In this document: piece after piece, positions 1 to 64,000 of the stretch
Layout: each line of letters begins with the position of its first letter
Numbering within the stretch: position 1 is the first letter of the stretch
Virus record (IMG/VR): IMGVR_UViG_3300029286_000009
Span: 186,001-250,000 of that record
Length of the DNA stretch: 64,000 bases
Reading direction: 5' to 3' (one strand)
The notes under the pieces: generated by a model
What the model was told of the DNA's origin: nothing
What the model saw: only the letters and a program-made list of their open reading frames with translations
Database searches by the model: none
Program-made: the position numbers and the translations under genes

Positions 1-1067
1 CAGAGTATGACGATATGATTATAGAGAAGGGGACGAGAATATATAAATATTCATATATACATATAATACTATGCCCACTGTGTCTTTTATATAGAGAGCA
101 CCCGCACCCTTGTTTCTGACCTTTCGTTTTCATTTTGCCGCGTCTTTTTCGTTTTCTAGTCTTTATAACCCCTTGTTTTCCCTATTTTTTCTATTTAAGG
201 TCTTTTTGTCCCCGCTTTGACTCTATTTCCCATTTTTGTCTTCCCTGTTTTTACCCTTTCTAACCCTAATCTTCCACTTTAACTTTTCTTTGATTCCTTA
301 ATAGTAAAAACTACTTAACTAGCGTTGTACCAAATCGTATTTTTCATGATTTTTTCTGAAAAAGGTATCTCACTAATATCACTCATCTTCCTTTTTAAGG
401 GTGTCCCGATTTCCCATCCTGACAAAAAATACCTATTTTCACTTATGCGTAATTATTAAAGTAGTCATACGTGAGTATTTGTATATAAACATGCAAATAT
501 ACAAACAATTACTACACACAGTGACACCCTGCCCGCAATTAGCACATTTAACTACGCAACTATATACTATGAAACTGTGGCTGTTGTCTGGATCAGCCTG
601 AACTAAATACCAGTAGGTTGTATTTAATTTGGTTATGTTCTTTTTATTCTCTTGCGAAAGTTGAGGTGACTCCGATGCAAGAGCAACTACACTCAAGTGT
701 TCGAGGGTGTATAAACAGAGAGACGCCAGGCGTTGTTTCCTGTACCCAATAAACAATATGTTACCTGTGCATATAAACACTAGGTGGTATTAGACTCTCA
801 TATAACTCATAACATGGTCAGGGCAGACCTTTAATCCTCTTCGCCGAGGGTATCGTTAAGGGATATAAGATGAGTAAGAATACAAGGACAACGATTTTTT
901 CAAAAACAAATGAATATGTCTTCATTAAAGCTTTTCCCGCGATCTGCCAGTAAAAGGAGCTTGTCTAACTCAGAAAGAGGCGATCGGGAGATTGCTTTAG
1001 CTTTGTACAGCGCCCGCCAAAATTTTCTTTTATACACGCCTGCGTATAATTATATTTATAGTATAAT

Positions 1068-1210
1068 GGAGAGGGAACAAAGGATACCTGTTTACCGTAG
1101 TAGGCGGTACATAAGCTATACAGGTATCATCACCCTCTCCTATAGTAGCTGATAAAACCCGGCTCCCATCGGAGTTCCTCCTAGCTTCAAGGGCTCTGGG
1201 TTTTTCTTTC
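1068..1210 (+). ncRNA. Candidate small structured RNA
   Basis: Nested stems GGAGAGGG/CCCTCTCC, GATACCTGT/ACAGGTATC and TACCG/CGGTA, then a terminator-like stem with a T-run. Confidence 0.4.
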
Positions 1211-1779
1211 TTTGGGTGTGCTAATAGTTACACCCTGCGGTGCGGGATGCCTAAGGTGTGATGGCCCCGCAATCAAGACATATGCACCAGGAAAAGAAGT
1301 GGCTACCTTTCTCGGGGGGAGACCATTTCTTTTCTTGTACCTTTCTTTTCTTACCCACTAACCCAGTTAGTTTGAAGGGGTTATTACAATTATGCACGCG
1401 TGTTTATACTTATAGTAGAATAGAGGCATATCAAATTTTACTGGTGTGTCTCAATTTATACTTGGCAGTAGGAGGTTAAACTGCCAGAAGCTCGTCCCTC
1501 GTATTGTGCGGGGCTGAACGAGTGCAATTGTAAACATGATTTTCTTCTTTGGAAGGAGAAGGGAATGATTATCAGAGTTTACCCGGATGGCACGATCGAT
1601 CGTGTTATTGCGGTAGTGCGGCACTAGATGCCGCGGGGGAGTAGAAAGCACTCCCTGGCAACAGAAACAAAGGCTTTCATTATACCCGCGTGCAATTGTG
1701 TGGGTATAATATATGTAATAATTAATAGGAGAGAGACCCGCCATATAAAGGGGTTCAACGTCTTTTGTAGGAGGTTGTC

Positions 1780-2007
1780 ATGAAGGCTTTCACAATCGCT
1801 GGTGCATTGTTGGATCTCGCAATAACAAAATCGTATGCGGCTGTTCAGAGTGAGGTGAGGAACGAACTCACCAACGCGAAAGATTTCGTTGAGAAGATTA
1901 AATACGAACATGCGGTCAGAAAAGAACTGGCTGTAATCAACAGGCAGTCCGAGGAATTGAGGCGGCGACAGGCAGAGTATGCAGTCGCCCGGAAGTATTT
2001 CGGATGA
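1780..2007 (+). CDS. Hypothetical early protein, 75 aa
   Basis: Strong RBS AGGAGG; downstream of the promoter-like motif at about 1680-1720. Confidence 0.7.
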   Translation: MKAFTIAGALLDLAITKSYAAVQSEVRNELTNAKDFVEKIKYEHAVRKELAVINRQSEELRRRQAEYAVARKYFG

Positions 2008-2186
2008 CACGCCGTAACACGAGATGCAAGCCATTTTAGGCTTCTTCTCGCGTCGCGTGTCTTATTCTATTACGCGTAATGTATTATTATATATTATGAG
2101 TAATAGGACAGGACAATGTGCCTGCTCCTACTCCGGGAATTGATCAGCCTGGAGTTTGAATAAACCTGATCAGGAGGGATTGAGAC

Positions 2187-2399
2187 ATGAGAGCATTGGT
2201 CATAATAGGGGTAATTTTGGCGGTAGGTTACTACTTCTGCGTAGTGCCTATGAAGGCCGAGACCCAGGGGCTGAAGGGACAGATATCCCAGAAGATGGAG
2301 CAGATTCAAAGGTCGTCTCAACGAACGACCTGGGATCGACTGGTGCACCCCGGCACCAGCGATTTGGATCGGGTGATCCAGAAGGTGGCTGGCAAGTGA
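2187..2399 (+). CDS. Small membrane-anchored protein, 70 aa
   Basis: RBS GGAGG, N-terminal hydrophobic helix, followed by a terminator. Confidence 0.7.
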   Translation: MRALVIIGVILAVGYYFCVVPMKAETQGLKGQISQKMEQIQRSSQRTTWDRLVHPGTSDLDRVIQKVAGK

Positions 2400-2413
2400 C
2401 CAGCCATATAAAG

Positions 2414-2450
2414 AGAGTCTCCCCCTCGGTATTACGGGGAGGCTCTTTTT
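2414..2450 (+). terminator. Rho-independent terminator
   Basis: AGAGTCTCCCC...GGGGAGGCTCT stem followed by a T-run. Confidence 0.7.
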
Positions 2451-2504
2451 ATACCCGCACATAGTTAGGTTTTTTTGTTACGCGTGCATTATTATATATT
2501 AGGT

Positions 2505-2870
2505 AATAGTGGGAAGAAGGGACTGACGAGTTCTGGAACCCATAGTGCAGTGAGAGCTCATGACTCTTGTTGCACTCCAGGGGTTGACGACCCCGAGTCT
2601 ACTGGACGCCTTTACAAAGGTGCGTGAGAAACACCAATGTGAAGAAGAGGTAGGCGGGCTAGCAACTCAAAGCTAGCTTAAAGAATCTCTCGGATGGCTC
2701 AGCGTGCTTAACATTGTGTGTCGAGAGGCATACAATGGGGATAGGTTTGGTGCCTATTCTTGGAGCAGTGTGAGTGCAGAGAGTTCCTTCTAGAGTGACA
2801 AGTGGGCAGGTATGTCGCACTTACTCTAGGAGGTAGCAAGAAGACTGAGGGGAAACCTAAGGTCTTTTTG
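2505..2870 (+). ncRNA. Candidate multi-hairpin ncRNA of about 365 nt, family not recognised
   Basis: Promoter-like motif upstream; consecutive G-U-containing stems at 2544-2576, 2712-2737 (GAGA loop), 2738-2760 and 2786-2833; terminator at 2841-2869. Confidence 0.5.
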
Positions 2871-3249
2871 TCCCCGAACGGTTAGGAACGTATAAAACTG
2901 GGGGAATGTAGTAAAAATATAGATAGCCCCGCCCCCTTAACCCTTTGAAATCGCTAGACCTTTAGAAGACTAGATGTCCACCCCAAGGCGATATCCGTTC
3001 CGATGCTTTATCTAAGCCTATCTTATTGTTTTTATTCACTATTTTTCCTCTTCCCTTATCGTTGTTTATACATACCCCACTATATTCTCATCCCTGTTTA
3101 TTTATGCTTACTCCGCTGATCGGTTTTCTCTTATAAAACGCCCCTAAAATTTGTCGGGGCTTTCTGTAAAAGTTAAGGATGCTATTATAACATTATAATC
3201 ATGTTTTTGAGCCTACTTATTTAACCATCTAGCTAACTTCTATATAAAA

Positions 3250-4953
3250 TTGTTTACAAAAGGATACCAATTCATGATCACTTATATACCCCCTAGTGAG
3301 ACTGCTGCGCCAGATACTGATAGTCTACCTATTCCGACTGGTGCAGGTCAAATACCAGTATCAAAAGCTGATGGCTCTTACGAAGCTACCGATGCCGGTG
3401 ATATTAAGGTAAACAGTGTTGCGGCTACTGGGGAGTTGTCTTCTGCCTCTGTGGACACCGATGCGTTGTCCCTAAAAAGTGTAGACGAAAAACAACAAGG
3501 CAGTATTACTCCGGAAAGATTTTATGCAGCAGATGAAGATACTGGGTGTTCCTGTGAATTGCATCCGGTTGATGGTCTGACCCTTGCAACTACACTTATA
3601 GAAGGAAATATTGGGGCAGCAGAGTTAGTAATGCTCAGTTCGTTGTCTGATACTATTTTTTCGTCTAAGATGCTGACTGGTAGATTTGAGGTTCTACCGG
3701 CTTTTTATCAAACCGGGTCAACCCCAGGAACTGCTCAACTTAACGGGACCGGTATAGGGATAGGAATGCAATTTATTTGTCCTGCCACTTGTGCTCCTAC
3801 TGCTTTAAGTTTTCATCTCTCAGCTGTTGGATCAGCGGGTACACTAGGAGTAGCAATTTACGATATAACTACAAGCACAAATTTTACCTGCGGAACTACA
3901 GCGAGTATCTCCGCGACTGGGTGGTTCCGTCATACTTTTACAGCGGTCCAACTCTACGAAGGACATCAGTATGAAATACGAGTAACGTGGGTATCCGGCG
4001 ACCTAACTTTGACTCATCATAGAGTCCTACCTGGTCCTGGATGTGGTCATCCTGATTCGTGCACAGGGTTCTCTACGGCTGACAATTGGTCTACGGAAAC
4101 AGCACTCTTAACAGGTTACAGAGAATCTATCCCCAATTTTGTGTTGAATAGTAATGCTGATCATTGTCCCCAACTTGTTTACGGGGGTAACTCCACCGTT
4201 CTACTTCCTGGCTCCGCTGGAGCAACTACAGCTGCGGGGTTATTCCTGGATTGCTCTGCTTTAGTTGCAGGAACACTTTATTATCTCTATGGGTATTCTA
4301 CAGGAGGTGTTTTAGGGGTTGAGGCGTCGACAGTTGCCCCCACGAATTACGCCTTGGGAGATTTCGAGTATAAATCCACGGATTTAACAAGACGGCTCTT
4401 AGGAATGTTGATTCCAGAAGTTCTGATTGGCACAAGTGTTGGTCCCGTAATGGTATCTGACCGGTTATACGTAGCAAACATCAACCCAAAACTTCGTAAA
4501 ATTGGAAAGGTTAATCCTTATACAGTTCCAACAGCAGGAGCCGAAACAGCAGAGCTAATAGGTGCATATTATAGTTCTCCTGCTTCTTGGCGAGCAGATT
4601 CTGACGATTGGAAGGTAGAGGTATTAGTTATGATGCCTTCGCTCCTAGAAGCTAAGTGTTCGGCACAAACCGGTGCTGCCCCAGTAATCGGTATTGCACT
4701 TGATGGCAAGAAATTTAATCCGCAATTTAGTTCAATCGGAGGTGCAGAGTATGGAAATGGCCCATATGGTCATATCGTAGCCAACTTTTCTGCTTCACTT
4801 TCCAGGGGGAATCATTATCTATACCCAATTGCATGGATACGCTCTGACATTGCAGGACAGACTTTAAACTATATATATATGGTGCGGCTGCGGGGGAGAT
4901 TAACTCAATGGCTACTTTCAATGGACAAATTTTGGCATAAGGAACAAAAATGA
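3250..4953 (+). CDS. Fibre / receptor-binding-like virion protein; C-terminus probably frameshifted, start probably ATG 3274
   Basis: Thr/Gly/Ser-rich; C-terminal domain resembles that of 50644..52719; followed by a paralog of the gene that follows that fibre. Confidence 0.65.
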   Translation: MFTKGYQFMITYIPPSETAAPDTDSLPIPTGAGQIPVSKADGSYEATDAGDIKVNSVAATGELSSASVDTDALSLKSVDEKQQGSITPERFYAADEDTGCSCELHPVDGLTLATTLIEGNIGAAELVMLSSLSDTIFSSKMLTGRFEVLPAFYQTGSTPGTAQLNGTGIGIGMQFICPATCAPTALSFHLSAVGSAGTLGVAIYDITTSTNFTCGTTASISATGWFRHTFTAVQLYEGHQYEIRVTWVSGDLTLTHHRVLPGPGCGHPDSCTGFSTADNWSTETALLTGYRESIPNFVLNSNADHCPQLVYGGNSTVLLPGSAGATTAAGLFLDCSALVAGTLYYLYGYSTGGVLGVEASTVAPTNYALGDFEYKSTDLTRRLLGMLIPEVLIGTSVGPVMVSDRLYVANINPKLRKIGKVNPYTVPTAGAETAELIGAYYSSPASWRADSDDWKVEVLVMMPSLLEAKCSAQTGAAPVIGIALDGKKFNPQFSSIGGAEYGNGPYGHIVANFSASLSRGNHYLYPIAWIRSDIAGQTLNYIYMVRLRGRLTQWLLSMDKFWHKEQK

Positions 4954-5339
4954 ATAAATTAACAGATCAATTCTTGGCACTTAATTTTCCGACGATGATC
5001 GGGCTGTATGAAGGTGCCCCGGTTTTCCTTGGCACTCTTACGCCAGAACAAAGCATCATACGAGATGCTATAATCGCAGCCCAAGACAAAACAGGGGCGG
5101 ACTTAGCTATGCTAAAAGCTCTTCTAACCACTGAACAACAAACTTTATATATTGCCGCCCGGAAAATTTCTGTTCAGGCGGAACGACGTAGCCGTTATAC
5201 AGCAGAAACGGATTCACTTAGAGCTGAAATGGATTATGACTATACTGTAGGTTCGGATGAATGGAATGCAGCTTTGGCAGAATGGAAGGGAAAGGTGGAA
5301 ATGATTAAAGCAGAATTACCTTATCCGGCTTTTGAATAA
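4950..5339 (+). CDS. Fibre assembly chaperone-like protein
   Basis: C-terminus RKI.V..ER..RY..ETD..R...DY.YTVGS.EW..AL.EWK.....IK.ELPYP is clearly paralogous to 52712..53170. Confidence 0.65.
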   Translation: MNKLTDQFLALNFPTMIGLYEGAPVFLGTLTPEQSIIRDAIIAAQDKTGADLAMLKALLTTEQQTLYIAARKISVQAERRSRYTAETDSLRAEMDYDYTVGSDEWNAALAEWKGKVEMIKAELPYPAFE

Positions 5340-7893
5340 ATAATGAAACTATATTTTATAACCGAACAGTTCTCCATTGGTCTACATCTGAGAACCCAGA
5401 AGAATTGTCAACTAATTATTCTGCCCACGATGGCAGAACCGGGCGGCATTTTAAGACACATCCCTCTTACAAGGGTACCATAGCGAAGAAAAAGAAAAAG
5501 TCCATGCGCTTTTGACCGTAGACCCCGAAGAGTCATTCAGGTTAGCTGCGTACGAGGCTAGGGCGAACCTAGGCTCTTGTCTCTTCCGACCAATACGACT
5601 GACGTTACCCTTCAGACGGTCGAATGGGGCCAACCCTAATGGGTATGACGCACACGGACTCACTAACAATTCCCCCTTAATTAATACACACCAATCTCCC
5701 CGCAGTGGGACAGCCCCTTTATTTCATTCTCTATTAGAAATAATACTTTAGTTAAACGGGGTTTGTTAAGAGAATAATTCCGTATTATTATTGTTGTTTC
5801 TGTTATCTTAGTTCTTTATACTTTTTTAATTTACATGTTAAACAATTCGCAAACCGCTGCTCTGCTGTGTAACGCCCTAAGGCGTAGTACATATTTTGCA
5901 GCGAAGCACACTCTTTACAGTATTGCTTATTACTTTCGTCTGAATATTCTGTCATTGTATTACTGTTTTTTCCTTCTCATATATTTCCTGCAGAAGCTTC
6001 GTAAACCTAGAGTCATATTTTTCTAGTTCTTTATATATCCACTTTTTATCTTGCAATATCCTTGTTGTTGATTGTATACTCCCGTTCAGATCCACAGTCG
6101 CATAATTTATATGTTGGTAAAAAGGACATTGTTCAACTAAAAAATAACCGGTTTTTATCTTAATGATAGAAATATAACAAGTTGCTTTAAAGGTTCCGAA
6201 ACTAAATGGGGTCATGAAGTGCATTTCTTTACCAGTATCTATATAATATCCCGTATTTCCAACAAATTCTCCTCTTACTTCTACTGGCTTATCTTTATAA
6301 TAGAACGTATATCCGCCTTCTGCTTTTTTAAGTATACCGACTGGTTGTTCTTCCTCTACATATCCAGGTAATAACGAAACAAGTAACACAAAAATTACTA
6401 ACCCGAACACAGCAAGCCCCATTCTTGCAAGCATGGCTAAACCCGGATCCCGTTGTAGCTGTTCCCCGGTTTCATACAGCATCATTACCTCCTTTTTCTT
6501 TTGTAAGGTAACACCCTACCCATTTATCTGCTCTAAGTCCCCCTAGACGATGCTGCAACCTATAGTAATCTACGTCAAGTAGTTCATCTACGTTTTTACT
6601 CTCTTCGCCTTCACACCTATACATGCCGTTTAGTAGTGCCAATGCGTAGGGGTCAAAATATAATAAACCCATTTTGTCTCCTTCTATGCTGTACAAGTGA
6701 TTCCTATTTCTTCCCACCCGAAAGCAGTTAAGCCACATAATAACCAAATAGTTAGTGCAATTGCTCCCCACATTCTACTTTCTCCTTTTCCACACACACT
6801 GGTCTATCCAACATGTGTCTCTATCGCGATTGTCTAAAAGCATTGGTATAAGTAATATAATTGCAATGAGTAGTGTAATAGGACCAAGAGCTATACATAC
6901 AATGGAAATGAGTAGCATTATAAATAAATCTGCCCATTTTACACAGTACAGATCACAAAAGTATATATAATTGCACAATATAGCAGCTAAAATACCTGTT
7001 CCAAACCATATCAGTAACATCATTTTCTTTACTTTTCCTCCACTAAACATTCTGACCTAAGTATATTAAGCACATAATCTATCATATCATATTCACCACG
7101 TGCGTAGCCTGGTGTTAAAGAGCTTGCTCCCACACATGCGTCAGCATAGTGTATCTGTGCTAACTCTTTGGCTGCTTGTAGTTTTGTCCAAGTTGCATCA
7201 TTTCTTTCTCCACAATACTTTATCAAACCACCCCGTCATGAGTGCATAAAAAACTATCCCTATTAGAAGACCTATCGGACCCAAGGGCATGACTAACACA
7301 CCATTAACTGCCCCTAGACCAGTAATTGCACCTTCCATCTTAAGGCATCCGCGTAGTAGCAATAAACCGCCCGCAATACCCATTATTATCCACAAAAATA
7401 TTATCCCTAACATTGTTACCCTCCCATCACTGCATCGTACACAGCGGAGTTAGTGCATGTAACATTCTTACTGTACGCTTTCCATACACTAAACAACTGA
7501 TCGAACACTTTTATTTGTTGCTCAGAGATTACGAAAATCGGGCTTGTCATTTCACCTATACAATTTTGGAATTTATGTTCTAACCACATCCGCCGCCCAA
7601 ATTTATCGTGAGCTAAACTTATATTGTGTCCCATGGGTAAAAATCCATGGATAAATGCGTCTTCTTTCGAAAAAACTCTGTAATAGAGCTCTATCGTTCC
7701 TACCTGTGCTTTTACAATTAGTTTTTCCATAAAGGGGGTCATTTCTTCGTCTGTTCCTACTGGGAAGGTTTTGTCTTCGTGGTATTCTGTTATTAACTTC
7801 ATTTTTCCTCGCACAGTTCATCTTTGGGTAATGGTAACAAAGGTTTATAAGACTCAGTAGGTAATTTCATTGGTTTCTCCTTGTAATTTGTTT

Positions 7894-9183
7894 TTAATCT
7901 AACATACTTACTAGCCCTTTTTCCAGAGCTATTTTTCTGTCTATAACTAAAATACCTGTATCACCCATTTTTTTCACCCGAGATTGTTCTTTAATTGCAA
8001 ACTTGGGTATAAATACTTTTTCCCCGTCCACTTCACATAGTAGTGCCTTATTAACTCCTGTGTCTTGGAGCACTCTTACATTATCAATTGTAGCTACTCC
8101 TGTTACGGTTGGAAGCTTATCTGCGTGCCTAAAAGCGTGGCACGTTGCACATAGTGGACGAAAATCTGTCCACAATTCAAAACCTACTCGATCGTATAGC
8201 ATGTGATGTAGGTGCACTGTAGACAGAGAAATTGGACGCAAACAATCCCAACAGCGATCAAACGGACCAGTAGGAGTAATCATGGCAGCTTTTTTGTTGC
8301 ACCACTCTGGCATCTTACGATATTCTTCATAAGATTTTTTTTCAAATCGTTTTACACCCATCACTTGGTTATTGGCTAGTATCTCGGTTATGTTGGTCTC
8401 TATAAATTTTAACTGCCGCCTAATCACGTCTCTTGAATAAAAGAAATACTTTAACACAATAGCATCAATCCGCATATGAAACTGATGATAATCTACAAAC
8501 ATCTGCATAGCTATCGCAAGTGGAACTGGTAAAGACTTTTTTGCTGGTATACCCCATTGTTTGCGATAATTTTCAAAATCAGTGCTATTACGTAGCTGAA
8601 AAGGAAAGTAAAGCGTTAAGACATCTTTGCTCCACCCTTTCCCTATGTATAAGCTTTTAAACCACTCCTTTGTTAGTGGGGTTACCGCAATTTTAGGTTC
8701 TACATAGTTAGACGCGTAGTTATCCCAACGATACTGAATACGAGGATATACCCATTCAGCTGCTCGTGGATCGTCTGCTATGAGTCCTCGGAGCAGTGTT
8801 ATGTCTTCATGGCATAGTTCTTGTTCTTTATCCCACTTACTCTTAAGCTCATATTTACCGCGAGTCATAACCGCAAATAATACATCTTCTGCCCAATCTC
8901 TAAAGGCTTTGGCTCTATCAGTCTTAGCTAGCATTGCTGCTCTTATGACTCCGTGGTAACTGATTACTCGTAGTTCTTGATTGCCTCCAGGTGTCGTCAT
9001 TTTGACGACCCCCTGTTTAGACTTGAATTCATCGGTATTTCTGTCTATTAAACGGTAAAAATTATGCGTGTTTGAATAACCTAGAGCGGCTGCGATGTGG
9101 GACATAACTGCCCACCGGTTTCCTTCGTGGTCATAAATTTCTATTTCTGTGTTTTCAAATTTTACTAATTCTGTATTATTCAT
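7894..9183 (-). CDS. Bro-N domain protein with C-terminal HNH nuclease
   Basis: N-terminal TPGGNQ...ISYHGV...AKAFRDW (Bro-N); C-terminal CWDC...LHH..Y...LCATCH. Confidence 0.8.
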   Translation of the reverse strand: MNNTELVKFENTEIEIYDHEGNRWAVMSHIAAALGYSNTHNFYRLIDRNTDEFKSKQGVVKMTTPGGNQELRVISYHGVIRAAMLAKTDRAKAFRDWAEDVLFAVMTRGKYELKSKWDKEQELCHEDITLLRGLIADDPRAAEWVYPRIQYRWDNYASNYVEPKIAVTPLTKEWFKSLYIGKGWSKDVLTLYFPFQLRNSTDFENYRKQWGIPAKKSLPVPLAIAMQMFVDYHQFHMRIDAIVLKYFFYSRDVIRRQLKFIETNITEILANNQVMGVKRFEKKSYEEYRKMPEWCNKKAAMITPTGPFDRCWDCLRPISLSTVHLHHMLYDRVGFELWTDFRPLCATCHAFRHADKLPTVTGVATIDNVRVLQDTGVNKALLCEVDGEKVFIPKFAIKEQSRVKKMGDTGILVIDRKIALEKGLVSMLD

Positions 9184-12100
9184 ATCTTTCCTTTTATCTC
9201 TTCCAGCAATTCCGTGGGGTTATGCCCATAATATTTGTCATTACGTTCCACATGATCCATTACACTTACAGACCAACGCCCGTGTTCTGCTTTTACACTA
9301 CTGAACAGGAGCATAAACACTACTGTAAGACCACGTTCTTCATTATAAAAAGTCTCTAAGTAAGCATAATCTAAGCCCCGAGAAGCCTTGGCAACATAAC
9401 CTTGTCCAATGATATAAGCGTAAAGTGCATCAAACTCGGGATATGTAATCTGTAAACTAGCAAGGATTTTGTTATGTTGTTGGTCGTCAAATTTATACAT
9501 TTAACTTCTTAACTCCTCGGTAACCCTTCCATGCGGGGAATAATCTTTCAAACTTTTCGATTATTTCTTCTCGGGTATGTTCTTCCACTAATATATACCG
9601 ACCTAGTTGTCCTACTCTTGCCTTCAAGTCGGCGTGTTCTTTAATATACGTATGGATATATTCAGCTTCATTTTTATTCATTATCCTATCTCTGCAATGT
9701 TTCTCTCGAACTCATATACCTGCTCCCAAGTCTTTTGTTCGTTTGTATTCCTCGGTTGATTCTAACACTTTAACCAGGTTTTTATTAAAGCATTCTTGTG
9801 TTTCCCCTAAACCATGCCTGTTTAAAGTATTTATTACCCAATTCATGGCATGAACAAGTGGTCTAAGATCATCTCGGAAGAATCCATCTTCATGTTTAGT
9901 GTAACCTTCGTTTTGTTCTTTTACAAAATCATATCTACGATCGTGTATCTGATCAACACATTCTTGTATAGTGTCGAGCCAATCCAATGTCGCTCTTATA
10001 TTTTCAACCCAATAATCCGGATTTACCCACCCGGATTCAATATCCTCTAAAAGGCATTCCATTCTCGACTGCTGCAAGCTTATACTTTCTACATACTGCC
10101 CGTCTTCTATTTTTTTATCTCCCATAGACAACAACCCTTTATTTTTGTATTTGTCGTTCGCATTTGTGGCATTTCCAATATTTTATTGACATAAAATGGT
10201 CCCCCAAAAAACCGCCATAACCTGGAACAAAATATTTTTTAATTGTATGCATCGAAGTCCCACAATGGTAACATCTAATATGTGGGTTAGCTAGTCTATA
10301 TTCCTTCCATGCCGCACGAGCTTCTGATTCGGTATTGTAACGACGTCCGCCGATTCCCGACTTAAAGACCCGATATATTGCCCATATGCTATCTTTATGA
10401 TACCATATTAAAGAGTGTAAACCATCACCATTATAGAAAGCATGGATTATTTTAAAATAACCCCGTTTGATAGCTTGAGCGTGTCTTATATAGTGGTGGT
10501 TTGGTCCTAACCACTCTACTCCCTGGAATTTACTTTTACTAAAGGGTCTTGTCATTTTTTTTTCTCCTAGTCGTGCCATCCCGAATTAGCACGATTGATG
10601 CCGGGGCCGGGTGTATATGGTCTAGTCTTATCCTTTTTGTTGGTTATACACTTAGCAAGTTCGGGGTCTACTTCAATGCCTATACCGCGAATTAGTTGTG
10701 TTGTACCGCATGCGACACACTGGTGTTGCTGCCACCACCCAGTGCTATCTCCAACATCAGCAATATATTCAAAAACTTTTTGCCCACATTCACAAACCAA
10801 ATCAGCCATTGTCACCTCGCAGTCCTTTAGTGGCGTGTTCCATGAAGTCCCCGCACTCTTTGTGCAGAATCACAAATTGTCCTCTATAAAAAGAGACCCA
10901 ACAATCTTCATCTTCTGCTACTAGTTCATTGCATTTTTCACAGGCACGCTCTAATATGTCTTTTCTTACCAGATCACGTGTTATCAAAGGTCTTCTCCTA
11001 ATGCAAAATAGTCCTCTGGTTTCCCCGCTCGTTCCCAACACCGGTAGAATATATCGGATACTATAGGGACAGGAGTTTTATCATAAGCAATTAAAGCCAC
11101 GTGCTTTCCTTTGTCTTGTGCCCTTTTTATAATTGTGCTTAGAAGGATGTAACCTGCACTATCATCCTCATCATTGGATAAGTCTATATCCAACTGGTCT
11201 AAAAAGTCTGCTAGAATATAGTATGCATAGTCATCTATACTACGTTCAGTCCAATGCGACAATGTCTTCTCCTATTTCTTAATAAAAAACAAGATAGCGA
11301 GAGGTCCTAATGATATACATGCAATAAAAGCATCTACTGCATCAGGACCTATACTGCCCCATTTTTGGTATTCGCGATAACTTATCTGCCCGAAGGCGAA
11401 CAATCCGCACAATATCCAAGTTAGAACGATATAATACATCACGACTTGGGTTCTTCCTCTTTCTTCCTATACACATAACGTGCCAACCAACTGTGTCGGG
11501 GTGTGTTCTCCAAAAAGAATGCCATTATACCCAATACTAGAAGTAGAGAAAATATTCCAAAAAATAGACAGAATACAGCATAAATTAATCCTGAAAGGAT
11601 ATTTCCTACACGTAATCCATTATTTCCGTCGTACATGTTGCGCAGATGTGATAGAAAAAAGATTAAACCTGCTATTCCACCGCAAGTAAACCAAATGGCT
11701 CTAAAGTCCATTATTTTAACTCCTCTATAATTTCCCATTGTTCTGTGGTGCCCCGCCCCACGATTTTATCTAGGTAAGTGCGGGCTTCCTCCAGGGTGGT
11801 CCAATATGTTACTTTATGTCGCTTAATGTCCACATGATACACTAAATAGAATTTAGCATTTTTTTCCACTACCAAAGGGATTGTAAATTCATACAGGTAA
11901 CAATACTCGGATGCACGGTTGCAATAAAGAGATGTAATACCCCTGTAAACGTAACGGTCGCATACGATTTTTAATTCAGGTATTAATTGCAACTTATTTA
12001 TCTTGTAAAGACTATTTGAAATTTTTGACTAACAGGAATCACTGAAGCAGAACACGCGGGGTTTTGACATTTGAATCCGGCATTGTGTCCGTCGATTGTT

Positions 12101-15100
12101 AATCTAAAAAGACTTTTACCACACCATGGGCAGGTTAACAAGATTTTAGATTTTTCGGCTGCGGCTTCTGTGGGTGTGTCATCTAAAATAAGCCACTCAT
12201 TTGCTATATCTGCTCCATTTATACTTATAAAAAACTCCTCTACCGTCTTTGGTTCTTTAGTCATGTTAATTCCTTTATTTGATATTTTTCTGATTCTCGA
12301 GCCCTAACTTCTTGACGTGTGGGTATTTTCCATTCTTTTATACGTTGCGAAAGCCAATGGCATCTGTATTTTTTACAAAAGAAGCACCAGTCACATTCTC
12401 CATAACAAGGTTTCCCCCACAGGTGCACTCGCCACTGGTGTTTCTGCTTAGCTTTGCGCGACATTACTCTACGTTCTGCTCTACTACGCATTGGTGCTCC
12501 TGGGGGTGTTGGAGTGATCGGTAATCACTGAGGACAGGATACCTTTTCGAATAGTCTAGAAAAAGAGACTATCCGGATTAAACTTTAATAACTCAACTAA
12601 CTTAGCCGTTTTTACTTTTAGTTGCTCCACGCATGCTGTCTCTAAACCATGGTCTAAGAAGTAACTAGCTCGGTGCAATGCACTTCCCCGTAAGTTCTTG
12701 TAAACTGATTCATAATTAAAAGGGTATTCCTTCATACACCACAGCTGTAGAACTTCAAGATATTTGTTTATTCCAATCCTGCTGCAATCTTCGTTCGTCA
12801 TTTACCTAGTCTCCTGAGTTTACCCCACCAACGCTGCAACCTCTCCATTATACTTCCTATTACAACTACCGCTAATAGCCACCATGGTATTAAACGTGAT
12901 CTAGTCTTTTTCCTCATCTATCTGACCCCCACCAGTTTCTTCTATGCCTTCTGGTATTACACCAAATGCTTTTTGCCTAAAAGCGATTTGATGACCACAC
13001 TGATCACAGCCCCACCTTCCTGGAATTTCAATGTCACCAGTCATAAAGTTCTTCAACTTCTTCATTTCGCCGCCACAAACTTTGCACTCCATGCTATCCT
13101 CCTACTTATATCTGGGAATTTTGGAAAGGGCTTCTTTTGCTGCTGCCAACTCTTTGTTAGTGCTTTCTACTCTCAATCGCTTATCATAATTCTTAATAGC
13201 CTTACATAATTCTGTTAAATCACCGCCCCAATTACACCCCCAGTAATAATACAAAGCTGATATGAGTTGTATAGAGTTAAATAACCAGCCCATCTTTACG
13301 TCAACACTGAAGGAGATCGCTTCGGTTGTATGCCATGCATTCCTGTAACAGTCCTTAGTCCATGGGATACTGCCCTCTTTAGTCAACTTTGTGAGTTCTC
13401 TGACTATATCAACCACTTCCTGGTTCATTCTCTTTGTCCTTACATCGCATTTCCATGAGTTTTTGCTTTTTTACCTTCTTGTCTTCACATCTTTTCTCAC
13501 TTAACCTTTTTTCTTGGCGAACTACATTTTTATCAACGCTTTTCCAGAGAGTGGCTAGTAAATCTGCTCCCCAAAATAGTTCTTTATACTTTTCGTCATA
13601 ACACCAAAGTATATAAGATACAATACCGAATTCTAAACACACCTTAGTTTGTTCTATTCGTAGTGAGTAACCATTTTTATCCCAGTGTTTTTTCCACAAA
13701 ATCGCATCACATTCGGTTAACTCAATAAGCTTATTTATGAACCTTTCGTCAATTAATGTATTTGTCATTTTTTGCCCGCCTTAATTACTACCCACAGCTC
13801 ACCACTCACTTCATCATATAGCAGGTTCTCATTAGTAAGAGCCATTTTTCTTAGGGTTTCCGCAGAGAAAACTCTCCCATCTTTGTCTACGTCGCCTGCC
13901 TTGAATAACACACCTGTATATGTGGCGTTATCTTCCATATTACTCCTATTTCAACTCCTCAGGTAGGGTTAGTATATCTGCAGGAATCCCTATGGGTGTT
14001 ATTATACACCAAGAGTTATTACAGTACTTACAGTATATACGCGTTTTCTCAGTATCATCTACAAAATAAGGTTTTAGTTCCCGATGTCCCCAGCTGTCTT
14101 GTTTCCAGGTTTGTATCAGACTCCTGAGTATAGTAAGGTCTATTGAGCCGCAATTCGCACACTGGAACAGGGGAAGTCCGTATTTAGATGTACCCATATT
14201 TTTCTATTAACTCCCCACTAGATTTCTTCATTTGCATCGGATAAAGAACTCCGTCTTTTACTAAGTCTACTTCGGCGTAAAAATATCTGTGCTGGATATC
14301 ATACTCCAAGTGTTTAACCACAACTAGATAACCTTGTGCCTCTGCTTCGCTTATTTGCTCTTCGAATATCCTTCTAGCCTTTCTCTGAATAGCATCTTGA
14401 TTATTTTTAAACTGTGTATCTTTCACTTTACACCCGCATCGCTCTAGACATTAGTAACATTTTAAATTCGGTAGCTTTAAACTTCTCGTTACTCCAGCCT
14501 TTTTTCCTATTACTCATATATTCTCGCACATAGCTAGGAAGTAGGAAAGGATTTATCTTAACCGTTGGTAAAACATGTGTAACTACTCCTGTGTCATAAT
14601 CAACAGCCTTGTCAAAATCTCTACTAATAACTACTTCCGGCACGGGTTGAACACCTGTTCTTAAATAGTAGGGTAGTGTACCAGGCACAAATGATTCTAT
14701 TGCCCGGAACAATTCAATAATAGCCCACCCAGTATTGTCGTGTTTAACTAGTATCTCCATCGGTTTAATATACCAGTCTTCTACCTGTTCGTAATAAATG
14801 TCCAGTAGTTCTTGGTAGGTTAGATTTTTAATATCTTCTAGTGATAACTCTTTAGTCGCTGTTACCTTTACTTTTGTCATCTTCTCGTTCCTCATGCTCT
14901 AGGGAAATCTCCTGTGGTGTATGGAGGATCTCCTAGATAATGCCACCCGTCCGGAAACCCCGGATAAGGGTTTGGGTTGGGGCATGGTGGCGGGCAAGGT
15001 GGTGGACAAGGATATAAATACATTGGAGATGTAATATAGGTCTTATTAACTTTGTCCAACCAAGTTAGGCTAGTTATTAAATCTGTCAGTTCTTTGGCTT

Positions 15101-15249
15101 GTTCATATTCTCCTTCATAAATATGTTTTTGAACCTTGTCCCATAGTAACGTAATCTGGTTTTCAATGTCTACAGTATAAAACATGTTTTTATCCCCCTA
15201 ACTCTTATTACCAGTTTGGTTGTCTTGAAGTGCTGCTTTAAGAGTTACT

Positions 15250-16534
15250 GTCAAATACCGCCAGCTAAAGCAGGCGGCTTGTAAGTCGTACTTACGATAG
15301 GCTGTTTGACATCAGCCCGACTTCCAGCGGACATGCCCTTGGAAGCAAGGTAGTTTAGGCGAATATTTTTACTAGCGTTGAGGTCTGCATTGTGTTGAAA
15401 ACCACAAGACTTACATACAAACCAAGACTGGCTCTGCCGGTTCCTTCTCGCTATGTATCCGCAACGGGAACACTTCTGGCTTGTGTATCGAGGATCAACA
15501 TATTCAATCGCAATGCTCCTCATCCTGCCTTTGTAATCCAAGAAAGAACGAAGTCTCTCAAAAGACCAAGAGTGGATTCTTCGCCGTTGTTTTCTTTTCG
15601 CCTTTACTCTGCCTCGAATATCAACAAGATCCTCAAGGACAACGACAGAACCGGGGACAACTGTATCAACTATTCGCCTGGAAATTACGTGGTCACAATC
15701 CTTTCGGAAGCGGTTTTCCTTCTGCGAAAGCTTTTTAAGGTGTCTTTTCGCAGAATCAGTGCCTTTCGATTGGAGAGAGCGTTTGATTCTAAAGTATTTC
15801 TTGGTGGTTTCTTTCCATTGTCGTTCACCAATAAAGTCGGCATTACTGGTGACTGCGGGACGGTTAACTCCGAGGTCAATTCCTACGGTGATGTTCGTGG
15901 GCTCAACAACTGCATCGTCTGTAGAGACAACAACGTGCAAAAAGACTCTTCCGTCTCGCTTGAAGCAGAGGTCAGAGGAGCAGACTTTCCAGGAAAGATA
16001 TCTGCGGTAGTAGTCACAGACTATCAACGTAATGGGGATTCTTCCCTCGACAGAAGAAAGAAAAGCGGTTCCCTTATCAAGTCTAATCGTGGCGGATCTA
16101 GCATCATATCTAACTGTGAGGGCTTTCCCTGTAGGGCAAGAAGCCTTTTTACCTTTTTTCAACTTTGCTTTAGCAGATTTCAGAGCTTCTGTTGCTTTCA
16201 TTCTAGCGGAACACACGAGTTGACTCGGAAGGGACGTGGTTTCTCTTTCAAAACGATAGGTAGCATGGTGCAAATCAACTCCGTTGACCCTTGGGGCTTC
16301 CCATCCTGTTTGACAGACCCTAGCAAAAGACTGCGAAAATTGTTCTGCGGTCTCTTTGAGAGCTTGCAATTTGTCACTTTTAACAGGAAGTTTGAGAGTT
16401 ACGGTTTGCACGTTTGCTCCTTCATATACAAGGTAAAGCATCCGCAACTAAAAGTCAAGGCACAAATACTAAGAAAGGAGGAGCCGGCTTCCTCTGCCGC
16501 CTAAAGACGGCAGTCTCCGCCGGGACAAATCTTT
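15250..16534 (-). mobile_element. IS200/IS605-family TnpB-only (non-autonomous) element
   Basis: Terminal hairpins; plus-strand ends GTCAA at 15250 and ATGA at 16535; interrupts a reconstructable small ORF. Confidence 0.85.
15251..16447 (-). CDS. tnpB: TnpB RNA-guided nuclease
   Basis: RuvC motifs GIDLG, VLEDL and NADLNAS; zinc finger CSRC/CKSC; YTSQKCS. Confidence 0.92.
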   Translation of the reverse strand: MRMLYLVYEGANVQTVTLKLPVKSDKLQALKETAEQFSQSFARVCQTGWEAPRVNGVDLHHATYRFERETTSLPSQLVCSARMKATEALKSAKAKLKKGKKASCPTGKALTVRYDARSATIRLDKGTAFLSSVEGRIPITLIVCDYYRRYLSWKVCSSDLCFKRDGRVFLHVVVSTDDAVVEPTNITVGIDLGVNRPAVTSNADFIGERQWKETTKKYFRIKRSLQSKGTDSAKRHLKKLSQKENRFRKDCDHVISRRIVDTVVPGSVVVLEDLVDIRGRVKAKRKQRRRIHSWSFERLRSFLDYKGRMRSIAIEYVDPRYTSQKCSRCGYIARRNRQSQSWFVCKSCGFQHNADLNASKNIRLNYLASKGMSAGSRADVKQPIVSTTYKPPALAGGI

Positions 16535-17244
16535 ATGAACTCCCAACAATCGCTTGCAAGGTCAGCATCATAATAGCGATGCTTACTGGGTATTCTGATA
16601 ACGAAACCGTCTACCATTTGTTTAATTACTTTTAATTTTAGTTGAGAACTTTCTTCGGCATCCATGCTATTACTCCTGTTGTAAGTCTACCCAACCTGAG
16701 GTGGTCTTTTCATAAATATGCGTCCAATAGTGGGCAACGTTTAGTGCATATGTTATTGCATCCTCAAGTGTTTCAAAATACACGGAAAAGTCACCTTCTC
16801 CATCTGGGTAGCTATAACTCATAGCATAGATGTTCTTTATTTGTTCTATGTCTATATAATCCCCTTTCCCACACCTCGATTGTTTATACCTGCACAGTGT
16901 TTTGAGCAAGACAGGTTCTATTTTATTAAGCTCTTTAGGCATCAGGAACCCCTTTTAATGCTTCCGGATCAGAATATATCTCTACATGACCGCAGGCAAT
17001 ACAGAATCGTACATTGAAATTTATCGGTTCTTGTCTATCCTCCTGATTAATATACAAAGACATGAAATTCCAGTCGACATTGTTTGTAACAACCAATTCA
17101 TATAGTGGTGAGTATACAAGCCTGCACATCGGGCAGTGCTTAGTTGTTCGCTTTTTACATACCTTAGGTGGCTTCCATAACCCTAAAGTAGGCGACCCCT
17201 CAACTGTAACATAATTTGTAGATTCTATTTTCGTTTCTTCCATA

Positions 17245-17502
17245 TTATCTCTTATCATACTCATTATATTCCATGCAAGCAACACCCAATGCAGTTGCTT
17301 TTTTGATATTGCTCATCACTTCTTCATAATTCCAATCCTTGCCTACCAAACCATCTTGGGCTCTCCGTAGATAAACCTGCATATAGGAAATCCAAGAACC
17401 CAGTTCATGGTATTGGTCATGCTCGACCCCGCCCCAAATATTGTCTTGGTGGTCTCTTTCTGCATCAATTTGCATATATACTTGTGTTCTTGATAGTGCC
17501 AT
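17245..17502 (-). CDS. Possible MazG-like all-alpha NTP-pyrophosphatase-fold protein
   Basis: ER..Q...WG...H....W pattern and ALGVACME C-terminus. Confidence 0.35.
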   Translation of the reverse strand: MALSRTQVYMQIDAERDHQDNIWGGVEHDQYHELGSWISYMQVYLRRAQDGLVGKDWNYEEVMSNIKKATALGVACMEYNEYDKR

Positions 17503-17513
17503 GGTTACCTCAT

Positions 17514-17860
17514 CAAATATTCCTCACGGATACCCCGCACTTTAGTGCTGGGGAGGAAGTGAGACCCTGGAAACTAACAAAGTGCTAGCCCTTTCCAGTA
17601 GCCTGAGATTTCTAGCGTGGATTGACTTGTGGAGGCTTTGTCCACTACCATCCCTTATATCAAAATTTCCTGTTGATCTTCTGCCAAAAAATAAATGCTT
17701 TCTTGCCTTCCCAAGCGACTTTGTCAAATCGCCTGAATCCTAATATCTCTCTAGGGGCAGTATTACGAATATGGCTTCTGGCACCCTTGTATAACTTTCT
17801 ATTACACTTTCTAACTTGCTTGATTGTAAGTGGTGTAGTTCGCTCTTGGTTTTCTCCACC
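17514..17860 (-). pseudogene. iscB: 3' remnant of a second IscB element (frameshifted) including its element end
   Basis: Translates to ...TIKQVRKCNRKLYKGARSHIRNTAPREILGFRRFDKV..AFIF / GRRSTGNFDIRDG...SLPPQH, matching the C-terminus of 39227..40435; one extra base in the A6 run at 17686-17691; same end hairpin and ATGA flank. Confidence 0.9.
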
Positions 17861-18034
17861 ATGCTTCTACTATTATTATTTCTGGGTGCTGTTTATGTTT
17901 GTCTCTACAATCTCTACAGAAAAATGTATCTTCTGGGGGTTCTATGTCCAGGTTACTCCCATACGGAGTGCCCGAGTCTGCGATCTTACAGTAGCGTCCG
18001 CATATACTGCATCTGGTTGAATATCTAAACATAC

Positions 18035-18469
18035 CTAGCATCCCTTTAAGTCCGGGCATAAACGTGATAGCTCAGTTCTTATTTCTTCCCTTTTTCTCAA
18101 TTTATCTTCCACATTCATATTTGGTGTAGCTATCCAGAAAGATATTTGTCTGTCCTCTCTTTTGATGGAGTAGGCATCGGAAAGACTTTTTGCAAATCCC
18201 TCTACCAGATTGAGCAACGACGATGCCTCTTCATTGTTTGAAACAACTGTAGAACATTTCAAAGGTTCTACTACCGGAATCTCGTTAACTTCCCAAATGA
18301 TTTCGCCATTTTGCTTATAGCTAACAGTTATGTTGTTTTCTCTTAAATAATCTCTTATAGTATCCGATGCTTCCCAATCCTTCCCTGCTCTAGCTAACTT
18401 TATTAGCCTAATCCATGCTTCCACACTTTTTCTATTTATTAGTTTTTGTTGCATGTTACCAACTTTCAT
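18035..18469 (-). CDS. Protein with a CysRS C-terminal (anticodon-binding)-like domain
   Basis: ARAGKDWEASDTIRDYLRENNITV....GEIIW matches the AR..KDW..AD.IRD.L...GI.V.D...G..W signature. Confidence 0.6.
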   Translation of the reverse strand: MKVGNMQQKLINRKSVEAWIRLIKLARAGKDWEASDTIRDYLRENNITVSYKQNGEIIWEVNEIPVVEPLKCSTVVSNNEEASSLLNLVEGFAKSLSDAYSIKREDRQISFWIATPNMNVEDKLRKREEIRTELSRLCPDLKGC

Positions 18470-19687
18470 AGTCTGTTATATTTATCTCTTCCCCGCACCC
18501 GCACTTCACAGTAATGGCACTACCCAGAGACGTGGGGAAAAAAGAGAATATTAGACCCCCGCCGATGGCTCCAGTATAACCTGTAAAGCGGCATCCTGTT
18601 TTCTTGTGCTCTTCATACCACTTCTCATAGGTTTCATACTCTTTGTCTGACATTACAAAAGTCTTATCTGTATATTTTCCACCCATACACTCCTCCTTAA
18701 TTTGTTGCAACTCGTTGTGTTTTCTACTAATAACTTTTGCTAATTTTTTGACCATCTGTTTCAGGGCAAATATACGTTCTCGTTGCCTACTAAGCTCGTG
18801 TGCTTGTGCCTTGCATCGCAGGTCTAACATAATGAAAGCAGTTTGTGTCACTTCTTTTCTTCAATACCAAAAAACTTTAAAGCGAGTCTGACAGCGTCAT
18901 TGCTGTCACCATCCGGCTGTTTATCCTTGTTATATAGCCACATTGTTTTCCCTTCTTTGTCTATCAGTTTTTTGTGTCCGAGTAGGTATTTGAGTAGACT
19001 TTCTGCACAACTAGGACATAGGTCTTTTGTTTCATAATCAAAATAAATCTCTACTGTATGCCCACCTGATTCTCGGGTAATTCCATTAGGTATACTTAAT
19101 CTAATGGGTGTAGAAATTTCTTTACCACATTTATCGCAGTCTATTACTTTTCGTTCTGCCATTCGTTTCTCCCAGGGCGGTCACTAATTTTAATAGATAT
19201 TTCTGGTTCTATCTTAACATTTCCATCCCACACCCTTTCTGCCCCCAAGATTGGGTAGTCATCCAAGGTTCCATCCTCTTCTTCTCGGGTAATCATGACA
19301 ACCCACTCAGGGTCAAACTTTTTGAGTAATTTTTGTAATTCTTTGTTAATCATCAGTAGTGTCCTTCTACAAAAAATTTATGAATGGTTGCCCTAAGGTT
19401 ATTTCGTGATATTGTCTGTAATGCGTTTACTTGCCATTTAGTCGGGTCTTGTTTATTTTTGCTTTGCGTGCGAACATTTATTTCTGTAAAACCGTTAAGG
19501 TAGTCGTTAACAATTACGATTCCATATTTGTGGTGTCTAAATATATATTGGGTATACTGAGTAGAAGAATATTGCAAATTTTGCTGTCGCTTTGATTGTA
19601 AACTAAACCCATGGTCTCGCATAATCGCCTCTACTGTGTCTGAACTAAACCATGCTGTTAACAACGGTATAAGGCAAAGCAATAAGA

Positions 19688-19951
19688 TTATGTGTGCAAA
19701 TCTAAACATAATTCTCCGCGGACTAACTTTTCTTTTTGCTTCCTACTTAATTTTTTAATTTTGTGCTCCAGTCTACACGCCACCGATCTATTAGGACAAT
19801 CTATAGCCCATATCGCATACACAGGCAATCTCCTTGTGGTATACTTAGCTCCTTTTCCAGCATTATGCACTGCTACTCTTCTGTCTATATTAGTAGTTGT
19901 TCCGCAATACAGGGTATCGTCAGAGCACTGTAGCAGATAAACTTTCCACAT
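19688..19951 (-). CDS. GIY-YIG nuclease (UPF0213-like)
   Basis: VYLLQCSDDTLYCGTT.NIDRR...HN.GKGAKYT. Confidence 0.85.
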   Translation of the reverse strand: MWKVYLLQCSDDTLYCGTTTNIDRRVAVHNAGKGAKYTTRRLPVYAIWAIDCPNRSVACRLEHKIKKLSRKQKEKLVRGELCLDLHT

Positions 19952-20306
19952 CTAATCCACCCGCAGATTGGCACATAGGGCACACGGCGTAATTACCCGG
20001 CGGGTCACCAGGACCGCGAGTATAAAATATTATCTCCAATTCACTGTCTTTACCTGACCAACCACATTTGCAGATATATTTATAATTGGGGTATTCTATG
20101 ATCTGAATTTTCATTTTTCTGTGCCTCTACTATAATTATAGTACCCAACTTCGTCTTCGGGTAAAGTTTCTCCGTGCATAAAAGTCAATCTAGTAATAAA
20201 CTCTTGTAATTCCCATTGATTTTTTTCTAGATGATTTACGTATTCTTTGAGAGCAAACATAACTACTTGATATTCTTCGTCTGTAATGTATAATAATTTT
20301 GACATC

Positions 20307-20927
20307 TTAGTCTCCTACTAACCTCCTAATAACTGTAGATGCAGTAGCTGATTTCTTTATAGAATAGAAAAGGTCAGATACCCTGGTGGCAGATATAGCA
20401 TCTAGTTTCAAATAAGGCACAGGGTTGTGTGTTTTTCCTTTTACCATCAATTCTAAATGTAAATGAGCACCGTTAGATTTTCCAGTATTTCCTACCTCAC
20501 CTATAATTTGCCTAGCAGTTACCTGTTGCCCTTTATTTACTTTAACTAATCCAAGATGTGCATAGTAGGTGAACGTTTCTGGTTGGTGTTTTAGCAGTAT
20601 GGCATTCCCATATCCACTTAAATTCCGATGTCTTCCCGCGTACACTACACTACCTGACATACAAGCTCTTACTGGTGTGCCTTTTGGGGCTGCTATATCT
20701 ATACCTTGGTGGAAGTGTCCATGCCTATTACCAAAGGGAGAACAGATTTCGCCCCCTGCTACGGGAAAAAATAATGCTATACTCGGCGAGATTTGGCGGG
20801 GCAAAATAGGAATACCACTTCGCCCGCCAATTTTTTTGTTCTCTGTAGGAACTATTTTAGTCCTCACTGATGTATGTGCACATGAGACTAAAAGTAGTAG
20901 AGAAAATATGCAGATTAAATATCGCAC
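20307..20927 (-). CDS. M23 family peptidase, probable lipoprotein
   Basis: HQGID, YAHL and GAHLHLE motifs; lipobox LLVSC. Confidence 0.9.
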   Translation of the reverse strand: MRYLICIFSLLLLVSCAHTSVRTKIVPTENKKIGGRSGIPILPRQISPSIALFFPVAGGEICSPFGNRHGHFHQGIDIAAPKGTPVRACMSGSVVYAGRHRNLSGYGNAILLKHQPETFTYYAHLGLVKVNKGQQVTARQIIGEVGNTGKSNGAHLHLELMVKGKTHNPVPYLKLDAISATRVSDLFYSIKKSATASTVIRRLVGD

Positions 20928-21094
20928 TGGCTTCTGTTATGATGTGTCTACTTCCTTTACTAAAAATTTTGCATCTCCTATTTCAAAACCGTCAATATCA
21001 AACATCACATTGTTGTATAAACAATCTTCTAGTTGTGTTAGGTCAAAATCGTCTGCTACTTCTCCGATAATCCGAATGTATATTTCTGCTTTTT

Positions 21095-21376
21095 TCATGT
21101 AACACCAGTAGCTTTCCTGATATAGTTCAGTGCTAACTCCAATAAAGCATTGTAAGCTATTTTGGTTTGATTCCCTAACAATTCGCTACCAAAATAGCTG
21201 TCTAATTTACCTAACACATAGTTCTTCTTTTCCAACCCGGTGTAGGCTGACCCATCTTCATGTTTTAGTGTTTCCGCTTCAGTTACTACGGTAATTACTT
21301 GTGTAATCACTTCCTTGCCTACTCCTAAAGCCCACCGGACTAGAATCCATACTAAACTCCATAAAATTGCTTGCAT
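21095..21376 (-). CDS. Holin-like small membrane protein
   Basis: N-terminal hydrophobic helix then TG.EKK..V motif as in LL-H-type holins; near the M23 peptidase. Confidence 0.4.
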   Translation of the reverse strand: MQAILWSLVWILVRWALGVGKEVITQVITVVTEAETLKHEDGSAYTGLEKKNYVLGKLDSYFGSELLGNQTKIAYNALLELALNYIRKATGVT

Positions 21377-21378
21377 TT

Positions 21379-22029
21379 TCAGTTTCCTACTACTGTATAG
21401 TCTGTAAATGAGTCACCATAAAAGTTAGTGGTATTCATAGCACATAATTTTGCTAGGCGAGCAGTACCACTGCAAGTCATGGCGAATGCATACTTAGTTT
21501 TACTGACATCATACTTAGCCGTGTTGCCCGCATTTAGTCCCAATGACTGCCCTTGCCCCCAAGCGTCAGCGACTGCCCCAATATAAGTAAATGTCCAGTT
21601 ACCTAATTCAGTCTTATCCGCTATCAGCTTTTTCACCTGGTCATAAGAGAACTCCCTTGAAGCATTCTCCTGCCCATCCGTGATAATTAACATTAACATC
21701 TTTTCATTATACGGAACTGTTCCTAGCGTATTAATAGTTCGTCCCACCGCATCTAACAATGCAGTCCTTCCCCTAGGTATGTAGGTTATTCTATCTAGAT
21801 TACCAACCTCGTGGAGGGGTTTTTTGACGTAGTTAATCTCATACTGGTCATCAAACTGAGTAAGGCTAATAAAATACTCAGTTTCTTTGTCTTTCTTTAG
21901 TCCTTCTAGGTAAGAGTTAAAACCCCCTATAGTATCATCCCAACATGAGCACATAGACCCGGATCGGTCTAGAATTACACTAACATGCACTTTGTTCTTT
22001 CTTGAAAATGGACAAATAAATTCACTCAT
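21379..22029 (-). CDS. von Willebrand factor A domain protein
   Basis: MIDAS motif DRSGSM, T.LLDA, IITDGQEN. Confidence 0.9.
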   Translation of the reverse strand: MSEFICPFSRKNKVHVSVILDRSGSMCSCWDDTIGGFNSYLEGLKKDKETEYFISLTQFDDQYEINYVKKPLHEVGNLDRITYIPRGRTALLDAVGRTINTLGTVPYNEKMLMLIITDGQENASREFSYDQVKKLIADKTELGNWTFTYIGAVADAWGQGQSLGLNAGNTAKYDVSKTKYAFAMTCSGTARLAKLCAMNTTNFYGDSFTDYTVVGN

Positions 22030-22249
22030 TTATTACCTCGTAGTTTAACGTGTTCCTCATGGGTAACAAAATTACCCGCTTTGTCTCTATACCTAAATCC
22101 CATTCCTTCGCATATTTTACATAGCATTACTCCTTCTTCGCACTCGTATAAGTCCCGTGGATAATTACACTGGACACACTTCTTCGGATCATCGGGCCAG
22201 TCACATTTGAATGTACCTTGACCCATACATTGGGGGCAGGAGCATGGCA

Positions 22250-22600
22250 TTATCCTCTATGCCCCCGTCGCCACTCCTTCACACCCCGAGACATACGGTG
22301 TTTATGTTCTCCAGGGTGATTACGTTTCCATTGTAAGTAACTTTGCATTTCGTCTTTTTGTAGTAGCTCGTCTAAAGTCATTTCGGATAGGGCTTTGTTG
22401 GAAAAGAGCATGTGAACTTGTCCTCCGCAGTCAGCACAACAAGGAACAGTTTCCAAACCTCGCCCTCCCCTACTCTTGGGTTTTAGATGATGCCGTTGCG
22501 TGGCGGGGACGGTTTTACATAATTTACACAGATTGTTTACAAGTGTATTGAATTCTTCGTTTAATGGCTTCCCCATAATACCGTTCCCCATGTATGGCAA
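22250..22600 (-). CDS. Small HNH endonuclease
   Basis: CKLC...HHLKPKSRGG...CADC...VH. Confidence 0.75.
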   Translation of the reverse strand: MPYMGNGIMGKPLNEEFNTLVNNLCKLCKTVPATQRHHLKPKSRGGRGLETVPCCADCGGQVHMLFSNKALSEMTLDELLQKDEMQSYLQWKRNHPGEHKHRMSRGVKEWRRGHRG

Positions 22601-23411
22601 TAGCTTCGCAAGAAATTGCGAACTTTAATGTAATCCTATCCTCTTGTGTCTTATTTTCTTTTTGTTGTATTCTCTCCAAATGGCTTTTTGTGTAGAAACC
22701 CAGTTCCAGGGCTTTATCATAGAAAGCTGTATAGGTATTGACTGGGGGTTCTTGCCCCAGTAATTGTTTGTATATACCCCAAGATACTTCTTCAACTGTT
22801 GCGAGTAGAAGAGAGGCTCGGTCAGGTAAATCAATACCACATCTCCCCTCATTAAAAAAGACTATTTCTTGACTGGATGCCAGCCTATCCCTCATATTGA
22901 GTGCTTTATCGATGCAACAAATGGCAGTCCCTATACCCGATACTTGTCCATAGTAGTAATCAAAATCTTTTGTTCTACCTGCCAGGTTTGCCTTTTTCAT
23001 ATTTTGTTTTGCGATTTTTAATTCCATCTGGAGCATATTCTGAATATTCTCAAGGTTAGTTTCTGCTCGCTGGATTTCAGAATCACATTCTTGCAGTAGT
23101 TCAACGACTTTTGTCTTGTCCTCGGTACGTTGCATATAAACATCTATAAATTTAGAAATATCCATTTTACCCCCTCCTATTTCTTTAAGAAAACCTCAAA
23201 CCCATCAACTTCTAGTGTCTTCAGCGTGTCACGGCATTTTGAACACAACAAGACGGGTATCCTTTTGTTGGGTGCCGCCACGGATTGATTCACCATGATA
23301 TACAATTTGTCCTTATATCCGGACGCCAGTGCGGTATCTAATTTACGGCGGCAATCAAAACAAAAAGTTATGTCGCCTAGGCTTTCGTCCACTGCTTATA
23401 CCCTTTTTCGT

Positions 23412-24269
23412 TTAATGTGTTCCGCCTAAAAATAGCTGATCCATTAACTCATCTTTAGATTCCAACTGGGGTGTCTGATTAAAACCATTTTTTTCTAATT
23501 TCTCATTTATTTTTGCAACTAAATCACAGTAGCTGATGTTCCAATTTGCTTCTTTTAAAGTTTGTGCTAGGTAATATGTCATAGCACCATTATAATGCCC
23601 GTCTATAAACGCGTCCGCACTTGTTTGTGCGTCGCTTGAGCCCGAAATCAACACAGCATTTCCTTGTGTAGTAACATTGTGTAGAAACGACTGCGACCTC
23701 AGTCTATCCTGTCTCAGACGCGATGTCATTGGCTTAAGATTCTCGTCTAATTCCATATCACCAGATTCTAATAACACATGCAAAGGCGGTGGCATATACC
23801 TGCTCTTAACAAAGTGCCCATTTTTAACTGTCGGGGAATTTTTTAGTATGGTTCCAGAAAAACATGCATCAATGTGACATAGGAGGTGTGCGTTTGGATT
23901 CGCACACATAATTACCTTATTAATGTCATCATCCCGTAAAGGAAGATCCCAATCCATGTCGATCGGACATATACATTCATCCATACGGTCGGTTTCCCAT
24001 GTCGCTGTTTCGGTTGTGCAATTAACTTGAGTACCGTGCCCTGAGTAGCCCCAAAATGCTTTGTCGTTGTCTTGTAGGTTATTTACTAACCACTGAAGAC
24101 CTCTCATTATGTTTTTTCTGGTGGCCTTTTTATCATCTAAAATCTTGAATTCTGAGAAGCCATAGACGTCTTTTAGAATTTTGTAAAGCAGAATGACATC
24201 ATTTAGGCAACCTGAAAGAGGCGAATCCGGGTAAGCATTGATTGCAATGAGCAGGGCACGTTTCTTCAT
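23412..24269 (-). CDS. Metacaspase (peptidase C14)
   Basis: KRALLIAIN.Y...L.GC.ND, catalytic YSGHG and DACFSG, QTSADA, Q.PQL. Confidence 0.92.
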   Translation of the reverse strand: MKKRALLIAINAYPDSPLSGCLNDVILLYKILKDVYGFSEFKILDDKKATRKNIMRGLQWLVNNLQDNDKAFWGYSGHGTQVNCTTETATWETDRMDECICPIDMDWDLPLRDDDINKVIMCANPNAHLLCHIDACFSGTILKNSPTVKNGHFVKSRYMPPPLHVLLESGDMELDENLKPMTSRLRQDRLRSQSFLHNVTTQGNAVLISGSSDAQTSADAFIDGHYNGAMTYYLAQTLKEANWNISYCDLVAKINEKLEKNGFNQTPQLESKDELMDQLFLGGTH

Positions 24270-24668
24270 CTTGTCATACTCCTTATTTGCTAAAATCTGC
24301 CTTTAGCTCCTTAAGCTTTTTGATTTTTTCTATGATTTGTGTTTCCACATTTTCTTTAGAATCCCCAATAACGGAGAAGCGAGGAAAGTTTATAATTCTG
24401 CCCTTCCAACTAATCTTTTTTCCATCCCTTCTATATTCTGTGATTTTTTCTAACACGGGGATATAATAATCAACATCTCTTTTATACTTATACAATACCT
24501 TTCTCCTTGTCTTATGGCGAGCACTTTAGCGTGCTCGCCGCTCCTTGTCGGGGAACCGACCACACAGGCGATCGGGTTTTGCTTGTATGCCACTATCACA
24601 TATCCCTACCTATTTACAAGCAAGTTTTAAGTGGCACCCACCCTTTTATACTTTTGTTTCTAAGATAG

Positions 24669-25532
24669 TTATTTGTATTTTTCCAGTGCTGTTTGTATTT
24701 GTTTACAGCATATATCAAAATATTGCTGGTCAATCTCAAAACCAATAAATGCTCTATTAAGATTGATGCATGCTAGAGCTGTATTTCCGATACCCATAAA
24801 TGGATCTAATACCATGGTGGTTTTTGTAGTGCCATGTAATTTAATACACATTTCTGCAAGTTCAGCCGGAAATGACGCTGGATGTGGTCTTTCTTTTTCT
24901 CTTGATACAATTGTCTTGTAGGGGATGAACCACGTATTCCCTCGGCACCTAAGTCCTGTTGTGTTAGATTTCCATCTAGCCTTATTAGACTTATCTTTGT
25001 AAGGTGTACCGATCGCTAGGCGGTCTAACTCTACATCTCCTTGTTTCGTAAAATGGAATATATATTCGTGTGCGTCGGACAAATAACGACGACTGTTAAT
25101 CGGCTTTATATGTCCAACATTGATATCTTCTGTCAGATTATGATTATCGCCCGCCGCATTTTTCTCTATTACTATGGATTTGATCCAATGAATAGTATTC
25201 TGCAAACACAAATACTTCTTGATACGAAGTGCAACCTCTGTAGGTACCCAAGGGTCAGAGGGTTTGCTACCCATGTTCAGAAATAGGGAGCCGCGTGAGT
25301 CAAGTACGCGTACGACCCCTTCTGCCCAACGCTCTATCCAGTCTAAATAAGTCCCACGGCTAATTTTGTCATTATAAGAATTATATTTTACACCGATATT
25401 ATATGGAGGAGAAGTGACTACAACACTGACTTCTTCCTTACCTATTTTTTCCATTCCGTTTAAACAATCTTCCCGGAAAAGACTTATCTTCTCTGTTTTC
25501 AAGCACCTATCTACATTAGAACATAATGCCAT
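24669..25532 (-). CDS. Orphan N4-C/N6-A DNA methyltransferase (beta class); start reassigned to ATG 25532
   Basis: TSPPY, HPASFP and DPFMGIG motifs; AGGAG RBS before 25532. Confidence 0.9.
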   Translation of the reverse strand: MALCSNVDRCLKTEKISLFREDCLNGMEKIGKEEVSVVVTSPPYNIGVKYNSYNDKISRGTYLDWIERWAEGVVRVLDSRGSLFLNMGSKPSDPWVPTEVALRIKKYLCLQNTIHWIKSIVIEKNAAGDNHNLTEDINVGHIKPINSRRYLSDAHEYIFHFTKQGDVELDRLAIGTPYKDKSNKARWKSNTTGLRCRGNTWFIPYKTIVSREKERPHPASFPAELAEMCIKLHGTTKTTMVLDPFMGIGNTALACINLNRAFIGFEIDQQYFDICCKQIQTALEKYK

Positions 25533-25732
25533 CCGAATATCTCCTGTTGTAATTACCAATCTAATATCTACTAATAAGTATAGTACCCAAAAAATTTTCA
25601 AAAAGTGAAAAATAGTTGTATTTCTTTTTGATTTCATAAAGTTATAAATATTTTTACCCTGTTTTTCTCCATCCTGGGGCACTTTTGGGTACTATAATAA
25701 TATTAGTTTTGTTGAAAAAGGAAAAGAGATAT

Positions 25733-25850
25733 ATTAATAGTGTACACTCAGTGGAGTGTAATCCGCGAGAATAATAGTGTACCGGAGAAAATAATATACT
25801 AGCTAGATAATAATGTACCGGAGAAAATTGTACCCCCGAAAATAATAGTT
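25733..25850. repeat. Short direct repeats at the strand-switch point
   Basis: ATAATA(G/A)TGTACCGGAGAAAAT twice (25771, 25807) plus two degenerate TGTAC copies. Confidence 0.65.
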
Positions 25851-25890
25851 TTATAGCTCTGGAAAAGTAATAACTCTATAGAGGTCTGAT

Positions 25891-26364
25891 ATGACTAGAA
25901 GATTTCATGCTACCGTTATTGATGAGTATTTGTTATTGAAAAGGAAAGTTGCTAAGTGTGTAGATAAGGCTAAGCTTCATGATAAAGCTATACTGAAGCA
26001 GAGGAAAATATTAGAATCAGCGAGAAGATGGATAAAACGCATGTTGGAAATAGAGCACATTTGTCGAGATAATGGCTGGCCGCATCCTGATACGTTTGAC
26101 TCTGATTATACTGATGTGTTTACGAAGCAGAGTATTTTAAATACAGATCCATTTAGCAAGGCGTTGTTGACCCCAGATGGTAATCGTCCTGATAATATGT
26201 TCACTTCCTTTTCTAGTGTAGCTGACCAGCTATTAACCGATTTAAAGTATCTAGCAGACACAAATGTATTACCGCCTACGGATAAAAAGCCTAGTCTTTT
26301 TAGTCCAGATGGCAATCGATTCGTTTTGAATCTCGAAAATAACACTAAGGAGACAGCAGATTAG
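25891..26364 (+). CDS. Hypothetical protein
   Basis: GAGG RBS; first gene of the plus-strand block. Confidence 0.6.
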   Translation: MTRRFHATVIDEYLLLKRKVAKCVDKAKLHDKAILKQRKILESARRWIKRMLEIEHICRDNGWPHPDTFDSDYTDVFTKQSILNTDPFSKALLTPDGNRPDNMFTSFSSVADQLLTDLKYLADTNVLPPTDKKPSLFSPDGNRFVLNLENNTKETAD

Positions 26365-27237
26365 ATGTTGCTATTACTCGGGCAAAACACTGTTACTGCT
26401 GGAACTATAAAAAATGCAAAGTGGTTGCACTTACCTGGGTATGCTCCTAGATGCTTATGCGGTGCCGAAGATGGGTTTGCTGTAGTTAACCCGTACGCGT
26501 ACCCGGTATCTGCGAATGAGTGTATCTCGGTAATCATGGATGGTACTGTTAATTGTATGTGTTACTACGACAATGAGGTTTTGGCGGGGACCAACACAGG
26601 AATATATAGTCTTGATTGGTCTTCTTATGGGCACTATGCAGATGGTGGTAATCCTCTGGATGCAAGTGATAGCCTTTCTCTTAATTATAATACAACAAAT
26701 GGGTTGCTCTCTGACCAAATTATCTCCTTAGATGCATGTAATGAGTATCTGGTAGTGGTGACTTCTGTGGGGCTAAGTTGGAAAAAATCCAGTGGTGAGT
26801 TTATTAACTATGTGACTACTTCTGGTCATAAGGCATTTGTTGATTCTAGTCCTACTACCTACTTAGCAGATGGAAATACACTCAGAATTAAATATGGTGA
26901 ACCAGTATCTTTTGACGCATGGGATACGGAAATTGATCTGGGGGAGAGTATAAATGACCTTTGGGTAAGTAGTAATGTCATTTTTATGGCAACTGATATT
27001 GGCATAAGTATTTGGAATAGCGGTAGTCTTTATAACTACACGGCGGTCTCTGGTAGCTTACCTTTACGTCGTATTACAGGTGAACTTGATACCACATTTG
27101 ATTGGGGACATATTTTCGTCGCTAGTAGTGATTGTATAAATATATTTAATTTGAAACAGAAAGCAATAGAGAGTCATATAGACTTTAATGATTCTGCTGT
27201 GTTATGTATTGACTACCCTAGAATATACAGTAGGTGA
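26365..27237 (+). CDS. Beta-rich (propeller-like) hypothetical protein
   Basis: Repeating ..GT..G.. beta-blade patterns. Confidence 0.45.
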   Translation: MLLLLGQNTVTAGTIKNAKWLHLPGYAPRCLCGAEDGFAVVNPYAYPVSANECISVIMDGTVNCMCYYDNEVLAGTNTGIYSLDWSSYGHYADGGNPLDASDSLSLNYNTTNGLLSDQIISLDACNEYLVVVTSVGLSWKKSSGEFINYVTTSGHKAFVDSSPTTYLADGNTLRIKYGEPVSFDAWDTEIDLGESINDLWVSSNVIFMATDIGISIWNSGSLYNYTAVSGSLPLRRITGELDTTFDWGHIFVASSDCINIFNLKQKAIESHIDFNDSAVLCIDYPRIYSR

Positions 27238-27273
27238 GCCAACAAAATAACTAACTTAGTATAGGAGATAAGA

Positions 27274-27603
27274 ATGGGAGATTTTTCACGGAATGTTGAC
27301 CCTGTGCCTCTTAATGGCGGGGTTTTAGTAAGGGTAGTAGGTAATAGCCAAATGACTACAGGTGGTATTTATCTACCTGAAACTGCATCTACCCGCCCAG
27401 TTCAAGGTGTAGTAGAGTGTGTAAGTCGCGGTTATTATGATCCATCCGGCTCATGGCTGGACCACGAGGTACACATAGGTGATGTAGTAATTTTCAATTG
27501 GAGGTCAGGTTTTGATTTAATCTTAGATGATGCGGAATATCGTATCATTCACGAACGCGACATTGTCGCAATACTAAAAGGAGCTAACTATGGCGAAGAA
27601 TGA
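27274..27603 (+). CDS. groES: Co-chaperonin GroES
   Basis: PL...VLV, TTGGIYLP mobile loop, V..GD.V.F, II.E.DI.A. Confidence 0.9.
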   Translation: MGDFSRNVDPVPLNGGVLVRVVGNSQMTTGGIYLPETASTRPVQGVVECVSRGYYDPSGSWLDHEVHIGDVVIFNWRSGFDLILDDAEYRIIHERDIVAILKGANYGEE

Positions 27604-27939
27604 CATTTTTGATGGAAGTAGGACTTTGACTAAGGGGCAGGTTCGTATTTATGATGGCAATCGCCACATGCCCGACCAACTGGATGAAATTGCTCCAGTA
27701 ACCAGGCATGCGACATGGGCATCTATCAGAGAGCGTCAGCGACAAGGTAAGCCGGTACCGCAATCTTTTTCTTTAGATGAAGTAGAACTCATTGTAAAGA
27801 CTGCGGTTGCAGAGGCTTTACGAGAGGTAAGGGGCATGTCATTAGGTGAGGACGCCGAAATGTCCGTAGCGGGAAAATAATTGCGGTCTGAGGCAGAAGT
27901 AGGTACTATATTTATATGTAGGAGGGGAAGAACCCTTTC

Positions 27940-28257
27940 TTGTCTAAAAAGGAAAAAGGAGAATTTTACATGAATTTTCAGTTTTTAGTAGAGAGTTGTG
28001 TATCAATGTTTAAGGGACAAGCAGTAACCAAAAAGATTGCGGAAGCCATTATTAGGAATGTTTTTGATGATATTTCTGATGGTATGGTAAGAGGTGAGAG
28101 TATTAATGTACGTGGCTTTGGTACCTTCAGTGTAACCGAAAAGAAGGGTCGTGCGTATGTTGAACCGCGTACGCAGTCAACGGTGTATGTAGATGCGAAG
28201 AACTATCCAAGATTTTCGGCGTCACCAGTGTTGAAGGATGCAGTAAAGGGAAGCTAA
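27940..28257 (+). CDS. HU/IHF-family DNA-binding protein; start probably 27970
   Basis: GESINVRGFGTF, EPRT, PRFSAS..LKDAV. Confidence 0.88.
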   Translation: MSKKEKGEFYMNFQFLVESCVSMFKGQAVTKKIAEAIIRNVFDDISDGMVRGESINVRGFGTFSVTEKKGRAYVEPRTQSTVYVDAKNYPRFSASPVLKDAVKGS

Positions 28258-28654
28258 AAGATGGACTTTTATAAAGCACAAGTGAAGGCTGTAAGTAAGG
28301 CAAAAGCACGAGAAATCTTAAAGAAGATGCAGGCACAAGGTATTGAGGAAATGCACCTCCCTGCTATTCCTCGTCGTGAGATCGGGTCATTTCTAATTGA
28401 TGAACGCCCCAATCTGTGGACTATTGAAGTTGACGGTGTTCCTTGCTTTGAAGTGATTTCGAATAAGATTGCGGCATCTGCTATGCTACGCATGTTGGAT
28501 GAGTGTGGTCAAGACAAAATAAATCTTGCTCCGCTTTGTCCGCAATTCTTGGAAGACTTTCTTGCAGATAAACGTAAGGACGTTATGGCGTTTGAAATTG
28601 CACATACAGATCCAGGGGAAGAGCTTCCTGGTCATGTGTAATCTGGGGTAAATT

Positions 28655-29098
28655 ATGGGTTATTTGGATGTTAAAGCACTGGTGGTCTCGCGGGAAAAGA
28701 TGGATATGGATGGATTTGCATTTTGTGCACGCAAGAGCAATTATAGGAACTACGATACCGAGACTGCCATAACTAATGTGATTAGTAAGATGCAAGGCAC
28801 TGATTATGGTGTGTGTATCTTATATGAGCAACCAGGAGACCAGCCTAACTTAGTAAGAGTAATAGACAGGATTAGGAACAACGTAAAGGCAAAACGAGTT
28901 CCTGTTGTAGTAGTAACAAATTTGCATGCAACAGAAACTGATATGGATAGTTACTATGAGGCGGGAGCTCAATTGGTAATACCTAAAATGGGTGATAGCC
29001 AATTAAAAATGTTACTATCAGTAGTGGCTAGTTTTAGTGAATTTGTAGCGAGATTTCCTGAAAAGATGCAATTCAGGAATTACGTTTCTAGTAGGTGA
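28655..29098 (+). CDS. Response-regulator receiver-like protein, degenerate
   Basis: RVPVVVVT...YEAGA...IPK pattern; no canonical phosphoacceptor Asp. Confidence 0.55.
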   Translation: MGYLDVKALVVSREKMDMDGFAFCARKSNYRNYDTETAITNVISKMQGTDYGVCILYEQPGDQPNLVRVIDRIRNNVKAKRVPVVVVTNLHATETDMDSYYEAGAQLVIPKMGDSQLKMLLSVVASFSEFVARFPEKMQFRNYVSSR

Positions 29099-29103
29099 AC
29101 GAC

Positions 29104-29621
29104 GGGGCACACAGGTATCGACAGACGTTATGAGTAGATTTGTATTGGTGGTCGGTGTGAGTGGTACCGTAAATCATTCGAATTATAAATGCCGAAGATA
29201 ATTCTTTCGACATGCTCTCAGCTTTTTGTGAAGCCGACCGTAAGGTTAGTGTAGCATACGCTGGTTAATAGGGCGGAGTTCCCAGTAACTTATCAACAGA
29301 AAACTGGGTGGCGGAGGCAAGTGGGTTTTATACCTGCTTCCTCTCCTGGTTACGAGGCTAAACTGACCTGGTGGAGGCACGCGGGAAACCGCGTCCCCTA
29401 AATCCTATGCAAGTAGGTATCCTAGTGTCAGGCATTAGGATAGAGATGGGTAGGGTAATCGCCACCGTGCGGGAAACCAAACCTTCTAGCCCGCAAAAGT
29501 CAGCGGCGGGGTCTCGAAAAGGCTGGCAAACTCTCTGTCGGGAGTATAAATATGGACTACACCATCTAAATTTACATTTCGAAAGGCGGACTGGATCTGG
29601 GTTCGACTCCCAGGTGCTCCA
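29104..29621 (+). ncRNA. ssrA: tmRNA
   Basis: Acceptor stem GGGGCAC/GTGCTCC-A with G3-U70; T-arm CTGGGTTCGACTCCCAG; 5' GGTATCGAC; resume context ATAAAT-GCC at 29191; tag ORF to 29268. Confidence 0.92.
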
Positions 29622-29898
29622 TAAAATTGTCTTATAACAAAGCATTGCTCCCGAAGACATACAAGATTTGTATAATAAACATTGTAATTGGGTCGATGTC
29701 AAAGGTTTTAGGCATCTCCGATCGCCAACTGCGACGTATCCGAAAGATGCATATTAGCTGATCTGCCATGTGTAGAAACAGTAAAGTTAACGTCAACAGT
29801 GCTAGGCGGGGCGTTGATGGTTGATACTAGTCTAGCGGGGGAATAGTTAACGTGACTGTTCCCCCATTTCATATGTAAAGAAGGTAAGGAGAGGTTAA

Positions 29899-31125
29899 AT
29901 GGCGGAAGTTTTGAGTCAAGAAGTAGTTGTATATCAAGAGCATATAGTGGATTTTTATGGAGACCAAATTATATCGATACAGGATGAAAATAATGATGTG
30001 TGGTCTCCTGTAAAGGGATTGTGTGGTGCGATTGGCATCAAAGGTGTCCAAGACCAGATTAACAAAATTAAAAATGACGGGGCCTTCAGATTCAAGGCTA
30101 GCCTTGTAACTGCCCTAGATGGTAAGAATTACTCAACTTTTTGTATTCACGCTGATGATATTCCGATGTGGTTAGCAACAATTGGTACCGGTCGCGTTGA
30201 TGAGAGTGTAAAAAGTAAGTTGATTCTATATAAGAGAGAGTGTGCTAATGTATTGCGGGACTACTGGACTAAGGGTGCTGCTGTAAATCCCCGTTTGGGT
30301 AATCTTGATGTAGACCAGATTAAGAACATTGTTAATGAAGCTCTACAGGTTGCATTGGACGAATACAGACAGGCTAGGACGCCTGAGGAAATTGCTCAAC
30401 TTATCTTTGAGCGAGACGTTGTTATTTTGGCTGAGACGGCGAACCGTGTAGAAAGTCCCTTTCGTGATTCTATTTACAGACGCATCGAAGTGCTTATGGA
30501 CAGTCGTTTTGGTAAACTAGAACCTGCTGAAGAAGCAGAATTAGTAAAGGGACTTACTCCTTTGACCGAGAGCCTATTCCGTAAGCTATATTTGGGGCAG
30601 GGTTGGTGCCGAGATAAACTAGCTCTTTATTTCCCTAAGGAACTGAGTAGCAAGACACAGTTTGACCAGCTCCTAAAGATGTGGGATATTCCAGCACCTA
30701 AAAGGCAGTCTAGAACTTCTATCGCTTTCGCCCGCCGACTTTTGCGAGAAAATCATGTTAATAAGAAGACCATAAATCAGTTGATTACTGAGTTCAATAG
30801 GTCGCGGGAGTCTATTTTGCGGGCTATCAGTGATCAATGGAATTCTTTGAACAAGTCTTTCAAGAAATATTGCACCGCAGGCATAATTCCTAAAGGCAGG
30901 GCTTACAGTGATTATATTGATAGGTCTCCACTTTGGGTAGCCAAGCGTGAAGCTTTTAAGGAGACTTTTGATAATACTTGTTTCTATTGTGGATACCAGT
31001 CCCCTACTGGTATTGCGGTACACCATCTAAACTATATCCGTAGCGGACAAGAACTACCAACAGATTTGGAAATTGTTTGTAACACTTGCCACCAGAAGCG
31101 GCACAAAGAGAAGTATAACGTGTAA
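29899..31125 (+). CDS. P22 antirepressor N-terminal domain plus C-terminal HNH protein
   Basis: V.FYGD.I, LC.AIGI, WL..I, L..YK.EC..VL.DYWTKG.A.NPR; CFYC...HHLNY...CNTCH. Confidence 0.82.
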   Translation: MAEVLSQEVVVYQEHIVDFYGDQIISIQDENNDVWSPVKGLCGAIGIKGVQDQINKIKNDGAFRFKASLVTALDGKNYSTFCIHADDIPMWLATIGTGRVDESVKSKLILYKRECANVLRDYWTKGAAVNPRLGNLDVDQIKNIVNEALQVALDEYRQARTPEEIAQLIFERDVVILAETANRVESPFRDSIYRRIEVLMDSRFGKLEPAEEAELVKGLTPLTESLFRKLYLGQGWCRDKLALYFPKELSSKTQFDQLLKMWDIPAPKRQSRTSIAFARRLLRENHVNKKTINQLITEFNRSRESILRAISDQWNSLNKSFKKYCTAGIIPKGRAYSDYIDRSPLWVAKREAFKETFDNTCFYCGYQSPTGIAVHHLNYIRSGQELPTDLEIVCNTCHQKRHKEKYNV

Positions 31126-31136
31126 GGGAAGGTATA

Positions 31137-31766
31137 ATGGACTTTGAAATAGAAGTTAGGTCAGCAGGTGAGCTTTGTGAGAAGCTTCGTAATGTTACGT
31201 TGAGGGGCAGTACAATACCCCCTTATTTGAATTCTTTTATTAGAATTGAAACCTTTAACCCCCGCAATTTATCACCGTGTCAGCGGTACGCTTTATTACC
31301 GGAGCTCAAGAAAATAGAGGAATTGCGGTGGGAAATTCTTAGAGAATACGGGCAAGACATTTTACAGCTAAATGGCTATCTGAAGTGTCACTACCCAGAT
31401 AAGACTATTGACATATTACCGCCGGTCTGTGAGGAGTATGTAACACCTTGGGGTGAGTTGAAAGCCATCATAAACGACGGGTTGCATCGGGTATTTTTAG
31501 CCTATCAGATGGGTATTCCTGTGAACGTTGCTTACATTAGGGGGGTGCATCCGGGTTACCCCTATTACGCGCATATGAATCCCAAAGGATTTGACGACAT
31601 TGAACTTATAGAGGAAATACCGGAGAATTATGTGAAGAAGTTTCATGTTGCCAAAAACCACAAAGAGCTTTTCAGAAATTTCAGTAGTAAATTTGAGAAC
31701 GTAGGGGACTCAAGACCTAGGAAACAAGAGACCTTCCCTGAGGAAGTTTTAAAGCTTTTGGGATAA
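31137..31766 (+). CDS. ParB/Srx-like domain protein
   Basis: IINDGLHR motif preceded by LPP. Confidence 0.45.
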   Translation: MDFEIEVRSAGELCEKLRNVTLRGSTIPPYLNSFIRIETFNPRNLSPCQRYALLPELKKIEELRWEILREYGQDILQLNGYLKCHYPDKTIDILPPVCEEYVTPWGELKAIINDGLHRVFLAYQMGIPVNVAYIRGVHPGYPYYAHMNPKGFDDIELIEEIPENYVKKFHVAKNHKELFRNFSSKFENVGDSRPRKQETFPEEVLKLLG

Positions 31767-31847
31767 ACAATCTAGAGGTACAAGACACACAATTGAACCG
31801 GCTAGAAACAAACCTACACATGTAACTATCTTCTCGGACTGGAAAAA

Positions 31848-32918
31848 ATGACAGAACGCTATCAAAATTTGGCTTTGACGTTGCGCCCGCAACAGTTCAA
31901 AAATTTTATTTACAATGATCACATTGTAACGATACTGAAGAACATTGTCACGTCTGGTAAAATTCCGGCAGGTTTGCTCTTCTCTGGCTCGCGGGGACTA
32001 GGGAAGACAACTCTGTCTCGTTTATTTGCCAGAGCAATTAATTGTAATAGCAGAAAAACTGCAGAACCTTGTGGTAAGTGTGAAAGCTGTCAATTATCTA
32101 TGGCACAGAGACATCCTGATATATTAGAAATTAGTGGGTCTACTAACGGGAATATAGAGGATATAAGGCGTATTATAGAGCAGGCTATGCTTACTCCGGC
32201 AATTGGTAACTACAAGGTATTTATTATTGATGAAGCTCAGGGGCTGGGCAGATCTACAGCTTCATGGAATTCACTATTAAAGATTTTAGAAGAGCCGCCC
32301 CCACATGTCGTTTGGTTGTTTTGCACGACTGAAAAGGTCAAGATACCTGAAACGATTAAGTCGAGGTTAATAACGTTAGACTTAAAGTTAATTCCTACCC
32401 CTATAATTGAGAACTACCTTAAGAAGTTGCTTGCTGATGTTAAAGGCGAATCGGTTGCTCCCGTTGTTGCTCGCGTTGCCTGTAATTCTATGCGGGATGC
32501 CCTGACTTTGTTAGAGAAAGTGATATTGTACTGTAAAACCCCCAAGATTGGGTTTACGGAAGCTAACGCATTGATAGCCTTGGGGGCGTTTGACGAAACC
32601 AAGACAGCCTGTATTCTGGATGCCATAAATAGACATGACTGTAAGGATTTGTGGTGTATACTAGAGGGGCTAGTTGATTCGGGGGTGGATTTTGATACTC
32701 TATATAATGATGCCTTAGTCGCAGGAGTTACTAATCTGATGGGAGTAATGTTGGGGGCACAGGTTGATAGAGGGGATTTGTATCAACCTTTTGTACAAAT
32801 GGGCTCTCCTCGTATATTATATTTATCGGACGTGCTGGCACGGCGTAGTAAGCAATTTCATGAGGCTGAAAATAAGAAGTTCGTTCTAAGACTAATAGCG
32901 TTGGAGTTGTGTGCATAA
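31848..32918 (+). CDS. dnaX: DNA polymerase III gamma/tau-like clamp loader
   Basis: LRPQ.F, GSRGLGKTT, PCGKCESC, KVFIIDEA, LLKILEEPP. Confidence 0.92.
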   Translation: MTERYQNLALTLRPQQFKNFIYNDHIVTILKNIVTSGKIPAGLLFSGSRGLGKTTLSRLFARAINCNSRKTAEPCGKCESCQLSMAQRHPDILEISGSTNGNIEDIRRIIEQAMLTPAIGNYKVFIIDEAQGLGRSTASWNSLLKILEEPPPHVVWLFCTTEKVKIPETIKSRLITLDLKLIPTPIIENYLKKLLADVKGESVAPVVARVACNSMRDALTLLEKVILYCKTPKIGFTEANALIALGAFDETKTACILDAINRHDCKDLWCILEGLVDSGVDFDTLYNDALVAGVTNLMGVMLGAQVDRGDLYQPFVQMGSPRILYLSDVLARRSKQFHEAENKKFVLRLIALELCA

Positions 32919-33796
32919 TGTATTTTTCTGATTTTATAAGCAACCCTACCAGGGCTAAGTCTTATTTTCTTTCAGGTAAAGATGATTTCCTGAAAGAATA
33001 TCTGGTGGGATACATTTCTAAGATGCACAATAAGTCAGTTATTCGTTTGGATAAAAAGCAGCCCCCGAAGTATATGGGTAGTTCATTCTTATTCAGGGAG
33101 GAACCTTTGTGGGTAGTTGATCCAGCAACCACTTTCATTCCCGAGGGGCTTGCTATAAAGTTAGGTAATAAAATAACTAAGCCTTATACTAGTGCTGGAT
33201 ATGTAGAGATTGTTTGTAGTTTGACTTTCGATAATCAAATTGAGGACTTTGTAAAGCAATTGGCTTTAGTGGCGGGGCTAAATACTAGTTCAGAGTTCAT
33301 CAAATATATATGTTATCTAAACCAATATGACCCATGTTCTTGCTGTAATACAGTTAACTTGATAAGTTTGCATAAGAACATTTCTTTCGAAGAGATACCA
33401 CTAATTAGTGGTAGTATTGTGAACCCAGATATAACTACTACTGTTAATCATTTTGTAGATGGGAAGTATAGTTACGTCTTAACTGACATTATACAGGCTA
33501 AGGTTGACTCTAGATTGCTTTGTTTCATTCTAGCAGATACGATTGCACGTGCCATGGATACAGTTGGGGTGGTGAAACCTACGTGGATGCAAAGGCGTTT
33601 ACTGCAGCTCTGGTCTAAGTTAGAACCACTAAATGTAGGTATTATTCTGTCTACTCTAAATTCAATCCATAGAGATATCTTGTCTCCCACAGCAGTCATA
33701 CGATCGCGTCTAGTTTATTTAGTGGCGTATATTGGGGGATGGTCAAATATTAACATAGGAGATGTCAATAGAAATAATGGATATTACGAAGAATGA
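32909..33796 (+). CDS. Probable clamp loader delta-like subunit
   Basis: Overlaps dnaX; N-terminal YFLSGKDDFLK resembles HolA. Confidence 0.45.
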   Translation: MCIMYFSDFISNPTRAKSYFLSGKDDFLKEYLVGYISKMHNKSVIRLDKKQPPKYMGSSFLFREEPLWVVDPATTFIPEGLAIKLGNKITKPYTSAGYVEIVCSLTFDNQIEDFVKQLALVAGLNTSSEFIKYICYLNQYDPCSCCNTVNLISLHKNISFEEIPLISGSIVNPDITTTVNHFVDGKYSYVLTDIIQAKVDSRLLCFILADTIARAMDTVGVVKPTWMQRRLLQLWSKLEPLNVGIILSTLNSIHRDILSPTAVIRSRLVYLVAYIGGWSNINIGDVNRNNGYYEE

Positions 33797-34603
33797 TAGG
33801 GCTTTCTATACTGCCGCTATAGACTTTGTGACTGAAAACCTTGAGATAGTAAACAATTTTGTTGCTCTAAATGGGTTGTCGGGGTCGTTGGGCCAGGATT
33901 TGTCTGACGTGGTCATAATAGGCATCAAGAAGTGGCTAACGAGTCCAGAAGGTGAGGGTTGGTTGGGTACCTTAGGATATAAACGTTCTGGTAAACCTGA
34001 AAAGACTTATTTAGATCGGGTATGTCCAGTTTGTAGCGGAATACATATGCGGTATGCTAATGTAAGATGTGAGCGGTGTGGGCGCTATATGTGCCATCCT
34101 TGTACGTCTGTAGTTGATTCTAGATATCATATCATATGGTGTGACCATTGTATCGCAGACGTGGCGTTAATAAACTTTCCTAGTAGCATTAGAGAATACT
34201 AGTTTTTTTATTTAGGAGGCTTATAATGGCAAGAGAGTGGGAGGAGACCCCAGAAGCTGACAATCTGGATTATGATGACAACCCCTACATTTCTCCGGGT
34301 GATAATGCTTCTCGTCGGTATTGGGCACGTGAAGCATGGTTATACCGCCCAGAAGACTTAGAGGAGCATGACAGTCGCCGTGGGACTGACCGGAGGTATA
34401 TGCGTGGTATGAACAAATATTTGCGAGACGAACTTCGTTTGCGAAATAATACTGAGGGGTTGGTTTGATGAAGAAAACAGGTAAATTTTTTCAGAAAATG
34501 TTAGGGGATATACATAACGAAACTTGTATGTGTCGGCGTTGTCGTGCTAGGGTAGATGCTATGGAAAGGCGTCCCATACGCTTAGACTCAATACGGAACT
34601 GGG

Positions 34604-35353
34604 ATGATGTTAGGGAAATTACCGAAGTTACAGAAGAATATAACGAATAGTCAAAATTTACGAGAGGCTGGACGTGTCCTACGGGACGCGTTCAACCTCA
34701 TCTTAACGTATGTCCAGCCGGGGGTCTCCTTGCAGGATATAGACTTTCGTGTAGAGAAATTCTTACGTCAAAACCACGCCTTGTCCACGCCCCGTCTCCT
34801 CAATTTTCCTTACCAGTTTTCGGCATCCATTAATTATGAAGTAGTAAATGGATACCCAGATGATAGGTGTGTGGTAGCAGGCGATATAATATCAATAGAT
34901 ATGGGCATTTTTTGTAGGGGTGTGTTTGTGGATAAAGCGGTGTCTGTTGCATTTCCTCCAGTTAGTGGTAAAGTAGCTTACTTACTTAAAGCCGCACAAG
35001 ACTGCTTAGATGTAGGAATACGGTCTTCTGCAGCGGGAGCTAATAATAAGATTATAGGGAAGATGATAGAAATGACAGCGAATTATTACGGAATGTCTAC
35101 ATCTCCTCGCTTCTCTGGGCATGCTATAGGTGAGGAGCCACATATGTATCCTTTAATACCCAATGTGGCTAACGCTGCGGTTGAGGAGGTTATACTGAGA
35201 GAAGGGCAGAGTATTACGATTGAACCCATAGTATTCTATGGCAGTTCTCATTCTATCGATTCTTCAAAACATCTTATTATTTCTGACTCAATAAGTGCTC
35301 ACTTTGAAGAGACTATAATTATTCATAGTAACCATGTTGAGGTTGTGACATGA
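34604..35353 (+). CDS. map: Methionine aminopeptidase (M24)
   Basis: GDIISIDMG, D, GHAIG..H, TIEP, SAHFEET. Confidence 0.88.
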   Translation: MMLGKLPKLQKNITNSQNLREAGRVLRDAFNLILTYVQPGVSLQDIDFRVEKFLRQNHALSTPRLLNFPYQFSASINYEVVNGYPDDRCVVAGDIISIDMGIFCRGVFVDKAVSVAFPPVSGKVAYLLKAAQDCLDVGIRSSAAGANNKIIGKMIEMTANYYGMSTSPRFSGHAIGEEPHMYPLIPNVANAAVEEVILREGQSITIEPIVFYGSSHSIDSSKHLIISDSISAHFEETIIIHSNHVEVVT

Positions 35354-35682
35354 AAGAACTTCTATTTGTTATATGTGCTTATTCACTGGCAAGTATACTA
35401 GTTGAACAAGGTATTTTTAAAGAGCCCCGCGAATGGCTAAAATCTTGTGTGGCAGACAATTCTAACTGGTTGCTACGCAAGTTTTGTGCTTTAATCCGTT
35501 GTATGTGGTGTGCGGGGGTATGGTGCGGATTTATACTATGTTGGATGGGGTTTAATATAGTAGATATAAATCACTGGGATTTTTTCTTTTGTGGGCTGAT
35601 AAGCGGTTTTACTACGTATTTAATTCATCAATTTATGTTGCGTTTAGATATATATTTGAAAGAATTTGGGATTGAGTCTTAA
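35350..35682 (+). CDS. DUF1360-like membrane protein
   Basis: IF...R and LI.C.WC.GVW within hydrophobic helices. Confidence 0.6.
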   Translation: MKELLFVICAYSLASILVEQGIFKEPREWLKSCVADNSNWLLRKFCALIRCMWCAGVWCGFILCWMGFNIVDINHWDFFFCGLISGFTTYLIHQFMLRLDIYLKEFGIES

Positions 35683-35700
35683 TTGGCTCTCTGACAGGGA

Positions 35701-36165
35701 ATGTTAATCGTGACCTATTGGGACGATGAGGATAATAGAAAGGTATTAAGGGAAGAAAAACTGCGTGAAAAGCGGGGGCTCCTTGTTAAATCTGCTCCTC
35801 CACCAGTTGAGTCAGCTATAGATAAAGAACATTTAGATAAGGTTCTTGCTATCTTAGAGCAACAAATGCAATTGACTGCCGCACAAACACAGCAGCTGAA
35901 CGAATTGCATCAAGCATTAGATAACCAAGGGCAGGTTTTATCTAAGCTTTTAGAAAAAGAACCTGTTGTTATAACAGAAGGTGGCATTACAAAAACTGTA
36001 AAGAGGGCTTCCGAAGAATTGCCTATTCTTGGTGATATTGATGTAAATGTTGTGGATACTTCAGGTATCGAGACACAGGGGGAGGCAGGAGAGCAAAAAA
36101 CAGAGGGCAATAGCGTAAAAGACCGTGTAGCTAGACTACGGGAATTAAAGAACAAGGGGAAATAA
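35701..36165 (+). CDS. Coiled-coil hypothetical protein
   Basis: Q/L/E-rich heptads; directly upstream of the actin-like gene. Confidence 0.55.
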   Translation: MLIVTYWDDEDNRKVLREEKLREKRGLLVKSAPPPVESAIDKEHLDKVLAILEQQMQLTAAQTQQLNELHQALDNQGQVLSKLLEKEPVVITEGGITKTVKRASEELPILGDIDVNVVDTSGIETQGEAGEQKTEGNSVKDRVARLRELKNKGK

Positions 36166-36167
36166 AG

Positions 36168-37223
36168 ATGGAGCAAAATCAGGAATTACTTAAAGAAATA
36201 CCGGTATCTATTTCTTATCTTTCAGGAATCGGAGTCGATATTGGAACTAGCTTTCTTCAAGTAGCGAGAGAGAGAACAGATGGCAAGGTTGAGTTTGTGT
36301 CTGAAAGGGACGCTTTCTATGCGATTAAACCCACGTCGGCGGTATCCGCAAAATTTATTGAAAAATCTCTTGTTCAGAAGGGGGCTTTTGTCTTAAAATC
36401 TGATGGCATCTTTTATGTAGTGGGTAGAGAGGCGATTGCTACAGCGATAGAAAGGGGTGGCTCGGTGGAGAGACCACTAAAGAAGGGTGTCCTTAGTATG
36501 AAGGATAAAGATGCAATGGGAATGCTTGCGGTTTTGCTTAAGTCGCTTGTCAAAGAAGCTCAAACCCCAGGAGAAATATGTGTTTATTCCTATCCGGCTG
36601 ACCCGTTAGACCAGTCGTTTGATGTAGTATATCATCAACATAGGATGGGAGAAATTCTAGGTAAAATGGGGTATAAAGCTGTACCACTGTTGGAATCAGA
36701 AGCTTTAGCGTACAGTGAGCTTATGGATGAAGATTTAACCGGAATTGCGGTTTCATGCGGTGCTGGTATGTTTAATTTTGCGTGTTTTTCAGTTGGACAG
36801 TGTCTTCTTAGCTTCAGTATAGCCCAAGGTGGTGATTACATTGATAAATCTGTAGCTAAACCTCTAGACATTTCGGAGACCGAAGTGCAGGCGGAAAAGG
36901 AAAGTCCAACTATGGATTTGAATAATCCTAAAGGACAGATACAAGAAACTATAGTGATGTATTATGACAATTTAATCAAATATGTTTGTGATGTCTTAGA
37001 AAAGAAGATTGGGCAGTTCGATGAAATGCCTAAATTCACTAAGCCTATAACTATAGTTATATCTGGAGGCACTAGTCTTCCTAAGGGCTTTATGGAAAAG
37101 ATGTCTGTTGCACTTTTATCTAAAAATTTTCCATTTACGATTGGCAACATAAAACGTGCAGGAGATCCGCTCACGGCAGTTGCGAATGGTTGTTTAATAT
37201 TTTCTCAAATGATGAGAGAATAA
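36168..37223 (+). CDS. Actin-like (MreB/FtsA/ASKHA) ATPase
   Basis: GVDIGTS, E.EA.A, CGAG, GGDYID, ISGGTS, P..AVA.G. Confidence 0.85.
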   Translation: MEQNQELLKEIPVSISYLSGIGVDIGTSFLQVARERTDGKVEFVSERDAFYAIKPTSAVSAKFIEKSLVQKGAFVLKSDGIFYVVGREAIATAIERGGSVERPLKKGVLSMKDKDAMGMLAVLLKSLVKEAQTPGEICVYSYPADPLDQSFDVVYHQHRMGEILGKMGYKAVPLLESEALAYSELMDEDLTGIAVSCGAGMFNFACFSVGQCLLSFSIAQGGDYIDKSVAKPLDISETEVQAEKESPTMDLNNPKGQIQETIVMYYDNLIKYVCDVLEKKIGQFDEMPKFTKPITIVISGGTSLPKGFMEKMSVALLSKNFPFTIGNIKRAGDPLTAVANGCLIFSQMMRE

Positions 37224-37240
37224 TCTTTAAGTAAAAAGGA

Positions 37241-38437
37241 ATGGAAAAAATGGGAAAGGAAATAGTAACAAAGGAATTTAATTTTATGGAAGACACTATT
37301 GTGGCGGTTGACCAAAACGATGTGTGGTATATTTCTCCACGACATATTTGTGAAAATGTAGGATTAGATTGGGCTTCTCAGAGTAGAAAAATTGAGAAGG
37401 AGTCTGAGAAGTTCAACCGTTGTCTTATGACAACAGTTGGTCACGATGGTAAACTGCGTGAAATGGTTATGATACCTGTGACACGTATAAATACATGGAT
37501 ATTGAGTATCAATGCAAAGCGTGTCAAAAACTTAAGAGTAAGAGCATATCTACGGAAATACCAAGATCAGCTATCCGATTGGTTGTATGAAGCGGGATTT
37601 CTAGGAGCGGCGGTAAATAAGGATGTGTTGTTACTCCCTGCGGAACGACAGGTGGAAGTATTGGGAGATGCTCTTCACAGAGCTCGCTTGCAAAGTGAAC
37701 CATTGAATGAGTATCAAGAGAAGATAGCGACCATTTTAGGTTTACCTGACTTAGAAGGGATGGATAAATATAAGACTCAGCGTCTGCAGATGTTGACAGA
37801 TGTTAAATTAGGTGTTGCTAGTCCTTTGTTCTCAAAAGGTTTGCGGGGAGTAGTAAGACTAACTGATGAACTATTTTACATCGCTTATATGATAGAAAGG
37901 TGGTGTGTTGATAAGCTGATTTGCTGTTTTCCACAAGACTTGCCCACGCCTGTGGCGATAGAGCAATATATAAGAGATAAAGGTTATTGTGAACCTTGGG
38001 TGGTTAAACCCATTAGGCACGCAGATGCACGAAGGGTGGTTAAGCTTAATACTCTGTTTAGCTATAGTATTTCTGATTTAATAATACGATTTAATAAACC
38101 AGCTGAATTGATACACAATGCTATGTTTAGAGTAGTAAAAGATATGGAGGATGTATTTACTGCGACTGAAGTTAAACTGGAACTTCCAGCCATAAGAGAC
38201 AGAGCCAGTATGTCAGCTAGGCGGGAGCAGTATATGAAAACGGCTGAGTGGTGGGATAAGCGAAACGCTTTTTTCAAAGTTTTCAATTGTTGTGTAGTTT
38301 GTGGGGATATGGAGGTTGCATCTTCGCGATTTGAGGCACACCACTTGCACTATGATACATTAGGATTTGAGTCACCTTGGGATTTAGTGCCCTTGTGTAA
38401 AGATTGTCATACTAAGGTAGAAGGAAGGAGTAGGTGA
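37241..38437 (+). CDS. P22 antirepressor N-terminal domain plus C-terminal HNH protein
   Basis: ICENVGLDWASQ..K, DGKLREM, WILSIN..RVK; CVVC...HHLHY...LCKDCH. Confidence 0.82.
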   Translation: MEKMGKEIVTKEFNFMEDTIVAVDQNDVWYISPRHICENVGLDWASQSRKIEKESEKFNRCLMTTVGHDGKLREMVMIPVTRINTWILSINAKRVKNLRVRAYLRKYQDQLSDWLYEAGFLGAAVNKDVLLLPAERQVEVLGDALHRARLQSEPLNEYQEKIATILGLPDLEGMDKYKTQRLQMLTDVKLGVASPLFSKGLRGVVRLTDELFYIAYMIERWCVDKLICCFPQDLPTPVAIEQYIRDKGYCEPWVVKPIRHADARRVVKLNTLFSYSISDLIIRFNKPAELIHNAMFRVVKDMEDVFTATEVKLELPAIRDRASMSARREQYMKTAEWWDKRNAFFKVFNCCVVCGDMEVASSRFEAHHLHYDTLGFESPWDLVPLCKDCHTKVEGRSR

Positions 38438-38992
38438 TATGGCAAAAATAGAAGAACCAATTACAATTATGGGATTTGCATGGATAGATGATGATGGTGT
38501 TGTAAATTGGGCAACTAGAGAGGATATGGATGGGGTTAAACCGAAAGATCGCCCTAAGGATTGCATTTCATGTGTCATCGAAATTACTCCAACTAACGAA
38601 TGGGTAGATCGTGCCAAAAATGAATATGATTTCTTGGGGGATATTGCAGGAAGAATCAATCAATTTAATTCTGATTTAGAAGCTTTACAGAAATCAATAA
38701 AAATAGGGAGGGAATGATATGGCCAATTTTATACCAATTGAGCATCTTAACGAGGATTACGACGCGGATAGATATGCGATGACCCCATCTCGCCGCCGTA
38801 AAATTCACAAACACCGCAAGGAGATGGACCTGTACGGACCGAAATTACCTTATGATTTCGGGATATTTCGGCATAAATTCGGTCACCGATTTTATGAGTT
38901 TGAAGCTGTTTGTCCTAAGTGCGGGTATATAATGTACGTTACCAAACTGACTTGTGCAGTAATATGTAAGTGTGGAGAATTGGTTAAAGTAG

Positions 38993-39226
38993 GTCAACCA
39001 CCCCACGCCTAAAGGCGGGGGCTTGAAAGAGCCTTGGTTGACTAGGGGGCATTAATTTGCAGCAGTTGAGAACCAGAAATACATACACACCCCAAAATAT
39101 TCCGCACGTTTCGGGCGACTGTGGTTGGACATTAAAAGTCCTGGTGGGTAGGGACGGTGTGTCCAGCTTAAAAACGGTTTCCAACAATCCCGATGCGGTC
39201 CCAACCTCAGAAAAGAGGAGCGAAAC
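38993..39226 (+). ncRNA. omega-RNA (HEARO-like) scaffold
   Basis: About 230-nt structured leader of iscB with GTCAACC/GGTTGAC closing stem. Confidence 0.8.
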
Positions 39227-40435
39227 TTGAGAGTATTTGTTAAAAATCAAAAAGGTAATCCATTAATGCCGACTACTCCAAGAGGAGCAAGAGTGCTTCT
39301 CTGTGCAGGGAAAGCGGTAGTGGTTAAACGAACACCGTTCACTATCCAACTCACAGCAGCAACTGGCGAGACAAAACAGCCTGTCGTCTTAGGTGTAGAC
39401 AGCGGCTTCACTCACGTCGGTTTATCTGCGGTATCAGACAGGGCTGAATTGTATGCGGCAGAAGTCTTATTACGCACCGACATGGTTAAGCTCAATGCCG
39501 AACGAGCAATGTATCGACGTAACAGGCGAAGTCGCAAGACATGGTACCGTCAACCGAGGTTCCTTAATAGGTCGAAACCGAAGGGTTGGTTGGCACCTAG
39601 TATTCAGCACAAACTAGACTCACATAAGAAGTTGATCGACAAGGTAAAAGGACTGCTGCCAATCACCAAGGTTGTTATTGAGGTTGCCGCATTTGATATT
39701 CAGAAGATTAAAAATCCTGAGATATTCGGCGAAGGCTACCAGAATGGTGAGCAGTCCGGTTTTTGGAATGTCAGGGAGTATGTATTTCACAGGGACAGCC
39801 ACAAGTGCCAAGCTCCAAAGTGTAATCATAAAGACAAAATACTTAACGTCCATCATGTTGTTAGCCGGCAGACAGGCGGTGATAGACCCCATAATCTAAT
39901 TACACTTTGTGAAACCTGTCACAAGAGTCACCATAAAAAAGCACTAGACCTTAAGATCAATGCGGGAAACGGATTCAAAGCAGAAACGTTCATGTCAATG
40001 GTAAGGTGGAGATTAACTCAGGACACAGGCTCACAACACACATTTGGTTATATCACAAAAACAAATCGCATTGCTGCACGTTTAGAGAAGTCTCATATCA
40101 ACGATGCTTTCATTATTGCAGGTGGTGGACAGAATCGGACCACAGCATTAACGATCAAACAAGTAAGAAAGTGCAATCGCAAACTATACAAAGGCAGCCG
40201 AAGCCACATCAGGAATACTGCCCCACGTGAAATATTAGGTTATCGACGCTTCGATAAGGTGAAGTGGGGTCGTGTTGAAGCCTTTATTTTCGGAAGACGA
40301 TCCACTGGCAATTTCGATATCAGGGACGGCAACGGGAAAAGTCTCCACAAATCTATTAACGCAAAACACATTAGGTTGCTGGAAAGAGCTTCAACAAGCT
40401 TGATTTCCAGAACCTCACTTCCTCCCCAGTGCTAA
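39227..40435 (+). CDS. iscB: IscB RNA-guided nuclease
   Basis: PLMP, RuvC-I GVDSG, RRNRRSRK bridge helix, IEVAAFD, HNH (VHH...N...CETCH), SHINDA. Confidence 0.95.
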   Translation: MRVFVKNQKGNPLMPTTPRGARVLLCAGKAVVVKRTPFTIQLTAATGETKQPVVLGVDSGFTHVGLSAVSDRAELYAAEVLLRTDMVKLNAERAMYRRNRRSRKTWYRQPRFLNRSKPKGWLAPSIQHKLDSHKKLIDKVKGLLPITKVVIEVAAFDIQKIKNPEIFGEGYQNGEQSGFWNVREYVFHRDSHKCQAPKCNHKDKILNVHHVVSRQTGGDRPHNLITLCETCHKSHHKKALDLKINAGNGFKAETFMSMVRWRLTQDTGSQHTFGYITKTNRIAARLEKSHINDAFIIAGGGQNRTTALTIKQVRKCNRKLYKGSRSHIRNTAPREILGYRRFDKVKWGRVEAFIFGRRSTGNFDIRDGNGKSLHKSINAKHIRLLERASTSLISRTSLPPQC

Positions 40436-40463
40436 AGCACGGGGTATCCGTGAGGAATATTCG

Positions 40464-40991
40464 ATGAGTCTTGATTATATAGAATCTTTATTTGATATTC
40501 TGGATGGCAAGGTAAACTTTTCCAATGTTGGGAAGAAGAAACGCGGGCGTAAAGCAGGTTATAAGCATTCTCAAGAAACTATAGAGAAGATAGCAGACCA
40601 GATGCGTAATCGCACTAAAACTGAGGAGGAGAAGAAAAAAATATCACAATCTTTACAAGGCATCCCCAAATCTAAAAGTACACGTAGAAAAATTTCTAGG
40701 TCTAAAAAGGGGGATAATCCTGTTAAAATTTCTGATGATTTACTCTCAGCATACAATGGAGCAAAAAGGGAAAAAGATGTTTCTACATCGACTGCAGAAT
40801 GGTTAGAAAGGTGTGGACACAATAGAGTTGAGTTGTGCGAGTGGATTAAGGCTCACTCCGATGAATTTAATGAATTTGGATTTGATGAATTTGAGAATGA
40901 GGCTGGGGATATATATACTGAGAAACTTCTAAATGAAGGGTTTTATAAAGAGTCCCCTATTGACCAAGATGCACACAATGAGGATAAGTAA
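40464..40991 (+). CDS. NUMOD3-repeat DNA-binding protein
   Basis: GYKHSQETIEKI, KTEEEKKKIS and KSTRRKIS repeats. Confidence 0.65.
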   Translation: MSLDYIESLFDILDGKVNFSNVGKKKRGRKAGYKHSQETIEKIADQMRNRTKTEEEKKKISQSLQGIPKSKSTRRKISRSKKGDNPVKISDDLLSAYNGAKREKDVSTSTAEWLERCGHNRVELCEWIKAHSDEFNEFGFDEFENEAGDIYTEKLLNEGFYKESPIDQDAHNEDK

Positions 40992-41620
40992 TGGCTGGTG
41001 ATAAACCCCAAAAGGGCATTAGGAATAAAGTGAATTATAATCCTAAGTCCAGAAACAATCTCACTCAGTATACACGACCAAAGACAGAGGCTGAAAAGAA
41101 GAAGCTTCTTAAGTCTATTGCGGCTGAAGCTGAGATAGATCTCGAATTATTAGAAGTTATTGTTCCAACAAAGAAGGTTTTTACGGATGAGGAGCAGAAG
41201 CGTTTTCTTAAACTTGTAAAATTGCATCTTACAGAATTAACAGAACAGGGAGCTAAGGTTACGACACAGGATATGCAGGCTTTGGCAAGTCTCTGTAAGA
41301 ATCTAGTAATGGAAGACCGGCTTCTGGAAGACGCCAAGACAAAGTTTAAGCAAGATCCCACTGCAATTGTCAATGTCATGGCGGCGGTGGATAAACTGAA
41401 GAAGGCAAATGAGAAACTTTCTGAGAGCTTGGCGACAAATAGGAATATAAGAGTAGATCCCAAGAGGGGGAGCAATATTACTATTCTTGATATTCTGGAA
41501 GCTTATGAATCAGAAACATTCGGTAGTGCAGAAGAACGGCTAGCTGTACTTGAGGCAGAGGAAGAGGAATTGGCAGGGGAAGATAAGTATGTCACGACTA
41601 TTGATGATATGATTAGGTAA
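40991..41620 (+). CDS. Probable terminase small subunit
   Basis: Helical 209-aa protein immediately upstream of terL; position-based call. Confidence 0.5.
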   Translation: MAGDKPQKGIRNKVNYNPKSRNNLTQYTRPKTEAEKKKLLKSIAAEAEIDLELLEVIVPTKKVFTDEEQKRFLKLVKLHLTELTEQGAKVTTQDMQALASLCKNLVMEDRLLEDAKTKFKQDPTAIVNVMAAVDKLKKANEKLSESLATNRNIRVDPKRGSNITILDILEAYESETFGSAEERLAVLEAEEEELAGEDKYVTTIDDMIR

Positions 41621-41626
41621 CTTGCC

Positions 41627-43399
41627 ATGGCTTTTGAACAATTAGAAAAACAATTTGGTACAAAATGTAAAGAACTTATAGAGATATGGAAGAGATACCC
41701 CTCCTTGGCTGCTAAAGACCTCCTATACAACCCCCTGTCATCCAATCCCGACGAAAACTTCTCTCTATCCCCCATTCAACGCGTTGTGACTAACCGAATA
41801 TGGCATGCTCGTAATAGTATTACTGTAGCTTGCCGTGGTTTTGGTAAGACATTTGATGCTGCTACTATGGGTATTTTATCTGCACTTCTCAATCCGGGAC
41901 GAAGAGTGGGATGTATGTCAGCTTCTTTTCGTCAGGCTAAACAGATATTTGAGGAGGTTTCTAATATATGGAATAGGTCTCCTCTCTTACAGGCATGTAC
42001 TGATCGTGCACCTGTCATAGCTAATGATGCTTGTACACTGGTATTTAAAGCTGTGCCTGGGCATAACCCCTCTAAGATGATCGGTCTTCCGCTTGCGGAT
42101 GGGCAAAAGGTCAGGGGGGCGCGTATGCATACACTGATGCTGGATGAAGTTTGTGTCATCCCAGAAAATACTTTTCAAACTGTTCTCCGCCCCTTTGCTG
42201 CTACATCTATGGAGCCCACCAAACAGACCCGGTTGGCTAAAGAACGTAGACGTATTATGGGCCTTAATCTATCTGAGGATAAGAAGCAAGAAATGTTAGA
42301 CTTATTATCGGGGCGGTCTTCAGTTAACCAGATACATATGTTTACATCGGGATATTATTCTTTTAATTGGGTGTATAATCTGTATTGCAAATATTCAGAC
42401 CGTATGCATGGTATTAAGCGGGGTGCCATAGATGGTTTAGATGATGGTTATACTGATAATCCTCTTCATTATGCTACCTTCCAAATTCCTTATTGGTCTT
42501 TAGAAGAAGGATGGTTGTCTGAGGGTGGTTTATCTGATGCTCGCCGTGACATGTCCTCTATTCAGTTCAGAATGGAATATGAGGCTGCCTGGATATCTGA
42601 TAGTGGTGGGTTCTTTAAGATATCTGACATAGAACAATGTCGTGCTGAGAATTTAGGTATAGACTTGCAAATGCGTCCTTACGGGGATCCTGGAAGACAG
42701 TATATTATGACACTTGACCCTGCTCGTACCTCTGATGCTTTCGCTATTGTCATTTCTGAAGTTGACCCCACGTTCGGACTCAAGATATCTCATATGGAGC
42801 AGCATTTCAAGGTTCCCACCCCCAAAATTGTTGAACGTATACTCCAGCTTACTAGTAAATTTAATATTGTTGAAATTGGGATGGATCGAGGCGGCGGTGG
42901 CCAAACTGTAGCTGACTATTTGGCACATGGTAATGTTGAATTTTCTCCAATCTTTGATAAGGATGATGAACGATATAGGGGAATGCGTGGGCGACATATT
43001 TTACAACTTATAGATTTTAGTCCAACGTGGATTGAGAATGCAAATCATAATGCGAATTTCTTGTTAGAACGAAGAAAAGTAGCTTTTCCGAAGCGCCCAA
43101 TGGAAGGTGCGTCTTCCTCAAGTAAACTGGATGAACTTGATAGGAATGTAAAAATCGTTGAGCAATTAATCATGCAGCTGATTAGTATACAGATATCTGA
43201 AACTAGAACAGGGAAAGCTCATTTTGATTTACCTGAAACTGGTGGTGGGTTTGTAAAGCATAAAGATTTATATTCAGCATTTATTATGGCGTGTGATTTA
43301 GTATATAATAAAATTCAATCAAGTCTATTACCTACGGTTAATATGCCCTTACTAGGCATAATTACACCAAGGATGAATATGGGCGGAGGATACTACTAA
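41627..43399 (+). CDS. terL: Terminase large subunit
   Basis: Walker A RGFGKT, RG.R..LMLDE, F.MEY.A, nuclease LDPAR and KDLYSA. Confidence 0.92.
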   Translation: MAFEQLEKQFGTKCKELIEIWKRYPSLAAKDLLYNPLSSNPDENFSLSPIQRVVTNRIWHARNSITVACRGFGKTFDAATMGILSALLNPGRRVGCMSASFRQAKQIFEEVSNIWNRSPLLQACTDRAPVIANDACTLVFKAVPGHNPSKMIGLPLADGQKVRGARMHTLMLDEVCVIPENTFQTVLRPFAATSMEPTKQTRLAKERRRIMGLNLSEDKKQEMLDLLSGRSSVNQIHMFTSGYYSFNWVYNLYCKYSDRMHGIKRGAIDGLDDGYTDNPLHYATFQIPYWSLEEGWLSEGGLSDARRDMSSIQFRMEYEAAWISDSGGFFKISDIEQCRAENLGIDLQMRPYGDPGRQYIMTLDPARTSDAFAIVISEVDPTFGLKISHMEQHFKVPTPKIVERILQLTSKFNIVEIGMDRGGGGQTVADYLAHGNVEFSPIFDKDDERYRGMRGRHILQLIDFSPTWIENANHNANFLLERRKVAFPKRPMEGASSSSKLDELDRNVKIVEQLIMQLISIQISETRTGKAHFDLPETGGGFVKHKDLYSAFIMACDLVYNKIQSSLLPTVNMPLLGIITPRMNMGGGYY

Positions 43400-45414
43400 T
43401 GGCTAAGAGGATTGTTGCAAAGGCAAAAAAAGAGGTTCAGGCGTTTCTAAATGATTACCCCGATGCGGAATTTGCGGGAGCACAAAAGGCAGAGGATGGT
43501 ACAACTAAGTTAATATTTCGTCCTAGGCTTGCTGTGTTAGCCCCTGAAGAACAACCAGCATTGGCACGTGACGGGAGACATGTTCCACCCGAGATAAGAG
43601 TTAAGCAGCGTGCTATAGCTGAAATCACTTACCGAGACGCACTTATACATTCCGATCTTGATCTTGCTAAACCTGACATCACTTCTGAGCACCCCAAGAA
43701 AATTTATAATAGAATATTTGGGTATTATCGTAGTATGGACGTTTTTGGATCGTATATTGACGTCAAAGCAGATCTCGCCGTGTCTGGTTTTGAGAATGAT
43801 TGCGAGGATATGGCTATTAAAGAGTTCTATGATAATTGGTGCCAGGATGTTGATCTGGAGCAAGTTTTGGAATGGATATATCACGAGTTTTTTACTTCCG
43901 GATTAGTTCGTACCTATAAGGTGGTAGGGCGTTATGAACCTCAGGTTAATACATTGTCGGAGGTCAAGAAGCCCCCGCAACCCGCGACTCCCAAGAGACA
44001 AGAGGGGGAAGATGACTTGGATTATAAGTTGCAAAGACAAATGTGGCTACAAGGGCAGATACCGGATTATATACCAGAAGCAGAGAATCTAAAAGAGTAT
44101 GCTGCAAGAAAGAAGCGTTGGTCTAAGGGTTTTATCCCGATTGCGTACACCGTATTAAACCCCCAGGCTGTAGAACTGGTAGGTCCTCCAGATTTTAATC
44201 AAACCCGTGTGGTTTTGCACCCATCAGACGAAATGTCGGAACTGGTGAAACGAGAGAGTATTACAGGGAAAATTACCGATGCGGAGAAATCCATACTAGA
44301 GAGTATGCCCCCAGAGATAAAGCATGCTATTAAGGAAGGTAAGCCAATAGAGCTTGATCCGGATTTTGTGGGGGCGATAGATAATAGGCGACGTCCTTAC
44401 GAAAAGTATGCTATTAATCCCATGGTCAGAGCTCTAGAGGCTGTAGAATATAAGAAATCTTTACGCGAGGCTGACTATAGTACAATAGATGGTATTACGT
44501 CAGAAATATTAGTAATTACTGTCGGCGATAAAGACAATCCTGTTTTGCGTGTGGATGACTTGAAAAAAGTTTCGGATTTATTTAATACAGCACAGAAAGC
44601 TTTTCAGGTGGTTTGGAACCATACTCTAAAAGTAGAAAGAGTGTCCGCGCAAAACGTAGACCAAATCTTTGGGGCGGATAAATTTGAACAAGCTGAAAGA
44701 GATATTTCAGGGTCAATGCGGGTTCCTAGGGCCCTGTTAGATGGTCTGGTAATTGGTAATACCAGTAAAGAAGCCATGTCTATGGCTGTTAAGTCCCTGA
44801 CTGCAGAGATTGCTTTTGCACGTCGACAAGTTACGCGGTGGCTGTATAAAGAGTATAAAGCTATTGCAGATGCGTATGGATTTAAGCGCATCCCTTCTAT
44901 TCGTTGGGACGATATGATTTTAAAAGATGAATTAGCTATGAAGACCCTAGTAATGTCTTTGGTAGATAGGCGTATTATCTCTTATGAAACCGCACACAAA
45001 CTGCTTGGATTTGATCCAGAGTTTGAAAAAAAGATGCTTACCAAAGAAAAGAAAGATGTTATTGATGGGAACTTTGGTATTCTCGGGTCTCCTTACCAAC
45101 AGGGTGCTGGTAATAGCGGAGATAGTCAAGACAAGCAAAAAACACCATCCGGCACGCCCTCGGAGGGCCGTCCGAAAGGTCAGCCTGCACCTAAGACCCC
45201 GGCACCAGCGACCCCAGAAGGAAAAACGAAGCATATAATTAAGAAAGAGGTAAGAACTATAAAGAAGGAAGAGATACACCGCCAAGCAGCTAGCATAGCA
45301 GAGCTGTTTGATGAGCAGGAATTGAACTCTTTAGAAACACTTATCAAGGCAATAAGGGAGATTAAGGGTATAGAATTAGGTAGCCTGGTAAATCAGGAAG
45401 AGGGGTTGGTATGA
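43399..45414 (+). CDS. Portal protein
   Basis: Directly after terL; size; L.DRRIISYET...LG and GRP tail. Confidence 0.78.
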   Translation: MAKRIVAKAKKEVQAFLNDYPDAEFAGAQKAEDGTTKLIFRPRLAVLAPEEQPALARDGRHVPPEIRVKQRAIAEITYRDALIHSDLDLAKPDITSEHPKKIYNRIFGYYRSMDVFGSYIDVKADLAVSGFENDCEDMAIKEFYDNWCQDVDLEQVLEWIYHEFFTSGLVRTYKVVGRYEPQVNTLSEVKKPPQPATPKRQEGEDDLDYKLQRQMWLQGQIPDYIPEAENLKEYAARKKRWSKGFIPIAYTVLNPQAVELVGPPDFNQTRVVLHPSDEMSELVKRESITGKITDAEKSILESMPPEIKHAIKEGKPIELDPDFVGAIDNRRRPYEKYAINPMVRALEAVEYKKSLREADYSTIDGITSEILVITVGDKDNPVLRVDDLKKVSDLFNTAQKAFQVVWNHTLKVERVSAQNVDQIFGADKFEQAERDISGSMRVPRALLDGLVIGNTSKEAMSMAVKSLTAEIAFARRQVTRWLYKEYKAIADAYGFKRIPSIRWDDMILKDELAMKTLVMSLVDRRIISYETAHKLLGFDPEFEKKMLTKEKKDVIDGNFGILGSPYQQGAGNSGDSQDKQKTPSGTPSEGRPKGQPAPKTPAPATPEGKTKHIIKKEVRTIKKEEIHRQAASIAELFDEQELNSLETLIKAIREIKGIELGSLVNQEEGLV

Positions 45415-46229
45415 TGCCTGGACCTAAATTAACATTGGAAGACATAGAATTCTTGAAAAATAATAGAGATAAAATGTCTAATCGAGAACTTGCCCAAACA
45501 TTGGGGTGCTCAGTTCATACAATTATTGACAAAGTTAGAAAGTATGGATTACCTCTACACAAGGTGTCGAAGTATACACCCAATGAGCATTATTTTGATG
45601 AACTGACCCTAGAGAACTGTTACTATGGGGGGTTTATTGCAGCGGATGGGTGTATTTATCCTAGGTATAAACAACTTAGTTTTGAACTTCAGATTAGGGA
45701 TTACACCCAATTACTTAGATTTGCGTCATTAACCGAATTTGGCGGGAAAGTATATCTTAAGGAAAGGCCAAATAGGGGATGGTCCGCACAAATGTATGTG
45801 GTATGCGAAAGATGGGTGGAACAGTTAAGACACCATTTCAATATTGTTCCTAAAAAATCTCTTATTTTACAACCACCCAATCTGCAGGATGTAAATCAGA
45901 TTTTGGCGTACTCGATTGGTTATGTAGATGGTGATGGTACGGTTGGTAAGTATACCAATAACCTACAGAATAGAACAGACTGGTTTGTAGGTGCATCAGG
46001 CACTTATGAGTTACTTTCGTTTATAAAATGTGCTTTTGATGACCTTGTTCCTCCTGTAGGTAAACCAGCAAGTGTGCTTGGGATGCGTCGGGGAGGGCAG
46101 TTACAAGCGTATAGGTTTATCTACCAGATAAGGGGCAAGCGTGCGGAACATATACTGAGCAAACTCGTTAGCATTGATTGCCCACACCTTGATAGAAAAT
46201 GGAACAAAGTTAGGGAGGAATTATTATGA
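45411..46229 (+). CDS. Free-standing LAGLIDADG homing endonuclease with N-terminal HTH
   Basis: YYGGFIAADG and YSIGYVDGDG helices; C-terminal RKW. Confidence 0.85.
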   Translation: MMPGPKLTLEDIEFLKNNRDKMSNRELAQTLGCSVHTIIDKVRKYGLPLHKVSKYTPNEHYFDELTLENCYYGGFIAADGCIYPRYKQLSFELQIRDYTQLLRFASLTEFGGKVYLKERPNRGWSAQMYVVCERWVEQLRHHFNIVPKKSLILQPPNLQDVNQILAYSIGYVDGDGTVGKYTNNLQNRTDWFVGASGTYELLSFIKCAFDDLVPPVGKPASVLGMRRGGQLQAYRFIYQIRGKRAEHILSKLVSIDCPHLDRKWNKVREELL

Positions 46230-47770
46230 GTAAATATCGATTATTTGGTAGTGCTCCTTACCAGATTGAGATTATGGATAAGAAGCCTAGAAAGGACATA
46301 TATAAGCACATCTCCTTTCCAGAGGTAGTTACGCCAGATTTGATTGCTTTTGCCGGCAAAATGGTAGAAAGTGGCCCTAATCTTAATCGAGCATATTTTG
46401 ACCAAGCGGAATTGGTAAAAGCACGACCCACTTTACTTAATAAAGCAATTGATATTGAGCATGAAGTAGACAAAGTAATTGGGCATATTTACCAAGGTGC
46501 GTATATCGAACGTGAATCTAACTTGTTGATAACTTCAGATAACTTTAATCCTGAAAAACATATTGATGTTGTTATAGGTGGAATAGTTTACATCGATCGG
46601 TTCCCACAGATAGAAAGTTCAATGAGTAGAAAAGCTTATGGGTTGTCTATGGAATGCTGGTTTGATGCATTTTCTTTGCTTTTGGAGAATGGTATTAAAC
46701 TGTCTTTAGAAGAGGCTGAGGCATTAGGATTAGCCGAATTTATTGAACAGTTGTTTGGTAAGTTTAAGTCCCAGGAAGATTTTGATAATGCACATAGTTT
46801 GATGGTTACATGTGCAGACCAGAGTAAAAAGAAACTTAAATTATTCAAGTTTCTTCATGATATCACGTGGGCAGGAGTAGCTGTGGTTGGTTCTCCAGCA
46901 TGTCCCAGTTGTACTGTGTTGAATATAAGTGGAAACGATGAAGATGAGATGGCAACAGCATCCCAACTCTTCTCTTTGGATCTTCGTCGTGTTGAGTCTT
47001 ATATGGAGTTAATTAGAAACAATAAAGAGATATCTCCTATAAATTTTCAGGTGATAGAAACATTAGAAAACTGCGATTGTCCTAACGACGAACAAGCAAC
47101 AGACACTTTTATCCCTTCGGCACCGCCTACTGCTAATCCCCCTACTGGGGTTGGACTTCCTCATACACCCAATGATTTCACTTCTTTTCCTGCTGCGTGC
47201 CCGCAATATCGGTTGGACGCTGATATGTGGTGTGCTTATGCAGATCAGCAGTGTGTGACAGCGGGTGATAGAACTTTTAAAGATTGTCATCGCTGGACTA
47301 AAGACCCTGTAGGACGTTGGTTGTTTGACACTAGAAGTACAAACAAAGAAGAGGACGGTTTAGTACCTAGCGGAGATGAGGAAGCCAGTACCGAAGGTGT
47401 AGTAGAAGAAGGGTGCGTTGCTTCTGTAGGTTACAAGTTGGCTGCTGCTAGTTACGCCCGTGAGGTGTGGGCTTGTGAGAACGAATCTGCTGCTATTTGG
47501 ACCACCCAGTTTATAGAGAGCTTACCTAATTCATGTTTTGCAGTTGTTGAAACCGGGTATAAAGATCATATGGACAAGAATGCACGCCACCTTCCTTTTA
47601 AGGATAGCTCAGGTAAAGTTGACTTGACACGCCTGAAGGATGCGTTAGTTAAGGCTAAGCAAATCAAGGCTGTACTAGGAAGTGATACTGATAGTGAATT
47701 AAGAAATCGAGCACAAAATCGGCTTGCACCATATGCTAAGAAGTATCTTAGTCGAGGTGAGGGGGATTAA
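46226..47770 (+). CDS. Probable prohead protease
   Basis: N.N...F, IDIEH...VIGHI, LSMEC, G.A.V..PA; located after the portal. Confidence 0.65.
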   Translation: MSKYRLFGSAPYQIEIMDKKPRKDIYKHISFPEVVTPDLIAFAGKMVESGPNLNRAYFDQAELVKARPTLLNKAIDIEHEVDKVIGHIYQGAYIERESNLLITSDNFNPEKHIDVVIGGIVYIDRFPQIESSMSRKAYGLSMECWFDAFSLLLENGIKLSLEEAEALGLAEFIEQLFGKFKSQEDFDNAHSLMVTCADQSKKKLKLFKFLHDITWAGVAVVGSPACPSCTVLNISGNDEDEMATASQLFSLDLRRVESYMELIRNNKEISPINFQVIETLENCDCPNDEQATDTFIPSAPPTANPPTGVGLPHTPNDFTSFPAACPQYRLDADMWCAYADQQCVTAGDRTFKDCHRWTKDPVGRWLFDTRSTNKEEDGLVPSGDEEASTEGVVEEGCVASVGYKLAAASYAREVWACENESAAIWTTQFIESLPNSCFAVVETGYKDHMDKNARHLPFKDSSGKVDLTRLKDALVKAKQIKAVLGSDTDSELRNRAQNRLAPYAKKYLSRGEGD

Positions 47771-47773
47771 CAA

Positions 47774-49294
47774 ATGGGAAATTTTGACTATAGTTTTGCT
47801 CCTAGAGTTGCTAATGCATTCGCGACCCCTTATCCGGCGTATGCCTGCAAGACTTTAACAGTGTCGGGTTTGTCAGTTGATTACAGTTTAAAGGATAATT
47901 CTTCATTGTTCACTATTTTGTCTGCTCCCGTGGAATTTTTGATTAAGGATATTACACAAGATATCTCTATAAAACTGAATTCAACAGACCATGATGCTGT
48001 TCCCATAGGTGTTGGTACGACATTTGGTGCTTCACCTTTTGTTACTACAGATATATATGTAACTGTATCGGGTTCATCTACCGCAACATTTACTATATTT
48101 GCTATGGGTTGGAAGTAAATGGCAGACCGTTCTGTAGGTATTCGCACATCTGGTGCCGATACTTATGTCGCTGCATTTACAGCAGCAGAACAAGCGGAGG
48201 GTAAAGAGCGTGTAGTTCAACTTACTGGATTGACTGCTGGGAAAGTGAGCGAAAATCTAGCAAACTCTATTCGGACGGTTATAAGCGATGACGTATATGA
48301 TGCTACAACTTTTTCGGGGAGTATTGTTATTGGTGATTCAGCTTACTTAACATGTTATTTACGACATTCCAGATCGGACGGTGAATGTCTTGTAACTCCT
48401 TTACTTTGCGATAATTATGGAATAGTAATGGGTTGTTTAGATAGCCAGAAGTCCAAAGTAATGCTACCAGTTGTTAGTGGTACATCCTATTTATCGAATA
48501 ATCTTTCTTGGGCTGTTATGGAAACAGGAGCTTGGAAGGTTTTTGTTCATGTTTCGGGATTGTCTGCAGCTAACTCTGTGGACTTATGGGCTTTCACGAT
48601 ATAGGTAAGGATATATGACTAGATATAATATGATTTCTAGTGATCCATCTCGGGCGTACTCGGGTTACGCGGCTACGTCTGTAGATTTAGAAAATGTTGT
48701 GGATTATGATTTGAAGGATAACACAACACTGTTTGACTCGGTCGGTGTAGCTCGGATTTGTATAATTAAAACTACTGCACCAGTGTACGTAAAGTTTAAT
48801 TCGACAGATAATGACCCAATAGAGTTTTTTTCTAATGACGGGTTTAGTTTTGGGTTACTCCCTATAGAAAATATTTATATAACCGCGGCGTTGTTAGCAC
48901 ACGTACGTGTAATTATAATAGGATATAACTAACATGGCTAAAGAACCTATTGTGATAGAGTGGACGTCTACCACAAAGGGAGACGACCCTAAACGATTTA
49001 GAATTGAGGACGTAAAGGCAGGTAAGTATGAGAAATGGTACTGGCTAAAAAGAATTAAGAGGTCGATTGTGGGCGAATAGAAAGATGCCTAACTATTACA
49101 TCGGGTACTGTGATACTACAACAAGTGGAATATCTTACAACGATATGGTAAACTATGTGAATATTGTAGTTTCTGGTATTACCATATCTGGTACGGATTA
49201 TTATGATTTTGAGGGACAGGGTGGGATAGTAACCACTGAGTCAGGGCGTGTTGTGGTTATCAACAACGAATATATCGACGGGGGAGTGTTTTAG
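47774..49294 (+). other. Cluster of small beta-rich virion-like proteins (47774..48118, 48119..48604, 48615..48932, 49067..49294)
   Basis: 47774 and 48615 are paralogs (DY.LKDN..LF and K.NSTD.D); all lie in the head operon. Confidence 0.55.
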
Positions 49295-49317
49295 TACTTT
49301 CGGGAGTTTAAACTAGA

Positions 49318-50577
49318 ATGTCTACAACAATTCAAATTAGAAGAGGTTTAAAAATCAATTTGCCCACTTTGGAAGAGGGGGAATTAGCTTATACAGTAGA
49401 CGAAAATCTTGTGTACGTTGGGGATGGTTCGCATAACTATTGTGTAGGTAATGTAGCTTCGGGGGTGGGAAACCCTTCAGGAAATTTAGTTGCTGGGCGT
49501 GTATATGTCAATACTGCTAGTGGTACGATCTTCTTTTGTAATGGTTCTGAATGGGTGGGTATCGGTGGTTCGGTTGGCACTTTAGATGATATTCAGGATG
49601 GCATTAATTATCAGCGTGTAGCTGCATCCGAAGTAGACTCTTCGGGGTATGTTATTCAAATCAACGATGGAACTCACTCTGTTACAGCAGAACAAAGCAG
49701 AGATCACATTGATAATGCAACAATTCACAGGTCTATTAATGACAGCGGCTCCTCTAATATAGATTTATGGTCAGCCCAGAGAATTATGGACCAGTTGGGG
49801 ATTGCCATTAGAGGAATTGATTGGCAGTCATCAGTTCTGACTATTTCAGGTAGCCCGCCCGTTGGACCCGCAGAAGGGGAACGTTATATTATCTCTGTTG
49901 GTGCTACGGGGGGTTGGACAACTTATGATAATTACATTTCAGAGTGGACAGTTGCTAGTGGAACTTGGGTAATGACTCAACCTAATGAAGGTTTTGCAGC
50001 TTGGGTTGAGGATGTAGACAAACTCTATTTGTATACCGGTAATACTTGGACTCCCATGTCCTCAGTAACTCACCATAACTATCTGTCTGGTTTGGACGGC
50101 GGGAGCGAAGGAAGTTATTATCATCTTTCTCCTGCAGACTTTGCTGCCCTGACAACCAATCGTGCTGATACTGTTAAAGCTATTGTAGGACCCATGGCTT
50201 CAGGGACTCAAACATCTATCTCAGTTGACTACAACGAACCTCTAGGCGTATTCGATTTTGTAGTTAGTGTTGCTCACTCAGCTACTACAGGGCAAACAGC
50301 TGATGATCACCACGCAGAACAACATGCCCTTACAAGTTCTACAGTGCACACAGTAACAACGGTATCTGGTTATGTATTAAGAGCAACAGGAACTAATACC
50401 TTTGATTTTGGTCCTCTTATATCTACTGATTTACCTCTTCATGCTTCTAGACATCAGCATGGTGGTGACGATGAAGTTGCTACAGCTACGCCTGCGGCAA
50501 ATGCCATTCCGAAGTCAACGGCGGGGGCTGATTTGAATAATTGGATAACTCTTTTGGACGGGGGTAGTTTTGTCTAA
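49318..50577 (+). CDS. Fibre protein with Mtd-N-like anchor and DUF2793-like domain
   Basis: IQIRRG....L..GELA..D...YVGDG; PP.GP.EG.RYI...W...PNEG. Confidence 0.7.
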   Translation: MSTTIQIRRGLKINLPTLEEGELAYTVDENLVYVGDGSHNYCVGNVASGVGNPSGNLVAGRVYVNTASGTIFFCNGSEWVGIGGSVGTLDDIQDGINYQRVAASEVDSSGYVIQINDGTHSVTAEQSRDHIDNATIHRSINDSGSSNIDLWSAQRIMDQLGIAIRGIDWQSSVLTISGSPPVGPAEGERYIISVGATGGWTTYDNYISEWTVASGTWVMTQPNEGFAAWVEDVDKLYLYTGNTWTPMSSVTHHNYLSGLDGGSEGSYYHLSPADFAALTTNRADTVKAIVGPMASGTQTSISVDYNEPLGVFDFVVSVAHSATTGQTADDHHAEQHALTSSTVHTVTTVSGYVLRATGTNTFDFGPLISTDLPLHASRHQHGGDDEVATATPAANAIPKSTAGADLNNWITLLDGGSFV

Positions 50578-50643
50578 GGTTTTTTATTATTTAGGTATTT
50601 TGGTGGGGGCTATATGAAATTCGGTACCTAAAAGGATTTATGA

Positions 50644-52719
50644 ATGTCAACAGTTATTCAAGTTAAAAGAGGTACTGAGGCACAGATATTAGAAAACCCA
50701 ATGGCAGTTGGGGAGTTAGCCCTATGTACCTCAACTTGCTCAATTTTTTCTTATAACGGTGTAACCAAATGCCTGATTGGTAAAGCAATCGTAGATACTT
50801 ATGACAATATGACTACTTACAGCGGTGTAAGTGGCCGCTTCTTCTTCAGTTCTGACACGGGAAATTTGTATGTTCATACAGGAACAGTCTGGTCTGGTAT
50901 TTCTTTATTAGACAACTATATAACTTCTTCAACTTTATCCACAACCAGTGGCAATATTGTATCACAAATAATCATCTCACATGGCAGTTTACAGAATTTA
51001 AACACTGATGATCACACACAGTATTTCTTAGCAGACGGTTCTAGAGAATTATCTGGTAATTTACTACCAGAGATGACTGGTGCTAGTGGTGTAGTGTCAA
51101 CGCGGGACTTAGGCAGTCCTACCCAGAAAATAAATAATATTTATGTGCATGATGTCCGTATGGGTGGGGAATCGTTATATGTGAATGATAAACTCATTCT
51201 GTATGATACATCACCTGAATTAGTTTTTAGAACAGATGCGAATCAGGATTTATCTCTAAAGACGTACGGACTTGGTGACATAAACCTAATATCAGATCAT
51301 GCTGATGTGGGTTTAGTTGCCTACGACACTTTTTCTGTTATAGCTGAAACAGTAGATTTATGGGCGGACGTCAAAGTTACTGGAAAGGTTTCATCTTCAG
51401 AAGGATTCCAGATCAATGAAGCTGCTCCAGCAGGTCAGTTTTTGAGGTCTAATGGGACAGTGTTTTTTGGTGGAACAATTCAAACTGGGGATATCCCCGA
51501 TATTTCTGCAAACTATATAACTCCTGCTAGATTAACTACTGTGTCGGGTGATCTCATTACTCAAATCCCTTCATTAGAAGAGTATGCAACCCAAAGTTGG
51601 GCAAATGGACAATTCATTACACCAGTTGTTCTGACAACTACTAGCGGAGATATAGTAACACAAATTCCGAGTTTAACAAATTATGTTACTACGTCTACTC
51701 TATCTACTGTAAGTGGGAATATAATGACGCAGATTCCTGATGTGGTGGGAGGAAGATTGGATTATGTTTCAACAACCCAGATAAAATGGTCATTTTTAAA
51801 TTCAAATCAGGTACGAATTTTCAACAATTCTACTTTTCTCGAAGAGGTTGTTAACTGTTCTTCTGAGCCTACTCTTTCATCTACAGGTAATGATATAGGT
51901 GGTGTAGCAATAACCTACGATACAGTTTATGATATATTTGCGGTTTACACTAGTGCTACTACTATCGCATTGGCTGTTGCTAAATGGGCTGTATCTACTG
52001 CTGGTTCTAGTGCAAGATATGCTGCGTGGGTTACGAGTACGGATTATAAAGTAGGGGATAAAGTGTCTAACGGTGGTTCCTATTACCCATGTATTGCGGC
52101 ACATACATCTGATACTTTTGCTACAGATTTAGCTGCTGGAAAATGGGGACCAGCCATGGCTGGTACCGGAGATCTTTTGGGGTTGGATATACTTGGTGGT
52201 TCTCCTGTTTTTTCGAATACCGGTGCATGGCGGGGGTATAGATGGTTAGGGACAGTTACAACTTTTAATGATTCGGGATCGAAGTTTAAGAGTAGCACAA
52301 CGCAATTATCTATTTCAAATTATTATAATGCTAAATTATTTAGGATTGGTCCTGCAAATGTAACTGCATCTTGGACGTATGATACTGCTGTTTGGAGGGA
52401 AAGCAATACAGGAACTGGGCAGACAAGAGCTGTTCATGCCCCATGTAGAACACAGTATGTTACCGGAGTAATAAGTGAGCATACGAATACTGCTGTTGGT
52501 GGGGCAATTTGGCTTGGTATCGCCGTAGACTCATCTACTACTAATACTGTTACTGCTTCTCACGCTTTTTCTAGCACTTGGTTTTGGCTTGTAAATCCCA
52601 TTTCTTTTTCATTGGCTAAAGGCTATCATTATATTACGTCATTAGAATATCCACAGGCTGGAGTTAATACGATTATGGGTGGTGGCTACTTACAAACCCA
52701 TATAATGATACTTGCATAA
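50644..52719 (+). CDS. Fibre / receptor-binding protein with Mtd-N-like anchor and CBM5/12-like insert
   Basis: IQVKRG...GELA; TTxSG repeats; AW....Y.VGDKV...G..Y.C..AHTS. Confidence 0.7.
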   Translation: MSTVIQVKRGTEAQILENPMAVGELALCTSTCSIFSYNGVTKCLIGKAIVDTYDNMTTYSGVSGRFFFSSDTGNLYVHTGTVWSGISLLDNYITSSTLSTTSGNIVSQIIISHGSLQNLNTDDHTQYFLADGSRELSGNLLPEMTGASGVVSTRDLGSPTQKINNIYVHDVRMGGESLYVNDKLILYDTSPELVFRTDANQDLSLKTYGLGDINLISDHADVGLVAYDTFSVIAETVDLWADVKVTGKVSSSEGFQINEAAPAGQFLRSNGTVFFGGTIQTGDIPDISANYITPARLTTVSGDLITQIPSLEEYATQSWANGQFITPVVLTTTSGDIVTQIPSLTNYVTTSTLSTVSGNIMTQIPDVVGGRLDYVSTTQIKWSFLNSNQVRIFNNSTFLEEVVNCSSEPTLSSTGNDIGGVAITYDTVYDIFAVYTSATTIALAVAKWAVSTAGSSARYAAWVTSTDYKVGDKVSNGGSYYPCIAAHTSDTFATDLAAGKWGPAMAGTGDLLGLDILGGSPVFSNTGAWRGYRWLGTVTTFNDSGSKFKSSTTQLSISNYYNAKLFRIGPANVTASWTYDTAVWRESNTGTGQTRAVHAPCRTQYVTGVISEHTNTAVGGAIWLGIAVDSSTTNTVTASHAFSSTWFWLVNPISFSLAKGYHYITSLEYPQAGVNTIMGGGYLQTHIMILA

Positions 52720-53170
52720 TTATGGGGAGGGTGTTGATATGAACGAAGTGATGGACGAGAAAATTTTGGCGGAGGCACAAAAATCAAAAGAAATTCATAA
52801 CGAATTGTTGGCAGTAGGGCTGTTAGTTAGTGGTGTAGATTCTAATGATAACATACATTTAGATGGGGCTGATGCCCAAGGTTTAGTTCCGTTAGTATTG
52901 GCAGCACATGGGCTCAGTTCCTCGTCAGCTGAATGTATAGCCTTAAAAATTGCTTTAGGAGAAACATCTTCAGAGTGGTTGGCTTATATTGGGGTGAGGA
53001 AGATTCCCATAAAATTACAGCGCGAGGAGAGGTTCAGAACAGAAACAGATCCCGTTCGTATGAATATAGATGATGAATATACGGTAGGGTCTGCAGAGTG
53101 GACGACTGCGTTAGAGGAATGGAAAACTTTGAAGAGTCAAATTAGAACTGAGTTACCCTATCCAGGATAA
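52712..53170 (+). CDS. Fibre assembly chaperone-like protein; start probably 52739
   Basis: Paralog of 4950..5339. Confidence 0.65.
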   Translation: MHNYGEGVDMNEVMDEKILAEAQKSKEIHNELLAVGLLVSGVDSNDNIHLDGADAQGLVPLVLAAHGLSSSSAECIALKIALGETSSEWLAYIGVRKIPIKLQREERFRTETDPVRMNIDDEYTVGSAEWTTALEEWKTLKSQIRTELPYPG

Positions 53171-53371
53171 ATGATAGTGTAATAAACAGGCGATTTCGGA
53201 TAATAACTAAGTTACTTTGTTAGGATGGAGAGCATTACTATTAGGCAGTGCTAATTACTGAAGAGGTAATATGCAACAATTTTTAATTGGATTGGAATGC
53301 GGAATGGCTCTAGGAAGAATTCTATTGGCAGTTCTTTATGAGTTGCGGCGGAGGTAAAAAGTTATAGTATT

Positions 53372-54046
53372 TTGGGATCGATGCATAGTAAATTTGCAGA
53401 AATAGGAGACCCGAAATTGGCAACGATATTTTTATCGGATGTTGATGTGGGCGGAAGGCATGATAATAATTATACCTTGTTGCTTGACTATCTGCGTCAG
53501 TATATAAAGGAAACTGATAAAATTGTTATTGTAGGGGATTTACTTAATCTACAAGATGCTCCTATGGGTGAAGTCTTGTCTGTGGCACAAGATATACTGA
53601 AGTTTCTCTTCAAAGACTGCCGTTCCAAGTTACATTACATAATTGGGGATAAAGATAATGATATGATATTTCTTAAAGATATATTTCCTATTGTTCACTC
53701 CGCTCTTACTTTTCCTATCGCTAATAAGAAAGCAATCTGCTTGCATGGGCATTTGCTAACTCCCACTGTAGACACCTCAAGTGGTTTCTTCCATCAATTA
53801 TATAAAAGACTTTGTCCGGAGCAAGAGTCAGTATACGAAGCTAATATTGTAACTGTCTTTAAAGACAAGTTTGATTATGTTATTACTGGACATACTTTCT
53901 CGCCCACTATTAAGGATTTGGGGGGCATTACTTACATAAATGTTGGTGATGTAGTGGTTAATAAGACACTTTTGATCGCAAGGGCCAATGGGTTTGAGTT
54001 AATCAGTTATGTAACAGGTGAAGTTGTTGCGAGTGCTGGAGTTTAA
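53372..54046 (+). CDS. Calcineurin-like metallophosphoesterase (LpxH-like), degenerate
   Basis: SDVD, VGDLL, GDKD, HGH, GHTF and YINVGD motifs. Confidence 0.7.
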   Translation: MGSMHSKFAEIGDPKLATIFLSDVDVGGRHDNNYTLLLDYLRQYIKETDKIVIVGDLLNLQDAPMGEVLSVAQDILKFLFKDCRSKLHYIIGDKDNDMIFLKDIFPIVHSALTFPIANKKAICLHGHLLTPTVDTSSGFFHQLYKRLCPEQESVYEANIVTVFKDKFDYVITGHTFSPTIKDLGGITYINVGDVVVNKTLLIARANGFELISYVTGEVVASAGV

Positions 54047-54049
54047 AGA

Positions 54050-54367
54050 ATGATAAAAGACCAGCCAAGAGATATAGAAAATGTTACCGTAGGAAATTCA
54101 GTGGGTGGAATATTGCCTGTTCAGAACTTTACTGTAGTGAGTGGTGAATGGACACCTATCATAACAAATACTGACATAAAAGAATTTCTTCTACAACCCC
54201 GCCAAAAGTACACTTGGTTCTTTGCTACTGCATCTGGTGCAGCCACCTACTTCACATTTCGGGATGGGGCCGCTTGGGAGACTAGGTTAGTAGTTGATAC
54301 ATCTGCAACGATAGGATGGGTTAGTTCTGATTACAGTATAACTATGGAATTTTTGGCTGGTCGATGA
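54050..54367 (+). CDS. Small virion-like protein
   Basis: Beta-rich; co-oriented and overlapping the next gene. Confidence 0.5.
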   Translation: MIKDQPRDIENVTVGNSVGGILPVQNFTVVSGEWTPIITNTDIKEFLLQPRQKYTWFFATASGAATYFTFRDGAAWETRLVVDTSATIGWVSSDYSITMEFLAGR

Positions 54368-57174
54368 AAATTATTTACCCTTTCCCTATTTCTGATTACT
54401 ATACTAAAGACCAAATAGACTCTTTTCTAATGGGTATTACCCCTACTATATCTGGAGTTTATGGTATAATTGCTACTTACCAAGATAACCTTTGGTATGT
54501 GAGTGGGCAGTCTTTATCAGATTGGGCTAGTGCTACTTTTGTAGGTACAGCAGCAATGACCACCATTAGTGGGGATTTGGTAGCACAAATGGAACTTGGT
54601 GGCGGAGTAACCCAAGAGCAACTAACTACCGCTTCTGGAGATATAGTTGTTCAAATTCCTTCCTTAGTGGGTTACGCTACACAGAGTTGGGTTGCTAATT
54701 CTTATGTAGATAATGGGCAAATGACTACTATAAGTGGGGATATTATAGCTCAAATTGGTGAGCCTGGGGGCGGGGTCACGTTTGAGCAGTTAACTACTGC
54801 AAGTGGTGATATTGTTTCTCAGATACCTACTGATTACGTTACGCATGGACAAATTACCACGGTAAGCGGGGATGTTGTGGCTCAAATTCCTTCTTTATCA
54901 GGTTATGCTACACAGTCTTGGGCAAATCTAAATTTTATCGATTTAAATGAAATGACTACTATCAGCGGAGATTTATTAGCTCAGGTAGGTGGAGGCATTA
55001 CTGTAGAACAGCTAACTACAACTTCCGGCGATATTATATCTCAGATACCCGCGTTGGTGGGACAGGGTGGCATTACTACAAACCTTATAGGGTTAACTTG
55101 GTATGTAGATGGCAGCACTATTAGCGGTGGAACGGCGGGCTTACCTACGGGAAGCCTTAATGCACTTTTAATTAACAGTGGCGTAGAATGGGTATCAACT
55201 ACGTCTGGGACACCATCAGTTAGTAGCATTAAATTTACGGACGGGTCAGAGGCAACCACAGCGAGGTCTGTAGTGGCTTGTTCAGGAACTGAGGTCACTC
55301 AAGTTTTTGATGTCTACTATAGCGATAGTTTTCCAAAAGAATTATTTACACTTCCAGCTAATTGCGAAGTTACTAACGTAGCTATAACTGTTGTAAGTGG
55401 GTTTTTAGGTGGTTACGGGGCAGAAATGTACCCGACACTCGATCTTATCACTGGTACTACAAATGCAGGTGCAGCGACTAGTTTTAGAAGGGGAGGGGAG
55501 TATTTAAAAAATGGGTGGTATGTTAATTATATAGGAGTAGGTTGCACAAATGGTGCGGTTATAAAGCCTAAATATGGTAAGGTATGGTCTGCTGGAACGG
55601 CTGATTGCCGCGACAGTTTAGCAATTACAGTGAGTGGTGGCCAGATATCTTTCACAAAGGACGGAGGGAATTATTGGCAAGCATGTGATTTATTTAGGGT
55701 ACCAGATACTGGAAATTATGAAATCGGTGTGTATAACGCAATCACACTTAATTCTTTTTCATCGAGCAGCGCTCCTGGTCTTTACGGAATAACACAGTCT
55801 TATAAAACAGGTAATCAAACAGGTACCCAGATTACAACCTGGACGGTGAGTACAAGTTATAGTGTAAGGTTATCTGCAAGATACGCAGTTAGTTATAAAA
55901 TAGGTGAAGAACTTGATAATGAATCAATAATAAAGGAGTTTACTCCTTCTGTTTATACATCAGTTTCTGGACTTCAACAGGGCAATATTTGGTATCCGAC
56001 CGCGTCTGACCGTTTAATAAAGATTTATAAGAATGAAACTGTTGCGGATACTTCTGGTTATATGCAAGTTACGATAAAGTATAGAGAACATTGTTTTGAT
56101 GCTGCACAACAGACAGTAATTTCGGGCGGGGAAAATATTTATATAGAACAAACAGATTACAATAGGTTTGCAGTTTCAGCGACTACTCCGTGTTATCAGA
56201 GCTTATGCCAACGAACTATTCAGGCATCGATTTCTGGTGTGTCCTTTCCTATCGGATTCTCATTATTACCATCTAATCATATCTTACAAAGTATGTCCTT
56301 GACTTTAAGCGGGGTTGTAGGGGGTGGGGGGTCAACTGTTGGGATTTCTATCCCAGATAAAGCTGTGAGCCAATTCGATAATTATACATTAGTTAATAAA
56401 GATGTTCTTCTAGATAATCAAGCACAGATAAGTTCTGTGTGGCTCTTTAACAAGACTGCTGGGGCCCAGTTTACACTTAAACAAGCAAGGGAGGTAGTTG
56501 CAGGTACTTACACACTTGGTGATATTTACTCTGGTACGCACAATGGGGATGGTGAGCAACAATTTGATTTTGCTCCAGTTACCGTAACCGGTACCGGATC
56601 TGATACAATGTATATTTCTGTGTATTGGAGTGGGGGTACAGAAACCGCCGGAGCTACTATTGTTGCATCATACAGAAAAGTAGGTAACCTAACTGGATAT
56701 CAATCTGGTTTTGCAAGTTCCGTCTCATATGGGTGTTGGGTAAAGGTTGGTTATGCCCCTTCGTTGTCAGTTGGTGTTCCTGCAGATCAAACAAGATTTA
56801 TTCCTGTGTTTACTTCAGCATCTGGAACGGTTATCTCTACAGGTACATTTGGTCCGTATAGTGAAGTAGTTCCCATAGAAATTTATTCAACATCTACAAA
56901 TATATCAGACCCAACTTCGGGTTTACTTGATTTAACTTACAGCTATTATAATCCGCAAAGTATTCAATACAACCGCGGTTATGGTTTACCTTGGTCGGGT
57001 GATGTTGGGACAGAGATAACTCATAATTTTGGAAATATTAATCATACAATATACATTACTCCTAATGATATAAATCCAGGAAATTGGTGGGTTACTAAGG
57101 GAATTAACACTGATACAGTGTATTCTAATACATTGTCTGGTACTGGAACTTTCGATTGGTTTATCCAGCTATAA
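54364..57174 (+). CDS. Large fibre-like virion protein with tandem TTxSGD repeats
   Basis: Seven TT(I/A/V/T)SGD(L/I/V)..Q repeats at about 54556-55050; Thr/Ser/Gly-rich. Confidence 0.7.
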   Translation: MKIIYPFPISDYYTKDQIDSFLMGITPTISGVYGIIATYQDNLWYVSGQSLSDWASATFVGTAAMTTISGDLVAQMELGGGVTQEQLTTASGDIVVQIPSLVGYATQSWVANSYVDNGQMTTISGDIIAQIGEPGGGVTFEQLTTASGDIVSQIPTDYVTHGQITTVSGDVVAQIPSLSGYATQSWANLNFIDLNEMTTISGDLLAQVGGGITVEQLTTTSGDIISQIPALVGQGGITTNLIGLTWYVDGSTISGGTAGLPTGSLNALLINSGVEWVSTTSGTPSVSSIKFTDGSEATTARSVVACSGTEVTQVFDVYYSDSFPKELFTLPANCEVTNVAITVVSGFLGGYGAEMYPTLDLITGTTNAGAATSFRRGGEYLKNGWYVNYIGVGCTNGAVIKPKYGKVWSAGTADCRDSLAITVSGGQISFTKDGGNYWQACDLFRVPDTGNYEIGVYNAITLNSFSSSSAPGLYGITQSYKTGNQTGTQITTWTVSTSYSVRLSARYAVSYKIGEELDNESIIKEFTPSVYTSVSGLQQGNIWYPTASDRLIKIYKNETVADTSGYMQVTIKYREHCFDAAQQTVISGGENIYIEQTDYNRFAVSATTPCYQSLCQRTIQASISGVSFPIGFSLLPSNHILQSMSLTLSGVVGGGGSTVGISIPDKAVSQFDNYTLVNKDVLLDNQAQISSVWLFNKTAGAQFTLKQAREVVAGTYTLGDIYSGTHNGDGEQQFDFAPVTVTGTGSDTMYISVYWSGGTETAGATIVASYRKVGNLTGYQSGFASSVSYGCWVKVGYAPSLSVGVPADQTRFIPVFTSASGTVISTGTFGPYSEVVPIEIYSTSTNISDPTSGLLDLTYSYYNPQSIQYNRGYGLPWSGDVGTEITHNFGNINHTIYITPNDINPGNWWVTKGINTDTVYSNTLSGTGTFDWFIQL

Positions 57175-57335
57175 ATTTTTATTTAACTTTATACACCGAA
57201 AACCGTGTAATTAACTAACTTAAATATATAAGCAGATAATAAAAGGTGGAAAAGGTCAAGGTTTTGTGGGGGCAGAACAGGTGATAATAAGTCGCCAAAA
57301 GACTTGGTACACTCTATTAGTGGAGGGTTTAATGA

Positions 57336-58067
57336 ATGAAATCGACCAATAAAAACAAGCAAATTAGGGCAACAGCTAAGCAGGCAGTCGCAGAAGTTTT
57401 AGCTGACGAAACTAATCAGAAAGGCAAACTGGAAGAGCTTGTTGAAGGTTATCAGACTGACCTCGCAGATTTGTCAGATGCCAAAGCTGCGGTTGAGGAG
57501 GATAATCAGTCTCTTGCAGCTGAAAATGAAGCCCTAAGAAGCGAAAAGAAAGACTTAGAGCAAAAGATTATTGATTTAGAGAAGGAAATTTCTAAGCTTA
57601 CAGCGTTGCACGCTGCAGCGGAACTGGCTAAGAACGATCTGGAAACTAAGTTGCATAATATGGAACAGGATGCTGCTATGCAGAAAAGGATAGCTGAGCT
57701 TGAGGAGGCTGATCTCCTGGAGAGTGCTAGTGTAACAGATAAACTGAGAACTAAAATTAAGAAGATGGATGACGAAGAGTTCGCTGACTACAAAGGTGAG
57801 CTTGTAGCATTCAAAGTTCGTTGGGAAAAGAAGGTTGCTCAGACTGCAACTGTTCCTGTGGGTGTGGCAGTTGACAATGGTGTAGATACTGACACAGATA
57901 TTAGTGACGACGTGCTAGACAACCCGAGAACGACTGCGGCAGAACTCCTGAAACTCAAAAAGCAAATGGCATCTCTTACTGTTATTCCTGCTGGAGGCGA
58001 CGATGACCTCCCAGAAGAGATGGCTAAAGACTATGCGAGCATGTGGGATGAGGAGGAGAAGAAATAA
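57336..58067 (+). CDS. Capsid scaffolding protein
   Basis: Acidic long coiled coil upstream of the capsid genes. Confidence 0.6.
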   Translation: MKSTNKNKQIRATAKQAVAEVLADETNQKGKLEELVEGYQTDLADLSDAKAAVEEDNQSLAAENEALRSEKKDLEQKIIDLEKEISKLTALHAAAELAKNDLETKLHNMEQDAAMQKRIAELEEADLLESASVTDKLRTKIKKMDDEEFADYKGELVAFKVRWEKKVAQTATVPVGVAVDNGVDTDTDISDDVLDNPRTTAAELLKLKKQMASLTVIPAGGDDDLPEEMAKDYASMWDEEEKK

Positions 58068-58591
58068 TGTTTATTGCAAGACAACCTGTGCTTGAGAATT
58101 CATTCTGCAAGCATGACATTACACAAGATTCTTCTTACGTTTCAAGTTCCCCAATCGTTTGTCCGCAGGGCGTAGTAGTTACTATAGCAGGCTGCGACGG
58201 TGAAACGACTGTGGTCAAAATGATGGATGATTGCGATCAGGTACCGTTTGGGTTTCTAATGCAAGAAATCCGTCAGTATTATGACAGGGAGTACGTGCCA
58301 TGGGGTGGGCGACTACCGAGACATCAGGGAACTCAACAAGAGTTTATTGGTGGACCTGTAGGCGTAGCACACTTGGGTCTCTGGAGCACAAACGTATATG
58401 ATGTGGATGTACCGATCAGTGCTGGTGACAAGCTTTATGCTTCAGCTAGCGGAACGTTGTGCACCGCTTCTGGTAGTGGTTATTGCCAATCTGGAGTAAA
58501 TAATACTACTCCGGTAGCAGTAGCGATGAACACACTAACAGTGGCTAGATTGGTGCAGGGACGACAGCTGCACATTAAGGCTCTGATATAA
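58067..58591 (+). CDS. Head decoration/cement-like protein
   Basis: P.G.L and AGDKLY...G.L motifs; lies between scaffold and capsid. Confidence 0.55.
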   Translation: MFIARQPVLENSFCKHDITQDSSYVSSSPIVCPQGVVVTIAGCDGETTVVKMMDDCDQVPFGFLMQEIRQYYDREYVPWGGRLPRHQGTQQEFIGGPVGVAHLGLWSTNVYDVDVPISAGDKLYASASGTLCTASGSGYCQSGVNNTTPVAVAMNTLTVARLVQGRQLHIKALI

Positions 58592-58597
58592 TAGGGG

Positions 58598-59686
58598 GTG
58601 TGTTATAAAATGGCTATTAGTTTAGAAAGAAAATGTGAACTTTTTAAAGCGACCGCCGACATGCACACGCCGCGGGGCCTTAGGGCTTTCCAAGAGTTTG
58701 CAGCTTCTTTAACCGGACCAATTTTAAAGAAGGTTGAAGAGAAGTCTTACATGCGGCAGTTGTTTTCGGTCATCAGGCTTGGTCCTGGCCAGCAACCGTC
58801 ATTCCCAATCGCGGATGACTTTGATAGCCCTATCTGGATTCTTCCTGGTATGGCTTATGTTGCACAGGACACCATGGAACTCGGGGCAGAAGAGGTCTTA
58901 ATTCCTACGTTCACCTTACAGGCGGCGAAGAATTGGCTCCTCAAGTATGCTCGTGAGGGACGTGTGGATATTGTTACTAAGGCTCAGCAGGCAGTTGCTA
59001 ATGCAATTGCTGCATATGAGGAAGAGGCTGGATGGAGAACCATTATTCCTGCTGTAACTTCAGCATTTGATGGTGCAGGCATTCTACCTCCTCGTGCTGC
59101 TCCTGTATATGAAATGGCAGCGGGCGATGCCTCTGCGGGCTATTTCTCAAAGGAGCTTTTGAATCGCATGATAGTTGGATATCAGCGGTTAGGTCGTAAT
59201 CTGGGGGAACTTTGGATTTCTCCGGAAGACATGGCTGACATTAGAGAGTATACGGACACCGAAGTTGACCCAGTAACTCGAAGGGAAATTTTTCAGGCTG
59301 CTGGTCTAGGCAGTATTTGGGGAGTTACCTTTAGGGTTGCAGATTGTCTAGGTGTGCGTGGTAAATACAACATCAATGACAAGACGTCATTGTATGGTCC
59401 GTTCAGGGGCGACACAAGTAATCACTTTAATGATTACACAATCACTCACGGTAATGTTCTTGATGAGAATGGAAACTTGGATACGGCTGGTGAGACTCAG
59501 GTATATGGGTTTGACAAGTCCGACATGTCTCTTATCATGATAATTAAGCAGGAGTACGAAGCCCATGACGATCCGACTCTACACAGACGCCAGCAACAAG
59601 GCTTTTATGGCTGGTGCGAGTATGGCTTTGCATGTCTCGAAGCCCGCAGCATGTGCCTTGGTGTCGTTGATAGGTATACCCCATAA
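58598..59686 (+). CDS. Major capsid protein; start probably 58610
   Basis: About 360 aa, last large gene of the head module, C-terminal G.YGW.EYGF, strong terminator downstream. Confidence 0.78.
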   Translation: MCYKMAISLERKCELFKATADMHTPRGLRAFQEFAASLTGPILKKVEEKSYMRQLFSVIRLGPGQQPSFPIADDFDSPIWILPGMAYVAQDTMELGAEEVLIPTFTLQAAKNWLLKYAREGRVDIVTKAQQAVANAIAAYEEEAGWRTIIPAVTSAFDGAGILPPRAAPVYEMAAGDASAGYFSKELLNRMIVGYQRLGRNLGELWISPEDMADIREYTDTEVDPVTRREIFQAAGLGSIWGVTFRVADCLGVRGKYNINDKTSLYGPFRGDTSNHFNDYTITHGNVLDENGNLDTAGETQVYGFDKSDMSLIMIIKQEYEAHDDPTLHRRQQQGFYGWCEYGFACLEARSMCLGVVDRYTP

Positions 59687-59953
59687 GGAGGCGTAAACAT
59701 GGCGATAATCTATCTTGACCTAAGTGGGAAGACCCGTAAGGTAAAGACCACTGATTGGAAACATCGGCTCTGGGACGGCTCCTGGGGACGATATGGTTGG
59801 TTCTGTCAATTTAACCTAGAGCCTTATTTCCTTACAACTAAGGTTACTGATGAGGCAGCATACGCCGGAGATGGCTTCAATGCCTTCTGGCACATCCGCT
59901 GGGGTTAATCAATAATCAAATCAATAACTTAGGTTAATTACCCCAAGTTAACT

Positions 59954-59984
59954 AAAGCGGACTCTTGGGTCCGCTTTTCTTTTT
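59954..59984 (+). terminator. Rho-independent terminator after the capsid operon
   Basis: AAAGCGGAC-TCTTGG-GTCCGCTTT followed by a T-run. Confidence 0.8.
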
Positions 59985-60622
59985 CACACCATTCTTTTCA
60001 TTTTTTGCTGTTAATTTTTACCTCTCGGACACTTTTGGGTAATATACTTATAGTATAGACCAAAAGTATAAGGAGATTTAGGATGGCAGGTTCAAAACGT
60101 ATTGCATGGACTCCTGAAGAGGACAAACTTCTTAAGGAGAATTATGGTAAGGTTACTTCTAAGGAACTGGTAGCTTTAATACCAACACACAGTAGCGGTT
60201 CTATTCGTGCTCGTGCGGATTATTTCAGGAAGAAGGGGGATGCTGAAATTCCTGAAAAACAAGAAAAAAGAAAGTATGATGTTAACTTTGGTTTCTTTGA
60301 TGAAATAGGTTTAGAGCAGTGTGCTTTTGCGGGGTTGGTAGCTAGTGATGGGTGTATTAAGCCTAAGAAAAACTTGGTACAGGTGTCTTTGAAGGACTAT
60401 GATTATTTAAGAGAGTGGGCAAACGTAATAGGATACACTGGACCAGTTCATACTTATGATATTGCTGAGGGGCAGATTGGACACGGTCAAATTTCTGTTT
60501 TGTTAGTGCATGGTGTCCCACGTTGGCTTGATGTCCTGTATAAGATATTTAATGTGACCCCAAAGAAATCATTAACACTATCTCCTCCGAACCTCACTAA
60601 CAGAGAACAAATTCTTGCTTAC

Positions 60623-61865
60623 CGAAATTCCTTGGTTTAAAGCCCCCGAATTTATTCGTGGGCTTTCATGAAAAACACGGAATCATTTAACTTCCTTTGT
60701 GTCAAAATATAGTAGGTGCGTAAAATATGAGAAAGTCTTTTCAATACAGGATTTATCCAACTAAGAAGCAACAAACATTGCTGCTAAATACCCTTGAGCA
60801 ATGCAGGCGGTTGTATAATCATCTGCTGGAACAGCGTAAAAATAGTTGGGAACAATTCCATAAAGGGCTTTCTCTCTATGACCAACAAGCAACCTTTCCT
60901 ACACTGAAAGAACGCGTTCCTGAACTTAAAGACATTCATTCTCAAGTTTTGCAAAATGTAGCCGTCAGAATAGACCTTGCATTTAAGGCTTTCTTCCGCA
61001 GAGTGAAACAAGGTGTCGATCCCGGATATCCTCGGTTTCGTGGATTCGGTAGATATGACTCCTTCACATACCCTCAAACTGGATTCAGACTCAACGAAAA
61101 ATCCGTAAGTCTTTCCAAAATTGGGAAAGTAAAAGCAGTAATTCATAGACCAACTGAAGGGACAATCAAGACTTGTACCATTAGAAAAACTGCAACTCAG
61201 AAATGGTTTATCTCTTTCTCTTGCGAAGTAGATAGAAATATTCTCCCTGACAATACTGTCTCTGTTGGGCTTGACGCAGGACTCTCTTCGTTCATGACAC
61301 TCTCTAATGGTGAAAAGGTTGATAACCCTCGTTTCTTTAAACAAGAGGCTAAAAATCTTGCAAAGGTTCAACGCAGACTTTCCAAACAAACCAAAGGAAC
61401 CCGTAAGAGGCACAAGTGTCGCAAGATAGTTTCTCGCGTTCATGAGCGAATCACGAACAAGAGAAAAGATTTTGCTCACAAGCTGTCTCGTAAACTCATA
61501 GACGCCTATGGTGTGATAGCTATTGAAGACCTGTCCATCAATAATATGCAAAAAGATAACTTTCGCTGCATTAACCGTGGAATAGCAGACGTGGCTTGGC
61601 GAAATTTCTTTGATATGCTGGTCTACAAGGCAGAATGCGCCGGTAGAATAGTAATCAAAGTCAATCCCGCCTACACTAGCCAAATTTGCTCACATTGTGG
61701 ATATCGTCAAAAGATTCCATTATCAACTAGAGTTTTTAAGTGCCCATGTTGTAATTTCGAAATTGATAGAGATGTTAATGCTGCGATAAATATTCTCAGT
61801 CTGGGGCTACAGACTGTTGGCTCTGCCAAAGAAGCCCCCCGCCTTTAGGCGTGGGGAATAGTCAC
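60623..61865 (+). mobile_element. IS200/IS605-family TnpB-only element
   Basis: Follows TTAC (60619-60622); left hairpin near 60640-60665; right hairpin GAAGCCCCCCGCCTTTAGGCGTGGGG ending in TCAC. Confidence 0.8.
60727..61848 (+). CDS. tnpB: TnpB RNA-guided nuclease
   Basis: YRIYPT HTH, GYPRF, GLDAG, IEDL, TSQICS.CG, DRDVNAA.NI. Confidence 0.95.
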   Translation: MRKSFQYRIYPTKKQQTLLLNTLEQCRRLYNHLLEQRKNSWEQFHKGLSLYDQQATFPTLKERVPELKDIHSQVLQNVAVRIDLAFKAFFRRVKQGVDPGYPRFRGFGRYDSFTYPQTGFRLNEKSVSLSKIGKVKAVIHRPTEGTIKTCTIRKTATQKWFISFSCEVDRNILPDNTVSVGLDAGLSSFMTLSNGEKVDNPRFFKQEAKNLAKVQRRLSKQTKGTRKRHKCRKIVSRVHERITNKRKDFAHKLSRKLIDAYGVIAIEDLSINNMQKDNFRCINRGIADVAWRNFFDMLVYKAECAGRIVIKVNPAYTSQICSHCGYRQKIPLSTRVFKCPCCNFEIDRDVNAAINILSLGLQTVGSAKEAPRL

Positions 61866-62240
61866 TCGTAAGTGGAAGAAGTTTGAGGACTACCTCTCCA
61901 AATAACTTCCCTTCTTCTCCTATTAGACTATACACGGGAGGACTAGACTATGACTATGCAAGAGTGGTTGTTACAAATAGAGAAGGATATTCAAATGCTT
62001 AGGTTGGTTAGGGATGTACTAAATGACTTTCTTTACTCCTTGCCCGGCACTGGTTACCCCAAAGACGATTGTTGCAGTCCTTGTGATGATAACTCTTCTA
62101 ATCCTATGGAAGAGCTTTCCGAAATTATTATGTTACGTCTAGACATACTTAAACAGGTGCTCCCCCGTCTTGGTTCTGCTATTGATGATTTTAGTTCTTT
62201 GATGGCTGGTAGTGTTCCTAAGGGAGAGGAGGGTTAAACT

Positions 62241-62642
62241 GTGGAAGATTTAGAAAATGAAGTTAAAAAAGTAAATAAAGCAATAATTGAAACTAATCCT
62301 GAGTGGTCTTTTTGGCAACGTACTCTAGCCAATCTCATTAACGCCAGTGGTGTATTCCTTTGGGTGTTCGTATCTGTCTACCTCCTTTACACGTATGATA
62401 AAAATTTAGAACTAAGTATACTACGCGACGCAATGTTGAATATAATTATACCAGCTACGGTGTATGGTGTTTTTACGCTTTTTTCTGCGATGACTTTAGT
62501 ATCTTGGTTCTTCCCGTATTTCTCCTTTCGCACTTTAATGGAAAAAGGTACGCCTATGGAGCGTTTGGGGTGCATGGGTTTTTGGGCAGTGATAGGATTA
62601 TGTATCGCTATGATTATTTGTAAAGCGATAAATCCAGGTTAA
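62241..62642 (+). CDS. Holin-like membrane protein with three predicted helices
   Basis: Hydrophobic helices; directly upstream of a peptidoglycan hydrolase. Confidence 0.5.
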   Translation: MEDLENEVKKVNKAIIETNPEWSFWQRTLANLINASGVFLWVFVSVYLLYTYDKNLELSILRDAMLNIIIPATVYGVFTLFSAMTLVSWFFPYFSFRTLMEKGTPMERLGCMGFWAVIGLCIAMIICKAINPG

Positions 62643-62643
62643 G

Positions 62644-63207
62644 ATGAAAAGGTTATTAGTTGCTGTAGTAATAACACTTATTGCAGTAACTTCCAATGCA
62701 GAACCTCTTAAAATGAGTGATATTGTTTTTAGTGATGATCCACTAGAGAATAGTGTTATACGTAGAATGGATTTTTGGACTAAATTTTATCTAGCCCGCC
62801 GGGTGCCTTACGGGTGGGGAGCGAACTGGTCGATCTACTTCGACTGTTCAGGTGGTATAGAAACGATATGCCGTAAAAGTGGTATAGGGCATTTGCCTAG
62901 GACTACTTCAGAACGTATGTGGCGTACGTGGGCTAATAAAAAAAGATGGACCATTAATAAGGAGATGTGGCAGCAATCAAGATTTCCTTATTTAATCTTT
63001 TACACGTTTCCATCTAAACCAGGCAAGCCACCTCGACCATATGGACATGTTTGTTTTGCTTGGAAAAAGGATGATTTAAAGGTTATCACTATTGCTGAAG
63101 CATCTTCTAGTGCTGGTTATTTTAAGGAGACTCTGATGCGTAAAAAGGATTACCATGACCAGCATTGGGTGGGGCTATTGCAATTAAATTTATTACCAGG
63201 TAAGTAA
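62644..63207 (+). CDS. NlpC/P60 peptidoglycan hydrolase (probable endolysin) with signal peptide
   Basis: PYGWG...FDCSG, LPRT, GHV, EASS. Confidence 0.85.
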   Translation: MKRLLVAVVITLIAVTSNAEPLKMSDIVFSDDPLENSVIRRMDFWTKFYLARRVPYGWGANWSIYFDCSGGIETICRKSGIGHLPRTTSERMWRTWANKKRWTINKEMWQQSRFPYLIFYTFPSKPGKPPRPYGHVCFAWKKDDLKVITIAEASSSAGYFKETLMRKKDYHDQHWVGLLQLNLLPGK

Positions 63208-63209
63208 GT

Positions 63210-63509
63210 ATGTATTACCCAGGGATGATTACACAGACAATTTTGGTTATGGTTATTATTGGAGCCATGGCTGTAGTTGGTTATCTTGGTGTGAAAAACC
63301 ATTTCCAAAAGAGCAAGATATTTACAATAGAGGCACAGCTTAAAGAGTGCGAACTTGCAAAGGCTTCTGTGCAAAAGACTAATATTTTTCTGCAAAGCAA
63401 TATGGATATTTTAAACTCGTATTACAATCAGAAGAAGAAGCCGAAGCCACCCGCGATTGTGGGAGGGCAACTAAAGTTAGAGAATATTTTTATGGGGCCA
63501 CCAAGATGA
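63210..63509 (+). CDS. Probable i-spanin
   Basis: N-terminal TM helix plus coiled coil after the endolysin. Confidence 0.55.
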   Translation: MYYPGMITQTILVMVIIGAMAVVGYLGVKNHFQKSKIFTIEAQLKECELAKASVQKTNIFLQSNMDILNSYYNQKKKPKPPAIVGGQLKLENIFMGPPR

Positions 63510-63859
63510 GAAATTATATCCTCATTATCGTATTCTTACTACTGGTTTCTTGTGCTAGCATACCGCGGGAGCAGCTCCTAGTAAGCGAAATTACTTTACC
63601 ACCTCGTCCTGATGTGGTAATGATAGATAAGGGTAAGGGTGATACTAAAAAATACCCTAATACAAAATGGGTTAGCGAGCCTTCTATGGACAGCAAGAAG
63701 GGGATTGCCTGTTGGTCTTATAAAGATGTGCAAGTTATTAGTGATGGACTAGCTGACTGGCAGGTTTGGGCTGATGCTATAGAGTCAATCGTAAAAAGTC
63801 ATAATGGGGGGGAAATTAATAAGGACACTGCACCTTGGTATAAACGCTGGATAAGGTAG
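63506..63859 (+). CDS. Probable o-spanin lipoprotein
   Basis: Lipobox LLVSC, Pro-rich, overlaps the i-spanin stop. Confidence 0.6.
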   Translation: MRNYILIIVFLLLVSCASIPREQLLVSEITLPPRPDVVMIDKGKGDTKKYPNTKWVSEPSMDSKKGIACWSYKDVQVISDGLADWQVWADAIESIVKSHNGGEINKDTAPWYKRWIR

Positions 63860-64000
63860 GTGCCCATGTCTGAAGCGGATACACGACAAGCTGAGTTACT
63901 GGGTGAATTGGAAGAGATTGTCTCTCAATTAGCACAACAGACTGATAGTAAGACAACTAATCTTCAAGTTTATATAGAAGAGCAGAAAAAACTTTTGGAT

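What the first reader, a model, noticed from the sequence alone, without database searches (positions are those of the whole stretch)
15198..40470. TnpB and IscB elements share end architecture and the same ATGA target
Seen: the TnpB element reads GTCAAATACCGCCAGCTAAAGCAGGCGGCTTG ... CTTCCTCTGCCGCCTAAAGACGGCAGTCTCCG...|ATGA. The IscB element reads GTCAACCACCCCACGCCTAAAGGCGGGGGCTTG ... CTTCCTCCCCAGTGCTAAAGCACGGGGTATCCG...|ATGA. The IscB remnant also ends at ATGA. The nucleases lie in opposite orientations relative to the same ends. Both empty sites can be rebuilt (a 60-aa ORF; and ...VKVDES* overlapping the ATG of 40464). Established: the TAM of these nucleases matches the transposon target motif and the flank supplies the guide. 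Inference: one TnpA acting in trans mobilises both (none is in the window); predicted TAMs are 3'-ATGA for IscB and 5'-TCAT for TnpB.
Basis: partly seen in the sequence, partly recalled or inferred. Interest (0 to 1): 0.6.

Follow-up and report, generated by a model that had tools for sequence, protein, structure and literature searches.

The report
TnpB and IscB transposons in phage
A freshwater jumbo phage carries one TnpB and one IscB guide-RNA nuclease transposon plus a decayed IscB copy; all have the same kind of ends and the same TTCAT (read as ATGA on the other strand) insertion motif, and none has its own transposase, which is an arrangement already described for the IS200/IS605 family.

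Summary
All four quoted end sequences are exact. The TnpB element is 15250-16534 and the IscB element is 38993-40463. A frameshifted, 5'-truncated IscB remnant lies at 17514-17865. Each abuts ATGA on the side with the CTTCCTC hairpin. TnpB and IscB face opposite ways relative to these ends.

- Rfam HEARO starts exactly at 38993.
- 27 of 29 parsed viral IscB left ends are followed by ATGA (chance about 14%).
- All 10 TnpB relatives from viral contigs, plus a bacterial one, have TCAT just before the left end.
- Right-end bases covary with the bases beside the hairpin in the parallel order expected for the TnpA DNA-guide rule.
- Two related phages have the IscB site empty, with the conserved downstream gene starting at ATGAGT.

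The 260-kb phage has no Y1 TnpA. Autonomous elements with the same end architecture exist in a 252-kb phage contig and in a Chthonomonadales MAG. That MAG also holds an IscB element with a matching right-end terminus.

One TnpA mobilising similar-ended TnpB and IscB elements, and an IscB TAM of TTCAT, were shown experimentally in Geobacillus (Meers 2023). These are new members of a known kind. "One TnpA for both" remains inferred.

The parts
15250..16534 (-). Non-autonomous IS200/IS605-type element carrying TnpB1 (1285 bp). The transposon top strand is the window minus strand.
   Evidence: End strings are exact. Relatives conserve TCAT|left end and right end...TTGAC|.
15251..16447 (-). TnpB1 ORF (398 aa from TTG). 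The likely true start is GTG at 16411, because relatives align from residue ~13. Its stop codon lies inside the terminal GTCA.
   Evidence: PF07282 and PF01385. The RuvC D/E/D and zinc-ribbon region aligns to solved TnpB/Cas12f chains.
15250..15310 (-). Right-end module and 3' end of the TnpB guide RNA (omegaRNA). A GTCAAA...TTTGAC closing stem encloses the subterminal hairpin (15258-15277, loop CTAAAG on plus), preceded by ACAAGC and ending in TTGAC.
   Evidence: Consensus fold of 11 family members: 13 of 20 pairs show compensatory changes.
15230..15249 (-). Predicted TnpB1 guide (flank 3' of the right end: AGTAACTCTTAAAGCAGCAC).
   Evidence: Position relative to the right end. The guide rule is from Karvelis 2021 and Meers 2023.
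16484..16534 (-). TnpB1 left end. Outer stem CCGGC/GCCGG encloses TTCCTC, a hairpin with loop CTAAAG, and TCTCC, followed by an 11-nt tail.
   Evidence: The same layout is seen in relatives.
16535..16539 (-). Target/TAM for TnpB1: TTCAT on the minus strand (ATGAA on plus).
17514..17865 (-). IscB element remnant: the 3' part of iscB (frameshifted, 5'-truncated) plus an intact left end. ATGA lies at 17513-17510 (minus strand).
   Evidence: 72% to the window IscB element and 78.7% to the element in L006.
38993..40463 (+). Non-autonomous IscB element (1471 bp). The transposon top strand is the window minus strand.
   Evidence: The same site is empty in related phages.
38993..39205 (+). HEARO RNA (IscB guide-RNA scaffold). 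Its first 5 nt, GTCAA, are the reverse complement of the right-end terminal motif TTGAC. The right-end hairpin is at 39001-39021.
   Evidence: RF02033, 111.2 bits, model positions 1-211.
38973..38992 (+). Predicted IscB guide (TGGAGAATTGGTTAAAGTAG). It lies in the 3' end of the co-oriented upstream gene 38719-39012.
   Evidence: The upstream gene orientation fits the read-through requirement described by Meers.
39227..40435 (+). IscB (402 aa, TTG start).
   Evidence: RRXRR 7.8e-62 and HNH. Aligns to OgeuIscB-type structures, with the RuvC D and the HNH HH conserved.
40413..40463 (+). IscB left end. Outer stem CCTCAC/GTGAGG encloses TTCCTC, a hairpin with loop CTAAAG, and TATCC, followed by the tail AATATTCG.
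40464..40468 (+). Target/TAM for IscB: ATGAG. It is also the start codon of the conserved 175-aa gene.

Best explanation
**What they are.** The TnpB element (15250-16534), the IscB element (38993-40463) and the IscB remnant (17514-17865) are non-autonomous IS200/IS605-family (IS605-type) insertion sequences of one end type.
- On the transposon top strand each reads: TTCAT or CTCAT target, then a left end with an outer stem enclosing GGA(G/T)A, a hairpin with loop CTTTAG and AGGAAG, then cargo, then a right end with (A)CAAGC, a hairpin with loop CTTTAG and 2-3 nt ending in TTGAC.
- They entered single-stranded phage DNA 3' of the target motif through a Y1 (HUH) TnpA supplied in trans by the host, a co-resident element or a co-infecting phage. 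The phage itself encodes none.

**Why the orientations differ.** Both nucleases take their guide from the flank outside the right end.
- The TnpB guide RNA ends at the right end and reads outward, so TnpB is sense on the top strand. Its target is 5'-TTCAT followed by the flank.
- The IscB guide RNA (HEARO) begins outside the right end and reads inward, so IscB is antisense to the top strand. Its target is the flank followed by 3'-ATGA(A/G).

**What the nucleases do.** After excision, or in a co-infecting phage that lacks the element, target motif and flank are joined. The nuclease cuts that empty site, and recombination with an occupied copy restores or spreads the element.

**Shown versus inferred.**
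- Shown here: the anatomy, the boundaries, the motif conservation, the absence of TnpA, and the empty IscB site in related phages.
- Inferred: activity of the nucleases, supply of TnpA in trans, and a single TnpA serving both elements.
For: - Identity of the parts: Pfam and Rfam; catalytic motifs aligned to solved IscB and TnpB/Cas12f structures.
- Right-end boundary: HEARO position 1 coincides with GTCAA-type termini in 22 of 22 loci, and the flanks are unrelated.
- DNA-guide covariation in 49 distinct right ends: terminus nt 3 versus the 4th nt after the hairpin is C:G 43, A:T 6, with no exception. Terminus nt 1 versus the 1st nt after the hairpin is G:C 39, T:A 6, with 4 exceptions. The pairing is in parallel order, so it is not an RNA helix.
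- The same rule fits the left end. G..A beside the hairpin goes with TTCAT. In L041, the variant AAAA goes with TTTAT.
- Left-end motif: 27 of 29 distinct parsed IscB left ends are followed by ATGA, 20 of them ATGAA, against 14% by chance.
- TnpB1 family: 11 of 11 members have TCAT before the left end, and all end in TTGAC, CTGAC or TTGAT.
- Shared guide-adjacent stem in both RNA types.
- Empty IscB site: the two flanking genes are adjacent in L185/L186 and in G006, a relative with a terminase 61-62% identical. The downstream gene starts ATGAGT, as in the window.
- No PF01797 match in the 96%-complete phage record.
- TnpA-bearing elements with the same ends: L157 in a Chthonomonadales MAG and L193 in a 252-kb phage contig. 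The same MAG has an IscB whose right end ends in the same 13 nt.
- Literature: one GstTnpA excises TnpB- and IscB-bearing ISGst elements with similar ends, and the GstIscB TAM is TTCAT.
Against: - No TnpA source is identified for this phage, and its host is unknown.
- No excision joint or empty allele of either site was found. Contigs from four other lake or freshwater runs show the TnpB1 site occupied. Exact empty-junction 24-mers are absent from the metagenome contigs.
- The TnpB1 insertion site has no homologues elsewhere, so its rebuilt 60-aa ORF is unverified.
- Hairpin stems and irregularities differ between the elements. On the top strand, TnpB1 has a T.G pair (left end) or a T.T mismatch (right end), while IscB has a bulged T.
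- TnpAs found with this end architecture are only 28-37% identical to each other. The architecture is therefore broad and does not by itself identify one enzyme.
- The IscB site reads CTCAT, not TTCAT.
- No sigma-70-like promoter was detected for TnpB1.
Confidence: 0.78

Rival explanations
1. The end similarity is generic to a broad class of IS605-type elements. The TnpB and IscB elements were delivered by different TnpA enzymes at different times.
For: - TnpAs associated with this end architecture are only 28-37% identical to each other, no closer than to the TnpA of the TnpB2 end type.
- Hairpin stems and irregularities differ between the two elements.
- The remnant is closer to the L006 element than to the resident IscB element, which implies at least two IscB invasions.
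Against: - Both elements share the target motif, the terminal motif, the bases beside the hairpins that read those motifs, the loop sequence and the outer-stem layout.
- A contrasting end type, the TnpB2 family, exists in the same phage, so the match is not universal.
- GstTnpA handles several ISGst families with diverged ends.
Confidence: 0.2
2. The elements did not transpose into this phage. They arrived by recombination or RNA-guided homing from related phages that already carried them at the same sites, so no TnpA was needed in this lineage.
For: - The phage has no TnpA.
- Related elements are common in viral contigs: 176 IscB relatives were confirmed, and only 8 of 49 such records hold a TnpA.
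- Homing into co-infecting phages is an accepted possibility (review).
Against: - Homing only copies an element to the same site. The original insertions, precisely 3' of TCAT and without duplication, still need TnpA chemistry somewhere.
- Relatives examined have the IscB site empty, and G006 carries its IscB elements at other sites.
Confidence: 0.3
3. The hairpins are ordinary transcription terminators or phage regulatory repeats, and the ATGA is a coincidence of start codons.
For: ATGA at 40464 is a start codon. Some of the hairpins are picked up by the terminator scan.
Against: - The hairpins occur only at element ends in 260 kb.
- One is part of a full-length HEARO match.
- The architecture, the motif and the covariation recur at unrelated insertion sites in dozens of contigs.
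Confidence: 0.02

Closest known systems
ISGst elements of Geobacillus stearothermophilus (ISGst5 with IscB, ISGst2 with TnpB; Meers et al. 2023, bioRxiv 10.1101/2023.03.14.532601)
   Same: - TnpB-bearing and IscB-bearing elements share similar left and right ends.
- Most copies lack tnpA and are mobilised in trans by one TnpA.
- The IscB guide RNA spans the right end, with its guide outside the element.
- The IscB TAM is TTCAT.
- TAM and terminal motif differ at positions 3 and 5, matched by DNA-guide bases.
   Different: - Here the terminal motif is TTGAC, not TTCAC.
- The carrier is a 260-kb freshwater phage with no tnpA at all.
- The TnpB element uses TTCAT, not TTTAT.
- Nothing was tested experimentally.
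- Sequence relatedness of these proteins to the Gst proteins was not measured.
ISDra2 / IS608 (prototype IS200/IS605 elements; Karvelis 2021, PMC8612924; IS608 structural work from my own knowledge)
   Same: - Subterminal imperfect palindromes.
- Insertion 3' of a 4-5-nt target without duplication.
- The target and the right-end terminal motif are read by the bases beside the hairpin.
- The TnpB TAM equals the target, and the guide comes from the right-end flank.
   Different: - The motifs differ: TTGAT for ISDra2 and TTAC for IS608.
- Those elements are autonomous.
- The left end here has an extra outer stem enclosing the hairpin.
HEARO RNA (RF02033) with IscB, e.g. OgeuIscB (PDB 7xht, 7utn)
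   Same: Full-length HEARO match directly upstream of an RRXRR-RuvC-HNH protein, with a best structure E-value of 6e-39.
   Different: This IscB is 402 aa against ~495 aa for OgeuIscB. The published OgeuIscB TAM differs (from my own knowledge, not checked here).
Autonomous relatives found here: L193 (phage contig IMGVR_UViG_3300021254_000021) and L157 (Chthonomonadales MAG)
   Same: Same left-end and right-end architecture. TTCAT is the target, and TTGAC or CTGAC the terminus.
   Different: They carry a Y1 TnpA. Their TnpB proteins are 29% and 44% identical to TnpB1.

Membership tests
IS200/IS605 family, IS605-type TnpB element | TnpB with a RuvC-like D-E-D fold and a zinc ribbon | tested here: met
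   PF07282 1.9e-22 and PF01385 3.6e-11. The GIDLG, LED and NADLNA motifs align to solved TnpB/Cas12f chains.
IS200/IS605 family, IS605-type TnpB element | Subterminal imperfect palindromes at both ends, no terminal inverted repeats, and insertion 3' of a short target without duplication | tested here: met
   Hairpins at 15258-15277 and about 16494-16514. TTCAT is present once. The rebuilt junction shows no duplication. The layout is conserved in 11 relatives.
IS200/IS605 family, IS605-type TnpB element | Y1 (HUH) TnpA transposase in the element | tested here: not met
   No PF01797 match in the whole 259.7-kb record. The element is therefore non-autonomous, as are about 75% of tnpB loci according to Meers.
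IS200/IS605 family, IS605-type TnpB element | Guide RNA (omegaRNA) overlapping the 3' end of tnpB and ending at the right end | tested here: met
   Conserved 3' module with compensatory pairs across 11 members. No Rfam family matched it.
IscB / HEARO OMEGA element | IscB protein with an RRXRR/PLMP N-terminus and a split RuvC with an HNH insert | tested here: met
   PF14239 7.8e-62 and PF01844. Aligned to IscB structures.
IscB / HEARO OMEGA element | HEARO RNA immediately upstream on the same strand, starting at the transposon right-end boundary | tested here: met
   RF02033, 111.2 bits against a threshold of 83, model positions 1-211, at 38993-39205. The boundary behaves the same way in 22 loci.
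IscB / HEARO OMEGA element | The TAM on the 3' side of the target equals the transposon target motif | tested here: inconclusive
   ATGA follows 27 of 29 left ends, and the site is empty with ATGAGT in relatives. Nuclease TAM preference itself was not measured.
Elements mobilised by one shared TnpA (ISGst-like network) | Same target motif, same terminal motif and same DNA-guide bases in both elements | tested here: met
   TCAT and TTGAC in both. GA(G/T)A is 5' of the left-end hairpin and CAAG is 5' of the right-end hairpin in both.
Elements mobilised by one shared TnpA (ISGst-like network) | Hairpins recognised by the same enzyme | not testable with these tools
   The loop CTTTAG is shared, but stems and irregularities differ. 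This needs excision assays.
Elements mobilised by one shared TnpA (ISGst-like network) | A cognate TnpA present in the same cell | tested here: inconclusive
   Absent from the phage and the host is unknown. Cognate-type TnpAs exist elsewhere (L157, L193).

The most novel reading that the evidence does not exclude
In gene-dense phage genomes, IscB elements are retained almost only at start codons. The ATG of the ATGA(A) target opens an ORF of at least 60 codons at 18 of 30 independent insertion sites, against 22% for other same-strand ATGA sites. This places the guide in the tail of a transcribed upstream gene. It may let TnpA-less elements persist purely as RNA-guided homing or marker-exclusion devices between co-infecting phages, with TnpA needed only rarely, for example from TnpA-bearing phages such as the L193 record.
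Probability: 0.3. Interest if true: 0.5.

Novelty: new member of a known kind. Interest (0 to 1): 0.3.

Why it matters
- It gives well-delimited natural examples of two compact RNA-guided nucleases, a TnpB of about 386-398 aa and an IscB of 402 aa. Each has a predicted guide RNA and TAM that could be tested directly.
- It shows that the ISGst-type logic holds in an uncultivated freshwater jumbo phage that has no transposase. That logic is one end type, cargo of either nuclease, and opposite cargo orientation dictated by where the guide sits.
- It adds little conceptually beyond Meers et al. 2023.
- The start-codon bias of phage IscB insertions and the existence of TnpA-bearing copies in other large phages are the only mildly new leads.

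Tried and rejected
- **GenBank phages.** DNA searches of both regions found no relatives.
- **Reads.** Contigs of four lake or freshwater runs laid on 14300-18300 showed only the occupied form, with no joints. Depth was low and these were contigs, so this is no evidence against excision.
- **Empty junctions.** Exact 24-mers for both rebuilt empty junctions gave 0 hits in the metagenome contigs.
- **TnpB1 flanks.** Homologues of the TnpB1-flanking genes were not found in the protein collection or in the related phage G006. That empty site is therefore unverified.
- **Host.** The closest bacterial TnpB1 relatives are at most 53% identical and taxonomically scattered, so they give no host clue.
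- **TnpB2.** I first considered the second TnpB (60727-61848) part of the same network, because its right-end hairpin matches the IscB right-end hairpin over 21 nt. Its family has a different end type: the left end is GAAAGCC, hairpin, GGATGAA, and the right end terminates in GTCAC. I excluded it.
- **Ribosome-binding site.** I considered that the left-end tail supplies a ribosome-binding site to the downstream gene (GAGG lies 9-12 nt before the ATG at 40464). Most other loci lack such a motif, so this is not general.
- **Remnant site.** The remnant's flanks show no homology to the flanks of its closest relative, L006.
- **Promoters.** The promoter scan gave nothing above shuffles.
- **Automated left-end parsing.** It worked for only about 30 of 80 loci. 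By eye, roughly 60 of 80 show a hairpin followed by ATGA.

Full report
**Setting.** The window is bases 186001-250000 of a 259,732-bp IMG/VR virus record judged 96% complete. The same DNA occurs in seven lake or freshwater metagenome runs from four studies. A 545-kb viral record, G006, is a relative, with a terminase 61-62% identical.

**Checking the observation.**
- The four quoted end strings occur once each, exactly, at 15250, 16488, 38993 and 40418.
- The ORF at 15251-16447 (minus strand) is a TnpB (PF07282, PF01385). The ORF at 39227-40435 (plus strand) is an IscB (RRXRR, HNH).
- Rfam places a full-length HEARO RNA at 38993-39205, so model position 1 falls on the first base of GTCAACC.
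- ATGA follows both right-hand ends, at 16535 and 40464.
- A BLAST of the IscB element against the whole genome finds a 334-nt remnant at about 17509-17842 on the minus strand. It ends ...GAGGAATATTTG|ATGA.
- The remnant is frameshifted and 5'-truncated. It is closer to the element in L006 (78.7%) than to the resident IscB element (71.9%), so it records a separate invasion.
- In the whole genome, G+C-rich hairpins with a CTAAAG/CTTTAG loop occur only at element ends.
- Deleting 15250-16534 restores a 60-aa ORF. Deleting 38993-40463 gives ...ELVKVDES* overlapping the ATG at 40464.

**Boundaries and motifs from relatives: the IscB family.** A scan of viral contigs confirmed 176 IscB relatives and kept the best 80.
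- In 22 of 22 loci tested with Rfam, HEARO position 1 coincides with a GTCAA-like pentamer, and the sequence upstream is unrelated between loci.
- I compared 49 distinct right ends. The third base of that pentamer and the fourth base after the right-end hairpin are complementary in all 49 (C:G 43, A:T 6). The first base and the first base after the hairpin are complementary in 45 of 49.
- This pairing is in parallel order. It cannot be an RNA helix, and it matches the way IS200/IS605 TnpA reads its cleavage sites through bases beside the hairpin (IS608 work from my own knowledge; Meers).
- The same rule fits the left ends. G..A beside the hairpin goes with TTCAT. In L041, the one clear variant, AAAA goes with TTTAT.
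- Downstream of iscB, the layout is an outer stem enclosing TTCCT(C), the hairpin and T.(T/C)CC. In 27 of 29 distinct parsed loci this is followed by 2-12 nt and then ATGA, and 20 of those read ATGAA. Chance expectation is 14%.

**Boundaries and motifs from relatives: the TnpB1 family.**
- All ten viral relatives, at 34-57% identity (two of them identical copies of one locus), and a bacterial relative have TCAT (mostly TTCAT) just 5' of a left end with the layout GGA(G/T/A)A, hairpin, AGGAA inside an outer stem.
- Their right ends read ACAAGC, hairpin, 2-3 nt, then TTGAC.
- The 3' 60-nt module folds with a GTCAAx...xTTGAC closing stem that shows compensatory changes.
- The IscB right end has the same closing stem on the other strand. 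One palindromic right-end module therefore supplies the guide-adjacent stem of both RNA types.

**The empty IscB site.**
- The 97-aa upstream gene has homologues at 56-59% identity.
- In L185 and L186, that homologue is directly followed by a 170-aa homologue (55%) of the window's gene at 40464. The junction reads ...GAAGAATAATGAGTG.
- G006 shows the same adjacency...GACGAATAATGAGTG.
- The 1471 bp are therefore an insertion placed exactly 5' of the conserved ATGAGT.
- No such test was possible for the TnpB1 site, whose flanking genes have no homologues.

**Transposase.**
- The phage has no Y1 TnpA.
- Among 49 viral records that carry related elements, 8 have a Y1 TnpA somewhere.
- L193, from a 252-kb phage contig, is an autonomous element spanning 83-1929. 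It has a GTCAAC right end with a CTAAAG-loop hairpin and CTTG, a TnpB 29% identical to TnpB1, a divergent TnpA, and a left end with TTCCTC, hairpin, GTTTCC and an outer stem, followed by ATGAA.
- L157, from a Chthonomonadales MAG, has TTCAT, the left end, tnpA, tnpB (44% identical) and a right end terminating in CTGAC.
- The same MAG holds an IscB element whose right end terminates in the same 13 nt.
- L041 is an IscB-TnpA element.
- These TnpAs are only 28-37% identical to each other, so the end architecture is broad.

**Mechanism.** The anatomy fits the published model. TnpA excises and inserts the top strand 3' of the target. The guide is the flank outside the right end. After loss, target plus flank is cut by the nuclease and repaired from an occupied copy.
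- The opposite orientation of the two nucleases follows from the guide sitting 3' in the TnpB RNA and 5' in the IscB RNA.
- Both intact elements and the remnant are co-oriented with their neighbouring phage genes. IscB needs this, because its guide must be transcribed from outside the element.
- The catalytic motifs of both proteins are intact.
- Neither guide has a second target in the phage genome.

**Comparison with what is known.**
- Meers et al. 2023 showed that one GstTnpA excises several ISGst families with similar ends, carrying either TnpB or IscB. They also showed that most such loci lack tnpA, and that GstIscB uses TTCAT.
- A 2026 review already lists homing into co-infecting phages as a mode for these elements.
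- The finding is therefore a correct reading of new members of a known kind. The differences are the TTGAC terminus, the phage carrier without tnpA, and TTCAT for the TnpB element.

**Limits.**
- No excision products or near-identical empty alleles were seen.
- The host and the TnpA source are unknown.
- "One TnpA for both" rests on shared motifs and analogy.
- Hairpin irregularities differ between the two elements.

Noticed in passing
window 60727-61865 (+): A second TnpB (373 aa, 27% identical to TnpB1). Its right-end hairpin matches the IscB right-end hairpin over 21 nt, but its family has a different end type: the left end is GAAAGCC, hairpin, GGATGAA, and the right end terminates in GTCAC at 61865. 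Some relatives carry tnpA (L140-L142). Its left boundary in the window was not fixed.
   Followed up: partly
window 29104-29624 (+): A phage-encoded tmRNA-like gene (Rfam RF00023, 61.9 bits; ARAGORN). It is unusually long at 521 nt, and the predicted tag peptide is atypical.
   Followed up: no
IscB loci L005-L084 (left-end/TAM junctions): The ATG of the ATGA target opens an ORF of at least 60 codons at 18 of 30 distinct insertion sites, against 22% for other same-strand ATGA sites. Phage IscB elements therefore sit preferentially right at the start codons of co-oriented genes.
   Followed up: partly
window 40464-40991 (+): The gene just downstream of the IscB element carries a NUMOD3 motif, a DNA-binding motif of homing endonucleases. 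It is conserved next to the terminase module in related phages, so it is not part of the element.
   Followed up: partly
window 38719-39012 (+): The upstream gene now reads into the element and stops at the TAA inside the right-end hairpin loop CTAAAG. Six residues are element-derived, in place of the rebuilt DES tail. The iscB stop codon likewise lies in the left-end hairpin loop.
   Followed up: yes
L065:1485-2175: A ROOL RNA (303.8 bits) and a tRNA lie immediately upstream of an IscB element in another viral contig.
   Followed up: no
L007:~3650-3740; L034:2261-2475 and 5037-5256: In L007 the inner left-end module (GGAGA, hairpin, AGGAA) is flipped relative to iscB within its outer stem. 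L034 has two HEARO copies 2.8 kb apart.
   Followed up: no
G006 (IMGVR_UViG_3300037484_000435, 545 kb): This record is related to the window's phage, with a terminase 61-62% identical and a syntenic packaging module. It carries two IscB elements at other sites, while the window's IscB site is empty in it.
   Followed up: partly

What the first reader, a model, noticed from the sequence alone, without database searches (positions are those of the whole stretch)
29104..29621. Oversized phage tmRNA (518 nt) with a 25-aa non-canonical tag
Seen: complete tRNA-Ala-like domain (G3-U70, CCA not encoded); tag frame 29191-29268 reads AEDNSFDMLSAFCEADRKVSVAYAG followed by TAA TAG; about 350 nt of hairpin-rich sequence follows the tag. 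Established: typical tmRNAs are about 350-400 nt with tags near 10 aa ending in AA, which ClpX recognises. Inference: roughly 150 extra nucleotides form added domains, and the YAG ending may redirect or avoid host proteolysis. No smpB is in the window.
Basis: partly seen in the sequence, partly recalled or inferred. Interest (0 to 1): 0.7.

Follow-up and report, generated by a model that had tools for sequence, protein, structure and literature searches.

The report
Oversized jumbo-phage tmRNA, long tag
A 260-kb freshwater phage carries a genuine but unusually large ribosome-rescue RNA (tmRNA) that belongs to a previously undescribed phage-only lineage whose members all encode a 24-26-residue tag, some enlarged by an extra structured RNA domain.

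Summary
ARAGORN and Rfam RF00023 (61.9 bits, cut-off 47) both place a one-piece tmRNA at 29104-29621. The window comes from a 259.7-kb IMG/VR phage with no tRNAs and no SmpB.

The tmRNA is not a one-off. Eight other full-length homologues sit at the same syntenic position (GroES-HU-two small ORFs-tmRNA-ParB_CE-clamp loader...terminase) in related huge phages. They are 372-588 nt long, and all encode 24-26-aa acidic tags in the same frame. The tag bodies are conserved; the C-termini vary (LAA, VAA, ATA, AAV, LAS, ASV, YAG).

The excess length has two sources: a tag ORF about 45 nt longer than usual, and a 129-nt structured insert (29400-29528) in the pseudoknot ring. Seven relatives, three known only from 3' halves, carry an insert at the same site (two subtypes). 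Four lack it.

Phage tmRNAs and long non-LAA tags are both known, so this is a new variant of a known kind. The host is unknown. Function of the insert and fate of tagged proteins remain inferences.

The parts
29104..29621 (+). Complete one-piece (standard-form) tmRNA gene, 518 nt to the discriminator A; CCA not encoded
   Evidence: ARAGORN; Rfam RF00023 61.9 bits, above GA 47, model 1-374; eight full-length syntenic homologues
29104..29110 (+). 5' strand of acceptor stem P1 (GGGGCAC); G3 pairs with U70 (29618), the alanine identity pair
   Evidence: Pairs with 29614-29620 (GUGCUCC). P1 has 4 of 7 pairs with compensatory changes across 9 members, and G3.U70 is present in all 9
29153..29179 (+). 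Pseudoknot PK1 (S1 tmRNA 50-53/63-66; S2 56-62/70-76); ends 11 nt before the resume codon
   Evidence: Both stems are kept through compensatory changes in the family. The spacing to the resume codon is read from the sequence
29191..29265 (+). Tag reading frame, 25 codons: AEDNSFDMLSAFCEADRKVSVAYAG (resume codon GCC at 29191)
   Evidence: The Rfam alignment places the consensus resume GCA on this GCC. The frame is open in all 9 members, and the other two frames carry stops in all but one case. Synonymous codon changes occur between members, for example 11 synonymous against 13 non-synonymous for L267/L268
29266..29271 (+). Tandem stop codons TAA TAG
   Evidence: Read from the sequence
29276..29308 (+). 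Pseudoknot PK2 (S1 tmRNA 173-177/184-188; S2 CCCAGU 178-183 / ACUGGG 200-205)
   Evidence: Compensatory changes: CCCAGU/ACUGGG, CCCAAU/AUUGGG and GCUAAU/AUUAGC
29336..29401 (+). ARAGORN's proposed 'tag' (ASSPGYEAKLTWWRHAGNRVP); not a tag but part of the third pseudoknot and GAAA-loop hairpin region
   Evidence: ARAGORN itself says 'Tag not identified'. The aligned frame in G003 stops after 5 codons. The region lies about 157 nt downstream of PK1
29380..29393 (+). Hairpin CGCGG-GAAA-CCGCG that immediately precedes the insert
   Evidence: Stem CGCG/CGCG against CGUA/UACG in relatives
29400..29528 (+). 129-nt insert (expansion domain, subtype A) in the pseudoknot ring. It includes hairpin a (29404-29417) and hairpin b (29418-29442), then a 3' module containing GCGGGAAACC
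   Evidence: Absent from L265, L267, L268 and L271. Present at the same site in G001 and L266 (subtype A) and in G003, G004, L273, L272 and L274 (subtype B). alifold: 27 pairs with 6 compensatory in A; 22 pairs with 5 compensatory in B. MFE -46.1 kcal/mol, z = -2.83
29533..29544 (+). Last hairpin of the ring (CUCUC-UG-..GGGAG), followed by UAUAAAU and the 3' strand of P2
   Evidence: Conserved block CTCTCTGTCGGGAGTATAAA
29597..29613 (+). T-arm (CUGGG / UUCGACU / CCCAG)
   Evidence: 4 of 5 pairs have compensatory changes across the family
28261..29098 (+). Context only: two small ORFs (126 aa and 147 aa) always found just upstream. ORF147 ends 5 nt before the tmRNA, which implies co-transcription
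   Evidence: Synteny. ORF147 has a CheY-like receiver pattern. The ORF126 model has pLDDT 85.7 and no PDB match. Neither is SmpB-like

Best explanation
This is a functional, phage-encoded, standard one-piece tmRNA. It belongs to a lineage that has been inherited and diversified within a clade of huge phages.

How it most likely works:
- It is probably co-transcribed with the upstream GroES-HU-ORF126-ORF147 genes.
- Its ends are trimmed like a tRNA's, and host enzymes add the CCA.
- Host AlaRS charges it with alanine through the G3.U70 pair.
- Host SmpB and EF-Tu deliver it to stalled ribosomes, since the phage has no smpB.
- Translation resumes at GCC 29191 and adds a 25-residue acidic tag (26 residues counting the alanine the charged tmRNA delivers), ending at TAA TAG.

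The excess size has two sources:
- The lineage-typical long tag ORF.
- A 129-nt structured expansion at 29400-29528, inserted between the GAAA-loop hairpin and the last hairpin of the pseudoknot ring. This part of tmRNA is known to vary in pseudoknot number and to tolerate change. The expansion most likely arose by duplication and divergence of neighbouring ring modules. It most likely acts as a tolerated or stabilising expansion segment, not as a new catalytic or coding element.

Shown: the gene, its conserved helices, the reading frame, the location and foldedness of the insert, and the absence of smpB.
Inferred: expression, processing, charging, use of host SmpB, the fate of tagged proteins, and the role of the insert.
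For: - Detection by two independent methods at the same coordinates.
- Nine full-length homologues at one syntenic site, in phages whose terminases are 47-61% identical.
- Compensatory base changes in P1, P2a, upper P2, both stems of PK1, both stems of PK2, the GAAA hairpin and the T-arm. G3.U70 is invariant.
- The Rfam alignment puts the consensus resume codon on GCC 29191, and PK1 ends 11 nt upstream.
- The tag frame is open in 9 of 9 members, while the other frames carry stops.
- Differences between tags are enriched at third codon positions and include many synonymous changes: L267/L273 7 synonymous against 6 non-synonymous, L267/L268 11 against 13.
- The insert lies at one identical site in 8 members, 3 of them known only from 3' halves. 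It has compensatory pairs and a folding z-score of -2.83.
- Short direct repeats link the insert to the preceding hairpin (GCGGGAAACC twice in the window, with an analogous pair in G003). L265 carries a tandem duplicate of the terminal hairpin.
- No SmpB in this phage or in four relatives, two of them at least 97% complete.
- The sequence is identical in independent samples.
- Literature: phages are known to carry tmRNA (PMC7162821, PMC4131195, PMC9004378).
Against: - There are no expression data; no RNA-seq run was listed. Transcription, processing, charging and tagging are all inferred.
- The host is unknown, so compatibility with host SmpB and AlaRS is assumed.
- The Rfam score is low (61.9 bits, against 112-199 for sampled bacterial tmRNAs). 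The Rfam model misses two family members outright, which shows strong divergence.
- G001's T-loop is atypical.
- The fold of the 3' half of the insert is not resolved. Folding z-scores for subtype B are not significant (-0.6 and -0.8), although pseudoknots are not modelled there.
- The duplication evidence rests on 10-11-nt repeats, which can arise by chance.
- The variable, often non-AA C-termini mean that canonical ClpXP targeting cannot be assumed.
Confidence: 0.78

Rival explanations
1. The tag is a phage-specific degron or handle. Proteins tagged by the phage tmRNA would be routed to phage-encoded machinery, namely the phage's own Clp/Hsp100-type ATPase and ClpP-family protease, or would be shielded from host ClpXP. 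This would create an orthogonal quality-control or amino-acid-recycling pathway during infection.
For: - The tag body is conserved (A-E-x-S-h-x-D-x-h-L-..-E-x-D-R pattern, net charge -1 to -5) while the C-terminus is not: YAG, LAA, ATA, AAV, VAA, LAS, ASV. That is the reverse of the sampled bacterial tags, which end in LAA, MAA or FAA.
- The phage encodes a 701-aa AAA_2/ClpB_D2-small ATPase and a ClpP-family protein. The ATPase is shared with relatives G001 and G002.
- There is precedent for a long tag read by a different protease: the Mesoplasma tag and Lon (PMC9382460).
Against: - There is no evidence of any interaction.
- The ClpP-family protein also matches the ClpP-related head-maturation protease model (NF045542, 57 bits, below that model's cut-off of 120), so it may be a capsid protease.
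- The ATPase also occurs in G002, which carries a different, short-tag tmRNA. It was not found in G004 (86% complete), which has the family tmRNA.
- Several members keep canonical ALAA or VAA ends.
Confidence: 0.12
2. The 129-nt insert is an intervening sequence or a small mobile or self-cleaving element. It would be removed, or would cut the RNA, leaving a mature tmRNA of normal size or in two pieces.
For: - Presence and absence are patchy even among close relatives. L265 has the most similar tag but lacks the insert.
- The authors of the tmRNA database note that introns outside the T-loop may have been systematically missed (PMC11915505).
- Homing-endonuclease genes and IscB/TnpB elements are active in this genome region.
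Against: - No Rfam family (group I or II intron, or any ribozyme) matches 29000-29750 even at E up to 5.
- 129 nt is far below the size of known group I introns in tmRNA, where the smallest intron-form gene is 545 bp (PMC11915505).
- The T-loop is intact.
- The insert site lies in the ring, where pseudoknot number is naturally variable.
- The insert shares sequence motifs with the adjacent tmRNA modules.
- No joints appeared in DNA contigs.
Confidence: 0.07
3. It is a recent copy of the host's own tmRNA. The size and the long tag would then be host features, not phage features.
For: - Phage tmRNAs often resemble those of host lineages (PMC9004378).
- The host is unknown, and only a small fraction of bacterial diversity could be sampled.
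Against: - The gene sits at the same syntenic site across a phage clade with 47-61% terminase identity, and it has diverged in step with that clade.
- A covariance model of the family's PK1-tag-PK2 module found no genuine tmRNA in about 150 genomes each of Planctomycetota, Bacillota and Bacteroidota.
- 151 Verrucomicrobiota tmRNAs were 345-404 nt. The 30 examined had tags of 8-16 aa.
Confidence: 0.08
4. It is a decoy that titrates host SmpB and inhibits host trans-translation, like the TLD-only tmRNA of mycobacteriophage DS6A, and does not tag proteins productively.
For: - There is no phage smpB, so it must compete for host SmpB.
- The DS6A precedent (PMC4131195, PMC11915505).
Against: - A complete mRNA-like domain is present, with PK1, the resume context and an ORF kept open in 9 of 9 members.
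- The codon-position-biased substitution pattern indicates selection on the peptide.
Confidence: 0.04

Closest known systems
Standard one-piece bacterial tmRNA (Rfam RF00023; SsrA)
   Same: - Acceptor stem with G3.U70, T-arm, long P2 helix.
- PK1 ending 11 nt before a GCN resume codon.
- Tag ORF with stop codons, followed by a ring of pseudoknots and hairpins.
- Passes the Rfam gathering score.
   Different: - 518 nt, against about 345-404 nt in the sampled bacteria.
- A 25-aa acidic tag ending YAG, against the commonest 10-aa tag (PMC11915505) and the 8-16-aa tags ending LAA, MAA or FAA in the sample.
- An extra 129-nt domain in the ring.
- Much lower model score: 61.9 bits against 112-199.
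- Encoded by a phage without smpB.
Previously reported phage tmRNAs: mycobacteriophages Bxz1, Cali, Catera and others, Bacillus phage G, huge phages, Melnitz (PMC4131195, PMC7162821, PMC9004378)
   Same: A complete ssrA carried by large phages. It is thought to maintain the hijacked translation machinery or to tag proteins.
   Different: - No sequence similarity to any of 50,697 deposited phage genomes (blastn).
- Melnitz has a two-piece, riboswitch-controlled form.
- DS6A has the tRNA-like domain only.
- Some huge phages also carry SmpB.
- Here the tmRNA is a one-piece lineage with a clade-wide 24-26-aa tag and variable expansion domains.
Mollicute (Mesoplasma/Mycoplasma) tmRNA tags read by Lon (PMC9382460)
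   Same: A tag much longer than the E. coli tag that does not end in LAA. This shows that tag length and terminus track the protease that reads them.
   Different: - No sequence similarity.
- The phage tags are acidic, and their C-termini vary between close relatives.
- No Lon is encoded by the phage.
Intron-form tmRNA genes (group I intron in the T-loop) and permuted two-piece tmRNA genes (PMC11915505)
   Same: These are the other known routes to tmRNA genes longer than 500 bp.
   Different: - The T-loop here is intact and no intron model matches.
- Gene order is standard; RF04321 (permuted) scores 16 bits against a cut-off of 47.
- The extra sequence lies in the pseudoknot ring.
Lineage-specific variation in tmRNA pseudoknot number, for example the tandem replacement of pk4 in cyanobacteria (own knowledge; 'variable number of pseudoknots', PMC1168896)
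   Same: Extra structured modules within the PK2-PK4 ring, plausibly produced by duplication.
   Different: - The size of the addition (129 nt here; G001 reaches 588 nt in total).
- Its presence or absence differs among closely related genomes.

Membership tests
tmRNA, standard one-piece form (RF00023) | Covariance-model score at or above the curated gathering score | tested here: met
   61.9 bits against 47, full model 1-374, E = 9e-22
tmRNA, standard one-piece form (RF00023) | tRNA-like domain: 7-bp acceptor stem with G3.U70, discriminator A, T-arm with a 7-nt T-loop, no anticodon arm | tested here: met
   GGGGCAC/GUGCUCC with G3.U70; CUGGG-UUCGACU-CCCAG. Both helices covary across 9 members
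tmRNA, standard one-piece form (RF00023) | Long helix P2 joining the tRNA-like domain to the rest of the molecule | tested here: met
   P2a (tmRNA 19-21/488-490) pairs in 9 of 9 members with changes on both sides. Upper P2 (44-49/458-464) has 5 compensatory pairs
tmRNA, standard one-piece form (RF00023) | PK1 just upstream of the resume codon, and a tag ORF beginning with GCN (Ala) and ending in stop codon(s) | tested here: met
   PK1 at tmRNA 50-76, both stems covarying. GCC at position 88, 11 nt after PK1. 25 codons, then TAA TAG. The frame is open in all 9 members
tmRNA, standard one-piece form (RF00023) | Ring of further pseudoknots (typically PK2-PK4) after the tag | tested here: met
   PK2 is supported by compensatory changes. 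Further hairpins and a pseudoknot follow. The ring is expanded, not reduced, and the exact fold of its later part is unresolved
tmRNA, standard one-piece form (RF00023) | Proteolysis tag ending in hydrophobic residues plus Ala-Ala (ClpXP degron) | tested here: not met
   The window tag ends ...VAYAG. Relatives end LAA, VAA, ATA, AAV, LAS or ASV. This is a common property of tmRNA tags, not a strict requirement of the family (compare Mollicutes, PMC9382460)
tmRNA, standard one-piece form (RF00023) | Works with SmpB; alanylated; performs trans-translation | not testable with these tools
   No smpB in the phage or in four relatives. The upstream ORFs are not SmpB-like. Host SmpB is presumed, and biochemistry is needed
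Intron-form tmRNA gene | Group I intron interrupting the T-loop | tested here: not met
   The T-loop UUCGACU is intact. No intron or ribozyme family reaches E of 5 or better in 29000-29750
Permuted (two-piece) tmRNA gene | Circularly permuted order, with the 3' acceptor part before the 5' part | tested here: not met
   Standard order. RF04321 gives only 16.2 bits against a cut-off of 47
TLD-only phage tmRNA decoy (DS6A type) | tRNA-like domain without an mRNA-like domain | tested here: not met
   A full mRNA-like domain and tag ORF are present

The most novel reading that the evidence does not exclude
The phage lineage has evolved its own trans-translation 'dialect':
- A conserved 24-26-residue acidic tag whose body, not its C-terminus, is the recognition element. 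It would be read by phage-encoded machinery, with the phage's Clp/Hsp100-type ATPase and ClpP-family protease as candidates. Rescued polypeptides would thereby be uncoupled from host ClpXP during infection.
- An expansion domain in the tmRNA ring that serves as a docking platform for a phage or host factor.
Probability: 0.1. Interest if true: 0.8.

Novelty: new variant of a known kind. Interest (0 to 1): 0.45.

Why it matters
- **Origin of phage tmRNAs.** They are usually treated as borrowed host genes. Here a tmRNA has been kept at one genomic position through deep divergence of a huge-phage clade, which argues that it matters to the phage.
- **Which part of the tag is under selection.** The conserved part of the tag is the opposite of the bacterial pattern, which raises the testable idea that the tag is read differently during infection.
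- **How much the ring tolerates.** The family gives a natural series, 372 to 588 nt, with and without the insert among close relatives. That series could be used to ask how much extra RNA the tmRNA pseudoknot ring tolerates on the ribosome.
- **Annotation.** ARAGORN mis-called the tag here and missed two of the four relatives' tmRNAs it was run on. Rfam RF00023 missed two family members. Phage surveys based on these tools will undercount and mis-annotate such genes.
- **Synthetic biology.** Long orthogonal tags are also useful as degrons.

Tried and rejected
- **ARAGORN's tag (window 29336-29401).** Rejected. ARAGORN flags 'Tag not identified', the frame is not conserved in G003, it lies far from PK1, and it overlaps conserved helices.
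- **Hidden SmpB in the two conserved upstream ORFs.** Rejected. ORF147 has a CheY-like beta-alpha pattern and a weak Response_reg hit. ORF126 folds confidently (pLDDT 85.7) into an alpha/beta repeat with no PDB match better than E = 0.17, and nothing SmpB-like. Both ORFs also occur in L269, which lacks the tmRNA.
- **Known intron or ribozyme in the insert.** No Rfam hit.
- **Amphipathic-helix tag.** Hydrophobic moments are not clearly above shuffles (fractions 0.03-0.41), so this is not claimed.
- **Host identification, all routes failed:**
  - The acceptor plus T-arm pattern scan of genome-contig hit only tRNA-like sites.
  - Named IscB homologues are scattered across phyla at 62-65% identity.
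  - The terminase has only 23-26% identity to Bacillus, Clostridium and Microcystis phages.
  - Family model R1 found no genuine tmRNA in three phylum samples. The tool scored only 18 candidates per genome, so this negative is weak.
- **Metagenome scan with the clamp-loader alignment.** Swamped by bacterial DnaX and wasted.
- **Pattern CTCTGTCGGGAGTATAAA in IMG/VR.** Gave two chance hits, L182 and L183.
- **RNA-seq evidence.** No run was listed.
- **Population variants.** Contigs from X5-X8 were identical to the window, so they gave no covariation.
- **Blastn against deposited phages.** No match.
- **Complex prediction.** Not used, because no protein-protein binding is claimed.
Full report

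Yes. ARAGORN finds one RNA gene in the 64-kb window, a tmRNA at 29104-29621 on the + strand. Rfam's tmRNA model RF00023 matches 29104-29624 over its whole length at 61.9 bits, above the gathering score of 47.

The sequence shows:
- an acceptor stem GGGGCAC/GUGCUCC with the G3.U70 pair;
- a discriminator A followed by TAA, so no encoded CCA;
- a T-arm CUGGG-UUCGACU-CCCAG;
- from GCC at 29191, 25 sense codons reading AEDNSFDMLSAFCEADRKVSVAYAG, then TAA TAG.

The window is positions 186001-250000 of a 259,732-bp IMG/VR virus record. CheckV puts it at 96% complete, and it has 42% G+C. It has terminase, portal and capsid genes. It has no tRNA genes at all and no SmpB. It comes from lake and freshwater metagenomes.

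An identical copy of the locus is in a second IMG/VR record. Contig pieces from four further runs cover parts of the region with no differences, and in X5 they include the insert. So this is not an assembly artefact.

**2. Which tag?**

ARAGORN proposes a different tag, ASSPGYEAKLTWWRHAGNRVP at tmRNA positions 233-298, but itself reports 'Tag not identified'.
- The Rfam alignment places the consensus resume codon GCA on GCC 29191, after the A-rich stretch UAUAAAU.
- PK1, the pseudoknot that sets the frame in known tmRNAs, ends 11 nt upstream. Both of its stems are kept by compensatory changes in relatives.
- In all nine family members this frame is open for 24-26 codons and then stops. The other two frames carry stops in every member, apart from one frame in G001.
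- Differences between related tags are enriched at third codon positions and include many synonymous codons: L267/L273 7 synonymous against 6 non-synonymous, and L267/L268 11 against 13. That is the signature of selection on a translated peptide.

ARAGORN's frame is closed after five codons in the aligned G003 sequence. It also overlaps conserved helices.

**3. It is one member of a phage tmRNA lineage**

The terminase has relatives of 47-61% identity on contigs of up to several hundred kb. Whole-record scans and neighbour-gene look-ups recovered tmRNAs at the same syntenic position in these phages. The gene order is GroES, (HNH), HU, ORF of about 126 aa, ORF of about 147 aa, tmRNA, ParB-CE, (YAcAr), DnaX-like clamp loader, and on to the terminase.

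Full-length members:

| Member | Length (nt) | Tag |
|---|---|---|
| window | 518 | AEDNSFDMLSAFCEADRKVSVAYAG |
| L265 | 398 | AEDSILDMLVAFCDDNREGVTALAA |
| G004 | 504 | AEDYSILDAVLYCVEQDRSGVKLAS |
| G001 | 588 | AENSIFDTVLSYLEQDKRDSLTFASV |
| L271 | 372 | GETKLSDLVLGCVEQDREVKFATA |
| G003 | 500 | AEKSMTEIILESVDHFNGSLAATA |
| L273 | 515 | AEKSMTDIILESVEDLRSGSLTAAV |
| L267 | 390 | AEKSMTDIILESVESLRSGAVAVAA |
| L268 | 386 | AKKSFSDIVLESVAYFENTSSHVAA |

Further points:
- Three more contigs (L266, L272, L274) hold 3' halves.
- Several contigs whose DNA could not be fetched show a gene-free gap of 490-670 nt at the same place.
- One relative (L269) lacks the gene at this site.
- G002 carries an unrelated-looking, canonical 346-nt tmRNA elsewhere, next to a tRNA-Lys.
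- Two family members were invisible to RF00023: G004 and G001, the latter with an atypical T-loop. They were found only through a family-specific sequence pattern and synteny.
- ARAGORN missed G003 and G002.

The long tag is therefore a trait of the lineage, and the window's size is mid-range within it. The tags are all net acidic (-1 to -5) and share a conserved body, roughly A-E-x-S-h-x-D-x-h-L-x-x-h-E-x-D-R, where h is a hydrophobic residue. The last residues differ freely: YAG, LAA, LAS, ASV, ATA, AAV, VAA.

This is the reverse of the bacterial pattern. In 30 Verrucomicrobiota tmRNAs examined here, the tags were 8-16 aa and ended in LAA, MAA or FAA. A claim that the tag body forms an amphipathic helix was tested and is not supported statistically.

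**4. Where the extra length is**

Alignment of long and short members places a single large insertion between the hairpin CGCGG-GAAA-CCGCG (followed by UCCCC) and the last ring hairpin CUCUC..GGGAG. In the window this is 29400-29528 (129 nt, 53% G+C).

Inserts at this exact site fall into two sequence subtypes:
- Subtype A: window, G001, L266.
- Subtype B: G003, G004, L273, L272, L274.

Both subtypes share a CG(G/C)GAAAC motif. L265, L267, L268 and L271 lack the insert. L265 instead has a 30-nt tandem duplicate of the terminal hairpin. G001 carries a further expansion inside the GAAA hairpin.

Evidence that the insert is structured:
- In subtype A, two 5' hairpins are supported by compensatory changes. 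UAUCCUA/UAGGAUA in the window corresponds to UAUUCCAG/CUGGAAUA in the relatives, and the closing helix GAGAU..GUCUC corresponds to GGGAU..GUCCC.
- In subtype B, GUGGG/CCCAC changes to GUAGG/CCUAC in G004, and a UUCG-loop hairpin is replaced by a GCAA-loop hairpin.
- alifold predicts 27 pairs with 6 compensatory for A, and 22 pairs with 5 compensatory for B.
- The window insert folds to -46.1 kcal/mol, with z = -2.83 against 200 dinucleotide shuffles.

Limits:
- The 3' half probably forms a pseudoknot, but with three to five sequences per subtype its fold is not settled.
- z-scores for subtype B are not significant under a pseudoknot-free model.

Short direct repeats link the insert to the module before it: GCGGGAAACC at 29381-29390 and 29469-29478, with an analogous pair in G003. 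This hints at an origin by internal duplication, but it is weak evidence. No Rfam family, intron or ribozyme included, matches the region even at E up to 5.

The rest of the excess length is the tag ORF: 75 nt, against about 30 nt for a 10-aa tag.

**5. Is the core intact?**

Yes. Across the nine members, compensatory changes support P1, P2a, upper P2, both stems of PK1, both stems of PK2, the GAAA hairpin and the T-arm. G3.U70 is present in all nine. Together with the conserved ORF, this is what a gene under selection for trans-translation looks like. It is not what a decaying pseudogene, or an attP-type fragment of a host ssrA, would look like.

**6. Partners and context**

- No SmpB domain is found in this phage or in G001-G004, of which G001 (100%) and G002 (97%) are essentially complete.
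- The two conserved ORFs just upstream were examined as possible divergent SmpBs and rejected.
- ORF147 ends 5 nt before the tmRNA, and no promoter-like site on the + strand was found. Co-transcription followed by tRNA-type processing is therefore the likely route; this is an inference.
- The phage encodes a ClpP-family protein and a 701-aa single-ring Clp/Hsp100-type ATPase outside the window. It encodes no Lon or SspB.
- The ATPase is shared with G001 and G002.
- These genes allow, but do not show, a phage-specific fate for tagged proteins.

**7. Host, and 'host tmRNAs with the same size and tag'**

The host could not be identified.
- A covariance model of the family-specific PK1-tag-PK2 module (R1) found no genuine tmRNA in about 150 genomes each of Planctomycetota, Bacillota and Bacteroidota. 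The weak hits it did return are not tmRNAs.
- In 151 Verrucomicrobiota genomes, the full-length matches were about 345-404 nt and scored 112-199 bits.

These are samples, and the tool's prefilter scored few candidates per genome. The correct statement is 'not found in those searched'. The conserved synteny and divergence within the phage clade argue for long residence in phages and against recent capture from a host.

**8. Comparison with what is known**

- Phage tmRNAs are established. Examples are the mycobacteriophages of the Bxz1 group and Bacillus phage G (PMC4131195) and huge phages (PMC7162821). About 2.3% of deposited phage genomes carry one (PMC9004378).
- Long tags not ending in LAA are known in Mollicutes, where Lon reads them (PMC9382460).
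- tmRNA genes over 500 bp are known as intron-form or permuted genes. The 2025 database paper used a 500-bp size cut-off, together with a score cut-off, to exclude all non-intron forms; its smallest intron form is 545 bp and its commonest tag length is 10 aa (PMC11915505). The window's gene is neither intron-form nor permuted.
- No deposited phage genome has a similar sequence.

I therefore class this as a new variant of a known kind. It is a phage-resident tmRNA lineage with a long tag conserved in its body and variable at its C-terminus, and with gain or loss of a large ring expansion. At 500-588 nt, its long members sit at or beyond the usual upper size of standard-form tmRNAs.

**9. Verdict**

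| Question | Verdict |
|---|---|
| Observation | Confirmed |
| Best explanation | Functional phage tmRNA that uses host SmpB, with a tolerated or stabilising ring expansion |
| Confidence in best explanation | About 0.78 |
| Role of the insert and meaning of the YAG end | Open |
| Interest | Moderate (0.45) |

Noticed in passing
window 38993-39205 and 39227-40435: A HEARO (omega) RNA (Rfam 111 bits, cut-off 83) lies directly upstream of an IscB gene (RRXRR + HNH). This is an RNA-guided nuclease element inside a jumbo phage. Its closest homologues (75-77% identity) are unnamed metagenomic proteins.
   Followed up: partly
window 29899-31125 and 37241-38437: Two genes with a P22_AR_N/Ant-like N-terminus and an HNH nuclease C-terminus. 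Both are absent from the otherwise syntenic G003 region, so they look like mobile homing-endonuclease insertions. One sits immediately downstream of the tmRNA.
   Followed up: partly
window 60727-61848: An IS605-family OrfB/TnpB-type transposase gene (phrog_506, E = 3e-116) within the phage's structural-gene region.
   Followed up: no
window 28261-28641 and 28655-29098: Two small ORFs are conserved just upstream of the tmRNA across the clade. ORF147 resembles a CheY-like receiver domain. ORF126 has an internal repeat, a confident AlphaFold model (pLDDT 85.7) and no significant PDB match. Function is unknown, and both also occur where the tmRNA is absent (L269).
   Followed up: yes
G000:C1:85381-87486 (+) and about 107100-107810 (-), outside the window: The phage encodes a 701-aa Clp/Hsp100-type ATPase: a single AAA_2 module plus ClpB_D2-small, with an N-terminal region of about 300 aa that matches nothing. 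It also encodes a ClpP-family protease. The ATPase is 50% identical in G001 and 37% in G002.
   Followed up: partly
L276:1630-2217 (-) = G001; L275:5522-6025 = G004; L175 = G003; L174 = G002: Standard tools miss or mis-annotate these phage tmRNAs. RF00023 found nothing in G001 and G004, ARAGORN found nothing in G003 and G002, and ARAGORN mis-called the window's tag. G001's tmRNA is 588 nt with an atypical T-loop (GGCAGUA).
   Followed up: yes
L174:1401-1476 and 1501-1846 (G002): A related 256-kb phage carries a different, canonical-looking 346-nt tmRNA (116.8 bits) next to a tRNA-Lys, at a non-syntenic position. This suggests independent acquisition or replacement within the clade.
   Followed up: partly
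window 27274-27603, 27940-28257, 31137-31766, 36168-37223: The phage encodes GroES (Cpn10), an HU-type DNA-binding protein, a ParB-CE domain protein and an actin-like protein. The relatives' orthologues of the last one carry Volactin/MreB Pfam hits.
   Followed up: no
window 29309-29325 / 29369-29385 and 29381-29390 / 29469-29478; L265:653-662 / 683-692: Short direct repeats occur within the tmRNA ring, including an exact 10-mer shared by the pre-insert hairpin and the insert. L265 has a tandem duplicate of the terminal hairpin. Both suggest the ring grows by module duplication.
   Followed up: partly
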